Positions 1 to 64,000 of a DNA stretch of 64,000 nt are shown here, one piece after another. This DNA comes from a virus. Taxonomy: Duplodnaviria > Caudoviricetes. The notes beneath the pieces were generated by a model. The model saw nothing but the letters and a program-made list of their open reading frames with translations, did no database searches and had not been told where the DNA came from. The stretch is taken from positions 1,407-65,406 of the IMG/VR virus record IMGVR_UViG_3300031994_000097; one strand, written 5' to 3'. Each line of letters begins with the position of its first letter. Positions within the stretch are counted from its first letter, which is position 1. The position numbers were made by a program, and so were the translations under genes.

Positions 1-187
1 AGTGATATGCGGTTTCTTTTTCTATCCATATTCTAATAAAATCATGATTCTTTCGCATATCTATATGTCTAGTGCCGTTTGAACCGCTCATAGTTATCGT
101 GTTTAATACATATCCTTGATTGTAATATGCATTAACAAATTCTGTTATTTTAGTGTCAAGATAATTTGATTTAATATTATATACCAT
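1..187 (-). CDS. hypothetical protein, partial (runs off left edge)
   Basis: ATG at 187 with GGAGGT RBS; open frame MVYNIKSNYLDTK... to window edge. Confidence 0.7.
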   Translation of the reverse strand, partial: MVYNIKSNYLDTKITEFVNAYYNQGYVLNTITMSGSNGTRHIDMRKNHDFIRIWIEKETAYH

Positions 188-215
188 TGTATTTACCTCC
201 ATTTTAAAAAATTTT

Positions 216-404
216 TTAGAAAATATTACATTCTTTCTCTCTGTATTTAATACCCGATATACTCTTTAGATATTGCGTCCAATGTGCGGCTAATTCTGTC
301 CATGAATCTTTTTTAATAATATCTGTTTCCTTTTCTGCACAATCTAAATAATAATCTATATAAGATTTAATAATCTGAATTCGTTCTTGTTCTTTCATAA
401 TCAA
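216..404 (-). CDS. hypothetical protein
   Basis: ORF overlapping upstream stop; AGGAG RBS. Confidence 0.65.
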   Translation of the reverse strand: MIMKEQERIQIIKSYIDYYLDCAEKETDIIKKDSWTELAAHWTQYLKSISGIKYREKECNIF

Positions 405-658
405 TCTCCTATACTATAATAAGTGCTAACAAATTCACCATTAGGTGTAATATAATAATTCCAATCACCATATGCCGCTTGTTCATAACCAATTGTGATA
501 CTATCTTTTGGTGCGAATTTTACCTCTTTAAAGTGCTTAGTGCGATAATCAGTTCTGCTACTAATCAGATTGATTACTGCATCAAACTGTGCCTTAGTCA
601 AAGTTACTGTAGCATTTTCAGTGTCATAGTTGTTGAATAATTCATCTAAGAAATCCAT
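401..658 (-). CDS. hypothetical protein
   Basis: AGGAGGT RBS; minus-strand TTGACA promoter at ~726-731. Confidence 0.8.
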   Translation of the reverse strand: MDFLDELFNNYDTENATVTLTKAQFDAVINLISSRTDYRTKHFKEVKFAPKDSITIGYEQAAYGDWNYYITPNGEFVSTYYSIGD

Positions 659-788
659 GTTATATACCTCCTATGTATTGGCTGTTTCTTAACTACAAGT
701 ATAATATATCATATATATATTAAGTTGTCAACACTAAAATTAAAAAATATTTATGGTAGTTACATTTAAATATATTGCTCTATCACAT

Positions 789-816
789 AAAAAAGAGCCG
801 CATAAAAACGGCTCTT
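789..816 (-). terminator. intrinsic terminator
   Basis: AAGAGCCG/CGGCTCTT stem with T-run on minus strand. Confidence 0.75.
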
Positions 817-821
817 AATGA

Positions 822-1199
822 TTATTCGTTTATAAACTTATAAATCATATCAATCTTAGATTGTGAAATACTATGTGAATTTGATAAGAACGTTGTGATT
901 GTACCAATAGAACTTATATTTCTATCATGACAACGCTTTGCAAATTCAGTCTTAGTAATATTGTGTTTGCGTATATACTCTAAACAATCTTTTCTCAATG
1001 TGATTGCTTTAAGTTCCTTATTAACAAACGTATTACTCTTATTATCAAGATATGATTTATAATCGTCCAATGTTTTACCATAACGCTTGATAACTTCATT
1101 TATATACTGTCTAGTACAGCCAAGAGTTTCGGCTGTAATAGACTGATTATAATTATTAAGTTCTAAAGTTTTGTACACGTTTATAATTTTATCATTCAT
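822..1199 (-). CDS. double helix-turn-helix DNA-binding protein (N-terminal HTH, C-terminal XRE-like HTH)
   Basis: NQSITAETLGCTRQYINEVIK and ITKTEFAKRC...SIGTITTFLS patterns; GGAGGT RBS before ATG 1199; own TTGACG promoter. Confidence 0.6.
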   Translation of the reverse strand: MNDKIINVYKTLELNNYNQSITAETLGCTRQYINEVIKRYGKTLDDYKSYLDNKSNTFVNKELKAITLRKDCLEYIRKHNITKTEFAKRCHDRNISSIGTITTFLSNSHSISQSKIDMIYKFINE

Positions 1200-1262
1200 T
1201 TCAATACCTCCAAGTATTATATTATCATAACATTTATATTGCGTCAATAGGTTTTTAAAAAA

Positions 1263-1859
1263 TCATACTACTTGTAGTTTACCTAAAGATGACTTACCAC
1301 ATCTCTTACAATAATAATCTTTAGTATGTTTAATCCACTTAGGTTCTCTTTGCCTATACACATCGGTTATAATACGATTACAACAAGGACATTTTAACCT
1401 ATAATGTTTCTGTTTTGATTTATTTTTCTCTATACGCTCTTTATTAACATCGGCGTTTAATCTTTCACTAAAATCCGAGCATCTAACAATATTCATATTG
1501 TAGCAATCATTAACCAATTCAGCATATTCTAACCATTTACCACCATGATGAGCACCTACACATTCATTACATGAATGAATCAATTCGTGCATCACCGTGG
1601 TACGTACACTATTAATATCATTTCTGTCATCCAATAAGAATGAACTAATGTTAATACTCATAGTTGCTGATATTGGTTCACGCTTTAACGTTATTGGATT
1701 ATATCTGTACTGTACATTACGATATTTACATTGACCATATCTTGTTTTTGCTCTTGTATTTACTGTAAATTCATTTTCAGTAATATTGGGATAAATACCA
1801 ATAGCGTTTAATTCAGCTATACACTCTTTTGCAATTTTCTTTAAGTCATACATTCCCAT
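1263..1859 (-). CDS. SprT-like zinc metalloprotease with C-terminal zinc ribbon
   Basis: YGQC, HELIH...HHGGKW zincin motif; CPCC...CKRCG. Confidence 0.8.
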   Translation of the reverse strand: MGMYDLKKIAKECIAELNAIGIYPNITENEFTVNTRAKTRYGQCKYRNVQYRYNPITLKREPISATMSINISSFLLDDRNDINSVRTTVMHELIHSCNECVGAHHGGKWLEYAELVNDCYNMNIVRCSDFSERLNADVNKERIEKNKSKQKHYRLKCPCCNRIITDVYRQREPKWIKHTKDYYCKRCGKSSLGKLQVV

Positions 1860-2119
1860 TTCTTTATTTCCTTTCGTCTTTTGATAAATCAACTATATCA
1901 AATTATATTTAGTTTGTCAAGCATATTTTTAAAATTATTTTTCTTTCTATTATACATAGAAAAATTGTGTGCATGATTAGTAGTAATTATATTTAAATAT
2001 AAACGTGTATATATAATTCTTATATAGAAGAAAAATTTTTTCAATTTATACTTGACAAATAAAATTCTATATGTTAATCTATCATTGTAAACGATAACAA
2101 ACATAAGAGAGGTAATAAT

Positions 2120-2380
2120 ATGACTTATCAAGATATTATGGAAATCTTAAAAGATTATGGACGTACTAAAGGACACGTATGGCTAGTAAAGGGATATTGT
2201 AATGATGCTACTATAGTACAACTTAAATATGATACTACAAGGCGTTATTTTATGACACGCATTTACGCATTATCTGAAACAAATGAATATTGCGATATTC
2301 CATTACAGAGAGTGCCACAAGATGTATTTCAGAACAATGTAGAATATTTATTATCACAAGGATATACAATTTCTTTTTAA
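2120..2380 (+). CDS. hypothetical protein
   Basis: GAGGT RBS; TTGACA promoter at 2052. Confidence 0.75.
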   Translation: MTYQDIMEILKDYGRTKGHVWLVKGYCNDATIVQLKYDTTRRYFMTRIYALSETNEYCDIPLQRVPQDVFQNNVEYLLSQGYTISF

Positions 2381-2395
2381 TAGGAGGATAACAAA

Positions 2396-2803
2396 ATGAA
2401 AAGATATGTATATTATCAGCCAAACGACAAGGATTTAAAAGATGAAGTAGGAGATTGTCAAATAAGAGCATTTAGTAAAGTACTAGGACTTAGTTGGTTA
2501 GAGGCTTTTGATTTAACAACGCCACTTTGTAGAGAATTACAGACATATACAATATTCGGTTGTGATTTAAAGAAAACAAAAGAGGCTATGAGTAAGTTAG
2601 GATTTGAATATACAGGTATATCTAACAAAAAGGGTAGTAAAAGACCGACAGTTGATGAGTTCGCTAAAAAGCATCCAATAGGAAAATATATTCTAAGTGT
2701 AGCAAACCATGTTGTAGCTTGCGTTGATGGAAAATATTACGACACTTGGGATAGCGGCTATAAATGCTTATATGGTTATTATGAGTTAAAGAATGAACAA
2801 TAA
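2396..2803 (+). CDS. conserved phage protein, possible papain/C39-like cysteine peptidase fold
   Basis: GDCQIRA...HVVACVDGKYYDTWDS (Cys-His-Asp arrangement); AGGAGG RBS. Confidence 0.55.
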   Translation: MKRYVYYQPNDKDLKDEVGDCQIRAFSKVLGLSWLEAFDLTTPLCRELQTYTIFGCDLKKTKEAMSKLGFEYTGISNKKGSKRPTVDEFAKKHPIGKYILSVANHVVACVDGKYYDTWDSGYKCLYGYYELKNEQ

Positions 2804-2814
2804 CCCCCTATCCA

Positions 2815-3015
2815 TTTTCAATCTCAATCTTGATTTTCAATTCTGATTCCGAATCTCAATTCTGAATTTCAATTTTGATTTTGAAAATGGATTTTTAATT
2901 TTCAATCTTAATTTTCATTTTGGATTCTTATATTTAAATCTATTTCCCATTTTAGATTTTCGATTTCAATTCTCATTTTAGATTCTAATTTCAATTCTAA
3001 TCCTAATCTTAATTA
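2815..3015. repeat. degenerate ~6-bp-period tandem array (RATYYY units)
   Basis: aatctc aatctt gatttt ... gattct aatttc aattct aatcct aatctt; non-coding. Confidence 0.75.
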
Positions 3016-3175
3016 CTTTTAAAATCCCCTTAAATCCCTTAAAAACTATTTACCTAACCAATTTACCATTAACCTATTTACCATGCCTTAAACAGCCAAA
3101 ATCGCAGAAATTTGACTATGTTATCCATTCAATGACCGCTTGACAATCCCAAATAAAAATAATCAAAATTTGTAC

Positions 3176-3203
3176 TTGACAACCAATTCTCATGTGATAT
3201 AAT
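3176..3203 (+). promoter_or_regulatory. sigma-A promoter with no downstream ORF
   Basis: TTGACA-16-TATAAT with TG extension. Confidence 0.65.
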
Positions 3204-3208
3204 AGACT

Positions 3209-3390
3209 CATAGACAAAGGGATTATATCTGTTGGGATAATGATATAATGATTCTATTGTTTATATCCATACTGTTGTTGTTTTTGTTTTCCAATTGCAT
3301 AGAGATTAGGTTGATTGTACAACCTACACAATCAACCTAAGATATGCAATCCTAAAGCGATAACGATAGCTTGATAGAACAGCCTAAAGG
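3209..3390 (+). ncRNA. candidate structured small RNA
   Basis: Downstream of promoter, no ORF; perfect 13-bp stem 3306-3318/3328-3340 inside TTGCAT/ATGCAA. Confidence 0.4.
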
Positions 3391-3399
3391 AATATAATA

Positions 3400-3770
3400 T
3401 ATGGCTATATGATAATATATAATAACAATAATAATATATAATATAATATATTTAACTATATCATAATAATAATTAACTAACTAATTATATATATATTTAA
3501 ATATAATAGACACCATCTGTACTACATATATGCACATCGCCCCAAAATTACGGATTCGCTATAAAGCCAAAATCGGCAAAAATACGTAATTTCACAAATT
3601 AAAGTTTTTGCAAATACTTTAACAATGTAAAGTGATAACGTGGCGACTTTTTAAAGTGATAATACGTTAGTGTAGTAGTGTAGTAAAACTACACTGCGTT
3701 AGTGTAGTAAAGTGATATATTTAAATATATGACCGAACAAGTGTTTATGATATATTTAAATATATCATCT
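3400..3770 (+). repeat. composite non-coding element copy 1 (others ~11670-11885 inverted, ~12920-13260 direct)
   Basis: TAACTAACTA tract, GCCCCAAA block, CTTTA-N6-TAAAG boxes and ATATATTTAAATATAT shared. Confidence 0.65.
3735..3746. promoter_or_regulatory. LexA/SOS-box-like site
   Basis: GAAC-AAGT-GTTT matches Firmicutes GAAC-N4-GTTY; lies between two palindromes. Confidence 0.45.
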
Positions 3771-3888
3771 TACTCCAATCCTTCTATAGAAAAAATATTT
3801 TTGAAAAAACCTATTGACAACTATATAATAATTTGATATAGTTAAGATGTTCCAAATAAATCATATCTAATTCATAGGAGGAAACATT

Positions 3889-4230
3889 ATGCAACCAAAA
3901 ATTTTAACAACAATCGAGAATTTTAACAATCTCATGGCTATGAGAGTATTCACAGAGGCTTGTGAACAGTGGTGCGTTGAGAACAAGAATTTTAAATACG
4001 AAATTGTAGTTAAAACTACATACTTCGATATGGGGCAAGATTGGAAGTATACAGCTTTTATCACTATAGACACCGACACGGAGGAAAGCTGGCAGAGCTT
4101 ATGTCCTAGAGATTGGGAGTTGGTAGTTGAAGAATCCGATATTAATAGAATTGTAGAAATGGCATGGTTCTACATGGATAACTTACAGAAACCATGGGAA
4201 GAACGCAAGCACCTTTACGAGAAGTTCTAA
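3889..4230 (+). CDS. hypothetical protein (array cassette)
   Basis: TTGACA 3814, AGGAGG RBS, terminator 4235-4262. Confidence 0.85.
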   Translation: MQPKILTTIENFNNLMAMRVFTEACEQWCVENKNFKYEIVVKTTYFDMGQDWKYTAFITIDTDTEESWQSLCPRDWELVVEESDINRIVEMAWFYMDNLQKPWEERKHLYEKF

Positions 4231-4507
4231 ACTAAACGGAGATGGTCAAACATCTCCGTTTTTATTATAGGCAGATGATATATTTAAATATAACCAATAT
4301 GGATATATTTAAATATATTATATCCATATTGGTTACAAAAATATTTTTAAAAAAGGTGTTGACAATCTATCTATAATTTGATATCATTATCTTGTCGATA
4401 AGGACAGCAGTTCACAAGAGCCTTTTAGCCGCTACTGTTTTATTGATAAACAATAACAATATTATAAAATCCTATTCAATATGCAATAGGTAGAAAAGAG
4501 GTTATTT

Positions 4508-4816
4508 ATGTACGTTGAAAATCTTTACAGTCCTAGGACAGGAGTTGCAGTCGCTAATCAGTTTGTTATTCATGATGAGGAACACAACAAAGTTACATTT
4601 CAGAGTTACTCTAGTAGAATTATGGAGCTTGACAGAAATAAGAAAACTTTATATATTGGTAGCAATTGGGATTATTCAGTAACTACAAGCAAATACAGAA
4701 ATCAGTTTGTAGCCGACTATCTTCCATATGAATTAAAGAGCTGTTTATCTACTAAAAAGGATATAATGAAAGCTCTTGAAGATGGAGAAGTAAACGGATG
4801 GAGGATAATCAGATAA
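4508..4816 (+). CDS. conserved phage hypothetical protein (NQF..FQSY..WDYS.TT.KY pattern)
   Basis: Promoter ~4359, GAGGT RBS. Confidence 0.85.
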   Translation: MYVENLYSPRTGVAVANQFVIHDEEHNKVTFQSYSSRIMELDRNKKTLYIGSNWDYSVTTSKYRNQFVADYLPYELKSCLSTKKDIMKALEDGEVNGWRIIR

Positions 4817-4965
4817 TGAAAAGTTTTGTTAATTACTTTATTGGGGCGTTTGCATTGTGTTGGTTGTTCATTTTTCCTATGGCTAATAATCCATATATCA
4901 AATATTTTGGTACGTTTATATGTGTTATCATTATTACGTTAATTGTTGTATGTCGTAAAGAATAA
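4816..4965 (+). CDS. 49-aa two-helix membrane peptide
   Basis: TAATG coupling to upstream gene; MKSFVNYFIGAFALCWLFIFPMANNPYIKYFGTFICVIIITLIVVCRKE; terminator follows. Confidence 0.7.
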   Translation: MKSFVNYFIGAFALCWLFIFPMANNPYIKYFGTFICVIIITLIVVCRKE

Positions 4966-5137
4966 GGGCGGTTTATCCGCTCTTATTTTATTGTAGGATG
5001 GTATATTTAAATATATGATAGAGTGATATATTTAAATATATGCTAAAAAATATTTTAAAAAATATATTGACAAACTATTCAGATTATGATACTATATATA
5101 CATAAGGTAATTCAATACATTTTAGGAGGATTTAATC

Positions 5138-5362
5138 ATGACAAGAGAACAGAAAATTTTATCAGAAATGAACAGAGAGGAACTTAGATTAAAAAGAGCC
5201 GTTGAAGAAAACAACAATGCAATGGTTCAGTACCATGAAGGTAAAATCGAAGGTTTCACAAGGATGTTAACTCTATTATCCTATAGAGTAGAAAAGGAAG
5301 AGATAGCCGATTTAAACGGTTATAGTATCTATAAATATACTAACATCTATGATGTGAGATAA
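5138..5362 (+). CDS. hypothetical protein (array cassette)
   Basis: TTGACA 5067, AGGAGG RBS, terminator ~5367-5397. Confidence 0.85.
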   Translation: MTREQKILSEMNREELRLKRAVEENNNAMVQYHEGKIEGFTRMLTLLSYRVEKEEIADLNGYSIYKYTNIYDVR

Positions 5363-5513
5363 TAATAAAAACGGAGTCGTAAAGGCTCTGTTTTTTTATC
5401 TTTTAATGATATATTTAAATATATCATTTTAAAATTTATACTTGACAATTGTATCAATATGGTATATTATAATTATAGTATCAATAATATATTATTCATA
5501 GGAGATTAAAACA

Positions 5514-5714
5514 ATGCTTTATTATTTAAGTTGTAGTGCATGGGGTTATGCTGTTTGTGTGGCTGATGACAATAATGATAAAAAATTATACGTGCGTACA
5601 GTTCATAAAGATGGTAGTTATGATTTTACAGCGGATTATTCATTGGCTAAAAGATGGAAAAATTGCGAACCAGCAAGAAAACACTTAGAGAATTTAAAGA
5701 ATAGCGACAATTGA
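5514..5714 (+). CDS. hypothetical protein (array cassette)
   Basis: TTGACA 5442, AGGAG RBS, terminator overlapping stop. Confidence 0.8.
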   Translation: MLYYLSCSAWGYAVCVADDNNDKKLYVRTVHKDGSYDFTADYSLAKRWKNCEPARKHLENLKNSDN

Positions 5715-5856
5715 GCCGCTATTCTTTATACTATAAACATATATTTAAATATATATCTATAAAAATATTTTTAAAATACTAGTTGACAATCATATATCAT
5801 TATGCTAATATATACTTGTAAGTTAAATATATCTTAATTTTATGGAGGATTTCAAT

Positions 5857-6381
5857 ATGAAAACAAATTACAAAAGAGCTTTAAAAGCAATGGCTAAAAT
5901 GGAAAAGAGAATATACTTTGATACACTTGACAGTGTAGTGCTTGTATCTGAAAGTCATTTTATTATCAGTGTACCATATGCAGAATGGCAGGAACTAGTT
6001 GAAGGTGTTGACGCTGTATTTAAAAAGAATGAACTATCACAGAATGATGCATTAAGAAAAATCTTTTATGATAATAAGGACGGTATAGGTGTACAGTGTG
6101 AAATGACTAACGCCGCTATATATTGTGGTGATAAGTTAACAAGAGTCTTTAAGGCTAGTGATTCTCTTGGAGTATTCAACGAAAAATTTTTAGATGTAGT
6201 ACGTGATACTATACACGCTGATTATCTTGTTTATGGTATGACAGTAAACACTACTAGCGAACAGATTAAAGTGCCTATGATACACGCTGATTTTGATGCT
6301 AATGATAAACTGATAAGTGGAGTGGCTATACTTCCTATCAATTGTAATGTAAGAGATGTATTTAATCACATATTAGAATAA
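5857..6381 (+). CDS. hypothetical protein, weak sliding-clamp-like pattern
   Basis: GGAGG RBS before ATG 5857; TTGACA 5783; terminator 6387-6410. Confidence 0.85.
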   Translation: MKTNYKRALKAMAKMEKRIYFDTLDSVVLVSESHFIISVPYAEWQELVEGVDAVFKKNELSQNDALRKIFYDNKDGIGVQCEMTNAAIYCGDKLTRVFKASDSLGVFNEKFLDVVRDTIHADYLVYGMTVNTTSEQIKVPMIHADFDANDKLISGVAILPINCNVRDVFNHILE

Positions 6382-6573
6382 ATATAAAAGGGATAGAAAT
6401 ATCCCTTTTTATTTTATCAGTAATCATATATTTAAATATATAAGCTAAGATATATTTTAATATATCCAATTTATCGTACTAAAATTTTTCAAAATAATTC
6501 TTGACATTAAATTATTTATCATATATAATAAAAGAGAATTAAATAATAACTTTTTATTAAGGAGGACGTAATT

Positions 6574-6987
6574 ATGTCAGAATACACACAGATGGCAGAT
6601 GATTTTTGCACTAAGCATGGAGTTTCAATCATCATTAAACAAGGAGAGAACCACAAGCCACCAATTACAGATGGTCTAGGTTATAGAGTTAAAATTAAGC
6701 GTATTGTAAATGGTAAATTAAGACAGTATAGTTTTGATTTTTCAGATAGTTTTCATAATAAAGTGTATGGTCTACAACCTACAAACTATGACATACTTGC
6801 TTGTCTTGAAAAGTACGAAATCGGAGATTTTGAAGATTTTTGTTGTGAGTTTGGTTATCCTATGACCGATGATTATGGCAGAATCAACAGAGCAAACAAG
6901 AAGCTATATAACGCTTGTGTGAAAGAATGGTACAATGTTAGACGTATGTTTGACGATTGCCTTGATGAGCTGAGAGAGATTAATTGA
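6574..6987 (+). CDS. conserved phage hypothetical protein (PT.YDILACL..FEDFC.EFGY pattern)
   Basis: AAGGAGG RBS; promoter ~6500; terminator ~6995-7025. Confidence 0.9.
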   Translation: MSEYTQMADDFCTKHGVSIIIKQGENHKPPITDGLGYRVKIKRIVNGKLRQYSFDFSDSFHNKVYGLQPTNYDILACLEKYEIGDFEDFCCEFGYPMTDDYGRINRANKKLYNACVKEWYNVRRMFDDCLDELREIN

Positions 6988-7154
6988 GTTAACGAAAGAC
7001 CGATAGATTTTTATCGGTCTTTTTGTTTGAGTATAGAATAGATTTAAATATATGTCTAAAATATTTTTTAAAAAAAATAGTTGACAAATGAAATCAAAGT
7101 GCTATAATAATATATGTAAGGTAAATCAATAATAAATTCTAGGAGGATTTAACA

Positions 7155-7424
7155 ATGAGTAAATTAAGTGGTGTAGGTGTAAATGGTTATGGTTTTACTT
7201 TTAATCGTAAGAGCGGCAAGGTCATTCAGACTCTTGAAGGTAACGTACCAATGCTAAGAATGGCAGGAATGAAGCTATCAGCTACTAGAGATTACGTGGT
7301 TGTTGGTAAGGATAATCTAATATATGCCTACTATGAAGGCAGAAAAGACACAATGCCACATATTTGCGATGATATGGTTGGTATGGATGCTAAAAAGATA
7401 GGCATTGATGTTTCACAGTTCTAA
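7155..7424 (+). CDS. hypothetical protein (array cassette)
   Basis: TTGACA 7081..TGCTATAAT, AGGAGG RBS, terminator. Confidence 0.85.
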   Translation: MSKLSGVGVNGYGFTFNRKSGKVIQTLEGNVPMLRMAGMKLSATRDYVVVGKDNLIYAYYEGRKDTMPHICDDMVGMDAKKIGIDVSQF

Positions 7425-7609
7425 AAGATAAATCAGAGAACACTAACAATCGTTCTCTGATTTTTTTTATTATATATAGATATATTTAAATATATAAGAA
7501 TAAAATTAAATAAAAATATTTTGAATAAAAGTGTTGACAAATGATATAAACAAGAGTAATATAATATATGTAAGATAAATAAATCTTTTAAACCTAGGAG
7601 GTAAATATT

Positions 7610-8155
7610 ATGTTATTTGATTATGACGCTTTAAGTAGAGCAATTGAGGACAAGTTCGACTATGAATTGGGAAAATTCGTAAATGGTGATGAGGATGAAG
7701 TTGCTGACGTTTGCGAACAGATTGACAGCTACAATGGATTTTTGGGTGATGATAGATATTATCCTATGGATGAAATTGATGAGCTTGTCAGCATTGAAGG
7801 TAAGTCAGTTCTTGAAGTTCTTGATATGTTCGCGAGTGACTTTGATTTAGACGATGATTATTTTCAGTATGGTATCTATGGTATTAGTTCCACTGACAGC
7901 CGTGATTATGTTTCTTTACTTGGTGCATCTGAAATCACAGAGCAGATTAAAGATAATATCAATCAAGTTGATAATGAGGATTTAGAGGTTATTTTTGACA
8001 ATGAAGATTGTGCAAGCACAGAACTCGATGACCTTGAAGAGCTTTTTGCAGACATTGAAGAGGATGACGAAGAGGGCATGAAAGACGCACAGAATCAGCT
8101 TGAAGATTTTATCAATAATTACGGATTAAAAGAATACTTAGATATTGAAGAGTAA
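7610..8155 (+). CDS. highly acidic protein, DNA-mimic candidate
   Basis: ~58 D/E vs ~9 K/R in 181 aa; own promoter, AGGAGGT RBS, terminator. Confidence 0.85.
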   Translation: MLFDYDALSRAIEDKFDYELGKFVNGDEDEVADVCEQIDSYNGFLGDDRYYPMDEIDELVSIEGKSVLEVLDMFASDFDLDDDYFQYGIYGISSTDSRDYVSLLGASEITEQIKDNINQVDNEDLEVIFDNEDCASTELDDLEELFADIEEDDEEGMKDAQNQLEDFINNYGLKEYLDIEE

Positions 8156-8341
8156 TCTTAAATAGGGATAGTCAATCTATCCCTATTTTATTTTATTATG
8201 CATATATATTTAAATATAACCTACTATATATTTTAATATATCTTTATAAAAATATTTTCAATTTACCTATTGACAATATAACTTATATTTGTTAATATAT
8301 ACTTAGTTCCAAACAATACAACTTAATAGGAGGGTTTCAAT

Positions 8342-8620
8342 ATGTTAAATATTGAAGTTGAATACAAACACGATAGAGTGCTTGTGCATGGTTTATCTTT
8401 TAATTTTGCTTGTGATATGATTGAATCGGTAATCGTTCCAACTAGCTTTAAGGTTATCTTTATGAACGGCAATACGTTTTATAAAGACCGTAAAGACAAC
8501 AAGTCATTTGCAAGGTTTAATGAAGTGTTTGATACTCTTGTAATCAATCGTAAATATATAGATAAAGAAAAATGGAATAAATACATCAAAATCAAAGGTG
8601 CAATTTCATTTTCTAATTGA
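8342..8620 (+). CDS. hypothetical protein (array cassette)
   Basis: Promoter ~8270, AGGAGG RBS, terminator ~8626-8659. Confidence 0.85.
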   Translation: MLNIEVEYKHDRVLVHGLSFNFACDMIESVIVPTSFKVIFMNGNTFYKDRKDNKSFARFNEVFDTLVINRKYIDKEKWNKYIKIKGAISFSN

Positions 8621-8782
8621 GATTTAGAAAAGCGGTTTAATCGCCGCTTTTCTTTTTTTGTTGATTATTATATTTAAATATATTAGTCTATAACTTTTTT
8701 TATTTTACCCTATTGACAAATGTTTATAAATGATTATAATAGATAATGTAAACAATATTTATTCACTTTGGAGGTAGATAAT

Positions 8783-9415
8783 ATGAAAAGCACAGATGAT
8801 ATCGTAAAATTAGCAAAAGAGTTATGCGAAAAGGAAATTGCAAGAACTATAACATTATTGAAAGACAATGAGGATAAATGGAATGAATACATGGATTTAA
8901 AGTTACATAATTGTGCCGCAGTCGATAATATAGAGATTGAAAAGAATGGTATCAAAATCACTGTTAATAATGTGTATGAAACATTTTTTAGTACATTTTG
9001 CGATGTACAGTATCAACAGTTTTTAGATGATTGCAGTGAGGAAGGAATAGATTTTAACAAGTTGCGTGATAATGTTGGACGTACTAGCAGTTTTTATTTA
9101 GGTATTTTACACGATGATACAACATATATGGACGTATTACAAGATTTTTCTTGCGCTTTAGGTGAAAGTAGTTTACAGTTTAAATATGTTGCTGATATTG
9201 AAACCTATATGATACGTTTTGAAGATGAGAATAATATAAGTGAAACCGAAGTAGAAGAAATGTTGTTTATCACTAAATGTATATACTCTGAAATAGAGGA
9301 TGCGTTAGCTGATATTATCACTGTATATAATCTCATAGATAACTTTAAGAATAATCAAGTTGAGATATATAAAGACTTTATTGAGTATGAAGTTGCAGAT
9401 AGATTAGCAGTGTGA
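8783..9415 (+). CDS. acidic hypothetical protein (array cassette)
   Basis: GGAGGT RBS before ATG 8783; TTGACA 8713..TATAAT. Confidence 0.85.
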   Translation: MKSTDDIVKLAKELCEKEIARTITLLKDNEDKWNEYMDLKLHNCAAVDNIEIEKNGIKITVNNVYETFFSTFCDVQYQQFLDDCSEEGIDFNKLRDNVGRTSSFYLGILHDDTTYMDVLQDFSCALGESSLQFKYVADIETYMIRFEDENNISETEVEEMLFITKCIYSEIEDALADIITVYNLIDNFKNNQVEIYKDFIEYEVADRLAV

Positions 9416-9554
9416 TACAGATGAGATAGAGATTATTTCTCTATCTCATTTTTTGCATGGTGATATATATTTAATTATATCTTATGGTGTATATTTAAAT
9501 ATATCGTCATCGTATCAGTTTACATCTTGTATCAATAAGTATAAAGTAAAACAT

Positions 9555-9660
9555 ACTCGATTTTATTGTTTATTTGACGTTTTAGGCGTATGAAGTTGAT
9601 TTATAGTACAATTTACCATAAACGAATAAAATGCGCTTAAATCGCCAAAATCACAGATTT
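9555..9660. repeat. ~95-bp imperfect palindromic element (copies ~3020-3110, 12195-12295, 12825-12915, 14325-14420, 36005-36095)
   Basis: Shared arm TTAAAgtcGCTTAAAacGCcAAAAT; often central AATTTACCAT. Confidence 0.65.
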
Positions 9661-9785
9661 TTAATTTTATAATTATTTTTAAAAAAGTTGTTGACATTAA
9701 AATGATTTAGTAGTAATATAATACTTGTAAGGCGGTTACGTCTTACATATCACATTGAAAACTTAATACATAGGAGGATTTAATC

Positions 9786-10124
9786 ATGTTATTTCTTGAA
9801 AACGTTCTAGGCGACCTTCATACAACTGCCAATGTAAAGGTTCTGTTATCATCATATACAGTGTACGGTATTGGAGAAACGGACAATCCTATACGTATGC
9901 AAGATGGTTGTGGTAATCATCGAGTTATGAATTGGCTTGATGCTATGGCAGATGAAAACTTATTCAAACAGTTCCTTGTTGAATCTGTTAAATGTGAGTT
10001 TGAATCATCTTACATGGATAAACCACAATGGACTGTAGTTCTTGCAAACGGCAAGGATGAGCGCACAAGTAGATTAGAATATAGTTCTAACTACAGAGCT
10101 TGTCATGAAGCAGGTTTAATCTGA
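9786..10124 (+). CDS. hypothetical protein (array cassette)
   Basis: TTGACA 9691, AGGAGG RBS. Confidence 0.85.
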   Translation: MLFLENVLGDLHTTANVKVLLSSYTVYGIGETDNPIRMQDGCGNHRVMNWLDAMADENLFKQFLVESVKCEFESSYMDKPQWTVVLANGKDERTSRLEYSSNYRACHEAGLI

Positions 10125-10356
10125 ATGAGATTCGGCGTTAGTGGTAAACGTGGCAACAGAAAACCACTTTTTATTTGAGCAAGAAGGTATATTTAAATAT
10201 ATAGTATAGATATAATTAAATATATATAATCTAAAATAATCTAACTTAATTAAAAAACTTTAAACAATTATTTTAAAAGTTTTTGTTGACATATACTTAT
10301 AACTATGATAATGTATATACAGAGCTACTTATTAACTATCATATGGAGGTTTTATT

Positions 10357-10575
10357 ATGAATACTATTAAAGGTTTTATCGAAGCATTAAAGAAGGATAA
10401 AGGTTATGACTATCTTGCTAACAATTACCAGAACATGAGTAAAGAAGAGCTTGAACGAATCGCACTTGAATTTCTTTATGAGTTAACAAGTGAAATGCAT
10501 GAAGCAGATATTAACAACGCTATTGAAGAGTTAGAAGATTTCTTTAGTTATGAATGGGAGGATGACAATGAGTAA
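10357..10575 (+). CDS. small acidic hypothetical protein
   Basis: GGAGGT RBS, promoter ~10286. Confidence 0.8.
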   Translation: MNTIKGFIEALKKDKGYDYLANNYQNMSKEELERIALEFLYELTSEMHEADINNAIEELEDFFSYEWEDDNE

Positions 10576-10777
10576 ACAATTTGCAGTAGGTGATTATAGT
10601 TGGAAAACTGTTAGTGAAATTATTGATATGGTAAACGCTAATTGCGACATCGCCAATGAAGAGCGCATACCAATGAAGATTATACATGAGGATTTAGGTT
10701 GGTTTATTGAGTGTCTTAATGAATCAGATGAGGACAGATTAGATAAGCACCTAAAATATATTTATGGAATAGAGTAG
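10568..10777 (+). CDS. hypothetical protein
   Basis: GGAGG RBS before ATG 10568; terminator at stop. Confidence 0.75.
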   Translation: MSKQFAVGDYSWKTVSEIIDMVNANCDIANEERIPMKIIHEDLGWFIECLNESDEDRLDKHLKYIYGIE

Positions 10778-10941
10778 GGTAAAACCTACTCTTTATTATT
10801 TAGAGATATAATTAAATATATGTTAGAGATATAATTAAATATATTGTCTTAAAATTATTTTATAAACTTTTAAAAAACATATTGACAATATAATCTAATA
10901 GTATTACAATTGTCTTATCAAAACAAATGGAGGTTATTTAT

Positions 10942-11232
10942 ATGATTAGAGGAATTTTATTAGGCGTTATGATGTTAATTGATACAGCTAATATCAATAC
11001 TTGTGATATTGATAATCTGTATGCTAAATCAATGTTAGTCTATGAGGTAGACAGAGAATATGATATATTATATCTTACTGACTCAAACGGCAACGGATGG
11101 GAATATGTAGGCATTGAGGACTTAGGCGTTGGTGATGTAGTTGATTGCTTAATGTATGACAATCAGACAGATATAATCTATGATGATAAGATTGTTAAAT
11201 TGCAATACAGCGGATTTACAACAGAGGGTTGA
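10942..11232 (+). CDS. hypothetical protein with hydrophobic N-terminus (possibly exported)
   Basis: GGAGGT RBS; MIRGILLGVMMLI; terminator at stop. Confidence 0.75.
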   Translation: MIRGILLGVMMLIDTANINTCDIDNLYAKSMLVYEVDREYDILYLTDSNGNGWEYVGIEDLGVGDVVDCLMYDNQTDIIYDDKIVKLQYSGFTTEG

Positions 11233-11363
11233 ACAAACCCTCTTTTTAGATTATATATTTAAATATATATCCTATAAATATTTTTAAAAAAAGTATTGAC
11301 AAATAAATATAATAGGTGTATTATAATTATATAAGATAAATCAATTCAAGAGAGGTGTTAATT

Positions 11364-11648
11364 ATGAAAGCTGAAAGAGTTGCTAGAATCAAGAGATGTT
11401 TAAAAGAGTATGATATGTCGTTCAATAGTGCTACAGAGCGTCCTTATTATTTTGAAGAGTCGCTAATATTCGATAAAGTTACTAATCGCCGTTATTGGTC
11501 TAGTCCTAAAGGATTCTTTAGTAACATAGCCGACTTAGAAGCATACAGACAAAATGAAACTAAAGTAACTGCTTATCGTGTTTGTATTTGGCATGAAGAG
11601 TGCGGCGAAATAAAGCCACAGCTTATATATGTAAAGGGAGTGGAGTAA
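11364..11648 (+). CDS. hypothetical protein (array cassette)
   Basis: GAGGTG RBS; promoter ~11296; terminator 11634-11664. Confidence 0.8.
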   Translation: MKAERVARIKRCLKEYDMSFNSATERPYYFEESLIFDKVTNRRYWSSPKGFFSNIADLEAYRQNETKVTAYRVCIWHEECGEIKPQLIYVKGVE

Positions 11649-11944
11649 TCCACTTCCTTTTTTTATTTGATGAACTATATATTTAAATATATCGCTTTAT
11701 CACGTTAAAGTTTTGAAAACTATTTTATTTTTTCTATTTGACATTCTCGTTTAAAATTGGCTTATAAAGGACTTGAATATTTTGGGGCAATATGATATAT
11801 ATAATATATAGCTGATGATTAAAATAGTACTTGACTTTTATAGTTAGTTATTATAATATAATCATATAGTTAGTTATTTAGTTGTTTAAGAACTAAATGA
11901 AAAATCATAGTTGACAACATAAACAAACTATGATAATATAATTA

Positions 11945-12165
11945 TAGAACATTGTTAACGATATACTTGAATGAGGTTATACAATCCATCCCTTTCTGAT
12001 AATGTGATAAACCTCTTTTGAATAAATATTGAATCCTTATGTAATCTCATTCAAGTATTTATACTTATATTTGTAGAGGGCGTGACAACAACTTGCGACA
12101 CCCTTCACCTCCTATGAAATAGAAATAGAGCGTATCGACTTTGATTCGGTACGCTTTATTTCTTT
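11945..12165 (+). ncRNA. candidate sRNA carrying anti-Shine-Dalgarno sequence
   Basis: TTGACA 11911 promoter, no plus-strand ORF, 13-bp stem 11963-11975/12046-12058, TCACCTCCT 12105-12113, terminator 12121-12163. Confidence 0.5.
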
Positions 12166-12299
12166 ATATGATTCTATATTTAAATCTATATATTTATTTC
12201 GTTTTTAGGCAGCAGGCGTGTTATTTTAATTTAGATAATAAAATCCCTTAGTGAATAATTAAAACCGTCTTAAAGGTCAAAATTCAAAGAAATATAAAT

Positions 12300-12495
12300 A
12301 CATTTAGAATCAGATTCTAAAATCTAAAATCAAAATTGATTTTTGATTCTAATTATAATTTTAAATTTTAAAATTAGATTTTAAAATTAGATTTAAATAT
12401 ATGTTTTATAATTTAGATTTTAAAATTAAAATTAGATTTTAAAATTAGAATTAAAATCTAAAATCAGAATCTAAAATTAAAATCTAAAATTATTT
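12300..12495. repeat. second degenerate hexamer-type array (AAAATC/AAAATT/AGAATC units)
   Basis: ctaaaatctaaaatcaaaatt...aaaatctaaaatcagaatctaaaattaaaatctaaaatt. Confidence 0.75.
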
Positions 12496-12590
12496 TTTAA
12501 AACCTATTGACATAAAATAAAAACCATGCTATCATGTAATCAGTTCAAAAGAAATACCACAAACAACAAACATTTAGGAGGATTAGAAAA

Positions 12591-12773
12591 ATGAGAACAT
12601 GGGTTAATGGAGAATTCAGCAAGGCAGATGCAAGTGCAGTAAAGATGTATCTTAAAACCAAGGGTATCAAATACGAGCCTAGCCAAGTCGGTGACATGAT
12701 TCATATTGAGGCTTATATGACCGCTAACGAGCTGACAGAGTTTAATGATTGGATTGATGATACACTTGAATAA
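12591..12773 (+). CDS. hypothetical protein (array cassette)
   Basis: TTGACA ~12507, AGGAGG RBS, terminator ~12783-12820. Confidence 0.8.
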   Translation: MRTWVNGEFSKADASAVKMYLKTKGIKYEPSQVGDMIHIEAYMTANELTEFNDWIDDTLE

Positions 12774-13213
12774 ACATAAGATAATAGGATGAGGTCAAAC
12801 GGCTTTATCCTATTATTTTTTTATTGTATTTATTAGCCGATTCTAGCCATCTAAAATCTAAAATGGTAAAGTTGACCGACTGAATGATTAAAGTGTCTTA
12901 AAAGCCAAAAATAAAGGAAATAAAGCTATATTATAATAACTATATAATAATAACTATAATATATAAATATATATAATTAACTAACTATTTAAATATATAT
13001 TATATATATACTAAGGCATCAGCTGTACACTATATCGTCCATATGCCCCCAAATTTACGAGCGCGCTTTTACAGAAATCTCAGAATCGGAAAAAATATAT
13101 TTAAATATATCCGAACATTTATTCGGACTTTACTGCGGTAAAGTGGCATAATTTTACAGCGTTATCACGTTAATACTTTATCATAATAAAGAGATAGATT
13201 TAAATATATCATC

Positions 13214-13225
13214 GAACAATTGTTC
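13214..13225. promoter_or_regulatory. LexA/SOS-box-like site (weaker copy at 13113-13124)
   Basis: Perfect GAAC-AATT-GTTC preceded by C. Confidence 0.5.
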
Positions 13226-13599
13226 TTGACTTTACCGCTTTATCATAATAAAGCGATTGTCTTACAATTTAATAAGTTTATTTAATTGTGTAAACAATTC
13301 TATACAACTTTCGATTTTTTCTGGATCAGACTTAAATTGTGTACACAATATTTTTTATTATCTGAAAATATGAATAAATTGTTAACATTTATAAAAATCA
13401 CTTGACAAAAATAATTTTATGTATTCTTTAGTACGTTAAAGTAACATAGTAAAAAATGATTTTTTCACATTATATAGAAAGAAAAATTTTTTTTGATTTT
13501 TTGAAAAAAAGTATTGCAATATATTAAAATATATGTATAATAATACTCGTAAGGCAATTCAATATTTCAATAGCGCAAGGCGCAGAAAGTAGGTATAAT

Positions 13600-14151
13600 A
13601 TGAAGAGTGCAACAATTTACAACCCAACACACAAGATTGCAAAGGTTTACGATGGTAACGCAACTAGCAATTTAACAAGTTACGACGGCTTATCAATGGT
13701 CAAATGTGATAAAGTCAATCATGGGAGTTATAAGATTTATATCAATGACGAAAAAACAATTTATAACAATCTGCTTCACATTTATGCTAAAGATAAAAAA
13801 GAATTGATTGAAGTCAACGCGACTTTTAATTATAGCAAGTTGACGGAGTCAGAAAAAATATGGTGTCTGGCATATATCGAACAAAACAATATGATATGTA
13901 GTAAACAATTAAATAACTTAGTCGTATCAATGTATATCGACAAAAACGATATACCGAACAATTTTAGTTATTTGAGCCAATTATTTAAAACCCTCTGCCA
14001 CAATGTAGATACGAAATATAGTTTAATTGACTATGATAATAAAGGCAAAAAAACAATTGAGTCTTTAAATGATTATCACGATATAGTGAAAAGTTTACAA
14101 GCGAGATATCGTCAATCGGTAACAAGCAATATATATCTAACTAAAATCTAA
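13600..14151 (+). CDS. hypothetical protein (last plus-strand cassette)
   Basis: TTGCAA..TATAAT promoter; terminator 14162-14198. Confidence 0.8.
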   Translation: MKSATIYNPTHKIAKVYDGNATSNLTSYDGLSMVKCDKVNHGSYKIYINDEKTIYNNLLHIYAKDKKELIEVNATFNYSKLTESEKIWCLAYIEQNNMICSKQLNNLVVSMYIDKNDIPNNFSYLSQLFKTLCHNVDTKYSLIDYDNKGKKTIESLNDYHDIVKSLQARYRQSVTSNIYLTKI

Positions 14152-14683
14152 AATATGATTTAAAAATAGAGTGCTGGATAATAGCACTCTATTTTTTTAT
14201 TATCTATATAATTGTATGCAATATAATAGCACTATAAACGTATTACATACAATATAATTGTACTATTAAAGTAATACAATGACGCTTGTATGACACTAAC
14301 TAACTAAAGACTAAATATAGTCTTTTTTCGCTTATTTTTACCCATAGAATAAATTAAAATATATTTATTGTGTATTTTATCATGGATAAATTAAAGTCGC
14401 TTAAAACGCAAAAATGAGGAAACGATATTAGATAAAATAGTTTCCATATTGATAAACGATAAAACGATAAAAATTTTTATGATTTTATGTAAAGACTTGA
14501 AAGGCGCATAAACAGTGGGATTGCTTAGAGTGGGAGGCTTGAGATGCAGAGCTGGTGCCCCTCCCACCACTTTTCAAATTTACGTTTAAAAATATTTTAA
14601 ATAACGAGGTGTAGCTGATACAGGGATAGCTCCCAAAGCCAATTTCACCCATATAACAAAATAAGAGAGTCTTTCAACTCTCT

Positions 14684-14881
14684 TTATTCGTACACTATTC
14701 TTCTAATCTCATTTCCACAGAACGGACAATAATTCATATCCTCAATCATTTCCTTATCATAATCATACGTATCAAATTTACGACCACACTCCTTGCAATG
14801 AATTTCTGTAGTTACTTCTACTTCATCAGTTCCATCCATTGTTTCTTCCCACATAGTCTTAATAACAATATCGGTTTCCAT
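14684..14881 (-). CDS. zinc-ribbon protein
   Basis: CKECG...CPFCG; AAGGAG RBS. Confidence 0.75.
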   Translation of the reverse strand: METDIVIKTMWEETMDGTDEVEVTTEIHCKECGRKFDTYDYDKEMIEDMNYCPFCGNEIRRIVYE

Positions 14882-14882
14882 T

Positions 14883-15074
14883 TCAACTCTCCTTCTCATA
14901 ATCTCTAATAACTTTTATTGCTGTTCTTATAGCTTCAATTGTCGCTTTATTAACAGTTATCTCAGATACACTTCCGAATTGCCATACCAAACCATCATAA
15001 TCATTAACCACATTTTTTAATATGGCTTCGGCTTTTTGTACATCTTCATAAGTATAGGGTTCATCTTCAAACAT
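14883..15074 (-). CDS. hypothetical protein
   Basis: GGAGGT RBS. Confidence 0.7.
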   Translation of the reverse strand: MFEDEPYTYEDVQKAEAILKNVVNDYDGLVWQFGSVSEITVNKATIEAIRTAIKVIRDYEKES

Positions 15075-15077
15075 CTA

Positions 15078-15251
15078 TTAACCTCCATAGCCCCAAGAAT
15101 CAGCATCAATCTTATCTTTTAATTCCTCCAAGTATTTAGTTCTATCAACTCCACTCCACTCATTATCACCAAACAACTCATAATTTAATTCAGCACTTCT
15201 CTCAGTGTCACCTGTTAACGCTTTATACAATCGTCTATCAAAATCACTCAT
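15078..15251 (-). CDS. hypothetical protein
   Basis: AAGGAG RBS before ATG 15251. Confidence 0.65.
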   Translation of the reverse strand: MSDFDRRLYKALTGDTERSAELNYELFGDNEWSGVDRTKYLEELKDKIDADSWGYGG

Positions 15252-15264
15252 TTTATCTCTCCTT

Positions 15265-15666
15265 TTAATCCTCATGCGGAACAATCCACTCAATACACTC
15301 AATAGGCAATATATACTGAAATTCATAATTTTTTGTATAATAAAGCCTCTTTGCACTTGTATCGCCTTGAATTACATCTTTTAATATTCCTCTACGACCA
15401 CAATCAAGTTTATATCCAACATCGATTGTTTTATTAGGTTCGACTATCTGTGGAATATCTACGTCTGATTCAAACATACTATCTACCCACGTCCAATAAC
15501 CATCATCAATATCAAGAGTATAACAATCATCATAAGCACGTCTAATAGTAGTAACTTTCCCTGCATATTTCATCATCTCTGATACAACTGTGGCTTTATA
15601 TAGTTCTCTATCTCCTTCTTTTAAATCTGCTCTAATTCTTACCTCATCTCCTGCTTTATATCTCAT
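15265..15666 (-). CDS. hypothetical protein (SH3-like YKAGDEVRIR N-terminus)
   Basis: GGAGG RBS; common phage pattern. Confidence 0.75.
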   Translation of the reverse strand: MRYKAGDEVRIRADLKEGDRELYKATVVSEMMKYAGKVTTIRRAYDDCYTLDIDDGYWTWVDSMFESDVDIPQIVEPNKTIDVGYKLDCGRRGILKDVIQGDTSAKRLYYTKNYEFQYILPIECIEWIVPHED

Positions 15667-15743
15667 AACCCTATTTCCTCCGCATTAAATAATTCTTAGT
15701 TTCGTCAGATAATTTATCCAATATTTCTGACAATTCTTTATCA

Positions 15744-15959
15744 TTATATTTCTTCATTCGTCAATGCCTCCATCTTACCAATCTTTACAATTCTCTTCAA
15801 CGTTTCTTTATCTCTGAATTTTGCCGTAGCTCCAAATCTATACATATCAGATTTAATTACCACGCCCTCAAAGTTCCCACCATCATATCCGATAGTAACA
15901 AATATCTCATCATCATATTCATCTCTTACAATATCACCGAATTCATATTTCATATTCAA
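15744..15959 (-). CDS. hypothetical protein
   Basis: GAGG RBS, ORF track. Confidence 0.65.
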   Translation of the reverse strand: MNMKYEFGDIVRDEYDDEIFVTIGYDGGNFEGVVIKSDMYRFGATAKFRDKETLKRIVKIGKMEALTNEEI

Positions 15960-16127
15960 TTCCTCACTTCATCATAAACAATATTTGCCGCAACTCCAAG
16001 ATACAAAACGCCCACTGTTGTAAATATGTCCTTACCTAACAGAACAAATCCACAGCATACAAATACTATAGCTAGAACGAATCTAATAATAGTTTTATAT
16101 ATCTCCCTCATAACAAAATTTTCCTTT

Positions 16128-16394
16128 CTACACAATTACTTTACCTATAACATCATAATAATAATCACCACCAAGTAATGTTAAACTATTACCTACCCAC
16201 TCTTTATCAAATACATCACCATTGCGACTAATATGAGTACCCTTAGTTCTAACCCAACTTCCATCTATCTCATAACTATCAAATACTACGTAGATATAAT
16301 TACCATAGTCGCCGTATTCGGTTAAAAATATATCTCCTTTCTTCATGTTTTCTAATTTAACTGTTTTACTCTCGTCAAATAATTCAACTAACAT
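16128..16394 (-). CDS. hypothetical protein
   Basis: AAAGGA RBS; promoter at ~16435-16462. Confidence 0.7.
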   Translation of the reverse strand: MLVELFDESKTVKLENMKKGDIFLTEYGDYGNYIYVVFDSYEIDGSWVRTKGTHISRNGDVFDKEWVGNSLTLLGGDYYYDVIGKVIV

Positions 16395-16469
16395 ATTGTC
16401 GTTTCCTTTCAATAAAAAATAGCTTATATAAATATAATATAAGCTATTTTCTCATTTGTCAATATTTAT

Positions 16470-17138
16470 TTAACAATTAATACCATCAATTTTCATACCG
16501 AAATATTTTACTAAATCCTCGGGAGTGATATTATGCTCGTTGCAATATTTAGCCAACTCATCATCCTTATCGTCATACTCCCAAACTGTATTTTTACCTA
16601 CCCAATTATCGAGTGCTACAATCTTAGCTGTGTATATCTTTACAATTCTCTCACCGTTTGGCTCACCATTTGAACCGAGAAGATTTAACTCATCGTCAAG
16701 GTCGCCATCAATGTTAATATAGCCGTAATCTCCGACCAAAGTATTATCATCAATGGCTAAATAATGCTCTCCGTCATCAACTACAACACAAGCCGCATAA
16801 CCTAACTTACACTCATTGATTGCGTTAAGCAAAATCTTTTTAGGTGTAAAAAAATCACTAATTATTTGTTTACGTATAATCTTATAACCCCAACAATCCT
16901 TTGTCATACCATCATATACATCATTATCATCGAAACTACGATTATATTTATCATTGTAACTATTTTTACGAATATACAAATAACATGGATATCTAAAGTT
17001 GAAAGTATTATCATCATCATATGTAATATCGAATCCATGTAGTAAAAATAGATGCTCGTCAGCATTTTTAACTTTAACAATCAAACATACTCCACTATTT
17101 TTCATAATTTCTTTTACTTTTGCAAAATCAAATTTCAT
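16470..17138 (-). CDS. hypothetical protein
   Basis: ATG 17138 overlapping thyX end, AAAGGA RBS. Confidence 0.75.
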   Translation of the reverse strand: MKFDFAKVKEIMKNSGVCLIVKVKNADEHLFLLHGFDITYDDDNTFNFRYPCYLYIRKNSYNDKYNRSFDDNDVYDGMTKDCWGYKIIRKQIISDFFTPKKILLNAINECKLGYAACVVVDDGEHYLAIDDNTLVGDYGYINIDGDLDDELNLLGSNGEPNGERIVKIYTAKIVALDNWVGKNTVWEYDDKDDELAKYCNEHNITPEDLVKYFGMKIDGINC

Positions 17139-17802
17139 CTTTCTTTTCCTTTCTTCCACAAGATTTCTGCTCAGTGCAATAACCAAACAGTTCGCACTTT
17201 GGCTGAAATACATTCATCTTTACTATATTATGCCACTCCCAAGAGTATTCGTCAAGAGCTTTTATCAACTCATTCATAAATTTTCTATACTCCCAATATG
17301 CTCTAGTACACATTCTCTGATGCGACATATCAATCAAGTGTCTTAGATTAGTACGCAATACCATTGTGCTTTCCATACCTAAAGGATAAAGATTGGCAAC
17401 ATCTTCTTTTGCAATTCCCATTTCTTCCAATCTAGTTGCACACAATCTAATTTCTTCCATTATTTCGTCATACAATGTCTTAGCCTCGATATTAGAATCG
17501 ATACTAGGCGGTGTGATATATTTAAAGTCGTTATAATCAATATAACGTGTGGATGCTTGAACCCTAGTAGGCGCTCCTGCAATATGAGTATATAATTCCC
17601 TCATCATTCGTGCTGAATATCCACTAATCGTCATATAAACTTGTGGAAATTCTAATACACGACCATGATTAGTTTCTATACAGTGAATCCCTCTCTTATA
17701 ATTCTTTTCTTCAATTCCAACATTAGAGTTATAGCAAACTCCTGCTTCATATCCCATTAATGTAATTGGTTTAATCGTTGTCTGTGGCTGTATCTCTATC
17801 AT
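17128..17802 (-). CDS. thyX: FAD-dependent thymidylate synthase
   Basis: HGRVLEF, SARMMRELYTH...QASTRY, NLRHL..M..QR...RAYWEYR motifs. Confidence 0.9.
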   Translation of the reverse strand: MIEIQPQTTIKPITLMGYEAGVCYNSNVGIEEKNYKRGIHCIETNHGRVLEFPQVYMTISGYSARMMRELYTHIAGAPTRVQASTRYIDYNDFKYITPPSIDSNIEAKTLYDEIMEEIRLCATRLEEMGIAKEDVANLYPLGMESTMVLRTNLRHLIDMSHQRMCTRAYWEYRKFMNELIKALDEYSWEWHNIVKMNVFQPKCELFGYCTEQKSCGRKEKKDEI

Positions 17803-18157
17803 TATTATCTACTTCCTCTGTTACTATATCAAATTTTAATTTCTTAAATGCTTTTTGAGCTAACTTCCTGTCCGTATAAATATTATCTCGGTCTTTATAA
17901 AAGAGCGTGTAGCAAATGGATTTAGGCAAATAAGCCGTAATTACTCTAGGATAGACTGACTGAATCGTTAAAACCTTTAATTCCTTTTCTATCCTATCGG
18001 CATACGGATTATTTACCACATGAACCCAATATATAATATCGCCCTTTTTATATCCTAGATTTCTAAAATCGAAACTCGGATTTTCAAGATTGTGACTCTT
18101 AGCTCGTTCTAAGTCTAATTGACAAATCTCTTCATGCGTTAGTATCATCAGTTCCAA
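17771..18157 (-). CDS. hypothetical protein, paralog of C-terminus of 31061-31675
   Basis: Shared FD.RN..KG..IY...SVYPR pattern. Confidence 0.7.
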   Translation of the reverse strand: MELMILTHEEICQLDLERAKSHNLENPSFDFRNLGYKKGDIIYWVHVVNNPYADRIEKELKVLTIQSVYPRVITAYLPKSICYTLFYKDRDNIYTDRKLAQKAFKKLKFDIVTEEVDNNDRDTATDND

Positions 18158-18497
18158 TCCTCTTTAAAAGATAATCATTAACCTTAGTAAGATTATCACC
18201 TAAAGGCTGTGAGAATATAGACGCAATATCCGCAGTTCCGAATAAGTCAAATCGTTCTCTTTCTGTAAGGGTTTTAAGTACAATCTGACTATAGATTTCA
18301 AATGTGTCCATAGCCTCTTTATAACCCTCTTCTCTGCCACTATTATTGCTACTACTATTACTAACGGTTTTTAACTGTTTTAGTCCATTTTCGTTAAATA
18401 CGAGAGTATCGAATCCTTTAGCTCTATATACTTTATGACCGTTATTGAGCTTAATGATATCTGCATCATCGATTTCAATAATATACTGTCGTGTCAT
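18132..18497 (-). CDS. hypothetical protein
   Basis: AAGGAG RBS; YRAKGFDTLVFNENGL. Confidence 0.75.
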   Translation of the reverse strand: MTRQYIIEIDDADIIKLNNGHKVYRAKGFDTLVFNENGLKQLKTVSNSSSNNSGREEGYKEAMDTFEIYSQIVLKTLTERERFDLFGTADIASIFSQPLGDNLTKVNDYLLKRIGTDDTNA

Positions 18498-18757
18498 TCC
18501 GCTATCTCCTTCTTTGTGAAATAATAAGTTGTATTCATCGTTCCTAATGTTAGGTGATTATCATTGTTATCTATTGCCACCACATTACTTGTGAAAAATC
18601 CACTATAATCATCATCTTGACACAAAACAATACACGGCTGATTAAATTCGACCTCGGCAATTAAATAATCTCTATTAATGCGATTTTTATCAAGTTTAGT
18701 TAAACTAGTATTATCTTTATGCTTAATCTTAATTAAATGATATTTATAGTGTTTCAT
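18494..18757 (-). CDS. hypothetical protein
   Basis: GGAG RBS; TMNTTYYF C-terminal pattern. Confidence 0.65.
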   Translation of the reverse strand: MKHYKYHLIKIKHKDNTSLTKLDKNRINRDYLIAEVEFNQPCIVLCQDDDYSGFFTSNVVAIDNNDNHLTLGTMNTTYYFTKKEIAE

Positions 18758-18950
18758 TATCACTCCATTCCTCACTTCCTTCTATAACACAAGAATATAC
18801 GTTATCCTTAGTGTTCAAGTGATAAGCATGACCATGTGGTGCTTTAGTAATCTTACCTTTTTTATTTAGCTTCTTTAATGCTTCAAGAGCTGAATCGGCT
18901 TCGATAAATATCGGATTACTTGGATTGTTATAATCTATTATCTTCCTCAT
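18744..18950 (-). CDS. hypothetical protein
   Basis: ATGA overlap with upstream gene, GGAGG RBS. Confidence 0.65.
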   Translation of the reverse strand: MRKIIDYNNPSNPIFIEADSALEALKKLNKKGKITKAPHGHAYHLNTKDNVYSCVIEGSEEWSDNETL

Positions 18951-19231
18951 TCATCGTCCTCCACATAACAAAACATAGCCGATTTCTCTTTATTAATTAC
19001 AAGCTCTGTTAATGTCAATGTTAAGATTTCGACCATTTCAATATCTCTTTCAACATCGGAAAAAATCTCATCAATTAAAAGAGCTAAATCCCTTTTCTTT
19101 ATAATATAATCGAAGTCTGAGCCATCTACAAACTTATAGTCGATATTTGAGTTAGTGATATATTCCCATAGCTCTTTGGACTGCTGATTATTAAGTTTAA
19201 GAACGGCTTCTGCGGTAGAAATTTTAAGCAT
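18947..19231 (-). CDS. hypothetical protein
   Basis: AAGGAGG RBS. Confidence 0.75.
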   Translation of the reverse strand: MLKISTAEAVLKLNNQQSKELWEYITNSNIDYKFVDGSDFDYIIKKRDLALLIDEIFSDVERDIEMVEILTLTLTELVINKEKSAMFCYVEDDE

Positions 19232-19517
19232 TATTTTAATATCCTCCTTAGTTGTTCAATTATACATTCATACACACCTATTTGCCCTTGCAACATTCTT
19301 ACTGAATCTCTAAGGTCAAGATTACTTGGGTCTGACCTATATTCAGCGAAATCAGTAGTAAGTTGCTTATTGCACTCATTTAAATCATTTTCATACTTTA
19401 ATAACAACTCTTCTATTTTTTGCTTCGTATTATCTACCTCCTATCATTATATATTTGACGATTTTATAAGGGTGACGAATCCTTATGTTGTTATTATATA
19501 TTGCTTAAAGAGATATG

Positions 19518-20372
19518 TCAAGATATTTTTATGAGAAAATCTATACAATCTGATAAAAGGTTCTTATCATAGTCTTTAAGATTCCCACGCTTAGAGTTCT
19601 TAATCTTCTTGCAGACCTCTTTATTCATATCTTGTAGTTGAACCTCGTTCTTTAATCCCTCTCGATTAAGAATCAGTTCATAATCATTATATACGAAACT
19701 CCATCCTATTTCTTTACACGCATCTCTATTAATGGCTTTGCGCTGAAAATAATTACAATCTTCCCATTTAGATATATTGTATTTATTTTTCATTATATTA
19801 CGTGCTATAGATAAATAGGTTTCTATTTGGTCATTACTTGCTTGATATTTAGTAGTACATAATCTACCGTTATCGGCTTTAGTTATTATACCATACATCA
19901 TTATATCGGTTTTCTTGATTAAAAGCTCGCTTTCTAGCTGTCTAAATGTCGATTTAAGCATATCATTAAGTAGAGGGTAAACGTCCGAATAAAAGCCTTC
20001 TAGTACAGTTTTAGGCAGAGTTGTGGACTGTAGTATTTTAGACTTTTCCTCGTTCATCTCATTATATGCAAAGTATTTATATTTAGAATTGATTAAATAA
20101 AACATTTCTAAAAAACCTTTAGTGTCCGTTCTTATAGAATTAGTTGGCGACTGTGCTAACTGATTGCATATAATAGAACGTAAGAGCTTGGGGCAATCTG
20201 TTAATTGGGTTAAATCGGCTTTTTCATCTATGGTTAATGGACGGATTACCTCATATTGATTATTACCGACTTTAGTTATAAGATATTGTTTCTGTAATTT
20301 AGATAGACTACGATTAGGATGATTAGCGTCATATTCTATCTGATATTGATTACATAATTGTTTGATGTTCAT
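19518..20372 (-). CDS. unknown phage protein, probable paralog of 20350-21324
   Basis: Similar N-terminus (IKQLC...LSKLQKQYLITKVGNNQY) and overall layout. Confidence 0.75.
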   Translation of the reverse strand: MNIKQLCNQYQIEYDANHPNRSLSKLQKQYLITKVGNNQYEVIRPLTIDEKADLTQLTDCPKLLRSIICNQLAQSPTNSIRTDTKGFLEMFYLINSKYKYFAYNEMNEEKSKILQSTTLPKTVLEGFYSDVYPLLNDMLKSTFRQLESELLIKKTDIMMYGIITKADNGRLCTTKYQASNDQIETYLSIARNIMKNKYNISKWEDCNYFQRKAINRDACKEIGWSFVYNDYELILNREGLKNEVQLQDMNKEVCKKIKNSKRGNLKDYDKNLLSDCIDFLIKIS

Positions 20373-21324
20373 TCTTGCCTCCTAGATTATCAATGTATTC
20401 TTTAACAAATTGCTTATTTAAATAAGCCGTAATCTTCTTACTTATTTCCTTGGACTCTAACATTTGAGTCTGAATATTTTTATTAATCTTGTTGCTCTTA
20501 TGAAACTTTAATTCGTGTTTAACAGACTTTTTACCTACAATAAAATGGATTGCATTGGTGTAGTAATCATATCCGAAAGTTTCTTTTACTTTATCTAATA
20601 TATAATCATGATATTCTTTCTTTATTATCCTAGGTGCAAAATATAATTGTTTTTTTGATAATCCTAATCTATTCAAGGACTCATTTTTAATATCTAACAT
20701 AGTCGAGATTTCATCGACATTACAAATATGTTTAGGCTGTGATACATAAATATCACCTTGCTTGATAGGCTTTTTGTATAGTATAAATGACTCATTATAA
20801 GTAATCAAACCTTTTTGTGCCATTGATTTAATTGCATTATCAACATTCTGCTTTAATAATTTATTAGATATTTCAAAGAAACTATTAAGGCTTGAAAAGA
20901 TAATATCGTCCTTAGATAATTCTAATATATTATCTTCTATTGTGTCGAATTTGATAATTTCTTTAGTTCTGTCTGTATATATGTTGTTTTTACCAACGTG
21001 ATAATTGATATTTACCATATTAGTAATTTCATATATATCGTAATAGCTGATTGTAAGTTCTGTTCTTTGCATTAGGTCAAAGTAATATAAAAGTTTATCT
21101 GCAATATAAGAGGCGTATTTACCACTACATTCAATGAGGTTTAATTCTTCTGTTGAATATTTTTTCTTAATGTAGTATTTAGTGCCTATCTTATCAATAT
21201 CGTAAAACTGTTGCCATTTTGCTAGTTGTAATTGTCTACCCTTTGAGCCACTTGTAGAGATTGGTTCATTCATTATGTCGCAGATTTCTTTATATTTTAA
21301 AGGTTTGTTATATATGTCGTCCAT
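20350..21324 (-). CDS. unknown phage protein, putative DNA-binding/replication related
   Basis: YKEICDIMNE..SGSKGRQLQLAKWQQFYDI N-terminus; AAAGGAG RBS; inverted repeat upstream. Confidence 0.75.
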   Translation of the reverse strand: MDDIYNKPLKYKEICDIMNEPISTSGSKGRQLQLAKWQQFYDIDKIGTKYYIKKKYSTEELNLIECSGKYASYIADKLLYYFDLMQRTELTISYYDIYEITNMVNINYHVGKNNIYTDRTKEIIKFDTIEDNILELSKDDIIFSSLNSFFEISNKLLKQNVDNAIKSMAQKGLITYNESFILYKKPIKQGDIYVSQPKHICNVDEISTMLDIKNESLNRLGLSKKQLYFAPRIIKKEYHDYILDKVKETFGYDYYTNAIHFIVGKKSVKHELKFHKSNKINKNIQTQMLESKEISKKITAYLNKQFVKEYIDNLGGKNEHQTIM

Positions 21325-22252
21325 TGTACTCCTTTCTATGATTTTAAATTTTTGTACCTAAATTTGATAATAGGATATATATATTATCAAAAAGAGGTAC
21401 AAATTTTTCATATCGTTTAATTTTTTAGTTTTGGCTTAATAATATCAGAAGATGGATAAAATTACAATTGTGCAAATTGCATAAAAGGATTGGGTTGATT
21501 TTGTGGATAATTGATAATGATATGGGAGATTGGGATAGTTACATTTACTGTCAACCACCTTTGTAAAAAATTCACATTCCCCTACAAAAATTTCACAATC
21601 ACTACCATTTATCCCATATAATTCATTAAAATTTAATCATTCATAATCATATTTTTCACAATCTATTTCTGTGCTACAAGCTATATTATATTGAATACAT
21701 ATATTTAAATATATCTACCCTATTGTATTTAAATCTATCCCCTATATTTATTTAAATATATTCCCTATTATTAACTATATTTATTATATGTATATTATGT
21801 ATATGTATATGTATGTATCATCTATATATTATCATCTATATCTATTATCCTATGTATATTTGATTAGATTGAGGGTGGGGGGAGAGTTTGGGAGAGGTTT
21901 AACGTAGGGGGTTGACAATATTATTTGATTTCAGTCAAATAACTTGGTTAAAAATATGTATAATATTACATAAATATTACGTACTTTATTACATAATTGT
22001 TAACTATATCTTAACAATTTAATTACTAAATTTGATTTAAATCAAATAAAAAAGACAAGATGTTTAATCTTGTCTTTCTAACTATATCCATTATTCAATT
22101 ATTCAATTTTCGTTCTAATGACATACTTATAAGCCAATCCATAATCGCCATACCAATATAGTAAGTATCTTTATTATACATACCAAACATTAAATCCAAA
22201 ATCGACAATATCATTGCCAACACATAAATTGTTTTTCTAAACTTATCCACTA

Positions 22253-22441
22253 TTATTTCCCTTTAGCGCATTGATTATCTTTTTTTGACAAGCAACCACA
22301 AACGCAAATAAGCTGTATTTGATGTATCACTTCATCTGATAAATAACCTTTCTCTATTGCATCAATAATTATTTTTACAGTTTCTTCTCTCGTCTTGTTT
22401 TTAAATTTAATCTCTCTGCCATCAACAGTTATCATCTTCAT
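22253..22441 (-). CDS. hypothetical protein
   Basis: Tightly packed operon. Confidence 0.55.
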   Translation of the reverse strand: MKMITVDGREIKFKNKTREETVKIIIDAIEKGYLSDEVIHQIQLICVCGCLSKKDNQCAKGK

Positions 22442-22688
22442 TACCTTTCAAATCATTGATTTTATCTCTAATCAACCTCTGCACCTTTGCAACTTCAAGA
22501 TTGTAAGATGCTGACTCGTCAATCTGTAAATCCAAGTCCTCTAGTATAGCCACCATATCAGCCTTTAATCTAGCTTTATAATCAAGTTCAAGCATCCTAC
22601 GTTCTTTAGCTTGTTGTTCAATTTGTGCTTTAAGAATTTTAGCATCTTTCTTGCTTAAATAATCTGTATCAATAAAAAACATCTTCAT
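22422..22688 (-). CDS. hypothetical protein
   Basis: AAGGAG RBS before ATG 22688. Confidence 0.65.
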   Translation of the reverse strand: MKMFFIDTDYLSKKDAKILKAQIEQQAKERRMLELDYKARLKADMVAILEDLDLQIDESASYNLEVAKVQRLIRDKINDLKGNEDDNC

Positions 22689-22938
22689 TCTCCTTGTATT
22701 GATTGATACGATGCATAATATCACTCTTAGAACCTTCAAAATTTTCTATATTTGCTTTATATCTCGCTTCTCCAAGCTCTAGTAACAACTCTGCAATTAC
22801 ATCTGTCATTTTAGCCTTTAAATGGTCATAATCATCTCGTAGTGCTATATATTCTTCATTAAGACGAGTATAATCTTCTTGTAAAATCTTAAATTTCAAT
22901 CCCTCATCAAATGACAATCCTTCTACTAATTGTATCAT
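22669..22938 (-). CDS. hypothetical protein
   Basis: ORF track; resembles neighbour (LKA.M..I..L). Confidence 0.65.
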   Translation of the reverse strand: MIQLVEGLSFDEGLKFKILQEDYTRLNEEYIALRDDYDHLKAKMTDVIAELLLELGEARYKANIENFEGSKSDIMHRINQYKENEDVFY

Positions 22939-23057
22939 CTACTCTCTTAATTCTATATATTCATCTATAAGGTCTAATATCTTATCCAGAGCATCAATAC
23001 TAATTTCTCCAAGAATACAATCTATTTCACCACCATAGAATATTGGTGATTTAATCA

Positions 23058-23279
23058 TTATCCCCATTCGATTACCTGTTTAATTTTCTCTATAATCTCT
23101 TCATCTGTATAGTGAAGTTTCATATAGGTTTTCCTATTTTCTATCAAATATTCTATCTTCTGATATTTACGCATGGTATCGATTGCTTTTTTAAATGCTT
23201 GATTAGCTCTCATATAACCGAAAGTATTTTTCTTTAAAATCTCAAACTCAGAGATTGTCTCATCAATCGACATTCCCAT
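23058..23279 (-). CDS. hypothetical protein
   Basis: GAGGTG RBS. Confidence 0.65.
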   Translation of the reverse strand: MGMSIDETISEFEILKKNTFGYMRANQAFKKAIDTMRKYQKIEYLIENRKTYMKLHYTDEEIIEKIKQVIEWG

Positions 23280-23397
23280 CTTCTAACACCTCTTTAAGTA
23301 AATGTAATATCATAATCGCAAATGCTGTTGTTGTTACTGCCGCACCAATCAATATAATTACTTCTAAAATATTGACAAACGTTTCCATAATCCACTC

Positions 23398-23625
23398 CTA
23401 TTCTATAAAGACATAACTTATTAGCCATTCATAAAAACTAAAGCCGATAATAAAAAGTACTGTCATAAATATAAACGTAAAACTACTCATTTTTATATTG
23501 TCGCAAAAATCTAAAATATCATCGGAAATATGTTCTTTGAATACTTCAATACAATCTCTTACTGTTGAATATAACCACAATATCCAAAGTATAATTAAAA
23601 TAATTATCCACAGATACTTGAACAT
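23398..23625 (-). CDS. small membrane protein
   Basis: Two hydrophobic segments; GAGGT RBS. Confidence 0.65.
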   Translation of the reverse strand: MFKYLWIIILIILWILWLYSTVRDCIEVFKEHISDDILDFCDNIKMSSFTFIFMTVLFIIGFSFYEWLISYVFIE

Positions 23626-23783
23626 TTATCTTACCTCTCACTTCCAAAAAAGTCTAGTTAAAATATTTAAATCACTTGCTATACATATTGCAAGTACGAT
23701 AGACTGAGCATCTGCTGATACATTAAATAAATCAGTAAAAATAGATACAATTGAAATCGCCCATAAAAATAACGTTAACATAT

Positions 23784-23990
23784 TTATTCCTCCCACTCTA
23801 TTTTTCTCACATGACTTACTTTAAATGATATATGATTGATATAAAAATAATCTGGCTTACGAAAATCGTACTTTTCTGAGAATTCATCAACATATCCTAA
23901 TGTTCCGTATATCATGCTTTCTCTATCTTTAAAATATACAGTAACCTTTTTGCCAACGAATTTCATTAAATCTGCCTTGGTCATTTTCAA
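23784..23990 (-). CDS. hypothetical protein (Sm-like beta pattern)
   Basis: FVGKKVTVYFKD..IYGTL. Confidence 0.65.
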   Translation of the reverse strand: MKMTKADLMKFVGKKVTVYFKDRESMIYGTLGYVDEFSEKYDFRKPDYFYINHISFKVSHVRKIEWEE

Positions 23991-24250
23991 TCCTCACTTC
24001 CCATTATAACCGCTTCGGCTTCTTCGTATGTTGGATAGCACTTATCAGCATAATGAATATACATATCTACTCCATCTTCTTCTAGTGTTTCTTCACACAT
24101 TCTATGAAGTTGGCTTACAATAGGATAACCCATATATTCTGCTACGCCAATGATGAATTGCCCTTGTCGTGCTACAAAGATATATCCCGCAACATCACCA
24201 TAACCATCTTCTGTATAATACGTATCGCCTAACTTTAAATTACTTACCAT
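23987..24250 (-). CDS. hypothetical protein
   Basis: GAGGT RBS. Confidence 0.7.
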   Translation of the reverse strand: MVSNLKLGDTYYTEDGYGDVAGYIFVARQGQFIIGVAEYMGYPIVSQLHRMCEETLEEDGVDMYIHYADKCYPTYEEAEAVIMGSED

Positions 24251-24355
24251 TTCTAACCTCTCCTTCCAATCTTAACCATTTTCTATGTGAGTATTCCCAC
24301 TTCTTTATCATATATCAAAGTCTTAAATTTAGCAAGAACTTTTTAATCATTTATT

Positions 24356-24622
24356 TTACCTCTCATTTTTATATTTGTCAATAATTTGTAATATATCAGC
24401 AATATCTCCTACTTGATACCATTTTCCACCATAATCTGAGTCATATTCACATATAGAACACTGTCCATATTTAGTTTCGATTTCTGCTCTTAGCTTATCA
24501 AGTATAGACTCTTGCTCAACCTCTCTATCAAGTGGTTTAGTCATTTCATCATATTCGCCTAAAGTGATTTTGTCATTATTGATTAGTCTTGTGGCTTTAT
24601 AAAACAATTCTCTATATGTCAT
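24356..24622 (-). CDS. hypothetical protein
   Basis: EQESILDKLRAEI...IIDKYK module. Confidence 0.65.
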   Translation of the reverse strand: MTYRELFYKATRLINNDKITLGEYDEMTKPLDREVEQESILDKLRAEIETKYGQCSICEYDSDYGGKWYQVGDIADILQIIDKYKNER

Positions 24623-24974
24623 TTTCCACCACACTATATGCCTTTGGCAATGGCATCCATGCTATCGGCTTTTGCACTACCCAATCCAAGTCCATCCAAT
24701 CCTTATAACTATTTGGGTTTTCTGCTTTAGATTTTCTGTTACCCCAATATCTGCTTACACCATAGTTCCCGTGATTTCCCCAAACTAACACATAATCACT
24801 CGGCTCAACATATCCATCATCACATATAAACTCTTCGGGCAACCTCTCACTAACAGTAATCCATCTTGGCTCTTGCTCTAGGGCTTTGACGACATAATCC
24901 CTACATTCTTTTGATAATCCATTGGGATAGTTCTCGTAATTTTTAACTTCCTCTATTACCTCTTCTCTTGTCAT
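24612..24974 (-). CDS. DUF551-domain protein
   Basis: WITVSERLPE...IAWMPLPKAY. Confidence 0.8.
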   Translation of the reverse strand: MTREEVIEEVKNYENYPNGLSKECRDYVVKALEQEPRWITVSERLPEEFICDDGYVEPSDYVLVWGNHGNYGVSRYWGNRKSKAENPNSYKDWMDLDWVVQKPIAWMPLPKAYSVVENDI

Positions 24975-25243
24975 TCTTCTACCTCTCTCATATCTGCCTT
25001 ATCTCTTAACATTTCCACAAATGTGTCTATGCCATCTTCGTCCACTTCTCCACACATAAAATCATCAAATACCTCCATTACATCATCAATGGATAGATAA
25101 CCTTTTCTTGGCTCTTTGTATTCTGCGTTCCACCAATCAAGACTAAACCACACTCCATTATCAATATTAGTAAGCACTGTATTGTCTATGACTTCATATT
25201 CCAGATTCGGAAATATCTCTTCTAATTTTTCTCCGTTTGTCAT
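24971..25243 (-). CDS. hypothetical protein
   Basis: GAGGT RBS; TTGACG..TATAAT promoter at ~25274-25302. Confidence 0.75.
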   Translation of the reverse strand: MTNGEKLEEIFPNLEYEVIDNTVLTNIDNGVWFSLDWWNAEYKEPRKGYLSIDDVMEVFDDFMCGEVDEDGIDTFVEMLRDKADMREVEE

Positions 25244-25352
25244 TCTTCTACCTCTCTTTTATTTGATAAGTTAATTATACTAAATATTTACACATTCGTC
25301 AACGCTTATTTTATAAAAAAGAGAATCATTTATACGATGACTCTCTTAATTA

Positions 25353-25574
25353 CTACTTTATTCTTATCTCTCCATCTTTTTTCGGCATTTTTACTTCAAT
25401 TAGATTAAACATTTCGCCACAGTAATCACATCTATATGGTTCAATTACTATATCACTTGGGTACAAATAATCACTAATTGATTTACTCTCGATTATAATA
25501 TCTCGATATGATATTTCTTTATTTATCAATGCTCCACACTTACCACAATGAGGCTTATATTCTATTTTTGTCAT
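25353..25574 (-). CDS. zinc-ribbon protein
   Basis: CGKCG...CDYCG. Confidence 0.7.
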   Translation of the reverse strand: MTKIEYKPHCGKCGALINKEISYRDIIIESKSISDYLYPSDIVIEPYRCDYCGEMFNLIEVKMPKKDGEIRIK

Positions 25575-25669
25575 ACTACCTCACTTTCTATGCTTATATA
25601 CCCATACTGCAAATGCAATTGACAATCCGAACAATGTTCCACCTACAAAACCTACCAAATAGATTGCTA

Positions 25670-25915
25670 TTAGCTCTGACATATTTCCTCACTTTCCTTA
25701 TCTGATTCTATGATTGTTGGTACATCGTCTATTGTTTTATGACTAAATAAGGCTTTCACTACTGCACGTTCTTCTACCAACCTGTCATGCCCTTTAGGAA
25801 GGGGTGTACCGTTTTTAATTACTTCTTCAGCATAATTGCTTGCACCATTTTTATTTATTATTTTGACATAATCTTCATCTATATCAATTAACATCTGCAT
25901 ATCATTATTTCTCAC
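25670..25915 (-). CDS. hypothetical protein
   Basis: IKNGTPLPKGH..DDVPTIIE pattern. Confidence 0.65.
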   Translation of the reverse strand: MRNNDMQMLIDIDEDYVKIINKNGASNYAEEVIKNGTPLPKGHDRLVEERAVVKALFSHKTIDDVPTIIESDKESEEICQS

Positions 25916-26219
25916 TTTCTATTTTATCAATAATTGCCGCAATCTTAATCATACAATTATAAGAAATATAATCTGAATATGTATCATTATTCCATTCATC
26001 AACGATTGACTTTATCTCGTTTAATTCACTACGGCATTTAAGTAATTTGTCAATAGCATCATTACGCTCTTTTACTACTTGATTATAGTTATCACTCCTA
26101 GTGCTTTCTTTTCCTTCTTTATATCCTAAGTCATAACCTTGATTAAAAGCATGACGGACTCTATTCTCTATACTGAGTAAATCTGCTTTGATTAATTTTT
26201 CTTTTTCTATATAACTCAT
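25905..26219 (-). CDS. hypothetical protein
   Basis: GAGG RBS. Confidence 0.7.
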   Translation of the reverse strand: MSYIEKEKLIKADLLSIENRVRHAFNQGYDLGYKEGKESTRSDNYNQVVKERNDAIDKLLKCRSELNEIKSIVDEWNNDTYSDYISYNCMIKIAAIIDKIESEK

Positions 26220-26223
26220 TCCT

Positions 26224-26469
26224 CTACCTCTTTAAATCATATGAAAGTCTTTGCATAAAAATAATGGTGGGATAAATTTCATCCTCACAGCTGTAATTAT
26301 TTTCAGCATTACCAAATTCATATTTGACAATCTTAACATTCTTTTTTATTAGTTCTCGAATTTCTTCTTCGGTAGGATATTTAGATTCAAATTCAACAAA
26401 TTTAGTTTTACGTGTCTTATTATCACGTTCATACTCGTATTCAAGTGTTACTAACCATTTACTTCTCAT
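26224..26469 (-). CDS. hypothetical protein
   Basis: GGAGGT RBS; upstream TTGACA. Confidence 0.7.
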   Translation of the reverse strand: MRSKWLVTLEYEYERDNKTRKTKFVEFESKYPTEEEIRELIKKNVKIVKYEFGNAENNYSCEDEIYPTIIFMQRLSYDLKR

Positions 26470-26771
26470 TTGTTTACCTCCAAATTTATTTTGATATATT
26501 AATCTTACAATTCTTCCATCATACTGTCAAGTTCTTTTTTCTGTTTTCTACGAAAATCTCTTCTAGCCTTACGTTTCCACCAATGCCATGCTTTACGATT
26601 GTTCTTCACCCAACAAGCAAAATTTCTATCAAACTTATCCTCAAATGTTTCTTTTTTATGGATATTTCCTTTATGCATTTTCAATACCTCCTTAACATAT
26701 AATTATTATATTATATGTTTACACCAATGTCAATATTATTATAATAAAAAATAAGTAGGTTATTCACCTAC

Positions 26772-26945
26772 TTATCTGTTATATTTCCATAAATCGATTA
26801 TATTATCGCACTGAGGACACTTTATCGTTCTCTCGGGGTCACGTTGGTCACCATAATTAATATCACTATTCTCAAAGCTAAACAAGCACCCACATACTTC
26901 ACATTCTACTGTCTGCTTAGTACCTTTTCTAATAATCTTAATCAT
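26772..26945 (-). CDS. 57-aa zinc-ribbon protein (not in ORF track)
   Basis: MIKIIRKGTKQTVECEVCGC...KCPQCD; ATGA overlap. Confidence 0.7.
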   Translation of the reverse strand: MIKIIRKGTKQTVECEVCGCLFSFENSDINYGDQRDPERTIKCPQCDNIIDLWKYNR

Positions 26946-27211
26946 TTCTTTCTGCCTTTCTTTAATTTATTGTAATCATCTTCTAACAAGATTTTCTTAC
27001 CATAATCTTTAAAGTGAGTATAATACACAGGACAATATGCGGCTTGATGAAAAACACCATCATACCCAAATGAGATAATTCTTTCTTTAAACCAATTATT
27101 AGGATTATCACCACGTATGCAATTAACGTCCTTTACATAAACCATCTGACCAATTCTCGCCCATGATGGTAACTCAATTGTCATATTATCCATAGTTGTT
27201 TCCTTTCGCAT
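26942..27211 (-). CDS. hypothetical protein
   Basis: AAAGGA RBS (true start probably 27193). Confidence 0.7.
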   Translation of the reverse strand: MRKETTMDNMTIELPSWARIGQMVYVKDVNCIRGDNPNNWFKERIISFGYDGVFHQAAYCPVYYTHFKDYGKKILLEDDYNKLKKGRKK

Positions 27212-27224
27212 TTATTAATTAAGA

Positions 27225-27359
27225 AAGTATAGGTAAGGATTTGCACCTTACAATTGTCCGATTCTCCCACACACGGTAACCCAATCAAAACCTGTTTTTG
27301 GAAACACTGGCTCCTGTTTTACTTGATTTAGGAGCGTCTACCTATTCCGCCACTATACT
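27225..27359 (-). ncRNA. tRNA-Leu-like RNA with enlarged (~82 nt) anticodon/variable region
   Basis: AGTATAG/CTATACT acceptor, TGGCGGAATAGGTAGACGC D-arm, GTAAGG-TGCAAAT-CCTTAC T-arm. Confidence 0.6.
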
Positions 27360-27364
27360 TATAG

Positions 27365-27436
27365 CTGGACTAGTGGGATTTGAACCCACGCATCAAGGAG
27401 TCAAAATCCTCAGTCTTACCACTTGGCTATAGTCCA
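27365..27436 (-). tRNA. tRNA-Gln(TTG), CCA not encoded
   Basis: TGGACTA/TAGTCCA acceptor, GAGGA-TTTTGAC-TCCTT anticodon arm, GTGGGTTCAAATCCCAC T-arm. Confidence 0.9.
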
Positions 27437-27479
27437 TTAAATGTAGCCTTTACTTGACTACATTTACATCTTATCATAT

Positions 27480-28274
27480 CTAACATTGAAAGTCAAGATA
27501 TACTTTAGATGATTTTTGCATTTTCTTCATGTTATCTATAGCTATATCAAAATACTTAATATCTTTCTCTATACCTATAAAATTTCTATTGGTATTCATA
27601 CAAGCCATTCCGCAAGTTCCTACACCCATACAGTTGTCTAATACTATATCGCCCTCATTACTATAAGTCTTAACTAACCACTCTAACAACTCTAAAGGCT
27701 TCTGAGTGGGATGCTGCTTATTCTTGCGATTAGGCACGACATTAAACTCTAATACATCACTAGGATTTACTAAGTTTGGGTCGTACTTAATATTCTGTTT
27801 ATCTATTGTATTAGGTATATGACTATTACCACTGCAATAATGATTATACTTATAGCAATCTTTTCTTTCACCTACTCTAGGCTTCATTATCGGATTATAG
27901 GTAGGTTTGATAGATATAGGATTGTTTTTCTTATTCTGAAATACTAATATTTCCTCATAATATTTCATAGGGCGATATTTAGCTTGATTCATTCCTGTAG
28001 GTACATTCTTTTTCCATATAAGTTTATATTTATATAAGTCACTCTGACTATTATAAAGTTTATATGTAAACTCTCCACTAGCAAACAATACGATATTAGC
28101 TTTATCTTTACAAATTCGTTTATATTCTTCCCACAACTTATTAAAATCTATAATATTATCCCATTTTTGAGCAGTCATACCATAAGGTAAATCACATATA
28201 ACACAATCTATTAAATCGTTAGGAATATCTTTTAGAACGTCAAAACAATCCGCATTATACGTCTGTATTGTCAT
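27480..28274 (-). CDS. orphan N6-adenine/N4-cytosine DNA methyltransferase (beta class)
   Basis: DLPY catalytic motif, HPTQKP, DNCMGVGT SAM-binding motif; no adjacent REase. Confidence 0.9.
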   Translation of the reverse strand: MTIQTYNADCFDVLKDIPNDLIDCVICDLPYGMTAQKWDNIIDFNKLWEEYKRICKDKANIVLFASGEFTYKLYNSQSDLYKYKLIWKKNVPTGMNQAKYRPMKYYEEILVFQNKKNNPISIKPTYNPIMKPRVGERKDCYKYNHYCSGNSHIPNTIDKQNIKYDPNLVNPSDVLEFNVVPNRKNKQHPTQKPLELLEWLVKTYSNEGDIVLDNCMGVGTCGMACMNTNRNFIGIEKDIKYFDIAIDNMKKMQKSSKVYLDFQC

Positions 28275-28482
28275 CTACTTCTACCTCTTCTGACTCAATA
28301 ATCGATGTTTTTCTACTGCCTTTAAGAAACTGAAACAAATTCATATCAGTGAGCTTCTTACAATCCTTATCTAATTGCTGATAATTGTATAACTCTTTCA
28401 ATATTGACTGCATATCTGTCTGTTCTTTAGGCTGATATATATTCTTTCCAAGAATAGGATGGAATAACTTAACAATTTCCAT
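28255..28482 (-). CDS. hypothetical protein
   Basis: GGAG RBS. Confidence 0.6.
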   Translation of the reverse strand: MEIVKLFHPILGKNIYQPKEQTDMQSILKELYNYQQLDKDCKKLTDMNLFQFLKGSRKTSIIESEEVEVDDNTDV

Positions 28483-28557
28483 TTTGTATTTTACTCTCCG
28501 TTTAATTGAGTAAACATCCGCATTACTTAATTGCTTTGCGGATGTTTACTTTAATTT

Positions 28558-28818
28558 TTATAGCTGTATTATTTTCTTATCGGTCTTACGATATACATCG
28601 ATATATACTTCTCTATCATCACCATTAAGAGTAAGCTCAAATATATCATCAGTAACTCTATTACCTAGAATATATTTTCTATTCTGTACAGTCTTACATG
28701 ACCATACGATAAATACATCCTCTTTATCTACTACGATACCATAATCTGACAAATAATTCATTACGTACAGTATAGCATATCGCTCATCAAACTTATTAGC
28801 TAAACTACTATCTACCAT
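28558..28818 (-). CDS. DUF6275-like protein
   Basis: VFIVWSCKTVQN.K...FELTLNGD..EVYIDVYRK. Confidence 0.75.
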   Translation of the reverse strand: MVDSSLANKFDERYAILYVMNYLSDYGIVVDKEDVFIVWSCKTVQNRKYILGNRVTDDIFELTLNGDDREVYIDVYRKTDKKIIQL

Positions 28819-28819
28819 A

Positions 28820-29344
28820 TCACTTCACACTAAGATTAAGGTTGTTTTTAAGAAACGCTCCCTTAACTTCCTTTCCGCTCTTAATTGCATCTTTAATAGC
28901 TGTCTTATCAGCGCTAATTTCTGTCTTTGTCTTGATAAATTCCTTATCCAATTCATCGATGTTAGGTACTTCTACGCTTGTAGACTTTCTAAATCCCAAC
29001 AGACATTTAGCTGTCTTAAACTTCCACTTAGCCTTATCTGACTCATTAGGATAACAAGCTGTAAGATAACCGTCAAGATATCTCTTTAATCCCTCGATTT
29101 TGTTCTCAGTGGATTTTCTACGCTTCTTTAGATTATCCTCTTCTTTCTTTAGAGCTTCTACATCGGATTCAAGATTCTTGATATAGCAACCGATATTTTC
29201 AATTTTCTTATCAAGTTCCAATGCAACCTCATCAATTTTCTTGGCAAGTTCTTCCTCAGACTCATAGATTGTACCATCGTCAGTATCAAAGTGTTCATCG
29301 AGTAGAGTAACCAATCTAGCGTCTATATCATAGATATTAGCCAT
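28820..29344 (-). CDS. siphovirus Gp157 family protein
   Basis: KIENIGCYIKNL..LKKEEDNL..RKSTSVEV..DKTAIKDAIKSG.EVKGA. Confidence 0.85.
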   Translation of the reverse strand: MANIYDIDARLVTLLDEHFDTDDGTIYESEEELAKKIDEVALELDKKIENIGCYIKNLESDVEALKKEEDNLKKRRKSTENKIEGLKRYLDGYLTACYPNESDKAKWKFKTAKCLLGFRKSTSVEVPNIDELDKEFIKTKTEISADKTAIKDAIKSGKEVKGAFLKNNLNLSVK

Positions 29345-29582
29345 TTTATTTAATCCTCCTTTGTTATCTTATGATATTTATAATGTATCACATTATTATC
29401 ACTATGTCAACATTTTTTAATTCTTTTCCCATCCATCTTTAGGACAAACGAGTAATTCCAATTTATTAATACCACATACTTTCATATCGGTAATAATATA
29501 CTTATCAGAGTTATTATATAAATCTACAAGATTTACATTATTAACACATATACTGCAACTTGGGTTTAAATTAATTATATCT

Positions 29583-29861
29583 TTAAATGTTATCATCTTT
29601 AATTACTACTCCATTCTCAAATTTATTATAACTCCATTTGTTATAATAGCTATTATTTTCTATCTCATTACATAATTGAATTACGTCATCTTCCGTAAAT
29701 GGTTTATTGACTACACATATTTTATTAATATCATCCATTAAATAATCATTGATACTCTGATATAATGTATTATACACCATATCTCGCTGTTCTGTCAATA
29801 GCCACTTTGTATGACGTTTAAACCAAAACCAATGCCACTTATGTAATAAATTTTTTATCAT
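29583..29861 (-). CDS. hypothetical protein
   Basis: ATGA overlap. Confidence 0.6.
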   Translation of the reverse strand: MIKNLLHKWHWFWFKRHTKWLLTEQRDMVYNTLYQSINDYLMDDINKICVVNKPFTEDDVIQLCNEIENNSYYNKWSYNKFENGVVIKDDNI

Positions 29862-30061
29862 ATCATTACCACCATTTCATTATCATCGATACTTATATGT
29901 TCTACCTCGCACTCTCCATATGGAATATTATTAAAATCAATTATATTATCGACAATACCTCTTGTCAACATTTCATTCCATCTTTCATATGATTCAATGC
30001 GATATTTAACTGAACCACCTGTAGTAAGTAATAATTCCTTAACTGTCATATTCTCACCCAT
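29858..30061 (-). CDS. hypothetical protein
   Basis: MTVKELL pattern. Confidence 0.65.
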   Translation of the reverse strand: MGENMTVKELLLTTGGSVKYRIESYERWNEMLTRGIVDNIIDFNNIPYGECEVEHISIDDNEMVVMI

Positions 30062-30473
30062 TATTTTTATTCTTAATCTGCTCTTTATACTGTCTTATAA
30101 CTGTATATGCAATAATTTCAATATTAGGTTCACATTGCTGATAACAATCCCATTTTTCTAACTTGTTAATATCATCTTCAAAAGCGTCACCTACAGAAAT
30201 TTCATACTCTCTTCTGCACCATTCTTGCCATCTTATCAATGATTTTATCTCATGACATAAACCATGAAAACCATATACTTTCTTATCATCTTCTCTAGTT
30301 GCTCCAAAATTATAGCAAGAATAATTCTTAGGTGAACGTATGTACTTACGAACTTCTTTTTCAACGGCTTCACTTAATGAAATATTATCAAAAATATTAA
30401 ACATTTCTACACGTCTAACATCATGATTATAATTTAATACATAATATTCAAAAATCATACCCATACGAATCAT
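30054..30473 (-). CDS. conserved phage hypothetical protein
   Basis: FNIFDN...WCRREYEISVG...KWDCYQQ. Confidence 0.75.
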   Translation of the reverse strand: MIRMGMIFEYYVLNYNHDVRRVEMFNIFDNISLSEAVEKEVRKYIRSPKNYSCYNFGATREDDKKVYGFHGLCHEIKSLIRWQEWCRREYEISVGDAFEDDINKLEKWDCYQQCEPNIEIIAYTVIRQYKEQIKNKNNG

Positions 30474-31077
30474 CTTCCTTTATTCTGTTGATTATAACTT
30501 CTCTAGTCCATTTGCCACAAGTCTTTTTATCCTTAGTTTCAAAATTATTACCACTATCAATTAATAGTACATTGAGTGAACGCAGTTCTGCACATTCACG
30601 ACTATTAAATATCTGTTCTGTTGCTAATCCAACTACTATATCAGCAAATACACAGCAATGTGTTTTCATAATGTCAAAATTAGACTTACTATTAAACTCA
30701 CATACAGTATATCCGTAGTCAATTAGCATATTTATCAACTGCTTACCTACCAATCCTCTACCAATAACCGCAATAATTATTTCTCTGTTTGGATATTCTT
30801 TTGTAATAAAATTATAAATTCCCTTGGCGGTAGCACTTGGATAATCAACATTAAACTGTGTTTCTTTCCAATATTTAGGAATAGTAGCCTTAGTTGGTTC
30901 TAAGTATAATTCATAATTACTCTCATCACCTAACCAATCTTGTACATTGTTAAACACCTTAACGTCTATATTGTTCTTCTCACAATCTCTACTCAGATAT
31001 TTCAAATAGGTATCACTTGCCTTATTAGGGTTATCGTAATATATATGCAGTACTTTTCTTTTACCCATTTTTCTCAC
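30448..31077 (-). CDS. degenerate FolD-like (methylene-THF dehydrogenase/cyclohydrolase) protein
   Basis: ASDTYL...CEK..I; TAKGI; AVIGRGLVGKQL..ML...TV...NSK; ADIVV; IDSG.N collinear with FolD motifs. Confidence 0.7.
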   Translation of the reverse strand: MRKMGKRKVLHIYYDNPNKASDTYLKYLSRDCEKNNIDVKVFNNVQDWLGDESNYELYLEPTKATIPKYWKETQFNVDYPSATAKGIYNFITKEYPNREIIIAVIGRGLVGKQLINMLIDYGYTVCEFNSKSNFDIMKTHCCVFADIVVGLATEQIFNSRECAELRSLNVLLIDSGNNFETKDKKTCGKWTREVIINRIKEDDSYGYDF

Positions 31078-31675
31078 CTTTCTTTAAAGCCTCTAATCGT
31101 TTTTTATTGGCTAACTGCTTTTGTCTTTGCATATAATCTTCAAGTTTATTTTCTACGACAAGATTCTTAAATACTTGCTCACATTCACTCAGAGTAAAAA
31201 ATATCATATCAGATTCGTCAAATCCTATACAATGTGACATACCTCTATCCTCATACCCTATAATCAATCTCGGATATACGGATGATATTTTCAATTCAAC
31301 TATTTCCTTTTTACCACACAGTTCATTAACCTTGATATAGTATATAGACTGTCCTTTAAAATAGTCATTTCTATAGTCAAAATCTGGCTGTGGATAATTT
31401 TCTCTTTTAGCTTTCTCTAATTGCTCTTCACAAATCTGTTCCATAGTTTTCATGGAATTAACAGACTCTTTAGCCATTTCAACTTTCTCAGTAGCAGAGT
31501 TGACATTACTTCGGAGTTTAGCTTCAAGCTCTTCCATTTGTTTTTTAGCCTCTAGCATTTCGAGTTTGGTTCTTCTGTGCCTCTTTGGTTTAGCATCTGT
31601 ATTATTCTTAATTGGTTTAGAATCAAGAAACTTTTCTAATGTTTTCTTATTCCGACTGCCCTTGGGTCTGCTCAT
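31061..31675 (-). CDS. protein with AT-hook-like N-terminus and coiled coil
   Basis: MSRPKGSRNKK and KPKRHRRTKLEM; AGGAGG RBS. Confidence 0.75.
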   Translation of the reverse strand: MSRPKGSRNKKTLEKFLDSKPIKNNTDAKPKRHRRTKLEMLEAKKQMEELEAKLRSNVNSATEKVEMAKESVNSMKTMEQICEEQLEKAKRENYPQPDFDYRNDYFKGQSIYYIKVNELCGKKEIVELKISSVYPRLIIGYEDRGMSHCIGFDESDMIFFTLSECEQVFKNLVVENKLEDYMQRQKQLANKKRLEALKKGEKNG

Positions 31676-31752
31676 TATTTAATTCCTCCTTTGATTCTAT
31701 TATAAAATAACTTTTTGCACTTTGTCAATAAAGATAAGTGTAAAAATTGCAC

Positions 31753-32256
31753 TTATTTATTCTCTGTTATATTATTCCAAATACCATTATTATCCTTTTT
31801 CCATATGTTCTGATTGCTTGAACCTCTGTATAATAAATTTAGGTCTTTAAGCTCTTCTTTAAATTCACCATCGATTACATAATCAACATAATCTAACACT
31901 TTTGAGAATTTTGGGTGACGAGGACTGTTTTCTATATATATAAAAGTATAGCCACTCCACAACCATATAGGTTTACCTACTTCTGTTTTTACCCTATTCA
32001 ATAGGGTAATCAATTCATCTATAGGTTGGTCTAAAGGCTCACCACCGAGGATAGATATATGGTCTATATATTCTCTTTGGCATAGTTTTATAAACTCATC
32101 CTCGACTTCTTTAGTCCACTCTTTACCGCCATTAAAATCCCATGTAGATGAATTAAAGCAACCCTTACATCTATGACTGCACCCTTGAAAGAAAATAGTT
32201 GCTCCTATACCTTTGCCATTTACTATATCCATATCTCTTATCTGTGCATATCTCAT
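31753..32256 (-). CDS. nrdG: anaerobic ribonucleotide reductase activating enzyme
   Basis: CSHRCKGC radical SAM motif, LGGEP, RGSSNQ. Confidence 0.95.
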   Translation of the reverse strand: MRYAQIRDMDIVNGKGIGATIFFQGCSHRCKGCFNSSTWDFNGGKEWTKEVEDEFIKLCQREYIDHISILGGEPLDQPIDELITLLNRVKTEVGKPIWLWSGYTFIYIENSPRHPKFSKVLDYVDYVIDGEFKEELKDLNLLYRGSSNQNIWKKDNNGIWNNITENK

Positions 32257-32465
32257 ATTTCTACCTCATGCCAACCTCTTTCTATTGCTTTAAAATCATC
32301 ATACAAAGTGTTATCCGAATCGAATATAATAGTTGCCCTTCGATTACTGATAATTCTAATATTCACCACATTTTCTTTTGGGATATTATAAAATTCAAGA
32401 AAATGTATAATTTTACTCTCTATCGGATAACCATAATTAGTCTGTAGTTCTTCAAATCTATACAT
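32253..32465 (-). CDS. hypothetical protein
   Basis: AAGGAG RBS. Confidence 0.65.
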   Translation of the reverse strand: MYRFEELQTNYGYPIESKIIHFLEFYNIPKENVVNIRIISNRRATIIFDSDNTLYDDFKAIERGWHEVEI

Positions 32466-32476
32466 ATATACTCTCC

Positions 32477-32974
32477 TTAAAATCTAGTACTGTAATAAAA
32501 ATCCCACAACTCATCTATTTGCGGTGCTATTTCATTTTCATAAAATTCTTCACAACAAGTGACATAGTTTAATTTTTCATCATTATATGATGTATTCATT
32601 CTTATTGTCTTAGGATATATAAACCAATGTCTTTTATGATTAGGACAACCGCAATATCCTAATAAACGTTTATACAATGGTCTATTATCGTAAGGATGAA
32701 AGAATCTATCTCTAATATTATCTTTTAGTAAAATAAATTTTTGTTCAATCTTTTCTCTAAATGATAATTTTGTATTGATACTAAAGCTGAATGTTTTATT
32801 ATTATAATAATCTTTAAGTAATGATAATTCTGAGTCTGTCAACGTATAAGAATCATCATCTTCTTTGGTAATTATAACATTTTTCGCTATGCCAATAGGA
32901 TTACCATCTTTATCATACAATGTTACATCACCGCATTTAAATTTAGATTCGTCTATTGTAATCATATAATACAC
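32477..32974 (-). CDS. hypothetical protein
   Basis: ORF track; RBS upstream. Confidence 0.65.
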   Translation of the reverse strand: MYYMITIDESKFKCGDVTLYDKDGNPIGIAKNVIITKEDDDSYTLTDSELSLLKDYYNNKTFSFSINTKLSFREKIEQKFILLKDNIRDRFFHPYDNRPLYKRLLGYCGCPNHKRHWFIYPKTIRMNTSYNDEKLNYVTCCEEFYENEIAPQIDELWDFYYSTRF

Positions 32975-33032
32975 ACCTTCCTTTATAAAAAAATAATAGA
33001 GTAGCTTACACTACTCTATTATTATATAATAC

Positions 33033-35261
33033 TTATTTACTTTTGTCAACTATATATTCGTGACAGTCGAGATGAACGTATCTATTTACTATTTCGTCTG
33101 TTCTGCCTTGTGACCAAAAGTTAGTACCAATATAACCACAAGTACGTCTTGACACATTCATTTTCTTTTGGTCTGTATTACCACAATTCGGGCATCTCCA
33201 AATATATTTACCATTATCAGTAATACACTCTATTTCTTTATCATAACCGCATACTTGACAATAATCAGACTTAGTATTTAACTCCGCATACATAGTATTA
33301 TCATATATATATTTTACAAGAGCAATCACCGCATCTATATTATCTGTCATATTAGCACATTCACAGTAAGAAATCATACCTCCCGAACTTAATTTTTGAA
33401 ACTCGGATTCAAGTTTAAGTTTCTCAAATGGATTAATCTTTTCTTCGACAAATACGTGATATGAGTTAGTTATGAAATCTCTATCTCGTCCATCCATTTT
33501 AATAAAAACATCATCTCCGAATCTTTTCTTTATACATCTTGCAAATTTGTAGGTTGTATTTTCAATCGGACTTCCATATGGTGAGTAATCAATATCCTCT
33601 TCTTCTTTCCATTGATTACATTTGTCAAGAATTGATTGCATTATCTTTAAAGCAAATTCTTTTCCCTTTGGGTCAGTATGACTTACTCCTAACATAGATT
33701 TAACACATTCATACAATCCTGCATACCCATAGCTTATAGTAAATCTGCCATGTTTTAATAATTCTGCTATAGATGCACCTTTTGGTAATCTTGCAAAAGC
33801 TCCATACTGCCAAAGTATAGGTGCAATATCCGATGTAACACATCTGATACGGTCATATCTACATTTAAGAGCCTTATGAACAAGTTCAGAACGTTCATCA
33901 AATAACTTCCAAAATTTATCCATATCTTTATTGGCGCTTAAACCTAAATCCGCAAGATTTAATGTAACAACACCCATATTGCCACGACCATAATATTGAT
34001 GCTTGCCATCATAATTAAGTCGATGTTCTATATTTCCTAATCCTGTATCTGTATATCTATCGGGAGTAAGAAATGAGCGACATCCCATGCAAGGATAAAC
34101 ATCACCCTTGTATTCTCTCATTTTCTTGGCTGAAATATAATCGGGATTCATTCTCTTAGCCGTACTTTCACAAGCTAATTTTGTTAAATACCAATATTCG
34201 GAATCTTCTGTAATATTATTTTCATCAAGAACATAAAGTAGCTTTGGAAATGCTTGTGTTACCATTACACCTTGTTCATTTGGCATACCTTCGATTCTCT
34301 GTTTAAGAAATTCCTCAATCAACATTGCAGTTTCTTTTTCGTATTCTTTATTCTCACTGATATAAAGGAATACGCTAATGAATGGAGACTGTCCGTTGGT
34401 CGTAGCCATTGAATTTAATTGATAGTTAAAAGTTTGTACAGCATCTCTAATTTCTTTCTTTAAGTCTATCATTGCTAATTCTTCGGCTCTATCGGATAAT
34501 CCTAAATCATTATATTTCTTTATATAACGATTATAACTATCTCTCACAAAAGGCGCTAAATGTGAAAGAGTAATTGTCTGTCCGCCATAAGTAGAACTAC
34601 TTACTGCTGTAATAATTTGAGTAGCAATTGTACAAGCAGTTAATAAACTATGTGGCTTATGAATTGCTGTTTTATTAATTACTGTGCCATTCTGTAACAT
34701 ATCTTCAAGATTAGTTAGTTCGCAGTTCGTAATCCCTTTTTGCAAAAAATAATCTGCGTCATGAAAGTGGATAATACCTTCGTCATGAGCCTTTACTACA
34801 TCTTTTGGTAAAAGCACTCTTCTTACAATATCTGTACTTGTAATACCTGCTATATAATCTCTTTGAACGGTAATATTAGTTGAGTCTTTATTAGAATTTT
34901 CAGTATTCCAATATTCACTTGTACCACTAAATAATTCATCTAAATCTTTATCTGTAGTATTAGGTCTTGCTAATCTACGCTTTTCTCTATACAGAATATA
35001 CTCTTTAGCAACATTCTTCTTCTTGCAACTCATTAACCCTTTTTCTACGAGGTCTTGGATTGCTTCAACATCAAGCATCTTGTCACTAGATTCAACGACA
35101 GACTCAATATAATCTGCTATATTCATAGCCTTAGTCTGAGCATATTCATCATATACTTCACCATCAGTATTCTCAAAAGCAGATTTAATAGCATCAACTA
35201 TCTTTATCTTATCAAATACAACTTGTCTGCCATCACGTTTTAAAATTTTCTTTTTCTTCAT
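33033..35261 (-). CDS. nrdD: class III anaerobic ribonucleoside-triphosphate reductase with ATP cone
   Basis: KRDGR ATP cone, HFHD, MGCRS, TNSYH, CxxC..CxxC, RRTCGY glycyl radical loop. Confidence 0.97.
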   Translation of the reverse strand: MKKKKILKRDGRQVVFDKIKIVDAIKSAFENTDGEVYDEYAQTKAMNIADYIESVVESSDKMLDVEAIQDLVEKGLMSCKKKNVAKEYILYREKRRLARPNTTDKDLDELFSGTSEYWNTENSNKDSTNITVQRDYIAGITSTDIVRRVLLPKDVVKAHDEGIIHFHDADYFLQKGITNCELTNLEDMLQNGTVINKTAIHKPHSLLTACTIATQIITAVSSSTYGGQTITLSHLAPFVRDSYNRYIKKYNDLGLSDRAEELAMIDLKKEIRDAVQTFNYQLNSMATTNGQSPFISVFLYISENKEYEKETAMLIEEFLKQRIEGMPNEQGVMVTQAFPKLLYVLDENNITEDSEYWYLTKLACESTAKRMNPDYISAKKMREYKGDVYPCMGCRSFLTPDRYTDTGLGNIEHRLNYDGKHQYYGRGNMGVVTLNLADLGLSANKDMDKFWKLFDERSELVHKALKCRYDRIRCVTSDIAPILWQYGAFARLPKGASIAELLKHGRFTISYGYAGLYECVKSMLGVSHTDPKGKEFALKIMQSILDKCNQWKEEEDIDYSPYGSPIENTTYKFARCIKKRFGDDVFIKMDGRDRDFITNSYHVFVEEKINPFEKLKLESEFQKLSSGGMISYCECANMTDNIDAVIALVKYIYDNTMYAELNTKSDYCQVCGYDKEIECITDNGKYIWRCPNCGNTDQKKMNVSRRTCGYIGTNFWSQGRTDEIVNRYVHLDCHEYIVDKSK

Positions 35262-35371
35262 TACCTTATTCTACTCCAATCAATTATTTTAATTATTTTA
35301 GATTATTGTAAAATATTCTAGGTGGACTTCTCGTATTATCACCCCTTTCTGTTGTCAATGTACTATTAATC

Positions 35372-35920
35372 TTAATCCCAATAACCGATATATTCTCCGT
35401 CTAAAATATTCCAAGAATATACAGTCATTGCAACTACTCGACTATTCCATTCCTCACAAATATAAGAGCAATCTCCCATTGTCTTTACTGTAGAATCAAG
35501 TTTCGACATATCTACAATAAATTCACTCATGCAACCATTGTCTGTATAAAGGTTATTTATATCAGTATCAACGTCTGCCTTTTGGTCGCCCATAATACAA
35601 TGTATTACAGTGCCATTCTCTAAGATTAAATCAAAATACTGACCAATCTCAACACCAAATTTACTACCAATAGCAACTAAATAGTTTCCGTTAATCATTC
35701 TAAAGCCGTTTTCGTCAGTTACAGCCATTTCTTGAAGTTCATATTGGTCATAGTTCTCGTCAAAAACTGTATAACTTTCATAAGACTTCAAGCTAGAATG
35801 ATTATACTCAGCTACATTGTATGTAATTTGATAGGTTTCTGCATAAGCAATTCTTTTAGTCGTTAATAACATTATAGCACTTAGACCAAGAATTGCAATA
35901 GCTTTTTTGGATTTTTTCAA
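35372..35920 (-). CDS. secreted protein, possibly cell-wall related
   Basis: Signal peptide MKKSKKAIAILGLSAIMLL..AYA; YLVAIGS..GDQKAD..EFIVD. Confidence 0.7.
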   Translation of the reverse strand: MKKSKKAIAILGLSAIMLLTTKRIAYAETYQITYNVAEYNHSSLKSYESYTVFDENYDQYELQEMAVTDENGFRMINGNYLVAIGSKFGVEIGQYFDLILENGTVIHCIMGDQKADVDTDINNLYTDNGCMSEFIVDMSKLDSTVKTMGDCSYICEEWNSRVVAMTVYSWNILDGEYIGYWD

Positions 35921-36402
35921 ACAAATTTTCTCCTTTCAGTTTGATAGAGAAATCTTATCATATACAAATCCAATTGTCAACCCATAATAAACATACCTAA
36001 ATTTCTTTGATTTTGCCACCTAGATTTAATTTAAATTAAGTTTTGGCACAATTTACCATCTGAAAATTAAAGTCGCTAAAAATGGCAAAATTTTACGTTT
36101 TAAATCTGTCAAGTATTTTTACTTGACAGATAATTAATATTATGGATAATTTTAATTAAAATTTTTTAATTATCGTATGCCGATAAATGACAAATGTCAG
36201 CGGTGATATATTAATTATATATTATTAATTATTTAAATATATATTAAATATACAGGTATATATATATTAATTAATACAGTTATATAATAATATATATAAT
36301 ATATAATCCAATCGGCAATCGTGAATACTCATCTTTCCTATGTGCTACAAGAGCGGGGTTTGGGGCGCAGCGCCCAACTGCAAGAAATCCAATTGACTAA
36401 AA

Positions 36403-36730
36403 ACCACCACTAGATTTGTAATATGGTTTACCACCACCAAAGTTGTAATATGGTTTTATAATATATTTATATTTATTTAATTATTTAAATATTGATATTT
36501 AATAAATAATATAATATAATTTAAATATATATAATATAATATTTAAATACCTGTATATAATATTATATAATATATATATTATTTAAATATATACCTGTAT
36601 ATAATATAATTATAATTAAATAACCACCATAAGAATTGTAATATAATATATATTATATATATTTAAATAATATATTAAAATAAATCAATAAATACATTAT
36701 AAATATTTACCACCACTAGAATTGTAATAT
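36403..36730 (+). repeat. four 22-bp iteron-like repeats in extreme AT-rich DNA (candidate replication origin)
   Basis: ACCACCA-N6-TTGTAATAT at 36403, 36430, 36623, 36709. Confidence 0.7.
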
Positions 36731-36805
36731 ATAATATATATATTAATATATATAATAATATAATATATAATAATAATATATATATTCATCGGACGAGATT
36801 AGCCG

Positions 36806-36834
36806 TTGACAAGCGATAGCTTATGTGGTATAAT
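36806..36834 (+). promoter_or_regulatory. consensus sigma-A promoter for RNA polymerase gene
   Basis: TTGACA-17-TATAAT with TGn extension. Confidence 0.8.
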
Positions 36835-37055
36835 GGGTTTAAGAATAAGAGGTAATATAAAGCCTCAAAAAGAAAAGGAGATGATTAAAAGTAAATGACA
36901 GAAATGCAACGTAGGTTAAGGAATGAAAAGAACAGTGAGTACGAATATAAACGTGATTACTCTCATTATGGGTTATTTGAAGATTTAACATATAACGAAC
37001 TAATGTGTGACTATGAAGAAGAAAATGAAAACTAAATAATGAAAGGTGTGTGTAA

Positions 37056-39599
37056 ATGTCAGAGTATGGAGTTAAGATAAAAAACATTGAAGCCGCTACT
37101 CTGTATGAATACAACTTAGGGATTAGACAAAGGTATTTGGCTAAAGATGGAATGTTTACTAATAGCCTATTGTTAGATTTCTTAAAAAAGAATGGATTAA
37201 GAATCACCAAAGGTGGTTTTACAAAAGATATAATCTGTTTAACTTTTAACATGAACGCTAAACCAAAAGCAGACCATATTGAAAAGTTAAAGAAAGCCAT
37301 AGATTCTGAAACAGACCCTAACCGTATTGAGTATTTAGCGGATTGTTTAGCTCACTTGGAAAATATATCTGTAATCTTTAACGGATTATCTAAAGAGCAG
37401 ATAAGATTGGAATACTACAAAGACGGTGTAGATATTTCTTATTACCGATACCATAAAGATACTGACGAATATCTAGTTGATGAGGTAATACACTATAAAA
37501 TGTTCTTTAGGAGTACAGGTAAAGCTAAACAAGGCTCATGTATGTTTATTAACGATAGACTATACAATAAAGCCATTGATTTTATTCGTATGGGTATTAA
37601 GCTACCTAAAGAGGACGCACCGATAGTAGAAATAAGTGCTTACTCTAGTTTGATAGCAAGTACGATAATTGGAAAGATACAAATAGACCCTAAGAATATT
37701 TTGATTTTGAAAGATGTTAAATCTGACTACACAGCAAAGGTTATATCGGTTGAAGCTGATGACAAAAATAGATGTGTAGCTAAGATTAAAGAGGATTATA
37801 CTAACAGTTACGATATGTTTGACGGACAAGCGTTAATTGATAGTAGTATATTTCCAAGTTGGGCGAATGGGTATGTATTATTACGACAACATTTTTGCAA
37901 GATGGCAAGTTTTAACACTAATATACAAGGATTTTTTAAAGATTATTTTGGCGATAACTATGAAGCCGCAAAGGTTGTAGATATGTTTGGTAATGAGCAT
38001 TACGCCAAGGATATAAAGCTCATTACCACTAATAATGCTATGAAATGGCTTAAATTTCGAGAGATAAGCTACGATTATTGGTGTCAAAAAGTCAATGAGT
38101 GTAATGATGAATTTGGTATAGTTAAAACGGCTCATGAGTCTAAACTCGGAGATTTCCAAAGAATGAGTTATCAAATGATTAATTCTTTGGATATAAACGT
38201 AATACCAAACATAGCCAAGAAATCATTTGACTATGTTTATAAATTGAGAACTGATGATGCAACATATTTAGATTACTTGGAGAGAACTAAGAACTTCTCT
38301 AACGACCATGAAGTAATGATTGCTTTATATAAGCATAATCCCAACATAATGCAGAGTGATTATTTTAGGATTAGAAGAACGACTATATGCGATAATTACG
38401 TTAGAGATATTAAGCAAGGTCATGTGATACAAGATGGCGACAATGTGACTTTGGTAGGCTCACCATATGCAATGTTATTACATAGCGTGGGTGAAGATGT
38501 TGAAAAAGATATTATGTTTCAGCATGAGGATAATACGATACAGTGTTATACGGAACGTTTTGAAGATGGAGAATACTTGGCAGGATTTAGGAGTCCGTAT
38601 AATAGCAAGTCAAATTGTTGTTATTTACATAATGTCAAGAATAAAGATGCTATAAAATATTTTAATTTTGGAACTTTGATAATGGCGGTAAATACTTTAC
38701 ATACTGATTACGAGGATAGAGGAAACGGGTTAGATTTTGACTCGGACTCACAGTATATTACTAATCAAGCTGATATAGTTGAATGTGCTAGAAAGTATTA
38801 TTTAAATAATTCGACTATAGTTAATAACATTGCTAAGAGTAAAATCTCACATTCTAGTGATTTAGCTGATTTTGCAAAAATGGATAATTCATTAGCAAGG
38901 TCACAACTAGGTATAGGTGAGAGTACAAACATAGCTCAAATAGCTCAAAGCTATGGTTATACATTCGATGATAAAGATTATGAAATGTATAACGCCTTAT
39001 TAGCAACTATATGTCAGTGCTGTATAGATAATGCTAAAAGAACATTTGCTATAGATATTAACGCCGAAATTAAAAGGATTAAAGAGGAATTGGATATTAA
39101 GACTAATGGTTTGCCTAAGTTTTGGAAAACTATTAAAGGTCAAGATGGAGTAGATTATAGCGAAAAAATCAACTATGACATTCGATGCCCTATGAATAGT
39201 TTACAAGATATGTATAGCAAAGTACATTCTAAACAAAGTAAATCTATACCGCTATTAGATTTTTGTAAGAATGAAAAATATAAACAAGATTACAAGAAGA
39301 ATCGACAAGTAGAGGAATTTTTAAAGAAATACGAAATTGATTTATTCAAGTACTCTATTAGCGACAACAAGAAAGAGGATATTTTGTGGTTAAAAGACAG
39401 TTATGATGATTTGATATACGATTTAAGCAGAATCGGATTATTGTCTAAGAAATATATAAATGTGTTCGATTATTTTATCAGACACACTTTTGGAAATCAA
39501 AACAAAACAAGCATAAAGAACAAACGTATGCTATTGAGTGTGCTATATAAAATGTCGGTTCAAAGTAACAATCTATTGAATCTTTTCGTAAAGGGTTAA
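37056..39599 (+). CDS. yonO: YonO-like single-subunit RNA polymerase (RdRP/double-psi-barrel family)
   Basis: FDGQALI, RSPYN, GLDFDSD catalytic loop, IDNAK; 847 aa; upstream of virion operon as in SPbeta. Confidence 0.8.
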   Translation: MSEYGVKIKNIEAATLYEYNLGIRQRYLAKDGMFTNSLLLDFLKKNGLRITKGGFTKDIICLTFNMNAKPKADHIEKLKKAIDSETDPNRIEYLADCLAHLENISVIFNGLSKEQIRLEYYKDGVDISYYRYHKDTDEYLVDEVIHYKMFFRSTGKAKQGSCMFINDRLYNKAIDFIRMGIKLPKEDAPIVEISAYSSLIASTIIGKIQIDPKNILILKDVKSDYTAKVISVEADDKNRCVAKIKEDYTNSYDMFDGQALIDSSIFPSWANGYVLLRQHFCKMASFNTNIQGFFKDYFGDNYEAAKVVDMFGNEHYAKDIKLITTNNAMKWLKFREISYDYWCQKVNECNDEFGIVKTAHESKLGDFQRMSYQMINSLDINVIPNIAKKSFDYVYKLRTDDATYLDYLERTKNFSNDHEVMIALYKHNPNIMQSDYFRIRRTTICDNYVRDIKQGHVIQDGDNVTLVGSPYAMLLHSVGEDVEKDIMFQHEDNTIQCYTERFEDGEYLAGFRSPYNSKSNCCYLHNVKNKDAIKYFNFGTLIMAVNTLHTDYEDRGNGLDFDSDSQYITNQADIVECARKYYLNNSTIVNNIAKSKISHSSDLADFAKMDNSLARSQLGIGESTNIAQIAQSYGYTFDDKDYEMYNALLATICQCCIDNAKRTFAIDINAEIKRIKEELDIKTNGLPKFWKTIKGQDGVDYSEKINYDIRCPMNSLQDMYSKVHSKQSKSIPLLDFCKNEKYKQDYKKNRQVEEFLKKYEIDLFKYSISDNKKEDILWLKDSYDDLIYDLSRIGLLSKKYINVFDYFIRHTFGNQNKTSIKNKRMLLSVLYKMSVQSNNLLNLFVKG

Positions 39600-39600
39600 A

Positions 39601-39635
39601 GTATTGCCATGTATAAAAGCATGGCAATATTTTTT
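39601..39635 (+). terminator. intrinsic terminator
   Basis: TATTGCCATG/CATGGCAATA stem plus T-run. Confidence 0.8.
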
Positions 39636-39643
39636 AGATAACT

Positions 39644-39875
39644 TTGATAAAAGTTTAACAAAGTAGAAACGATATGGTATAATTATGTTATAGAACCTAG
39701 TAATATCAAGGGTTTGATGGGTTTAGGACAACGCATTAGTGAAGAGAGTTAGGAACTTTTATAAAGATTGATAAAAGTTTAACAATGTTGACACAAAAAT
39801 ATCATTAAATCTCTCAAATACAGTAATATCAATGGTTTAACGATATTTCGAGAACGCATTAGTGAAGAGAGTATG
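39644..39875 (+). repeat. tandem ~124-bp duplication, candidate late promoters
   Basis: TTGATAAAAGTTTAACAA, AGTAATATCAA.GGTTT, AACGCATTAGTGAAGAGAGT each twice. Confidence 0.75.
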
Positions 39876-40192
39876 GGATTTTGTTTAAAACATCTCTTTT
39901 TGGATAATTTACGACCTATATTGACGAATAGTGGTCATGTGTAAATTATTGATGTCTGAAAGCGAACACGTAGTCGTGACTAAGACTGTGCCACTAAGTT
40001 TTCTTTGCTTTAGTTGTCGGATGGCACAATAAATATTATTTCTTGCAAGATAGACGAAGAAAAGCGGTAGAAATTACACACACCTAAAGATATGGGGCAT
40101 TTTAGCCAATGCCCCATTCTACCTATAGCTCTATCTTAATAATTTTTGGTTACAATTGATTTATAATTTATAGATTTTGGAGGAAAATAACT

Positions 40193-40663
40193 ATGAACAT
40201 CGGAGGAATTAAAACTACTAAGCGGCAGAAAGGTGAGCCGTATTCTAAGGGTAGAACATTGCATACAGAAGAAGGTCATATCAGTACTCAGCAGTTGATT
40301 ACAGCTATCAGAAAGCATGAGAACATACAGAACTTAGATAGAGATATGACTAATGAAGAGATTAGAGCTGTGATTACAGCGTTTGCAGATGTAATATTTA
40401 CTACTTGTCAGCTTAATCTAGCAGTACCATTCCCTAATATGGGTATGTTTAGACCTTTTAGAAAAAAGGGATTTAAAGGTGGAACAATTACAGCACCAAT
40501 GGCAGGTAGTGGTCAGATTACTAAAGATTCACCTATCGCCACATATTACGTTGCACCAAAGCCAGATTATTCAGTTATCAAGTTTGACGTATCGGGAACT
40601 GTTAATAAGATGTTTAGAGCATTAACAGAGGACGATGAACCTACTATCAGAGAAGATGAGTAA
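40193..40663 (+). CDS. HU/IHF-like DNA-binding protein
   Basis: VITAFADVI...VPFPNMGMF.P..K...IKF.VS. Confidence 0.65.
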   Translation: MNIGGIKTTKRQKGEPYSKGRTLHTEEGHISTQQLITAIRKHENIQNLDRDMTNEEIRAVITAFADVIFTTCQLNLAVPFPNMGMFRPFRKKGFKGGTITAPMAGSGQITKDSPIATYYVAPKPDYSVIKFDVSGTVNKMFRALTEDDEPTIREDE

Positions 40664-40665
40664 TT

Positions 40666-41457
40666 ATGCGTAAGTTTAGTTATAAAGACTTTTGTGATAA
40701 TATTACGGCAAATATACCACTATCATATCACATTACTTCTCAGATAGTCAATCGTGTATGGAAAGAAATGGTTAAGTATATTTTGATTGAATTACAACGT
40801 AATAGAGAAGTATATTTGCCTTACATTGGCTATATTTACATTGACGAAAAGGAAAATGTAGAAGTGCCTAATTATCGTGGTAATAATACACGCAAAGTCA
40901 GAAAAATAGATTGGGTAGAGTTTAAGCCATTTAAGATATTCTTAGATGGTATAAATGTACTCGATACTAACGATGAAAAGAAATTGGATAAATATTTACA
41001 TAAAAATCGAATTACAGAAGATGAATTTATTAAACAAGACTTTGATGAATATGTTGAAAAATTCGTAGAGCCGTATTACAATGATAAGGAACTAGCTACA
41101 GTTAAGGAAATTATCAAAGGTCATAAGATGGAAGATGATATATTAGCTAAAATCGCAAGTGATTCATACAAAAGACCATATACTGTATTAGGACAACGTA
41201 ATTCGGTTTATGTAAAATATAAAGACAGTGATAATCATGAACGTATCGAAAACATGAATGTAGCTGTAAAGAAATTAGGATTATCTAAATACAAATGTTA
41301 TGATTTCTATTGGAAAAATTTTAAGAAATGTTGGGAAGAAGATTTACTAATAGATTTCTTAGATTCACCTACCGAAGTATGGTTAGTTGGAAATTATGAA
41401 CAAGCAAAAAAGAAAGGCTGGTTCTATAAGAATCAGTATGGAGGAAAACATGGCTAA
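40666..41457 (+). CDS. protein with HU-like N-terminal domain
   Basis: VW..MV..I..EL....EVYLPYIG.I...VEFKP. Confidence 0.55.
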   Translation: MRKFSYKDFCDNITANIPLSYHITSQIVNRVWKEMVKYILIELQRNREVYLPYIGYIYIDEKENVEVPNYRGNNTRKVRKIDWVEFKPFKIFLDGINVLDTNDEKKLDKYLHKNRITEDEFIKQDFDEYVEKFVEPYYNDKELATVKEIIKGHKMEDDILAKIASDSYKRPYTVLGQRNSVYVKYKDSDNHERIENMNVAVKKLGLSKYKCYDFYWKNFKKCWEEDLLIDFLDSPTEVWLVGNYEQAKKKGWFYKNQYGGKHG

Positions 41458-41629
41458 AGCTAAATTTGATGTATATGAGCAGACAGATATTTGTGCTGTT
41501 CTTGATGTAAACGAAGATAATGAACTTGTAATTATCGTAGATGAGAACGCTTATAATCTCGATAAGATTCTTAGAGCTAATCTTGGGTCAGTGATTACAA
41601 TGAAACTGACTAAGGACACAGCAGAATAA
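41450..41629 (+). CDS. YonK-like small protein
   Basis: GGAGG RBS; YNLDKILRANLGSVITMKL; synteny. Confidence 0.55.
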   Translation: MAKAKFDVYEQTDICAVLDVNEDNELVIIVDENAYNLDKILRANLGSVITMKLTKDTAE

Positions 41630-41633
41630 GGCG

Positions 41634-42818
41634 GTGTTTATGACACTGAAAGAACAGAATTTAACTGATGAACAGTATAAGAACTGTTTATCAGATATAG
41701 ACGATAAGTTAAATGGTAAAAGTGATTTAGATTGGTCTGAGATTGTAGCTAAATATAATCTAAATATTGCAAGTGATACATTGCGTAAAGCTAGTTCAAC
41801 AATCTTTGGTGGCAACTTCGTGAGGCATTATTTTGAGAGCCAAAACAATGATACCAAAGATAGTAACTATGATATACAGTTACGAGAAATACGTAGAGAG
41901 AAACAGAAACTCTTTGATGAAAGAGCGGCTTTTAATAAGTCTAACAGAGATGTAGCAAGATTAGAACAAGATTTAGATTATCTTGAAGAACTGATTAAGA
42001 ATACACAGTATAAACCTTTTGATATTGTTTATCATAATGACAGAGATAAGGATTTAGTTGTACTGTTATCTGATTTACACATTGGACTCGATGTAGAAAG
42101 CAGTTTTGGCAAGTATAATTCAGATATTGCTAAAGAGATGTTAGGTAAATATCTTGGAGAAGTTATTAACGCTATTGAATTATACAAAATACAGAATGTG
42201 TATGTTATGTTACTTGGCGATTTTACGAGCGGGAATATACATACAACCGTACAGTTGCAGAATAGAGAAAATGTTATTGAACAGATTCAGCTTGCATCAG
42301 AAATGACAAGCGATTTTATTTATAACATTGCGAAACATTGTGATAATGTTGTTGTTAATTCTGTTGGCGGTAATCATTCGAGGCTTGGTAAAAAGGATGA
42401 TGTGTTAAGAGATGAGCGATTGGATAATCTTGTTATATGGTATGCAGAGGCTAAGTTAAGTAATATCGCTAATGTTCGTTTTGAAACAGAAGAGAATATC
42501 GACCCAACAATAGCCAAAAATACTATTCGTGGTAAAGTATATTACTCTGTACATGGTGATTATGATAGTTATTCTGAAAGTGGAATTAATAGACTTGTAG
42601 CTATGACCAAAGAGTTCCCTTGTGCAATCTGTTTTGGACATTTGCACAAGAATAGTTATGACGATATTAATGATATAAAGATTATTCGTAGTGGTTCTTT
42701 TGCAGGTACATATGATGATTATACCATTAGTAAAAGAATTAGTGGTAAACCATCACAAGCAATGTTTGTTGTTGATGAAACAGGTGTTAAGAATTTTATA
42801 CCTGTGGATTTATCATAA
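41634..42818 (+). CDS. calcineurin-like metallophosphoesterase (YonJ-like)
   Basis: SDLH, LGD, GNH, HGD, GHLH motifs. Confidence 0.85.
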   Translation: MFMTLKEQNLTDEQYKNCLSDIDDKLNGKSDLDWSEIVAKYNLNIASDTLRKASSTIFGGNFVRHYFESQNNDTKDSNYDIQLREIRREKQKLFDERAAFNKSNRDVARLEQDLDYLEELIKNTQYKPFDIVYHNDRDKDLVVLLSDLHIGLDVESSFGKYNSDIAKEMLGKYLGEVINAIELYKIQNVYVMLLGDFTSGNIHTTVQLQNRENVIEQIQLASEMTSDFIYNIAKHCDNVVVNSVGGNHSRLGKKDDVLRDERLDNLVIWYAEAKLSNIANVRFETEENIDPTIAKNTIRGKVYYSVHGDYDSYSESGINRLVAMTKEFPCAICFGHLHKNSYDDINDIKIIRSGSFAGTYDDYTISKRISGKPSQAMFVVDETGVKNFIPVDLS

Positions 42819-42819
42819 T

Positions 42820-42856
42820 GGGCGTAGAGGTCGTAGGTTCGAGTCCTACCGCGCCC
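42820..42856 (+). ncRNA. tRNA T-arm/minihelix-like hairpin
   Basis: GGGCG...GTAGG-TTCGAGT-CCTAC..CGCCC then T-run; no D arm. Confidence 0.45.
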
Positions 42857-42897
42857 TTTTTAAAATATATTTAAATACAAATACGTGAAAGTAGGTA

Positions 42898-44100
42898 ATG
42901 CCTATGAAATTCTATGATACAAATGCTTTATTAGAATTACAAGAAGAAATACTAACTGAGGATTTTGCAGTATCATCTGTTAGTTTAGAAGAGCTAGAAA
43001 ATATAAAGACAAATAAGTATAAAACAGAGGAAGTGCGTTATAAAGCAAGAAAATTGGTTCATTTACTTGATGAGAATAGCGATAAATATCATGTTGTTGT
43101 TTACACGACAGAAATTGAACAGCTTATCATTGACTTAGGCATTGAAATAAATAACGATAATAAAATCTGTGCTTGTGCAAAATATTTTAGTCACGATAAT
43201 GATATAATTTTCGTGACAAATGATTTATGTTGTCGTGTAATAGCTGAGAATTTGTTTAATTTAACGGTAAGTCATGCTAAGAGTAATGATTCCGATATTT
43301 ATAAAGGCTATAAGGAATTAAGAGGCAATACAGCTCAAATTAACGAAAAATTATATGACGATAATTATATTAACTCATTTGCGGTTAATGAATATATTTT
43401 AATATATAACACAGATACAAATGAAGAATCCGAAATGAGATTCGACGGAAAACAGTTTGTACCTTTGAAGTTGCCATCAGCTAAATATATTAAAGCTAAA
43501 AATCCATTACAGCGTTGTGCCTTAGATATGCTTAATAACCCTAATATTACCATATGTGCGGTATTAGGTGGATATGGTAGTGGTAAGTCTTATCTTGCTA
43601 TGCAGATGGCTTTATATGCCGTTAGAGAAAAAGGATGGCAGAGTAAGATACTTGGCGTTAGGGAGGCTCTTGGAGAAGGACGTGAAGTTGGGTACTTAGC
43701 AGGAACTTTTGAGGAAAAGACATATAATTTCTTTTTACCATTAGTACAGCAGTTAAATGGGGGAGAATTTGAATTAGAAAACCTTAAAAGACAAGGAATA
43801 TTGGAGTCTACAATTCCATTCTACTTAAAAGGACAGACTTTTCCTAGTACTGTAATATTAGTAGACGAAGCAGAGGATTTATCTGAAAAACAGATAAGGC
43901 TCGTTGGTACAAGAGTAGGCGAAGATTCTAAGATTATTTTTGATGGTGATTACAAGCAAGCCATTGGAAACAATACTAAAACTAATCCCTTAACAAGAAT
44001 GTGTAACGAGCTAAAGGGTAATGATAAATTTGCTTGTATTTACTTAGATGAAGATGTTCGTAGTTCTACAAGTAAATTATTCACAAATATATTTGAATGA
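42898..44100 (+). CDS. PIN-domain PhoH-like ATPase
   Basis: YDTNAL PIN start, TNDL; GGYGSGKS Walker A; KGQTF, DEAED, GDYKQ. Confidence 0.9.
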   Translation: MPMKFYDTNALLELQEEILTEDFAVSSVSLEELENIKTNKYKTEEVRYKARKLVHLLDENSDKYHVVVYTTEIEQLIIDLGIEINNDNKICACAKYFSHDNDIIFVTNDLCCRVIAENLFNLTVSHAKSNDSDIYKGYKELRGNTAQINEKLYDDNYINSFAVNEYILIYNTDTNEESEMRFDGKQFVPLKLPSAKYIKAKNPLQRCALDMLNNPNITICAVLGGYGSGKSYLAMQMALYAVREKGWQSKILGVREALGEGREVGYLAGTFEEKTYNFFLPLVQQLNGGEFELENLKRQGILESTIPFYLKGQTFPSTVILVDEAEDLSEKQIRLVGTRVGEDSKIIFDGDYKQAIGNNTKTNPLTRMCNELKGNDKFACIYLDEDVRSSTSKLFTNIFE

Positions 44101-44110
44101 GGTATGAAAC

Positions 44111-44371
44111 ATGAAAAATAAAAGTATCATTGCATTATTAGTAGGTTTTTCCATACCTCTAGTATTTATGCCTATATTGAATGATATAGTGGAAATTATT
44201 TGTAATCAGTGTGAAATCATTAAAGGCTCACAGATAAAAAAGATTACAAAAATCAATATTGAAAATTCTAAATTACAAGAGGAACTAGAAGTAGCACAAG
44301 AACCAATTAACACAAATGTTATTGGCTTTGAAGTTCCCAATGTTGAGGAATATGATGAATACGATGAATAA
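44111..44371 (+). CDS. small membrane-anchored protein
   Basis: N-terminal hydrophobic helix; NVIGFEV acidic tail. Confidence 0.7.
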   Translation: MKNKSIIALLVGFSIPLVFMPILNDIVEIICNQCEIIKGSQIKKITKINIENSKLQEELEVAQEPINTNVIGFEVPNVEEYDEYDE

Positions 44372-44449
44372 TAAGCTATTTTAGCTTATTTCCCATAAGG
44401 CAACGTCAATTCCTCCACGTTGCCTTTTAGATAGAAAGTTGGTGGAATA

Positions 44450-45367
44450 ATGGCAGTAAAAATAAATGTATGTCATTGTATATCTTGTCAGAGAGGTTAT
44501 CCAATTGATAGATTTTATAAAACTAAATCGAATACAACTTTTTTACCCGAGGGTGTAATACCTTATTGCGAGAATTGTTGTGAAGATATATTTAATTATT
44601 ATCTGTCTAAGACACAAGATGTGCAAGAAGCATATAGGTTTACTTGCGCAAAAGTGGATATACCTTTTATACAAAAGGTGTACGATACTGTTTCTCAGTA
44701 CAATGAGAAATTGATGAAAAATAAACGTAATAAAGAAAATCCTAATGAACATATGTTTAAGAATTATTATATGTTTCTTTGGGGTGAAAAATCAATAGAA
44801 TCAGATATTGATAAATGGAATGATTATTCTGATAGTGATATACCATATACCGCAATTGTTAAATCTGATAGTAATGATAGTGGAATAGATGACTATACTA
44901 GATTTGAATTAGATTGGGGCAAGCAAGATTATGACGATTATCAGTTCTTGGAATACAGATTTGATTATTGGACTAAGGATAAAGTCATAGATAAAGTTCA
45001 AGAGGAATATTATCGACAGCTTTGTTTGATTGAACTTAGGAAAAGAAAGAAAGAATCTAATAAAAGCGAAAGTGGTATAGGAGAATCAACTAAAGAAGAA
45101 CAAGAGCTTATCATGAAACTTATTGATAAGTTAAAAATTGCTAACTTTGAAGAGGTTAAGCAAAAAAGTTTAACAGAGCAAATGATTGAAAATCAAATAT
45201 TTGAAGTTGAAAATCATGAGCCTTGTGAAGTTATAGACAAAGAGTATTACAAAGATTATTGCGATATTGGTAAAAATTGGGGTAAACAAATATTGAGAGC
45301 AGTTAAAAACATATTATCGGGTTCTGCTGAATTCCCTAATATCAATGAAGATATGAGTAAATGGTAA
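44450..45367 (+). CDS. probable terminase small subunit (zinc-finger N-terminus)
   Basis: CISC...YCENC; directly upstream of large terminase. Confidence 0.55.
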   Translation: MAVKINVCHCISCQRGYPIDRFYKTKSNTTFLPEGVIPYCENCCEDIFNYYLSKTQDVQEAYRFTCAKVDIPFIQKVYDTVSQYNEKLMKNKRNKENPNEHMFKNYYMFLWGEKSIESDIDKWNDYSDSDIPYTAIVKSDSNDSGIDDYTRFELDWGKQDYDDYQFLEYRFDYWTKDKVIDKVQEEYYRQLCLIELRKRKKESNKSESGIGESTKEEQELIMKLIDKLKIANFEEVKQKSLTEQMIENQIFEVENHEPCEVIDKEYYKDYCDIGKNWGKQILRAVKNILSGSAEFPNINEDMSKW

Positions 45368-45368
45368 T

Positions 45369-46299
45369 ATGCAAGAAATATTTAAAGCAAAACCATTTAA
45401 AAACACAACTGAATCCCAAAATAAGTTAAGCCAATTAATCGCAAACAGAAAAAAGACAGAAGAAAATAGACCAAAAAAACTTTCCGAAGAAGAAAGAAAA
45501 AATCGAATCAAGAATTGGACTACATTTTATCGTAGAAATATTAACTTATATGTGGAACATAGATTAGGAATTAAATTACATCCTTTTCAGCATATAATGT
45601 TATATCTAATGTGTATATCACAATATTGGTTCGCAATTTGTTCGAGAGGATTAAGTAAATCCTTTATAGTGGCGATATATGCAATGGCTACTGCACTTTT
45701 GAAACCATATAGTGAAATACATATTACAGCCGTAACAATTCCGCAAGCAAAGAAAATGGTTCAAGAAAAGATGGATAGAGAGGCTTGCGAAAAATTATCG
45801 CCTGTGCTAAAATATCTTAAAGACGAGGGTAAAATCGTATTTAAATATGGTGACCAGATAGTAGTAGAATTTTGGAATGGTAGTAGAATTTGGGTAGACG
45901 TTGCAGACGACTCCAGCCGTGGCGGAAGAGCAACTGTACTCATTTACGAAGAATGTAGACTTTTAAAGAAAGCTATCATTGATAGTGTATTCTCAAAAAT
46001 GGCTCATCCAAGACAAGCGGCTTTCTTAAAAGAGAAAGACCCTATTACAGGTGAACAATATAATAAAAACCCTAGATGGATGGAAGAATGTCAAGAAATT
46101 TATATTACATCTGCAAGATTTAAATCGGAATGGTTTTATAATCAGTTTAAGAAAACTGTAATAGAATGTTATACGAATAGACATATTGAATATAATTTCT
46201 TTGCAGGAGATATATTCTTATCAATGATGTTCGGATTAAAAACAAAAGCTGATTATATTAAATCTAAGAAAATGTCAAATGAGCTAGAGTTCATGATGG
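45369..46299 (+). CDS. terL: terminase large subunit, exon 1 (ATPase)
   Basis: SRGLSKS Walker A, RGGRAT.LIYEE Walker B, ITSA motif. Confidence 0.85.
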
Positions 46300-47581
46300 T
46301 AAAATGCCATGTATATACGGTAACGTGTATATACTCTGTGTTAAATGCTTTGAAAACCTAAAGCCTTATAGCCTAAACAGTAATTGGAAACGATAAGCTG
46401 AATGGCAACGAAAGTAGAAAAAAGTATAAGGATGAATATATGGTTAAATCCTAAGTATTCGTTATAATGGTAGTTTAGCAGGGAATGACCTAAGTTTTTT
46501 ATAATATGGTAAACCCTCAACGAGTAGCCGATTGTGTCGGCGGCTTTACGCCTTAATGTAGCCTACAAGCTAATGGTAGGTGAAAAATACAGCTCCTTAT
46601 TGAATTATAGTGGAATATAAGGATGAACAAGTACTCTCATACCATGTGAAAGCATGGGAAGTTTATAAAAACTGTTTAATGGTTGCGACATTAAATGAAG
46701 GAAGGAAATAACTAAGCCTACGATGAAATATGCTGAATTTACTAAAAATATAATTTACGAAAGACAATGTGGTATATATATAATTACTTGCGATAATGCG
46801 AGTGAAGATACTGGTGTTTATATCGGTCAATCAATGGATATTCATAAAAGATGGTTAGCACATATGAATGAGTTAAAAAGTAACCGACACCACAACCAAC
46901 ATCTTCAAAATGTTTATAATAAATATGGAGAAAATAGCCTTAATTTTGATATACTTGAATTGTGTTCACAAGATAAACTAAATGAAAGAGAGATATTTTA
47001 TATCAATTATTTTGATAGTTTTAAACATGGAATGAATAGAACTATCGGCGGCGATGGAACAAAAGGATTTAAATATACAGAAGAAATGAGATTAGCTAGA
47101 ACAGGAGAAAACTCCCATTGGTGGGGAAGGAAACATGAAGAAGGTTGGTATGAAAAAATATTACCATACATTTTAGCTGTGATATGCAAACCTGTATTGC
47201 AAATTAGTAAAGACACATTTGAAATTATAAAAGAATACCCTTCTATAAGTGATGCCGCTAGAGATATGAAATGTTCAACACAAGCAATCAGTAGATGTTT
47301 GAATGGTCAGAGTAAAACATCAATGGGTTATATTTGGATATTTAAAGAAGATTATAAAAATGGAAGAAAACCACAAAAAGTAAATTATGTTAAATATAAA
47401 AGAGTATGTCAAAGAGATAAAGATACTTTAGAAATTATAAAATATTATCCGACTATAGAAGAAGCCGAAAGAGTTATGAATAATAACGATGGAAAAAGAC
47501 ATCATAACATTGCGGCTTGTTTAAGTCATAGACAAAAAACAGCATATGGATATATATGGACTTATCAAACCTAAATAAATG
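46300..47581 (+). mobile_element. group I intron in terminase gene
   Basis: P1 ATGGT/GCCAT, P3 CTGTGTT/AATACAG, R TCAACGAGTA, S AAGTACTCT, GNRA hairpins; removal restores MMEDLNLMIG. Confidence 0.8.
46723..47574 (+). CDS. intron-encoded GIY-YIG homing endonuclease with NUMOD repeats
   Basis: CGIYII...YIGQS..I.KR..H; two YPSI.EA..(T)A.GYIW repeats. Confidence 0.9.
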   Translation: MKYAEFTKNIIYERQCGIYIITCDNASEDTGVYIGQSMDIHKRWLAHMNELKSNRHHNQHLQNVYNKYGENSLNFDILELCSQDKLNEREIFYINYFDSFKHGMNRTIGGDGTKGFKYTEEMRLARTGENSHWWGRKHEEGWYEKILPYILAVICKPVLQISKDTFEIIKEYPSISDAARDMKCSTQAISRCLNGQSKTSMGYIWIFKEDYKNGRKPQKVNYVKYKRVCQRDKDTLEIIKYYPTIEEAERVMNNNDGKRHHNIAACLSHRQKTAYGYIWTYQT

Positions 47582-48552
47582 AAGATTTGAACTTGATGAT
47601 TGGTATAGCTGAAAATGCTTTCTTTGACCGAGATGATTTTAAGAAAAATCAGATAATACAAAGAGCTTTTACTCCACCGACTATTGAACAAATAATTACT
47701 AATTCCGATAAAACGTTAAATAGAACTAAACGAGATAACGAATATCGTATTTTGTTTGTCGATTATGCGTTTGCGAATACTACAAGTAAAGAAGCTAATG
47801 ATAATACTGTTATTGGCTGTATGTATGGTATTTATGAAGATGGCGAAATAAAACGTGGTGTAGATTATTTAACACAACATAGTGCAAGTGATTCAATTGG
47901 AACTGAACATCTAATCAGAACTTTATTTCAACAATATCACGCCGATTATCTCATCATTGACCTCAGAAACGGTGGTGAGATAGCGTACACGCAACTTACT
48001 ACAGAGTGGATTAATCCCGAATATCCTAAAGAATTATGGAATTCACATGGATTAATTGTATGTTCTGATGAAGAATTAAATGTAGTTCCTAAAAATAAAA
48101 TTGATGATTTAAATAATCGTGCAGTTGATAAGCAAGGTGTTCAATGTATCATACCATTTGTAGGCACAGCCGAATTAAACTCTAACATATGGATTCAATT
48201 AAAGAAAGATTTGACACAAGAAAAAATCAGCTTTCTTATTGATGACTTAGATTTTGAAGCTCAATTTGAAAATACAGAGGAATACTATAGTTTATCGGCA
48301 GAAGAAAAAGTATTAATAAGATTACCATATACACAAACAATGTTGCTCATTAACGAAGCAGTCAATCTAACGCAAGAATGGAAAGATGGTAAGGTCAAAT
48401 GTATTGAGGGAAGGTCGGCAACAAAAGATAAAATTGTTGCTTGTGCTTATGGTAATTATTTCTTTAGTTTACTAGAGAATAAACTACAAATATCCGAACA
48501 AAATGGAGATAATGTTAATTTAGACGATTGGAAATTCTTAGCAGGTTTCTAA
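47582..48552 (+). CDS. terL: terminase large subunit, exon 2 (nuclease)
   Basis: FVDYA..NDNT, IIDLRNGG, KDKIVACAYG. Confidence 0.85.
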
Positions 48553-48567
48553 TCAGAAAGGTTTAAA

Positions 48568-50163
48568 ATGGCAGAAGAATTAACTAAGGAGCAAGTTATA
48601 TCTACTTTAGAATTTGCTAGTGGACTATATGAACCGATTATAGGTAAGTATGGTTATTACACACCACAGATTCTTAATGATGAGCTTGTAAAGTTAAACA
48701 ATAATGCATTAAAACCAACATATGACAAGATAGATAAGGCATTAGATACGCCTATTGAAAGTGCTGAATTATTGCAGACTTATTCAACATGGGCGAAATT
48801 TTCCGAGGCTATTTATGCTAAGACAATAAATTATTTCAGTAATATGTTATCATTTGATGTTAGACGACAATGTATTAATGCTAAATCTAAAAGCGATTAT
48901 AATTCGACTGAGTACAAAGAAGATTTAGATAGAGTATATAAATTCTTTAGAACATTTGACCATAAACGAGAATTCAAGAAAATGGTTAATGAAATGCTGA
49001 AAAAGAATGTCGTGTACACATGGTATCGTGATAATAGAGATGAACATACACCACAGAAATCTTTACAGATGTTACCACAAGAGTATTGTAAGATAACTGC
49101 GGATAGTTCAATTTGTCCTCTATTTGACTTTGATATGGGATATTTTCTGAATAGTGGAACGAACATAGATTTGTTTGACCCAATATTCAAAAAGTATTAT
49201 AATGATATATTTACAGAAAAGAGTAATAAGAGATATAGTTTAAAAGCTAACCCGCTTAATGCAAAGGGCGGTAGTTTTGCTTATTGGCAACATACTAGTC
49301 CTATTAATGGAGCGTGGTGTTTCGTGTTTACCGATGGTAACTATAATGAAATTCCACCTTTTAGTTTCTTATTGCGTACTTCTGTTCTTAATCCCGAAAT
49401 TGAAGGATTACAGAGAGATAAAGATATCATATCAGCATATGGTTTAATTTATGGTGAAATGGAAACCACAAATAAGGCACAGTCTGGTCAAGTACCAAAC
49501 AATACAGCTTTTAACTCTAAAACTATGGGTCAGTTCTTACAACTTATAGCAAGTGGATTAAACAGACATTTCAAACCATTAGCATTTCCTTTAAAGGAAG
49601 TGGAATTTAAACAGTTTGATGATAGTAACTCAGATATGTCTATAGACCAATATACTAGTAGTGCGGCACAAGGAGCTAGTGCTAGTTCTTTAATATACAC
49701 TACTGAGAAAATGGGCGTAGAAGAGTTTAAAAATGCTCTATTTACTGATTATTTATTGATGAAGCAGTTATATAGACAGTTTGATGCATTTCTTAATTAT
49801 TTTGTAAATCAAAAGACAAGAAAGTACAAATTTAAATTCACTTGCGAGGGTAGTGATTATCCTAGTATTAGAGAAGAACTTACAAATAGAGTTAAAAGTT
49901 TAGCAGATAGAGGTATAGTAGGTAATATCTCATTATGGGAACAAGCGTTTGGTTATGGTGTAGGTGAATTAGATACCATGTGTGATGAAGGTATCTCACA
50001 AGATAAACTACAGCTTATGCTTAATCCTAATACTGCCACCGATGATAATACTGCGACTAGTAGTGATAAAGGTGGTAGACCTACAAAATCATCTAGTCAA
50101 ATGACGGAAAGTTCACAAGTATCACAAGATATTAATGGTGAACAGAAATCAGAGGTGATTTGA
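48568..50163 (+). CDS. portal protein
   Basis: 531 aa after terminase; C-terminal GGRP tail. Confidence 0.75.
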   Translation: MAEELTKEQVISTLEFASGLYEPIIGKYGYYTPQILNDELVKLNNNALKPTYDKIDKALDTPIESAELLQTYSTWAKFSEAIYAKTINYFSNMLSFDVRRQCINAKSKSDYNSTEYKEDLDRVYKFFRTFDHKREFKKMVNEMLKKNVVYTWYRDNRDEHTPQKSLQMLPQEYCKITADSSICPLFDFDMGYFLNSGTNIDLFDPIFKKYYNDIFTEKSNKRYSLKANPLNAKGGSFAYWQHTSPINGAWCFVFTDGNYNEIPPFSFLLRTSVLNPEIEGLQRDKDIISAYGLIYGEMETTNKAQSGQVPNNTAFNSKTMGQFLQLIASGLNRHFKPLAFPLKEVEFKQFDDSNSDMSIDQYTSSAAQGASASSLIYTTEKMGVEEFKNALFTDYLLMKQLYRQFDAFLNYFVNQKTRKYKFKFTCEGSDYPSIREELTNRVKSLADRGIVGNISLWEQAFGYGVGELDTMCDEGISQDKLQLMLNPNTATDDNTATSSDKGGRPTKSSSQMTESSQVSQDINGEQKSEVI

Positions 50164-50348
50164 TGATTATATTAAAAGCACCTACTGATAAAGATAATTA
50201 TATACCAATATCCGATATAAATGTCAACAAAGAATTACAAAAACATGGATTTTTCCCTTTATATTGGGATGATGATAATGTTATGTATTATAAAAAAAAT
50301 ATTGAGTTGAAAGAATATTTAGAGAAAGTTGGTGAAATTTTTGAGTAA
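50160..50348 (+). CDS. small hypothetical protein
   Basis: GAGGTG RBS; between portal and protease. Confidence 0.6.
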   Translation: MMIILKAPTDKDNYIPISDINVNKELQKHGFFPLYWDDDNVMYYKKNIELKEYLEKVGEIFE

Positions 50349-51651
50349 TAGGTTTTTCAGTATCAGAAATATTAACGAAGTCCGTACCGAAGAATCTGAT
50401 GAATTTTTCTTTGCTAGACTCTGTGTATTGTCAACTCAGCCGAATTCTCACAAGGTATTGATTACTAGAGATATTCTTATGAGAGATGGTAATTCTGTAC
50501 GTGGTAAATGGATTGTGGCTAATCCTAGAGATGGTGAATTCATGACTCATGATGAGAATGAGTTTATCGTAGGAATAGTGCCTACAGATGCTCGTATAGA
50601 TTATGTTGACGATGAGGACGGATATACTTATATGTATGTCGATGCTGTATTATCTAAAATATACGCTAAATCAATCTATGATATGTTTAAAAGCAGAAAC
50701 TTTAGAAATGTTAGTGTAGAAATGATGACAGCAGACAGAGAAACACTTGAAGATGGTTCGATACCTATTGATGGATTAAAAATTTATGGAATTACGATTT
50801 TAGGTAATTATATCAATGGTTCAAACCCAAGTGCGCATATGCAGATAGTTCAATTTTCTGATGTAAATGCAGAAAGTTACTATAAAACATTTTCCGAGAG
50901 TGAGTCTAATAATTCCGCTGATGACTCACAAAATAATAAGGAGTTTAATAACATGGAAGAAAAGACCAAAGCTATGTCCGAAGAGGAAAAGGAAATGGCA
51001 GAGGTTGAGCCAAAAGACGATGAAAAGGAAATGTCCGAACAGCCAAAAGAAGAAGTAGATATGGCTGAAAAAACAGACGATAAGAATACAGAGTCTAAAA
51101 CAGAGGACGATAAGTCTGACGAAAAAGAAATGGCTGAACCAACCGTAGACGATTCTAAAGAGGACGAAAAAGAAATGTCAGAAGATTCCGATAAGGATGA
51201 CGATGACAACGTAGCCGAGGAAGATGATGACAAGGATTTTGCTTGCCTTGATGGCGTAGAAAAAGATATGAGCGAAGAAGTTCGTAATGTTTTTGCGTGT
51301 GGCAAGGAATTTGCTGTAAAGTCTGTTCTTTCTATGGCAACAGAACTAAAAGAGCTGAGAAAGTTTAAAGCTGACGTTGAACAGAAAGAAAAGGAATTTG
51401 CTATTGACAATGTTATGGCAAATGTAAAGTCTGTTCTAACAGAAAAGGAATTCTCAGATTTTAGAGCAGAAGGATTAGCTTGCGATAATGTAGATGCATT
51501 TACTAATAAGGTAAAGGCTTTTGCATATGATAGAAAGCAGGAAAATTCTGAAACAGTTGATAATGGTGGTATTATGGAATTTGCTTGTCCTACTGAAAAG
51601 GTAGAGCACAAAGAACTGACCGCCGATGATATTTTTAACAGATATATTTAA
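50329..51651 (+). CDS. prohead protease fused to acidic scaffold
   Basis: NSH, THD, VSVEM, GITILG; acidic repeat C-half. Confidence 0.75.
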   Translation: MVKFLSNRFFSIRNINEVRTEESDEFFFARLCVLSTQPNSHKVLITRDILMRDGNSVRGKWIVANPRDGEFMTHDENEFIVGIVPTDARIDYVDDEDGYTYMYVDAVLSKIYAKSIYDMFKSRNFRNVSVEMMTADRETLEDGSIPIDGLKIYGITILGNYINGSNPSAHMQIVQFSDVNAESYYKTFSESESNNSADDSQNNKEFNNMEEKTKAMSEEEKEMAEVEPKDDEKEMSEQPKEEVDMAEKTDDKNTESKTEDDKSDEKEMAEPTVDDSKEDEKEMSEDSDKDDDDNVAEEDDDKDFACLDGVEKDMSEEVRNVFACGKEFAVKSVLSMATELKELRKFKADVEQKEKEFAIDNVMANVKSVLTEKEFSDFRAEGLACDNVDAFTNKVKAFAYDRKQENSETVDNGGIMEFACPTEKVEHKELTADDIFNRYI

Positions 51652-51672
51652 AAATAAGGAGATAATCGTATT

Positions 51673-52203
51673 ATGGCATACGGATTTTTGATTGAATCAC
51701 AGAAATTTGCCGCAAAGGACGTTGACGCACTCAATAGAAGTGCTGTAGCTGACGCTAACGTAGATGGTGGTGCTATTGTAACACTTGGCACTATCAATTC
51801 AGATGGTGTATTTGCGGCTACAAAGGCAACAGCAGGTGCAGGCGGTAATGTATGGATGGCTTACAATCCATCAGAACACTTTACATCTGCACACAACAAT
51901 ATGTATGCAGGTCTTACAGTAGACCCAAGAGAATACACAAACGTTGCAGGTAGAACACTTGACGTATTCAAGCCTCAGATTTCAGATATTATCATTCTTA
52001 CAGAGGGTAATATTAAGGCTGGAGAAACAGTTACAGCAGGTTCTTACCTTGAAATGGGTACAGACGGATATGAAGTACAGTCAAGTGCTACAGCATCTAC
52101 ATTCTCACTTAAAGTACTCGAAGTAGGTACACTTGCTTTCCCACAGGCAGGTATTGGTGATGAGTTTACTGAAAAGTACATTTGCGAAGTTGTATTCAAC
52201 TAA
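51673..52203 (+). CDS. head decoration/structural protein
   Basis: Between scaffold and capsid; AAGGAG RBS. Confidence 0.6.
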   Translation: MAYGFLIESQKFAAKDVDALNRSAVADANVDGGAIVTLGTINSDGVFAATKATAGAGGNVWMAYNPSEHFTSAHNNMYAGLTVDPREYTNVAGRTLDVFKPQISDIIILTEGNIKAGETVTAGSYLEMGTDGYEVQSSATASTFSLKVLEVGTLAFPQAGIGDEFTEKYICEVVFN

Positions 52204-52233
52204 TTTTTATAGTATAATAGGAGATAATAAACT

Positions 52234-53310
52234 ATGATAGAACTCAATAGCGTTAAGCTCTTTGCTGAACAGAATAAAGAGCTTTATACAGCATTTAAGG
52301 ATTACAGAGACCAGTGGCTCTCTGAGAATCGTGGAGTAAAGGGCAAGGCATTTTCAGCTAAGTCACTTGATGACAAGGCTAATGTTATCAATAAGCTCTT
52401 TGCAGAAGAACTTGAAAGAAAAGTACCTAGAGATGGTGTTGACCTTGCTCACTATGCAAATTCACCAATGGTTAAGTACTTTTCAGATGCAATCGTAGAT
52501 TCTATGATTGATATGGTAATCCCAGACGTACTTAACACATCAGTAGGTCTTATCGCTGATATTAAGTACCTTGACTATGGCGACAGTGCTAAGTTCGATA
52601 TGAAGAACAATGGTCTGTTCACAGTTGCTAAAGCAGGTTACAGACAGAGAAATACAATTGCACAGGCTAACTATGGTACAACAGTTACTCTTACACCAGA
52701 GAATCATGAGCTTACTGTAGTTACAAATATGTATGCTATCCTTGCAGACAGAGAAAAGCTCGCTGAGTATGTTATGAAAGCCGCTCTTTCTATCGAAGCA
52801 GAGATGCTTACAGATATTTGGGGCACATTTGAAACAGCCGCTAATGCATCTACAGTACCATCAGCTCTTAAAGTTACTAACTTTACTGAAACATCAGCAG
52901 TACAGCTTATTCAGAAGGTTGAGGCTTATAACAGAGCAGGAGCAGTACTTGTTGGTACAGAGCTTGCACTTGCTAAAATTCTCCCATCTAACCCTCAGTA
53001 CAGATATTTCTTGACTGATGAGATTTGGAAGCTCGGTCATGTACAGCAGTTTAGAAACAGAGATGTTATTCCTGTAAAGCAGATTGCAGATTACAAGTCA
53101 ACTAACTATGGTCTTGCTCTTAGTGATTCTTACATTTATGTAATGTCACCAGCAGTAGACAAGCCTATCAAGGTTGTTGTTGGTTCTACAATCGCAGACC
53201 ACACAGAGGACGGATTTTTCAATGCCAACCTCTCTGTTTCCCACACTCTCAACAAGGCTTGGGGTTCAGCTTGCATTACAAATGCAATACAGGGTGTTAT
53301 TACTGTTTAA
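52234..53310 (+). CDS. major capsid protein
   Basis: 358 aa, position, high-expression codon usage, followed by terminator-like hairpin. Confidence 0.8.
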   Translation: MIELNSVKLFAEQNKELYTAFKDYRDQWLSENRGVKGKAFSAKSLDDKANVINKLFAEELERKVPRDGVDLAHYANSPMVKYFSDAIVDSMIDMVIPDVLNTSVGLIADIKYLDYGDSAKFDMKNNGLFTVAKAGYRQRNTIAQANYGTTVTLTPENHELTVVTNMYAILADREKLAEYVMKAALSIEAEMLTDIWGTFETAANASTVPSALKVTNFTETSAVQLIQKVEAYNRAGAVLVGTELALAKILPSNPQYRYFLTDEIWKLGHVQQFRNRDVIPVKQIADYKSTNYGLALSDSYIYVMSPAVDKPIKVVVGSTIADHTEDGFFNANLSVSHTLNKAWGSACITNAIQGVITV

Positions 53311-53392
53311 TTTAATAACAAAACAAACAACAAGGGTGAGTTTAACGACTCATCCTTGTATTTAAAAATATCAGAAAACGGAGGAAATTAAA

Positions 53393-54073
53393 ATGGCAGG
53401 TAGACCAAAGAAATCAACTACTAAGACTACAGCAACAGAAGTAGAAGAAGTTGTTGTAGAAACAAAAGAAAAGGAAAAGGAAAACAATTCAGACGCTATT
53501 ATCGCCGAACTTATGCGACAGGTGCAGTCATTGACGGAAAAGCTCAATGAAAAAGAACAGTCTAAGACAGAAACAGTATCTAAAACACTTCCTACAAAGG
53601 TTAAGGTTATTTCACTAATCCCTAATCAGTATAATCTTTCAACTATGGAAGGTGGTAGTGGTAAAGTATTCAGTTTCCCAAAGATGGGTTCTACTGTAAT
53701 TATGAGAACATCAGAGCTTGAAGATGTACTATCAGTTTCAAAGTATCGTGAGCAGGCAGAGAATGGATATTTTTATATCTGTGACTCTGATGTAGTAGAG
53801 GAACTTGGACTCGATTACTCTAACATTTGTGATGATAAGATGATGAAAGATATCATATCACTGAAAGATGATAATTCGGTAAATCTGTTCTGTGGACTCT
53901 CAAATGAAGTAAAGCAGTCAGTGGCTACAAAAATGGCAGAAGATTTAGCAGATGGTAAGCGACTCGATAGAAATAGATTACATGACATTAAGAAGCTAAC
54001 AGATATTGATATTGAAAAGAAATCAGAAGAACTTATCGCTGTTAGAGAAGCAATGACAAAAGATAAAGAATAA
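53393..54073 (+). CDS. virion-operon protein (YonA-like position)
   Basis: GGAGG RBS; synteny. Confidence 0.6.
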   Translation: MAGRPKKSTTKTTATEVEEVVVETKEKEKENNSDAIIAELMRQVQSLTEKLNEKEQSKTETVSKTLPTKVKVISLIPNQYNLSTMEGGSGKVFSFPKMGSTVIMRTSELEDVLSVSKYREQAENGYFYICDSDVVEELGLDYSNICDDKMMKDIISLKDDNSVNLFCGLSNEVKQSVATKMAEDLADGKRLDRNRLHDIKKLTDIDIEKKSEELIAVREAMTKDKE

Positions 54074-54089
54074 GAAAGGTAGCTGAATA

Positions 54090-54587
54090 ATGGGTACAAG
54101 TTTTGAAGTCATATATGACAGATTTTTACTTATAATTGAGGATTATCGTTTGGATAACTTGGCTAAAACCAATTATTCAGCGTTCCTTAAATTTTTAAAA
54201 GGTTTATTGATTAACTCCATTGATTTATTCGATGGGGTTCTAACAGATTTATCATATTCAGAAATAGAGGAAACTCACACAGTAACTTTAGATAGTGGCG
54301 AAACTAAAGAAGTAACTACTACAACACCATATTTCAATAATACATTATCTAGCAAAGAGATTAGTATTTTAGCTATGATATGCGCTTATTGTTGGATGGA
54401 GCGACAAGTATTAGACGTAAGACAGTTTCAGTTACACTTAGATTCTAAGGCTTTTTCAGTTAAATCCGAACAAGCTAATCTAAAGCAAAAAGAAATTGTA
54501 CTTAACGATATGCGTGAGAAATATAAGCATGAAATTTCTGAATATCAGAATCAGAACATTGACAAATTGCCGTTCTTTGGAGGATAA
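54090..54587 (+). CDS. probable head-tail adaptor
   Basis: MGTSFEVIYDRFL..I.DY; FN..L...EI.ILA. Confidence 0.6.
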   Translation: MGTSFEVIYDRFLLIIEDYRLDNLAKTNYSAFLKFLKGLLINSIDLFDGVLTDLSYSEIEETHTVTLDSGETKEVTTTTPYFNNTLSSKEISILAMICAYCWMERQVLDVRQFQLHLDSKAFSVKSEQANLKQKEIVLNDMREKYKHEISEYQNQNIDKLPFFGG

Positions 54588-54590
54588 TGT

Positions 54591-55850
54591 ATGTTAGAAT
54601 ATTACAGTAATTATCTTTCAAATATTGCTCAAACTCCAAACGAATCATGGAGAGAAAGTCAGCAAGCAGTAATTAATCAGTTATTTGAAGATACGACTCT
54701 TGAAACTACTATAGAAGAAGAGAATATACCATTTGATTTTACTTTTCGTAAAATGGATGCTTGGGTAGATATTGTAACAGAAGCTACATTAAATGCAGAA
54801 AAGGATGACTCTGATTATAGAGCCATATACTTTAAAGATTGTGGTCATTTATCTATTCGTGGTAGATACTATCGTTTTTATGATAATTATTGGATTGTGT
54901 ATTCAGACCCTTGTATTGAAGAAGTAATGTCTATGCAAAAGGTTAGACGTTGTAACAATTGGCTTAAATGGGTGGATTCTAAAGGTGTATTACATGAATA
55001 TCCTTGTGTAGTAGATTATTCACTATCAAGTACAAACGCTCAGACAGCTAGATTGATACAGCAAGCTAACTCTCATGTTACTGTTATTGTACAAGGAAAT
55101 GCAGATACGTTATCTATATCTAAAAATACGAGATTCATTTTCAATGGGGTCGCGTATAGATTCTTTGCGATAAATAATTATATGCAGAACAACTATGTAG
55201 ATAAAGACACACCAATATTATTTTTCGACTTCTATGAGGATATGACTATAGACTCTGATAATTTAACTGATAATATAGCCGATGATACAAGAAAAGATTT
55301 TACACTCGTTAGTAACGTAACACAGATTAATAATGTAAATGGATATAGCGGTACTCTTGACGTTAAATTATATAATGGAGATACTGAAATATCAGACCCT
55401 AATTTAGTATATACATCATATGATACCGATGTTATCACGATTGATAATAATGGAAATTATACTATAGTAGGTAATGAAGGTGATACCGCAACTATATATG
55501 TTCAAGTAAAAAATAATAGTTTAGTATCATTAAATATATCCGTTACAGTCACATCTGATGAGTCCGAGGTTTATGAACTTGCTTCTAGTGGCGTAATACC
55601 TAGATTGATACAAGGTGATACAATATCTATTGTAGTAAATACCTATAAGAATGGCGAGATAGTAGAAGATACTATAACCTGTGTTCCGAGTTGGAGTGAC
55701 AACAATTATTATACATTATATCAGACAGCAGAAAACACATGGGAACTTACTAACGTAAGACCTAGTTCTAACACCTTAAATTTGACCTTTAATAGCTCGA
55801 ATTATGGGGTTGAATTAACTGAGTCGATTAAATTAGTGGCGATGTGGTAA
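54591..55850 (+). CDS. head closure/neck protein with Ig-like C-terminal domains
   Basis: RRCNNWLKWVD; YTSYDTDVITID.NG Ig pattern. Confidence 0.6.
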   Translation: MLEYYSNYLSNIAQTPNESWRESQQAVINQLFEDTTLETTIEEENIPFDFTFRKMDAWVDIVTEATLNAEKDDSDYRAIYFKDCGHLSIRGRYYRFYDNYWIVYSDPCIEEVMSMQKVRRCNNWLKWVDSKGVLHEYPCVVDYSLSSTNAQTARLIQQANSHVTVIVQGNADTLSISKNTRFIFNGVAYRFFAINNYMQNNYVDKDTPILFFDFYEDMTIDSDNLTDNIADDTRKDFTLVSNVTQINNVNGYSGTLDVKLYNGDTEISDPNLVYTSYDTDVITIDNNGNYTIVGNEGDTATIYVQVKNNSLVSLNISVTVTSDESEVYELASSGVIPRLIQGDTISIVVNTYKNGEIVEDTITCVPSWSDNNYYTLYQTAENTWELTNVRPSSNTLNLTFNSSNYGVELTESIKLVAMW

Positions 55851-55862
55851 AAGGAGTTTAAA

Positions 55863-56444
55863 ATGGCAAATACAGCGAAAAATAATACATTTAATTCTAT
55901 GCCACAGATACCGTATCAGATATTGACATATTTAATTGATAATAATGAGAATTTATTTAAGTTATTGAAATATAATTCTACCGATGCATTACAGAAAGAC
56001 GATTTAACAAAAAAGGAAAAAATCGCTTTATTATATACAGAGGTAGGTAAAGAGGATGATTATCATATATTCTTAAAGCCGTTAATAGGTGAAGAAATGA
56101 CCGATAGCGTAACTCAGCTTAGATTGTATAAGGCTCGAATTACTCCCACTACTAATCTAAAAGCTGTGTTAAATTATGAATTCGATATCGTTGTCGGTAC
56201 TAAAACAAATTTAGTATATGATGACAATGGTATTCCATGCTCTAGGTTAGATATGATAGAATCCGAAATTATAAATTCTCTTTGTGGAACAAGTATGTTT
56301 GGCGTAGGTGGATTTCAATTTAATCGAGAATTAAGTAATTTATGTGTTCAAAATACGGGATTAAGTAATAGTAAATCTTTCTTTGGTAGTTCATTTGTCT
56401 TAGCTTGCAATTGGGTTGAGGTAAGTGAAAATGGCTGTGAATGA
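55863..56444 (+). CDS. probable tail completion protein
   Basis: L.KLLKYN..DAL; RLDMI..EI; synteny. Confidence 0.5.
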   Translation: MANTAKNNTFNSMPQIPYQILTYLIDNNENLFKLLKYNSTDALQKDDLTKKEKIALLYTEVGKEDDYHIFLKPLIGEEMTDSVTQLRLYKARITPTTNLKAVLNYEFDIVVGTKTNLVYDDNGIPCSRLDMIESEIINSLCGTSMFGVGGFQFNRELSNLCVQNTGLSNSKSFFGSSFVLACNWVEVSENGCE

Positions 56445-57225
56445 ACAACTTATAAATTACTATAAAAAAATATATTACGCTAATGAATTACCTGTACCAT
56501 ATAAACTAAAATGTGGTATGGAAATCAATATACACCCAATTAAAGTTAAAGATTGGGAACTTTTTGAAAGCAGTTTGGGAATTTTAACTATGGATAAAAA
56601 TAAAATTCCCGACCCTAGTATAATTAGTATGAGTTATCTCGACTTTTTATACAAACTTATTTATGAAAAAACCGAAGGGATAGTTAATATGCTGTTAATA
56701 GTATTAAACTATTCTCTTGGTGAACAATATGAATATTCCATGAAAAAGCTAGATGGTAGGACTTTTTTAATAATAGATGATAAACAGAATCAGCAAATAG
56801 GCAAAATCTCATCTAAAGAATTTGATGAGATTTCTCAAATAATATTAACTTATAATTTAGTTAATTACGACAATCGGAAAATGTCAAGCGATATTCAACA
56901 ACTTATCAGTGATTATTATAAACTTCAAAATAATGGTAGGACACAAGAGCCTACTTTAGAAGAGAAGAAAGTTTATGTTATTATGAAGAGCGGAATCTCC
57001 ATACAACAATTAAACGAAATGTCTTATAGAATTTTCTCACAAGTCTATTCAACGGCTTTGGAATGTGATTTATATTTGTCAAACAAAATTATCCAATCTA
57101 GTCAAAAGTATGAAACTAAAGGTGAAATAATACACCCATTGCTTGAAAAGAAGATAGATATATTAGATAAAATCTTCAAGGATGCAGATAGTTTCATTAA
57201 AGATACAAAAGCTAAACTTGGATAA
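56425..57225 (+). CDS. virion-operon hypothetical protein
   Basis: MSYLDFL, FDEI..II...N; precedes tail tube. Confidence 0.6.
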   Translation: MKMAVNEQLINYYKKIYYANELPVPYKLKCGMEINIHPIKVKDWELFESSLGILTMDKNKIPDPSIISMSYLDFLYKLIYEKTEGIVNMLLIVLNYSLGEQYEYSMKKLDGRTFLIIDDKQNQQIGKISSKEFDEISQIILTYNLVNYDNRKMSSDIQQLISDYYKLQNNGRTQEPTLEEKKVYVIMKSGISIQQLNEMSYRIFSQVYSTALECDLYLSNKIIQSSQKYETKGEIIHPLLEKKIDILDKIFKDADSFIKDTKAKLG

Positions 57226-57266
57226 CATAAAGTATATTTAATTATAATAATAAGGAGAAATAAATA

Positions 57267-58328
57267 ATGGCATATGTAATGGCATCAGTCGGAACAGTAC
57301 AGCTTTTCGACCCATCAAATAATGCTCTTATAGTTACATCTAAAACCCTCTCAGAACAGAGTATGTCTTTTGCTGTAACGGCAGAAGAAGTAAGAGGTGG
57401 CACAGGAAATAGACTTTTAGCCAAGTACTATCACGATTCAGCGTTTTCACTTACTCTTACAGACCAGCTCTTTGACTTAGAGTATCTTGCTCTTAACTGT
57501 GGTGGTTCTATTACAGCAGGTTCAGACGTAATTACAAATGAGCAGATTACAATTACTACAGCTAATACAATTACAATTTCTCAGAGTGCAGTTAAGTTTA
57601 ATGGCTCTCTGATGTTGTGGTATAAGAAGTCAACAGACGATGATTCAGCTTATACAGCAGTAGTTATGGATTCAGCTACTACAGCTACAGTAAATGGTCT
57701 TGCAGTAGGTGACGTAGTTTGTGTTAAGTATTTTTATAATGCTGATTCAGCAAGAGAATTTACTATTTCATCAACATTTATTCCATCAACTGTATATGCA
57801 GTAATGACACTTCCACTTTACAAGAGTGGTACAACAGCTACAAGTTATTCAAGCTCTTCACAGGTTGGTGAAATCCAAATTCGCATACCAAATTTTCAGC
57901 TTGATGGAAATCAAGAATTTTCACTTACATCAAGTGGCGTATCAACATCTTCTCTGAATGGCTCTGCACTTGCAACATTTACAAGCGACGCAGGTTGTGA
58001 GAACAATGGCTATTATGCTATTATCTCAGAGATTATCTATGGTAAGTCACCTGTAGATAACATTGTAGCAATCGCTATCGAGAACTCAGACATTGACCTC
58101 GCTAGTGGAGAAACAGCTACACTTGTAGTATATGGTATCTACAATGATGGTACAACTCCAACAGTAATTGATAACTCACTGTTGACATTTACATCTGGTA
58201 CACAGTCTGTAGCTACAGTATCAACAAGTGGTGTAGTTACAGCAGTAGCTAGTGGTGAAGCTGTTATCGAAGCTGTAATTACTGATAAACCAACAATTTC
58301 AGCTAATGCAGTTGTAACAGTAGCTTAA
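57267..58328 (+). CDS. major tail tube protein with C-terminal Big_2 Ig domain
   Basis: EEVRGG.GN.L..YYH; FTS...SVATVS.SGVVTAV..G.AVI; terminator follows. Confidence 0.75.
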   Translation: MAYVMASVGTVQLFDPSNNALIVTSKTLSEQSMSFAVTAEEVRGGTGNRLLAKYYHDSAFSLTLTDQLFDLEYLALNCGGSITAGSDVITNEQITITTANTITISQSAVKFNGSLMLWYKKSTDDDSAYTAVVMDSATTATVNGLAVGDVVCVKYFYNADSAREFTISSTFIPSTVYAVMTLPLYKSGTTATSYSSSSQVGEIQIRIPNFQLDGNQEFSLTSSGVSTSSLNGSALATFTSDAGCENNGYYAIISEIIYGKSPVDNIVAIAIENSDIDLASGETATLVVYGIYNDGTTPTVIDNSLLTFTSGTQSVATVSTSGVVTAVASGEAVIEAVITDKPTISANAVVTVA

Positions 58329-58410
58329 TATAATAAATAAATAATAATAAAAGGGAGGACGGAAATAAATTCTTGTTACTCCCTTTTTTTGTTATTATAG
58401 GTGAAATAAA

Positions 58411-58833
58411 ATGTCGTGTCAACATGGATTTTATAAAAAAACAGAAACAAATAGACCGAAACTTTATTGTAAGATAACTAATGACCTATGTGTTTATTCT
58501 AAACTTTGTTTAAAAGTTAATAAATACATATACAACGATAAATCAGAGGAATGTATGATTAAGAAAGAAAATAATAAAAAATCAATCCCTAATGGTGCTT
58601 ATTATGTTCGATTTGTCAAGAACGGATATGCTTACGCTGAATTAGGAGATACAGTTGTCAAGGTAAAATGTGACGACCTCGATGGTATTATTAATTATAT
58701 TTACATTCAACAGAACAATGATGGTACGTATATAGGTTCTTTAACTCCTTTTGTGAGTAATAATGAAGCTAAGAAAATAACTAAAAAGAGAAAAAATAAA
58801 GTAGAAAACAACAATAGTGAGAACGAGGTTTAA
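58411..58833 (+). CDS. Cys-rich hypothetical protein
   Basis: AGGTG RBS. Confidence 0.65.
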   Translation: MSCQHGFYKKTETNRPKLYCKITNDLCVYSKLCLKVNKYIYNDKSEECMIKKENNKKSIPNGAYYVRFVKNGYAYAELGDTVVKVKCDDLDGIINYIYIQQNNDGTYIGSLTPFVSNNEAKKITKKRKNKVENNNSENEV

Positions 58834-59008
58834 TTAAACATATGGGCGTTTAATTAAATAACGCTCTTAATATGTGTTTCTATGGTTATCGTTGTACCTA
58901 TTTAAATCTAAGTTCGCATTATATAGTACAACGCAGTAACTAAGAATTTATATTATATAATGAATATAACAACTTAGATAATTTCTACTTCTTAATAACG
59001 GGAGAGAA

Positions 59009-59416
59009 ATGATGGTTGATGAAAATATAAGTATAGACGATTTAATACAGTTACGAAAAAGAATAGATAATATCGAACACCACGATATTTCTGATATTAA
59101 AGCCGACATTTCAGAAATTAAATCTGAATTGCGTGGAAATAAAGTTATAATTGAACAGAACACAAAGGTACTAGATAAACTATCAAATACACTTGACGAA
59201 ACAACTAAGACAATGGTGGAATTGAGTATGAACGTAAAGAATTCCAATTCAAATATTGATAAGCTCGAAAACAAAATAGATGCAGTTAGAAATAATCTTA
59301 AAGCTGTAGAAGAAAAATCTAAGTTCGATATAATGTCTTGGATTAGAGATAATTTCGTTAATGTAGTATTAACAATTGGTGTAATTAGTTATCTAGTAAC
59401 ACAAATAATTAAATAA
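59009..59416 (+). CDS. coiled-coil protein with C-terminal TM (XhlA/holin-like)
   Basis: Heptad repeats then FVNVVLTIGVISYLV. Confidence 0.55.
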   Translation: MMVDENISIDDLIQLRKRIDNIEHHDISDIKADISEIKSELRGNKVIIEQNTKVLDKLSNTLDETTKTMVELSMNVKNSNSNIDKLENKIDAVRNNLKAVEEKSKFDIMSWIRDNFVNVVLTIGVISYLVTQIIK

Positions 59417-59429
59417 TGAGGGCAATATT

Positions 59430-59603
59430 ATGATTAGGAATGGAGAAAACGCTCAGACACTCTTTGGAAAATCTACAGATACTAAACCTGTTAATGGTGT
59501 AAATGGAAATCTTTTTTATACAAAAGATGCTTATGTTGAAATAGACACAGGAGATGTTTATTTCTTTGATGAAGATACTAATTCATGGATTTTACCATCA
59601 TAA
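59430..59603 (+). CDS. 57-aa fibre-associated protein (not in ORF track)
   Basis: GKSTDTKP...EIDTGDVYFFDE..W; GAGG RBS. Confidence 0.7.
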   Translation: MIRNGENAQTLFGKSTDTKPVNGVNGNLFYTKDAYVEIDTGDVYFFDEDTNSWILPS

Positions 59604-59624
59604 TATAAGGAGGAACAATAGAAT

Positions 59625-62600
59625 ATGGATGTCATTTCTTATGCGCTTTCCAGAAAATATACAAATGATACAGTCATAGGACTTGGAGCTATTAAAGGCT
59701 CGAATTGTAGCATCACATCTATCGTGGATAACTCAGATGGTACACATGATATTACTTTCTCATGGAAAGACACATCAGACGTTACACATACTAGTGTATT
59801 AACTGTATCTGATGGTGAAACACCAACTTTCTCATCAACAGTTATTACAGGTGGTCATAGAATCACATTTACCACTGATAATCCATCTCAAACAGTATCA
59901 TTCGATGTAATGGATGGTAGTAAAGGCGATTCGGGAATATCTGTAGTATCATCAAACGTTGATGATAACAATAATCTTACATTTACATTATCAAATGGTA
60001 ATGTAATTAGTGCAGGAAAAATCAATGCAGTTACTATAGTTGATACTGCATTATCTACTTCAAGTTCTAATCCCGTTGAAAACAAAGTTATCACAAATGC
60101 CTTAAATAATAAGGTTGATAAAGAAAGTGGGAAAGGTTTATCTACAGAGGATTTTACAACCGCTGAAAAGGATAAATTATCAAACATTGAAGATAATGCA
60201 CAAGTTAACGTAATCGAAAAATTGATAATAAACGGCACAGAAGCAACAGTAACAGATAAAGCTGTTGCGCTTACTCTAATCACATCTGCCGTAAGTAATT
60301 TACAGAATTATTACTTAAAAAGTGAAACATATACAAAAACAGAAGTAGAAGATTTAATCGGTTCGACTGTTGGTGTTACTATTGAAATCGTAGAAGAACT
60401 ACCAACAGAAGGACAGTCTAATGTTATTTATTTCTTACCAACAGAAACTACAGACGTATATAGCCAATATCTCTATACTGCTAATGGTTGGGTTTTGATT
60501 GGTTCAACTACTGTTGACTTATCAAATTATTATACTAAAACACAAGTAGATACATTATTAGCCGCAAAACAGAATACATTGACAATAGATAGTTTCCCTA
60601 CATCTTTGTCGAATAATCCTGTAGCTAGTGGTGGTGTATATACAGCTATTGCTCAGATGCAGTCGCAATTTCAGTATAGTAATATGCCTACAGCTAGTGC
60701 GGATAATCTAGGTTATGTATATCAGTACATTGGAACAACAGGTACTTATACTCAGAATATGTTTTATCGCTGTATTTACGATGATACCCTTGGAGAATAT
60801 CAGTGGAAAGAAGTAATTTTCAATGCCACAGTAACAGTAGATAGTGCAATTGATAGTACAAGTGAAAATCCTGTACAGAACAAAGTTATTAAATCAGCAT
60901 TGGATGAAAAGCAAGATATTATTCAATATTCAACAATGCCAAGTGCGCAAGATAACTTAGGTAAAATTGTGCAGTATAATGGAACTACTACTAGTACATA
61001 TACAAACGGATATTTCTATAAAGCTGTGTATGACTCAGAGAATGATTTATATTATTGGAAACAGATTGAGTTTTCAGAAGATATTTTAATAGATAGCGCA
61101 CTTAGCGATAGTAGTGAAAATCCTGTACAGAATAAGGTTATTACTAATGCGATTACTGAAATCACAGATGTAATCCCTTCTGATGCTTCTAGCACAAACC
61201 AACTCGTAGACAGAGATAGTTTAGGTACTGCAAGTCAAAAGAATGTTACACCTTATGTATCTCCCGATAATACAGATGTGCCTATTTCATCTAGTGTTTA
61301 TAGTGCAATTACAAGTGCTGTATATGGTGCATATCATCCAAGTGGAAGTAAAACTATTGCTGAATTAACATCAGATTTATTGGTACTTGCTAATATTGGT
61401 AATGTATATAAAATTACAGAAGATGGTGTAACTACTAATTTATTTATTGGCGGTGCGGGTCAAACAATCCATACGGGTGATAATGCAGTTGTTGTATATG
61501 GTGGTCAACCTAATACTTTCTTATTTGACTTACAAAGTGGTAGTATTGATTTAACACCTTATCAAACTAAAGCATTAGAAAGTGCTGTTGAGGGTGAAAC
61601 TACTGTAGAAGATGCTTTAAGTGCATTGAGTACAAATAGTCAAGCGGAAATTGCAACAAGGGCAAAGGTTAGCGGTCATAATATCGGTAAAATAACAAAG
61701 CCATCACAAACAGGTTTAACAGGTTTGGATTTTACTGTTAATTTAGATGGTTCTATAACAGTTAATGGAACATCAACAGCTGCTTGGTCATTTATAATGA
61801 ATGATTCAATGCTATTAAAGGCAGGTAGTTATATACTTTCAAGTGGTATTGGTGCAAATCCTAATTTGTATGCTCAGATTACAAATGAAAGTCAATCTAC
61901 AAATATTGCAAATACAGCGAACAGCGCAGAAAAAACATTTACGTTAAATGTTGATACAATAGTGGTTTATAGGATTTTCTATCTATCTGGTCAGACATTT
62001 GATAATGTTATTGTTAAGCCAATGATTCGTCTTGCAACAGATAAAAGCGCTGATTACGAACCTTACTCTATGACAAACCAAGAAATAACTCCATATGTTC
62101 AAGCTATTAGTAATCCTAACCTACTTGATAACCCTTGGTTTACAGTAAATCAGAGGGGGCAGAGCAGTTATACAAATCCAAGTGTCGGAACTCATGTAGT
62201 AGATAGATGGGCAGTTAGATACAATCCGAGTAGTGGAGATGTTGCTGTTGCCAATAATATTGTAACACTTACAAGTAATGGTGGATTCCTTATTATTGGT
62301 GAGAGATTTGAAGAGAATGTAGGCTTTAGCGGAAAAACAATGACCGCATCAATTATGCTTTCAGATGGTACTATTTACAATGGTACAGATGTTTTCCCTA
62401 GTAAAAACGGTGCTGATAAGATAGTTATAGACACAGATGATTTTAGTGTTTATTTCCAATATAGCTCTGCATCTGGTAACTATCCAATGTTAGGAATTAC
62501 TTGTAAGGTTAATAAGACATTGGCAATCAAAGCAGTCAAACTTGAACTTGGTTCAGTATCAACTCTTGCACAAGACACAGCTCCAAATTATCAGCAGGAG

Positions 62601-62933
62601 CTTGCTAAATGTCAGAGATATTTTGTTCGTTTCTTTGGAACTAGTAGTGTAGGAACTGGATTTGCGCAAACTTCCACTACAGCATGGATAACAACCGTAT
62701 TACCTGTACCAATGAGAACACAACCGACATTAACTTTAACAGGTACAATAAGAATACAACACGCTAATGGAATAGGTGATGCGGGTCCAGCAGTTACCGC
62801 ACTCTCAATTAATACTATTAATAGCATACACGTTAAATTAGACTGTACTTCAAGTGGATTAGTTGCAGGAGAGGGTTGTGAATTAAATGTAAGAAATAGT
62901 ACTTCATATTTAGATTTTTCAGCCGACCTATAA
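59625..62933 (+). CDS. long modular tail fibre/appendage protein
   Basis: Repeated DSA...SENPVQNKVI, KGLSTEDFT, YYTKT modules; NLLDNP, KLELGSVST, ELAKCQRYF. Confidence 0.75.
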   Translation: MDVISYALSRKYTNDTVIGLGAIKGSNCSITSIVDNSDGTHDITFSWKDTSDVTHTSVLTVSDGETPTFSSTVITGGHRITFTTDNPSQTVSFDVMDGSKGDSGISVVSSNVDDNNNLTFTLSNGNVISAGKINAVTIVDTALSTSSSNPVENKVITNALNNKVDKESGKGLSTEDFTTAEKDKLSNIEDNAQVNVIEKLIINGTEATVTDKAVALTLITSAVSNLQNYYLKSETYTKTEVEDLIGSTVGVTIEIVEELPTEGQSNVIYFLPTETTDVYSQYLYTANGWVLIGSTTVDLSNYYTKTQVDTLLAAKQNTLTIDSFPTSLSNNPVASGGVYTAIAQMQSQFQYSNMPTASADNLGYVYQYIGTTGTYTQNMFYRCIYDDTLGEYQWKEVIFNATVTVDSAIDSTSENPVQNKVIKSALDEKQDIIQYSTMPSAQDNLGKIVQYNGTTTSTYTNGYFYKAVYDSENDLYYWKQIEFSEDILIDSALSDSSENPVQNKVITNAITEITDVIPSDASSTNQLVDRDSLGTASQKNVTPYVSPDNTDVPISSSVYSAITSAVYGAYHPSGSKTIAELTSDLLVLANIGNVYKITEDGVTTNLFIGGAGQTIHTGDNAVVVYGGQPNTFLFDLQSGSIDLTPYQTKALESAVEGETTVEDALSALSTNSQAEIATRAKVSGHNIGKITKPSQTGLTGLDFTVNLDGSITVNGTSTAAWSFIMNDSMLLKAGSYILSSGIGANPNLYAQITNESQSTNIANTANSAEKTFTLNVDTIVVYRIFYLSGQTFDNVIVKPMIRLATDKSADYEPYSMTNQEITPYVQAISNPNLLDNPWFTVNQRGQSSYTNPSVGTHVVDRWAVRYNPSSGDVAVANNIVTLTSNGGFLIIGERFEENVGFSGKTMTASIMLSDGTIYNGTDVFPSKNGADKIVIDTDDFSVYFQYSSASGNYPMLGITCKVNKTLAIKAVKLELGSVSTLAQDTAPNYQQELAKCQRYFVRFFGTSSVGTGFAQTSTTAWITTVLPVPMRTQPTLTLTGTIRIQHANGIGDAGPAVTALSINTINSIHVKLDCTSSGLVAGEGCELNVRNSTSYLDFSADL

Positions 62934-62957
62934 AAAATATACACAGAAAGGAAACAG

Positions 62958-63539
62958 ATGGCAAACGTAATTTTTCGTAGGGGTACTACATCTGAATTAG
63001 CCAATATATCTATTACAGATGGTGCTATCCTATTTAATACAGAAACATATAAAATTTACGTAGACAACGGAACTTCTCGTATTCAGTTTGGTGGCGATAC
63101 CGACTTGGTTACAAGTATTTCCGAAGCTAGTAGCACCAATACATTTAGTGGCAGTGCTATTGTAAATTTATTCTTACAGAAAACAAGTTGTATCAATTCC
63201 GCAAGTACAGCCTTGGCAGTTACGCAAGACAACATCCCACTTGGCTGTAAAGCATTTGCAGAAGAAATTGGTAACTCTGATTTTAGTGGTGTAGGTGCTA
63301 GTGTAAGTGCGGCTTTAGTAAATTTGAGTAGTTATGTATCGGCAACTTTGGCAACAGGTGAAACTACTTTAACATTTACTAATAGTAATTTTGGCTCAAC
63401 TACGGGATTTAGAGTACAGACTGATACATGGGGAGTAAACCCTACAAATCTTAGTTTAAGTGGAACGACTTTGACTGTGACATTTGATAAACAAGATGCA
63501 GATGTTGTAGTTAGAGTATTCTATTCTAATATAACATAA
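62958..63539 (+). CDS. fibre-like structural protein
   Basis: IFRRGT..DGAI.FNT.T.KIYV N-terminal motif. Confidence 0.6.
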   Translation: MANVIFRRGTTSELANISITDGAILFNTETYKIYVDNGTSRIQFGGDTDLVTSISEASSTNTFSGSAIVNLFLQKTSCINSASTALAVTQDNIPLGCKAFAEEIGNSDFSGVGASVSAALVNLSSYVSATLATGETTLTFTNSNFGSTTGFRVQTDTWGVNPTNLSLSGTTLTVTFDKQDADVVVRVFYSNIT

Positions 63540-63676
63540 ATTTAAATATATATAGGGAGTGTTTGAAATAAACGCTCCCTATAAATGAATAAAAAAATAG
63601 TACGATTTAGACGTATTAAATAAAACTTTGAAACTTTAATAAAGATTAAAAAATTAAGAAAGAGAGGAAATTTATT

Positions 63677-63982
63677 ATGGCATTTTTTGATTGTCAATCT
63701 GGAGGAACGGACTTTCATACAAGTCTTGTCACTAGGTACGCTAGTCAATCTTTATGGCTTTATAAAACTAATTTAGATGAATACCAAACACTTAGAGTTG
63801 CAAGAGGTTCATCAAGCACTTCCAATTTGATTTTAGAACAATCAAACGGAACAACCCAAACAATATCATCATTCCCTTTTGAAGTAGATATTAGCAGTAT
63901 TACCAATAGAACACATATAGCATTTTATATTCCTAGCAATACAAGTAGTGTTCAAATATATGATATATATCTTTTAAAATAA
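63677..63982 (+). CDS. hypothetical structural protein
   Basis: GAGG RBS. Confidence 0.6.
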   Translation: MAFFDCQSGGTDFHTSLVTRYASQSLWLYKTNLDEYQTLRVARGSSSTSNLILEQSNGTTQTISSFPFEVDISSITNRTHIAFYIPSNTSSVQIYDIYLLK

Positions 63983-64000
63983 GTATCATCAAACCGAACA

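What the first reader, a model, noticed from the sequence alone, without database searches (positions are those of the whole stretch)
690..14200. Integron-like array of ~20 self-contained gene cassettes with shared non-coding punctuation
Seen: from ~3.8 to 11.7 kb, 14 consecutive units share one grammar: hairpin terminator, ATATATTTAAATATAT (1-2 copies), A/T tract, TTGACA promoter, strong RBS, then one (twice two) short unrelated ORFs. Related units continue at 11.9-14.2 kb and diverge leftwards from ~2 kb. Known: strong-promoter clusters of small genes form host-takeover modules (SPO1 terminal repeat, SPbeta early repeated elements). Inference: a plug-in library of host-takeover/anti-defence genes whose conserved junctions allow cassettes to be swapped, added or co-regulated.
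Basis: partly seen in the sequence, partly recalled or inferred. Interest (0 to 1): 0.85.

Follow-up and report, generated by a model that had tools for sequence, protein, structure and literature searches.

The report
Phage early-gene array with palindrome punctuation
A fragment of an uncultured ruminant-gut phage carries a row of small unknown genes, each with its own strong promoter and terminator and separated by one shared 16-base palindrome, and a relative has swapped one gene between conserved junctions.

Summary
ATATATTTAAATATAT (up to 2 mismatches) occurs 46 times in the window against 1.23 expected, 35 of them at 760-14364. Fourteen consecutive units at 3.7-11.7 kb share one grammar: terminator, palindrome x1-2, UP-like A/T tract, TTGACA-17-TAnAAT, GGAGG, then 1-2 unrelated ORFs.

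It is the host-RNA-polymerase-dependent early region of a low-GC phage fragment (65.4 kb, CheckV 37% complete). The closest known analogues are the PeSL promoter/terminator cassettes of T4-type phages and the SPO1 host-takeover module, not an integron. Every unit has its own promoter, there is no attC-like site, and the record holds no integrase or resolvase.

The one relative recovered (R1) shows replacement of ORF1 plus its terminator stem by an unrelated ORF between about 98% identical junctions. It also shows a highly diverged ORF4 allele and gain of a palindrome copy at two junctions.

Two spacing regularities stand out. The palindrome starts 12-17 nt after 15 early terminators and after 0 of 12 terminators elsewhere. 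Its centre is helically phased with the -35 box (R 0.72, P 0.002). One copy lies inside a promoter spacer. I read it as an operator for an unidentified dimeric protein. This is inferred, not shown.

The parts
401..1920 (-). Leftward early units. Promoter 1920-1892 drives a SprT-like ORF (1263-1892). Next comes a 125-aa ORF with two HTH-like stretches (822-1199), then terminator 816-793, palindrome variant 760-775, promoter 731-703 and ORF 401-658.
   Evidence: Promoter and terminator scan; Pfam SprT-like 3.9e-9; translation; the same terminator-to-palindrome spacing of 17 nt on the minus strand.
1987..2803 (+). Palindrome variant 1987-2002 between divergent promoters. The rightward promoter (TTGACA at 2052) drives ORFs 2120-2380 and 2396-2803.
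   Evidence: the second ORF matches phrog_3754 at 1e-26, unknown function.
2804..3700 (+). Complex non-coding block: about 13-nt repeats at 2810-3010, consensus promoters at 3140 and 3176, a structured candidate RNA at 3210-3400, and an A/T repeat block at 3391-3506.
   Evidence: fold z-score -5.35.
3715..4260 (+). Unit 1: palindromes at 3715 and 3750, -35 at 3814, ORF 3889-4230 (113 aa), terminator 4235-4260. In relative R1 the ORF and terminator stem are replaced by an unrelated 107-aa ORF.
4278..4986 (+). Unit 2: palindromes at 4278 and 4303, -35 at 4359, a long leader, ORFs 4508-4816 and 4816-4965 (the second is hydrophobic), terminator 4962-4986.
   Evidence: phrog_21575 at 8.7e-12. This is the only one of 19 array ORFs tested with a homologue in Enterocloster phage PMBT24.
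5001..5395 (+). Unit 3: palindromes at 5001 and 5026, -35 at 5067, ORF 5138-5362, terminator 5367-5395.
   Evidence: 12 synonymous against 5 nonsynonymous codon changes versus R1.
5409..5721 (+). Unit 4: palindrome at 5409, -35 at 5442, ORF 5514-5714, terminator 5702-5721. R1 carries a 38%-identical allele, and identity drops next to the flanking palindromes.
5739..6409 (+). Unit 5: palindrome at 5739, -35 at 5783, ORF 5857-6381, terminator 6386-6409.
6426..7021 (+). Unit 6: palindromes at 6426 and 6450, -35 at 6501 (a 12/12 consensus promoter), ORF 6574-6987, terminator 6996-7021.
   Evidence: 40 synonymous against 11 nonsynonymous changes versus R1.
7038..7462 (+). Unit 7: palindrome at 7038, -35 at 7081 (12/12 consensus), ORF 7155-7424, terminator 7431-7462.
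   Evidence: 16 synonymous and 0 nonsynonymous changes versus R1.
7480..8188 (+). Unit 8: palindrome at 7480, -35 at 7534, ORF 7610-8155 (181 aa, net charge -49), terminator 8160-8188.
8204..8653 (+). Unit 9: palindromes at 8204 and 8226, -35 at 8270, ORF 8342-8620, terminator 8626-8653.
8668..9448 (+). Unit 10: palindrome at 8668, -35 at 8713 (12/12 consensus), ORF 8783-9415 (net charge -26), terminator 9422-9448.
9465..10168 (+). Unit 11: palindromes at 9465 and 9489 lie next to the upstream terminator. A 186-nt spacer follows, then -35 at 9691, ORF 9786-10124 and terminator 10140-10168.
   Evidence: This unit shows that the palindrome stays with the terminator when the intergenic region is long.
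10187..10792 (+). Unit 12: palindromes at 10187 and 10210, -35 at 10286, ORFs 10357-10575 and 10568-10777, terminator 10771-10792.
10806..11240 (+). Unit 13: palindromes at 10806 and 10829 (an exact 23-nt tandem duplication), -35 at 10882, ORF 10942-11232, terminator 11226-11240.
11253..11692 (+). Unit 14: palindrome at 11253, -35 at 11296, ORF 11364-11648, terminator 11633-11660, closing palindrome at 11677.
11911..12189 (+). A unit without an ORF: promoter at 11911, a roughly 220-nt structured candidate RNA, terminator 12127-12157, palindrome variant at 12174.
   Evidence: fold z-score -5.26; Rfam gathering thresholds give no family.
12290..12812 (+). A 13-nt repeat array (12290-12500, inverted relative to 2949-3000), promoter at 12507, ORF 12591-12773, terminator 12785-12812 with no palindrome after it.
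12919..14193 (+). A/T repeat block 12919-13013, then palindromes at 13095 and 13194. Promoter TTGCAA(13514)-16-TATAAT holds a 15/16 palindrome copy in its spacer (13519-13534). ORF 13600-14151 and terminator 14165-14193 follow.
   Evidence: the ORF model is alpha/beta with no PDB match.

Best explanation
This is the immediate-early region of an uncultured low-GC phage of the ruminant gut, transcribed by the host RNA polymerase. It is built from about 20 insulated transcription units.

Each unit has:
- a near-consensus sigma-A promoter, made of an UP-like AAAATATTTTTAAAAAA tract, TTGACA, a 16-17 nt spacer and TAnAAT, often with TG;
- a leader of roughly 35 nt (about 70 nt from the -35 box to the start codon) with GGAGG;
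- one or two small accessory ORFs, or in two cases a structured RNA;
- a strong intrinsic terminator.

The junctions form one repeated family of about 130-190 nt and do two things.

(1) Regulation (inferred). The 16-bp perfect palindrome sits 12-17 nt past each terminator stem, in one or two copies 22-25 bp apart. Its centre lies near -60, -70, -81, -92 or -103 relative to the promoter. I read it as an operator for a dimeric DNA-binding protein, not identified. That protein would co-regulate the whole set of early promoters, most likely by shutting them off, and may also block read-through.

(2) Plasticity (shown for one relative). Because all junctions resemble each other, homologous recombination between junctions replaces, adds or removes promoter-ORF-terminator modules without breaking regulation. 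This is the mechanism proposed for the PeSL cassettes of T4-type phages.

What is shown and what is inferred:
- Shown: the anatomy, its statistics, coding constraint on the ORFs, and one cassette replacement.
- Inferred: early timing, protein binding to the palindrome, the direction of regulation, and the host-takeover function of the ORFs.

My odds: early multi-promoter accessory array 0.85; junction-mediated modular exchange 0.65; palindrome as a protein operator 0.5.
For: Anatomy and enrichment.

Phage identity:
- NrdD, portal, PhoH and exonuclease families.
- Portal 40% identical to Enterocloster phages.
- The 847-aa protein is 24% identical to the PMBT24 CDS annotated as an RNA polymerase. 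A phage polymerase for later genes is therefore plausible.

The ORFs are real genes. Against R1, synonymous changes outnumber nonsynonymous ones: 16 to 0 in ORF7, 40 to 11 in ORF6, 12 to 5 in ORF3.

The ORFs are accessory in character:
- 0 of 20 Pfam hits.
- No paralogy.
- Only 1 of 19 has a homologue in PMBT24.
- Several are very acidic, with net charges of -49, -26, -14 and -13.

Exchange at junctions, R1 against the window:
- ORF1 and its terminator stem are replaced by an unrelated 107-aa ORF. Identity of about 98% runs up to the RBS on the left and resumes at the T-tract on the right.
- The ORF4 allele is 38% identical, and identity drops beside the palindromes.
- One extra palindrome copy (a 24-29 nt insert) is present at each of two junctions.
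- Junctions J5-6 and J6-7 are 95.8% and 92.8% identical, against 83-94% for neighbouring ORFs.
- The palindrome is the longest exact block shared by junction pairs: median 15 nt, maximum 22, against 8 and 13 for coding controls.

Operator reading:
- The site is a perfect dyad with symmetric information content.
- 15 of 23 early-region terminator calls are followed by it at 12-17 nt, against 0 of 12 terminators elsewhere in the window.
- The centres of the promoter-proximal copies are periodic at 10.5 bp: R 0.72, P 0.0018 after scanning 7 periods.
- In R1, junction J3-4 shifted by 10 bp, from -60.5 to -70.5, which keeps the phase.
- Tandem copies are 22-25 bp apart in 7 of 8 pairs. As I recall, this resembles the 23-24 bp spacing of lambda operators.
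- A 15/16 copy lies inside the spacer of the promoter at 13514.
Against: - Early timing, monocistronic transcripts and mini-circles are therefore untested.
- Only one relative could be read, as two short contigs of one assembly. The exchange argument rests on two events.
- No binding protein is identified. Pfam found no HTH family in 54 other proteins, only a weak HU-family match at 3.4e-4. The neighbouring 125-aa ORF with HTH-like stretches has only weak PDB hits at E 0.2. The ORF behind the operator-bearing promoter models as an alpha/beta protein with no DNA-binding match.
- The junctions are related by descent. The phasing and spacing statistics therefore overstate independence, and indels of about 10-11 nt in the A/T tract could produce apparent phasing without selection.
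- The tight coupling to the terminator would equally fit a purely cis-acting role in termination.
- More distant phages with similar multi-promoter arrays (L085, L086) and PMBT24 lack any such palindrome. It is therefore not needed for this type of array.
Confidence: 0.6

Rival explanations
1. A true integron-like platform. The palindrome is the crossover site of a site-specific recombinase, encoded on the missing part of the genome or by the host, which excises and inserts cassettes as circles.
For: - Cassette content differs in R1.
- Palindrome copy number changes by whole units.
- One exchanged segment (ORF4) is bounded by palindromes.
- The site sits at the 3' end of each cassette, as attC sites do.
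- The record is only 37% complete.
- The mosaic relative G001 carries a 293-aa serine recombinase behind a junction-type promoter.
Against: - No Phage_integrase or Resolvase match in the 65.4-kb record, and no tblastn match to the G001 recombinase.
- The ORF1 replacement has its breakpoints at the RBS and the terminator T-tract, not at the palindrome.
- Every cassette has its own promoter.
- A 16-bp A/T-only dyad is unlike attC sites, whose features I give from recall.
Confidence: 0.05
2. The palindrome is a purely cis-acting DNA element with no dedicated protein. It could be downstream duplex DNA that raises termination efficiency or insulates neighbouring strong promoters. It could also be a flexible upstream element that adds to the UP tract.
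For: - Constant position 12-17 nt after the stem (mean 15.3, sd 1.7, n 15), while the distance to the -35 box ranges from 17 to 186 nt.
- In unit 11 the palindrome stays with the terminator across a 186-nt spacer.
- No binding protein was found.
Against: - 0 of 12 terminators outside the early region carry it.
- Perfect dyad symmetry and tandem copies at 22-25 bp are not required for a termination context.
- Copies occur without terminators (3715, 3750, 13095, 13194) and inside a promoter spacer (13519).
- Helical phasing with the promoter.
Confidence: 0.2
3. Stoperator-like silencing. The phage is temperate or can persist, and an immunity repressor binds the roughly 33 sites to silence toxic early genes and stop elongating polymerase, as in cluster A mycobacteriophages.
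For: - Many copies of one site confined to intergenic positions at gene boundaries.
- A position just past terminators suits a roadblock.
- One site lies inside a promoter.
- Stoperators are described as numerous repressor sites that also terminate elongation (PMC9283540; I saw only the start of the abstract in the search listing).
Against: - No integrase, repressor or lysogeny module was seen in the 65.4 kb.
- Stoperators, as I recall them, are asymmetric 13-mers oriented with transcription. This site is a symmetric 16-mer.
- The closest isolates are phages of about 100 kb. Their life style is not stated in the outputs I saw.
Confidence: 0.12
4. The shared punctuation is only the trace of how the array grew, by repeated duplication of one junction. 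It is kept by gene conversion, and the palindrome has no function of its own.
For: The whole junction is a repeat family, including the leader (GTAAGGTAAATCAAT-like) and the RBS context. There is an exact 23-nt tandem duplication at 10800-10844.
Against: - The palindrome is far better conserved than its flanks, at about 1.0-1.4 bits per position against about 0-0.2 outside.
- It is retained next to non-homologous terminators, including the different terminator of the R1 ORF4 allele.
- Its spacing and phase are kept despite indels.
Confidence: 0.08

Closest known systems
PeSL (promoter-early stem-loop) regulatory cassettes in the hyperplastic regions of T4-type phages (Arbiol et al. 2010, PMC2839356: abstract and sections 13 and 16 read; Comeau et al. 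2014, PMC4122927: abstract read)
   Same: - A repeated intergenic motif that combines a consensus sigma-70-type early promoter, an AT-rich upstream tract, a stem-loop terminator and an RBS.
- It flanks single ORFans.
- Differences between close relatives are insertions, deletions and replacements bounded by the motifs.
- The proposed mechanism is homologous recombination between motifs that carry their own promoter and terminator.
   Different: - A different phage lineage and host phylum: a low-GC anaerobe phage whose portal is 40% identical to those of Enterocloster phages.
- The terminator precedes the promoter as a separate element. It does not overlap the promoter.
- A 16-bp perfect palindrome, in 1-2 copies, is added between terminator and UP tract, with fixed spacing and helical phasing. 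Nothing like it appears in the sections I read.
- Mini-circles could not be tested here.
Host-takeover module of Bacillus phage SPO1 (passages of PMC6873191 read; Stewart et al. 1998 seen only in its reference list)
   Same: - A cluster of about 20-26 small early genes with promoters and ribosome-binding sites typical of highly expressed genes.
- Mostly of unknown function.
- A Firmicute host.
- Some products are very acidic. SPO1 Gp44 is described as a DNA mimic in the abstract listing of PMC8208478.
   Different: - SPO1 groups its genes into operons, whereas these units are almost all monocistronic.
- No sequence relationship to named SPO1 proteins was found.
- Location in a terminal redundancy cannot be tested on this fragment.
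- The passages I read mention no shared palindrome.
Stoperators of cluster A mycobacteriophages (PMC9283540, start of the abstract in the search listing only)
   Same: Dozens of copies of one short protein-binding site, placed in short intergenic regions across a block of genes and acting on transcription.
   Different: - Stoperators are asymmetric and oriented, and are bound by a monomeric immunity repressor of temperate phages.
- Here the site is a symmetric dyad and no repressor is known.
- The life style of this phage is unknown.
Integron gene-cassette arrays (features recalled, no paper read)
   Same: A row of unrelated small genes with a repeated palindromic element at each cassette's 3' end, and cassette content that varies between relatives.
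   Different: - No IntI and no attI.
- No attC structure.
- Each cassette has its own promoter and terminator.
- Breakpoints are not at a fixed crossover point.

Membership tests
Integron | Adjacent tyrosine recombinase IntI | tested here: not met
   PF00589 gives 0 matches in the 65.4-kb record, while the control rings in 14 of 14 genomes. The record is only 37% complete, so absence from the whole phage is not shown.
Integron | attC sites (long imperfect palindromes with conserved core sites; definition recalled) | tested here: not met
   The punctuation is a 16-bp A/T-only perfect dyad whose flanks carry almost no information.
Integron | Promoterless cassettes expressed from a common promoter | tested here: not met
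   All 14 core units have their own TTGACA-16/17-TAnAAT promoter with an UP-like tract.
Integron | Cassette excision as circles at the recombination site | not testable with these tools
PeSL-type regulatory cassettes | Repeated intergenic motif with a consensus sigma-70-type early promoter and an AT-rich upstream tract | tested here: met
   Four promoters score 12/12, and the consensus AAAATATTTT-AAAAAA tract ends 4 nt before TTGACA.
PeSL-type regulatory cassettes | Stem-loop terminator within the same motif | tested here: met
   18 terminator-like sites against 3.7 expected, and a terminator at each of the 14 junctions. It lies upstream of the promoter and does not overlap it.
PeSL-type regulatory cassettes | Flanks ORFans in a plastic region | tested here: met
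   Pfam hits 0 of 20. PHROGs gives families of unknown function plus one marginal endonuclease VII match, E 0.0031. Only 1 of 19 ORFs is shared with PMBT24.
PeSL-type regulatory cassettes | Replacements and indels between close relatives bounded by the motifs | tested here: met
   One relative (L029 plus L049) shows the ORF1 replacement, the ORF4 allele and two palindrome-copy indels. The sample is one genome.
PeSL-type regulatory cassettes | Belongs to T4-type myoviruses | tested here: not met
   The portal's best isolates are Enterocloster phages at 40% identity. This is an analogue by architecture, not by lineage.
SPO1-type host-takeover module | Cluster of small early genes with strong promoters and RBS | tested here: met
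   compared with passages of PMC6873191.
SPO1-type host-takeover module | Lies in the terminal redundancy | not testable with these tools
   The record is a linear fragment and no reads could be laid.
SPO1-type host-takeover module | Products shut off host functions | not testable with these tools
   Only indirect hints: very acidic products, and an ORF8 fold that matches only uncharacterised proteins of Firmicute phages.
Stoperator system | Many copies of one repressor site in intergenic regions | tested here: met
   33 sites at 760-13519, all intergenic.
Stoperator system | Asymmetric, transcription-oriented site with a cognate immunity repressor (definition recalled) | tested here: not met
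   The site is a symmetric dyad and no repressor was identified.

The most novel reading that the evidence does not exclude
The palindrome is a dual-purpose site. One dedicated DNA-binding protein uses it to control about 20 insulated early promoters from helically phased upstream positions. The same site, or the protein bound to it, also targets recombination. On this reading the array is a genuine phage-borne cassette platform, a functional counterpart of an integron in which each cassette brings its own promoter and terminator.
Probability: 0.07. Interest if true: 0.85.

Novelty: new variant of a known kind. Interest (0 to 1): 0.55.

Why it matters
The array shows that the 'portable promoter/terminator junction' way of organising and shuffling accessory early genes extends beyond the T4-type phages of Gram-negative hosts, where it was described. 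Here it occurs in an unrelated phage of anaerobic low-GC gut bacteria.

It adds a new element: one perfect palindrome at every junction, with fixed spacing to the terminator and helical phasing to the promoter. That points to a single factor controlling a whole library of host-takeover or anti-defence candidates.

In practice the array offers about 20 compact units with clear boundaries, each an ORF with a defined promoter and terminator, for functional screens. It also offers a set of very strong, insulated promoter-terminator parts for low-GC anaerobes. It sets one simple testable question: what binds the 16-mer.

Tried and rejected
Searches for relatives that led nowhere:
- Megablast of 3700-11700 against GenBank phages: no match.
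- IMG/VR scan for palindrome plus TTGACA: 16 loci, all single chance hits.
- IMG/VR scan for tandem palindromes: 23 loci, 0 related by blastn.
- The SprT-like neighbour in IMG/VR: none.
- The junction pattern in GTDB genomes: 11 loci, 0 related.
- In the metagenome scan, 22 of 24 loci were chance hits.

G001 (L017, L025, L026) is a mosaic relative, 96-99% identical in blocks over genome positions 38004-65115. Its 35 kb does not include the array.

PMBT24 and the IMG/VR contigs L085 and L086 were examined for an equivalent punctuation. None was found.

Function of the ORFs:
- PDB sequence searches of ORF8, ORF10 and the 125-aa ORF gave nothing significant.
- The ESM Atlas gave no usable hit for ORF8.
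- Foldseek against the PDB found nothing for ORF8 or ORF16.
- BFVD gave only uncharacterised phage proteins for ORF8.

The idea that ORF16 is the autoregulated palindrome binder was dropped: its model is alpha/beta with no DNA-binding match.

A homodimer prediction for the 125-aa ORF returned 'no answer'. It counts neither for nor against.

Rfam found no family for the two candidate RNAs.

A literature search for the 16-mer found 0 papers. A keyword search for a similar phage punctuation found nothing relevant. I therefore found nothing in print on it, within the library those two searches cover. No supplementary files were opened. The PeSL papers' supplements might list motif variants that I could not see.

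They are not used as evidence of variants or of habitat, beyond the fact that two runs of one sheep-gut sample hold the whole stretch and may be its source.

Full report
WHAT THE RECORD IS

The window is bases 1407-65406 of a single 65,406-nt virus record. The record is classed as linear, with a CheckV completeness of 37%. It is about 30% G+C.

It encodes an anaerobic ribonucleotide reductase, an exonuclease, a PhoH-like protein and a portal. It also encodes ThyX, a SprT-like protein and a DNA methylase, and one tRNA-Gln.

The nearest isolates are Enterocloster phages of about 100 kb, at only 40% portal identity. GenBank phages give no nucleotide match to the array.

Two runs of one sheep-gut sample hold the whole array and may be its source. 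I therefore treat the record as a fragment of an uncultured phage of a low-GC anaerobe from the ruminant gut.

THE OBSERVATION

ATATATTTAAATATAT with up to two mismatches occurs 46 times against 1.23 expected, and 35 of these lie at 760-14364. A weight-matrix scan of the whole record gives 35 sites, 33 of them at 760-13519. The composite junction pattern occurs 8 times against 0.00 expected. Terminator-like hairpins are enriched in 1-16000: 18 against 3.7.

Reading the sequence and tabulating the junctions confirms fourteen consecutive + strand units from 3.7 to 11.7 kb. Each unit follows this order:
- an intrinsic terminator;
- a palindrome in one copy (6 junctions) or two copies (8 junctions);
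- an A/T tract;
- TTGACA, a 16-17 nt spacer and TAnAAT;
- a leader of fairly constant length, with 60-76 nt from the -35 box to the start codon in 12 of 14 units;
- GGAGG;
- one ORF, or two ORFs in two of the units.

The A/T tract has the consensus AAAATATTTT-AAAAAA. In the 7 junctions that match the pattern, its core lies 9-14 nt before the -35 box. It fits the UP-element consensus as I recall it.

The 20 ORFs of the region share no similarity with each other.

The grammar recurs on the minus strand at 816-703. It continues in looser form at 11.9-14.2 kb.

THE ORFS ARE GENES, AND ACCESSORY ONES

Against the one relative found, synonymous codon changes outnumber nonsynonymous ones: 16 to 0 in ORF7, 40 to 11 in ORF6, and 12 to 5 in ORF3.

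None of the 20 ORFs hits Pfam. PHROGs gives families of unknown function plus one marginal endonuclease VII match at E 0.0031. Only ORF2a of the 19 tested has a homologue in PMBT24.

Several products are strongly acidic. ORF8 has a net charge of -49 over 181 residues, and ORF10 has -26.

ORF8 has 20 close relatives (76-93% identical) in other assemblies and distant ones in 11 IMG/VR contigs of 28-52% G+C. Its model (pLDDT 79.8) matches nothing in the PDB. In BFVD it matches only uncharacterised proteins of Firmicute phages.

A host-takeover or anti-defence role is therefore plausible by analogy with SPO1 (passages of PMC6873191). It is not shown.

WHAT THE JUNCTIONS DO FOR GENOME PLASTICITY

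A scan of metagenome contigs with the junction pattern returned 24 loci. Two of them, L029 and L049, are true relatives. They come from one assembly and are identical where they overlap. Together they form one relative, R1, that covers window 3466-7800.

Compared with the window, R1 differs as follows:
- ORF1 and its terminator stem are replaced by an unrelated 107-aa ORF with its own terminator. Identity of about 98% runs up to the RBS on the left and resumes at the T-tract before the palindromes on the right.
- ORF4 is present as an allele of only 38% amino-acid identity. Nucleotide identity collapses just after the upstream palindrome and recovers around the downstream one.
- Junctions J4-5 and J6-7 each carry one extra palindrome copy, as a 24-29 nt insert.
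- Junctions J5-6 and J6-7 are better conserved (95.8% and 92.8%) than the ORFs beside them (83-94%).

Within the window, the longest exact block shared by any two junctions is the palindrome: median 15 nt and maximum 22, against 8 and 13 for coding controls.

This is the picture drawn for the PeSLs of T4-type phages. PeSLs are repeated intergenic motifs made of a consensus early promoter, an AT-rich tract and a stem-loop terminator. They flank ORFans and serve as portable homology for replacement, deletion and insertion (PMC2839356, abstract and sections 13 and 16; PMC4122927, abstract).

The breakpoints here are spread over the junction, which argues for homologous rather than site-specific exchange. 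The sample is one relative and two events.

WHY IT IS NOT AN INTEGRON

Every unit has its own promoter. The punctuation is a 16-bp A/T-only dyad. No Phage_integrase or Resolvase family member is present in the record.

G001 is a mosaic relative that shares 96-99% identical blocks with the structural half. It does carry a 293-aa serine recombinase behind a junction-type promoter, but that gene has no counterpart in this record. Because the record is incomplete, a recombinase elsewhere in the genome cannot be excluded.

THE PALINDROME

Four regularities go beyond what a promoter-terminator junction needs.

First, it is tied to early terminators. With one uniform terminator definition, 15 of 23 terminator calls in the early region are followed by a palindrome that starts 12-17 nt after the stem (mean 15.3, sd 1.7). 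Of the eight without one, six are minus-strand readings of bidirectional hairpins (five of them hairpins already counted on the + strand) and two are the + strand terminators after ORF15 and ORF16. None of the 12 terminators elsewhere in the window has one. In unit 11 the palindromes stay next to the terminator although the promoter is 186 nt away.

Second, it is phased with the promoter. Counting the first T of the -35 hexamer as -35, the centres of the promoter-proximal copies fall at -60.5, -68.5, -70.5 (twice), -71.5 (twice), -72.5, -78.5, -80.5, -81.5, -83.5, -91.5, -103.5 and -229.5. A Rayleigh test gives R 0.72 at a period of 10.5 bp, and P 0.0018 after allowing for the seven periods tried. 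In R1, junction J3-4 has moved by 10 bp, from -60.5 to -70.5. These positions recall those of upstream activator sites in E. coli, which I cite from memory only. The junctions share ancestry, so this P value overstates independence.

Third, tandem copies are 22-25 bp apart start to start in 7 of 8 cases.

Fourth, a 15/16 copy lies in the spacer of the promoter at 13514, and copies occur without terminators at 3715, 3750, 13095 and 13194.

A perfect dyad with symmetric information content that follows these four rules is most simply an operator for a dimeric protein. That protein would co-regulate all the early promoters, and I favour shut-off.

I could not identify the protein:
- Pfam finds no HTH family among 54 further proteins, only a weak HU-family match. 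That match is probably ORF 40193-40663, judged from its sequence.
- The 125-aa ORF at 822-1199 on the minus strand looks like it has two HTH stretches. Its PDB hits are weak, at E 0.2, and it has only four close relatives.
- ORF16 models as an alpha/beta protein with no DNA-binding match.

PMBT24 and two IMG/VR phages with similar multi-promoter arrays have no such palindrome. The palindrome is therefore a lineage-specific addition.

RIVALS

- A purely cis-acting termination or insulation element fits the terminator coupling. It does not fit the dyad symmetry, the tandem spacing, the sites without terminators, or the absence from other terminators.
- A stoperator-like silencing system (PMC9283540, listing abstract only) is a variant of the operator reading. 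It would need a temperate life style, for which I saw no evidence.
- A junction that is a mere trace of duplication is contradicted by the much higher conservation of the 16-mer than of its flanks.

WHAT COULD NOT BE DONE

Transcription, excised circles and terminal redundancy are therefore all untested.
The longer contigs that hold close relatives could not be read.

VERDICT

The array is a new variant of a known kind: a PeSL-like architecture in an unrelated phage of gut anaerobes. Its unexplained feature is a palindrome that is spaced from the terminators and phased with the promoters. That feature is the part worth following up.

Noticed in passing
window 3176-3400 and 11911-12166: Two consensus early promoters (3176 scores 12/12) are followed by no ORF. 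Each is followed by an RNA of about 190-220 nt that folds far better than shuffles (z -5.35 and -5.26). The second ends in a terminator followed by a palindrome variant, like a protein cassette. Rfam has no family for either.
   Followed up: partly
window 2810-3010 and 12290-12500; genome C1:1-35: Arrays of about 13-nt repeats (gattttaga / tctaaaatc type) flank the core array in inverted orientation (arms 2949-3000 and 12439-12490 are 81% complementary). By eye, the first roughly 35 nt of the contig look like an inverted copy of window ~2811-2845. These could be replication or packaging sites, the edges of a terminal repeat, or an assembly break at a repeat.
   Followed up: no
window ~3100, 3565, 9650, 12905, 14405, 36090: A second repeated non-coding box of the type (t)taaa..gccaaaatc..ca(g)a recurs in the long intergenic regions. 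Similar 'gccaaaat' boxes are seen upstream of promoters in the IMG/VR contigs L085 and L086.
   Followed up: no
window 3729-3745, 13111-13125, 13209-13224: Sequences of the form CGAAC-N4-GTT(T/C), or one mismatch from it, sit directly beside or between palindromes at both ends of the core array. They resemble Firmicute LexA boxes as I recall them.
   Followed up: no
window 13514-13541: The promoter of ORF 13600-14151 (TTGCAA-16-TATAAT) carries a 15/16 palindrome copy in its spacer. This is the only place where the site overlaps core promoter elements.
   Followed up: partly
window 37056-39599: This 847-aa protein (phrog_8308, unknown function; no Pfam hit) is 24% identical over 453 residues to the Enterocloster phage PMBT24 CDS annotated 'RNA-dependent RNA polymerase'. 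It may be a phage-encoded RNA polymerase for later genes.
   Followed up: partly
window 40193-40663: A 156-aa protein that looks HU/IHF-like by its sequence. It is probably the single weak Bac_DNA_binding match (3.4e-4) among the 54 proteins scanned. That call does not say which member matched.
   Followed up: no
window 21500-21900 and 36200-36800: Two further complex non-coding regions lie at strand-switch points. They hold palindrome variants (21699 is exact), A/T-only repeat blocks and direct repeats (accaccac...gtaatatggttt).
   Followed up: no
G001 (L025, L026), record positions 1-9900: This IMG/VR fragment is 96-99% identical in blocks to genome 38004-65115. Beyond that it continues into different genes, including a 293-aa serine recombinase behind a junction-like promoter, and what look like tail genes interrupted by an inserted gene.
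   Followed up: partly
window 4359-4507: Unit 2 has an unusually long leader (149 nt from the -35 box to the start codon) with a G+C-rich hairpin. The leader is almost invariant in R1 and may be a regulatory leader.
   Followed up: no
window 7610-8155: ORF8 has 58 acidic residues out of 181 (net charge -49) and homologues in phages of 28-52% G+C. It is a candidate DNA mimic, but no solved fold matches.
   Followed up: partly
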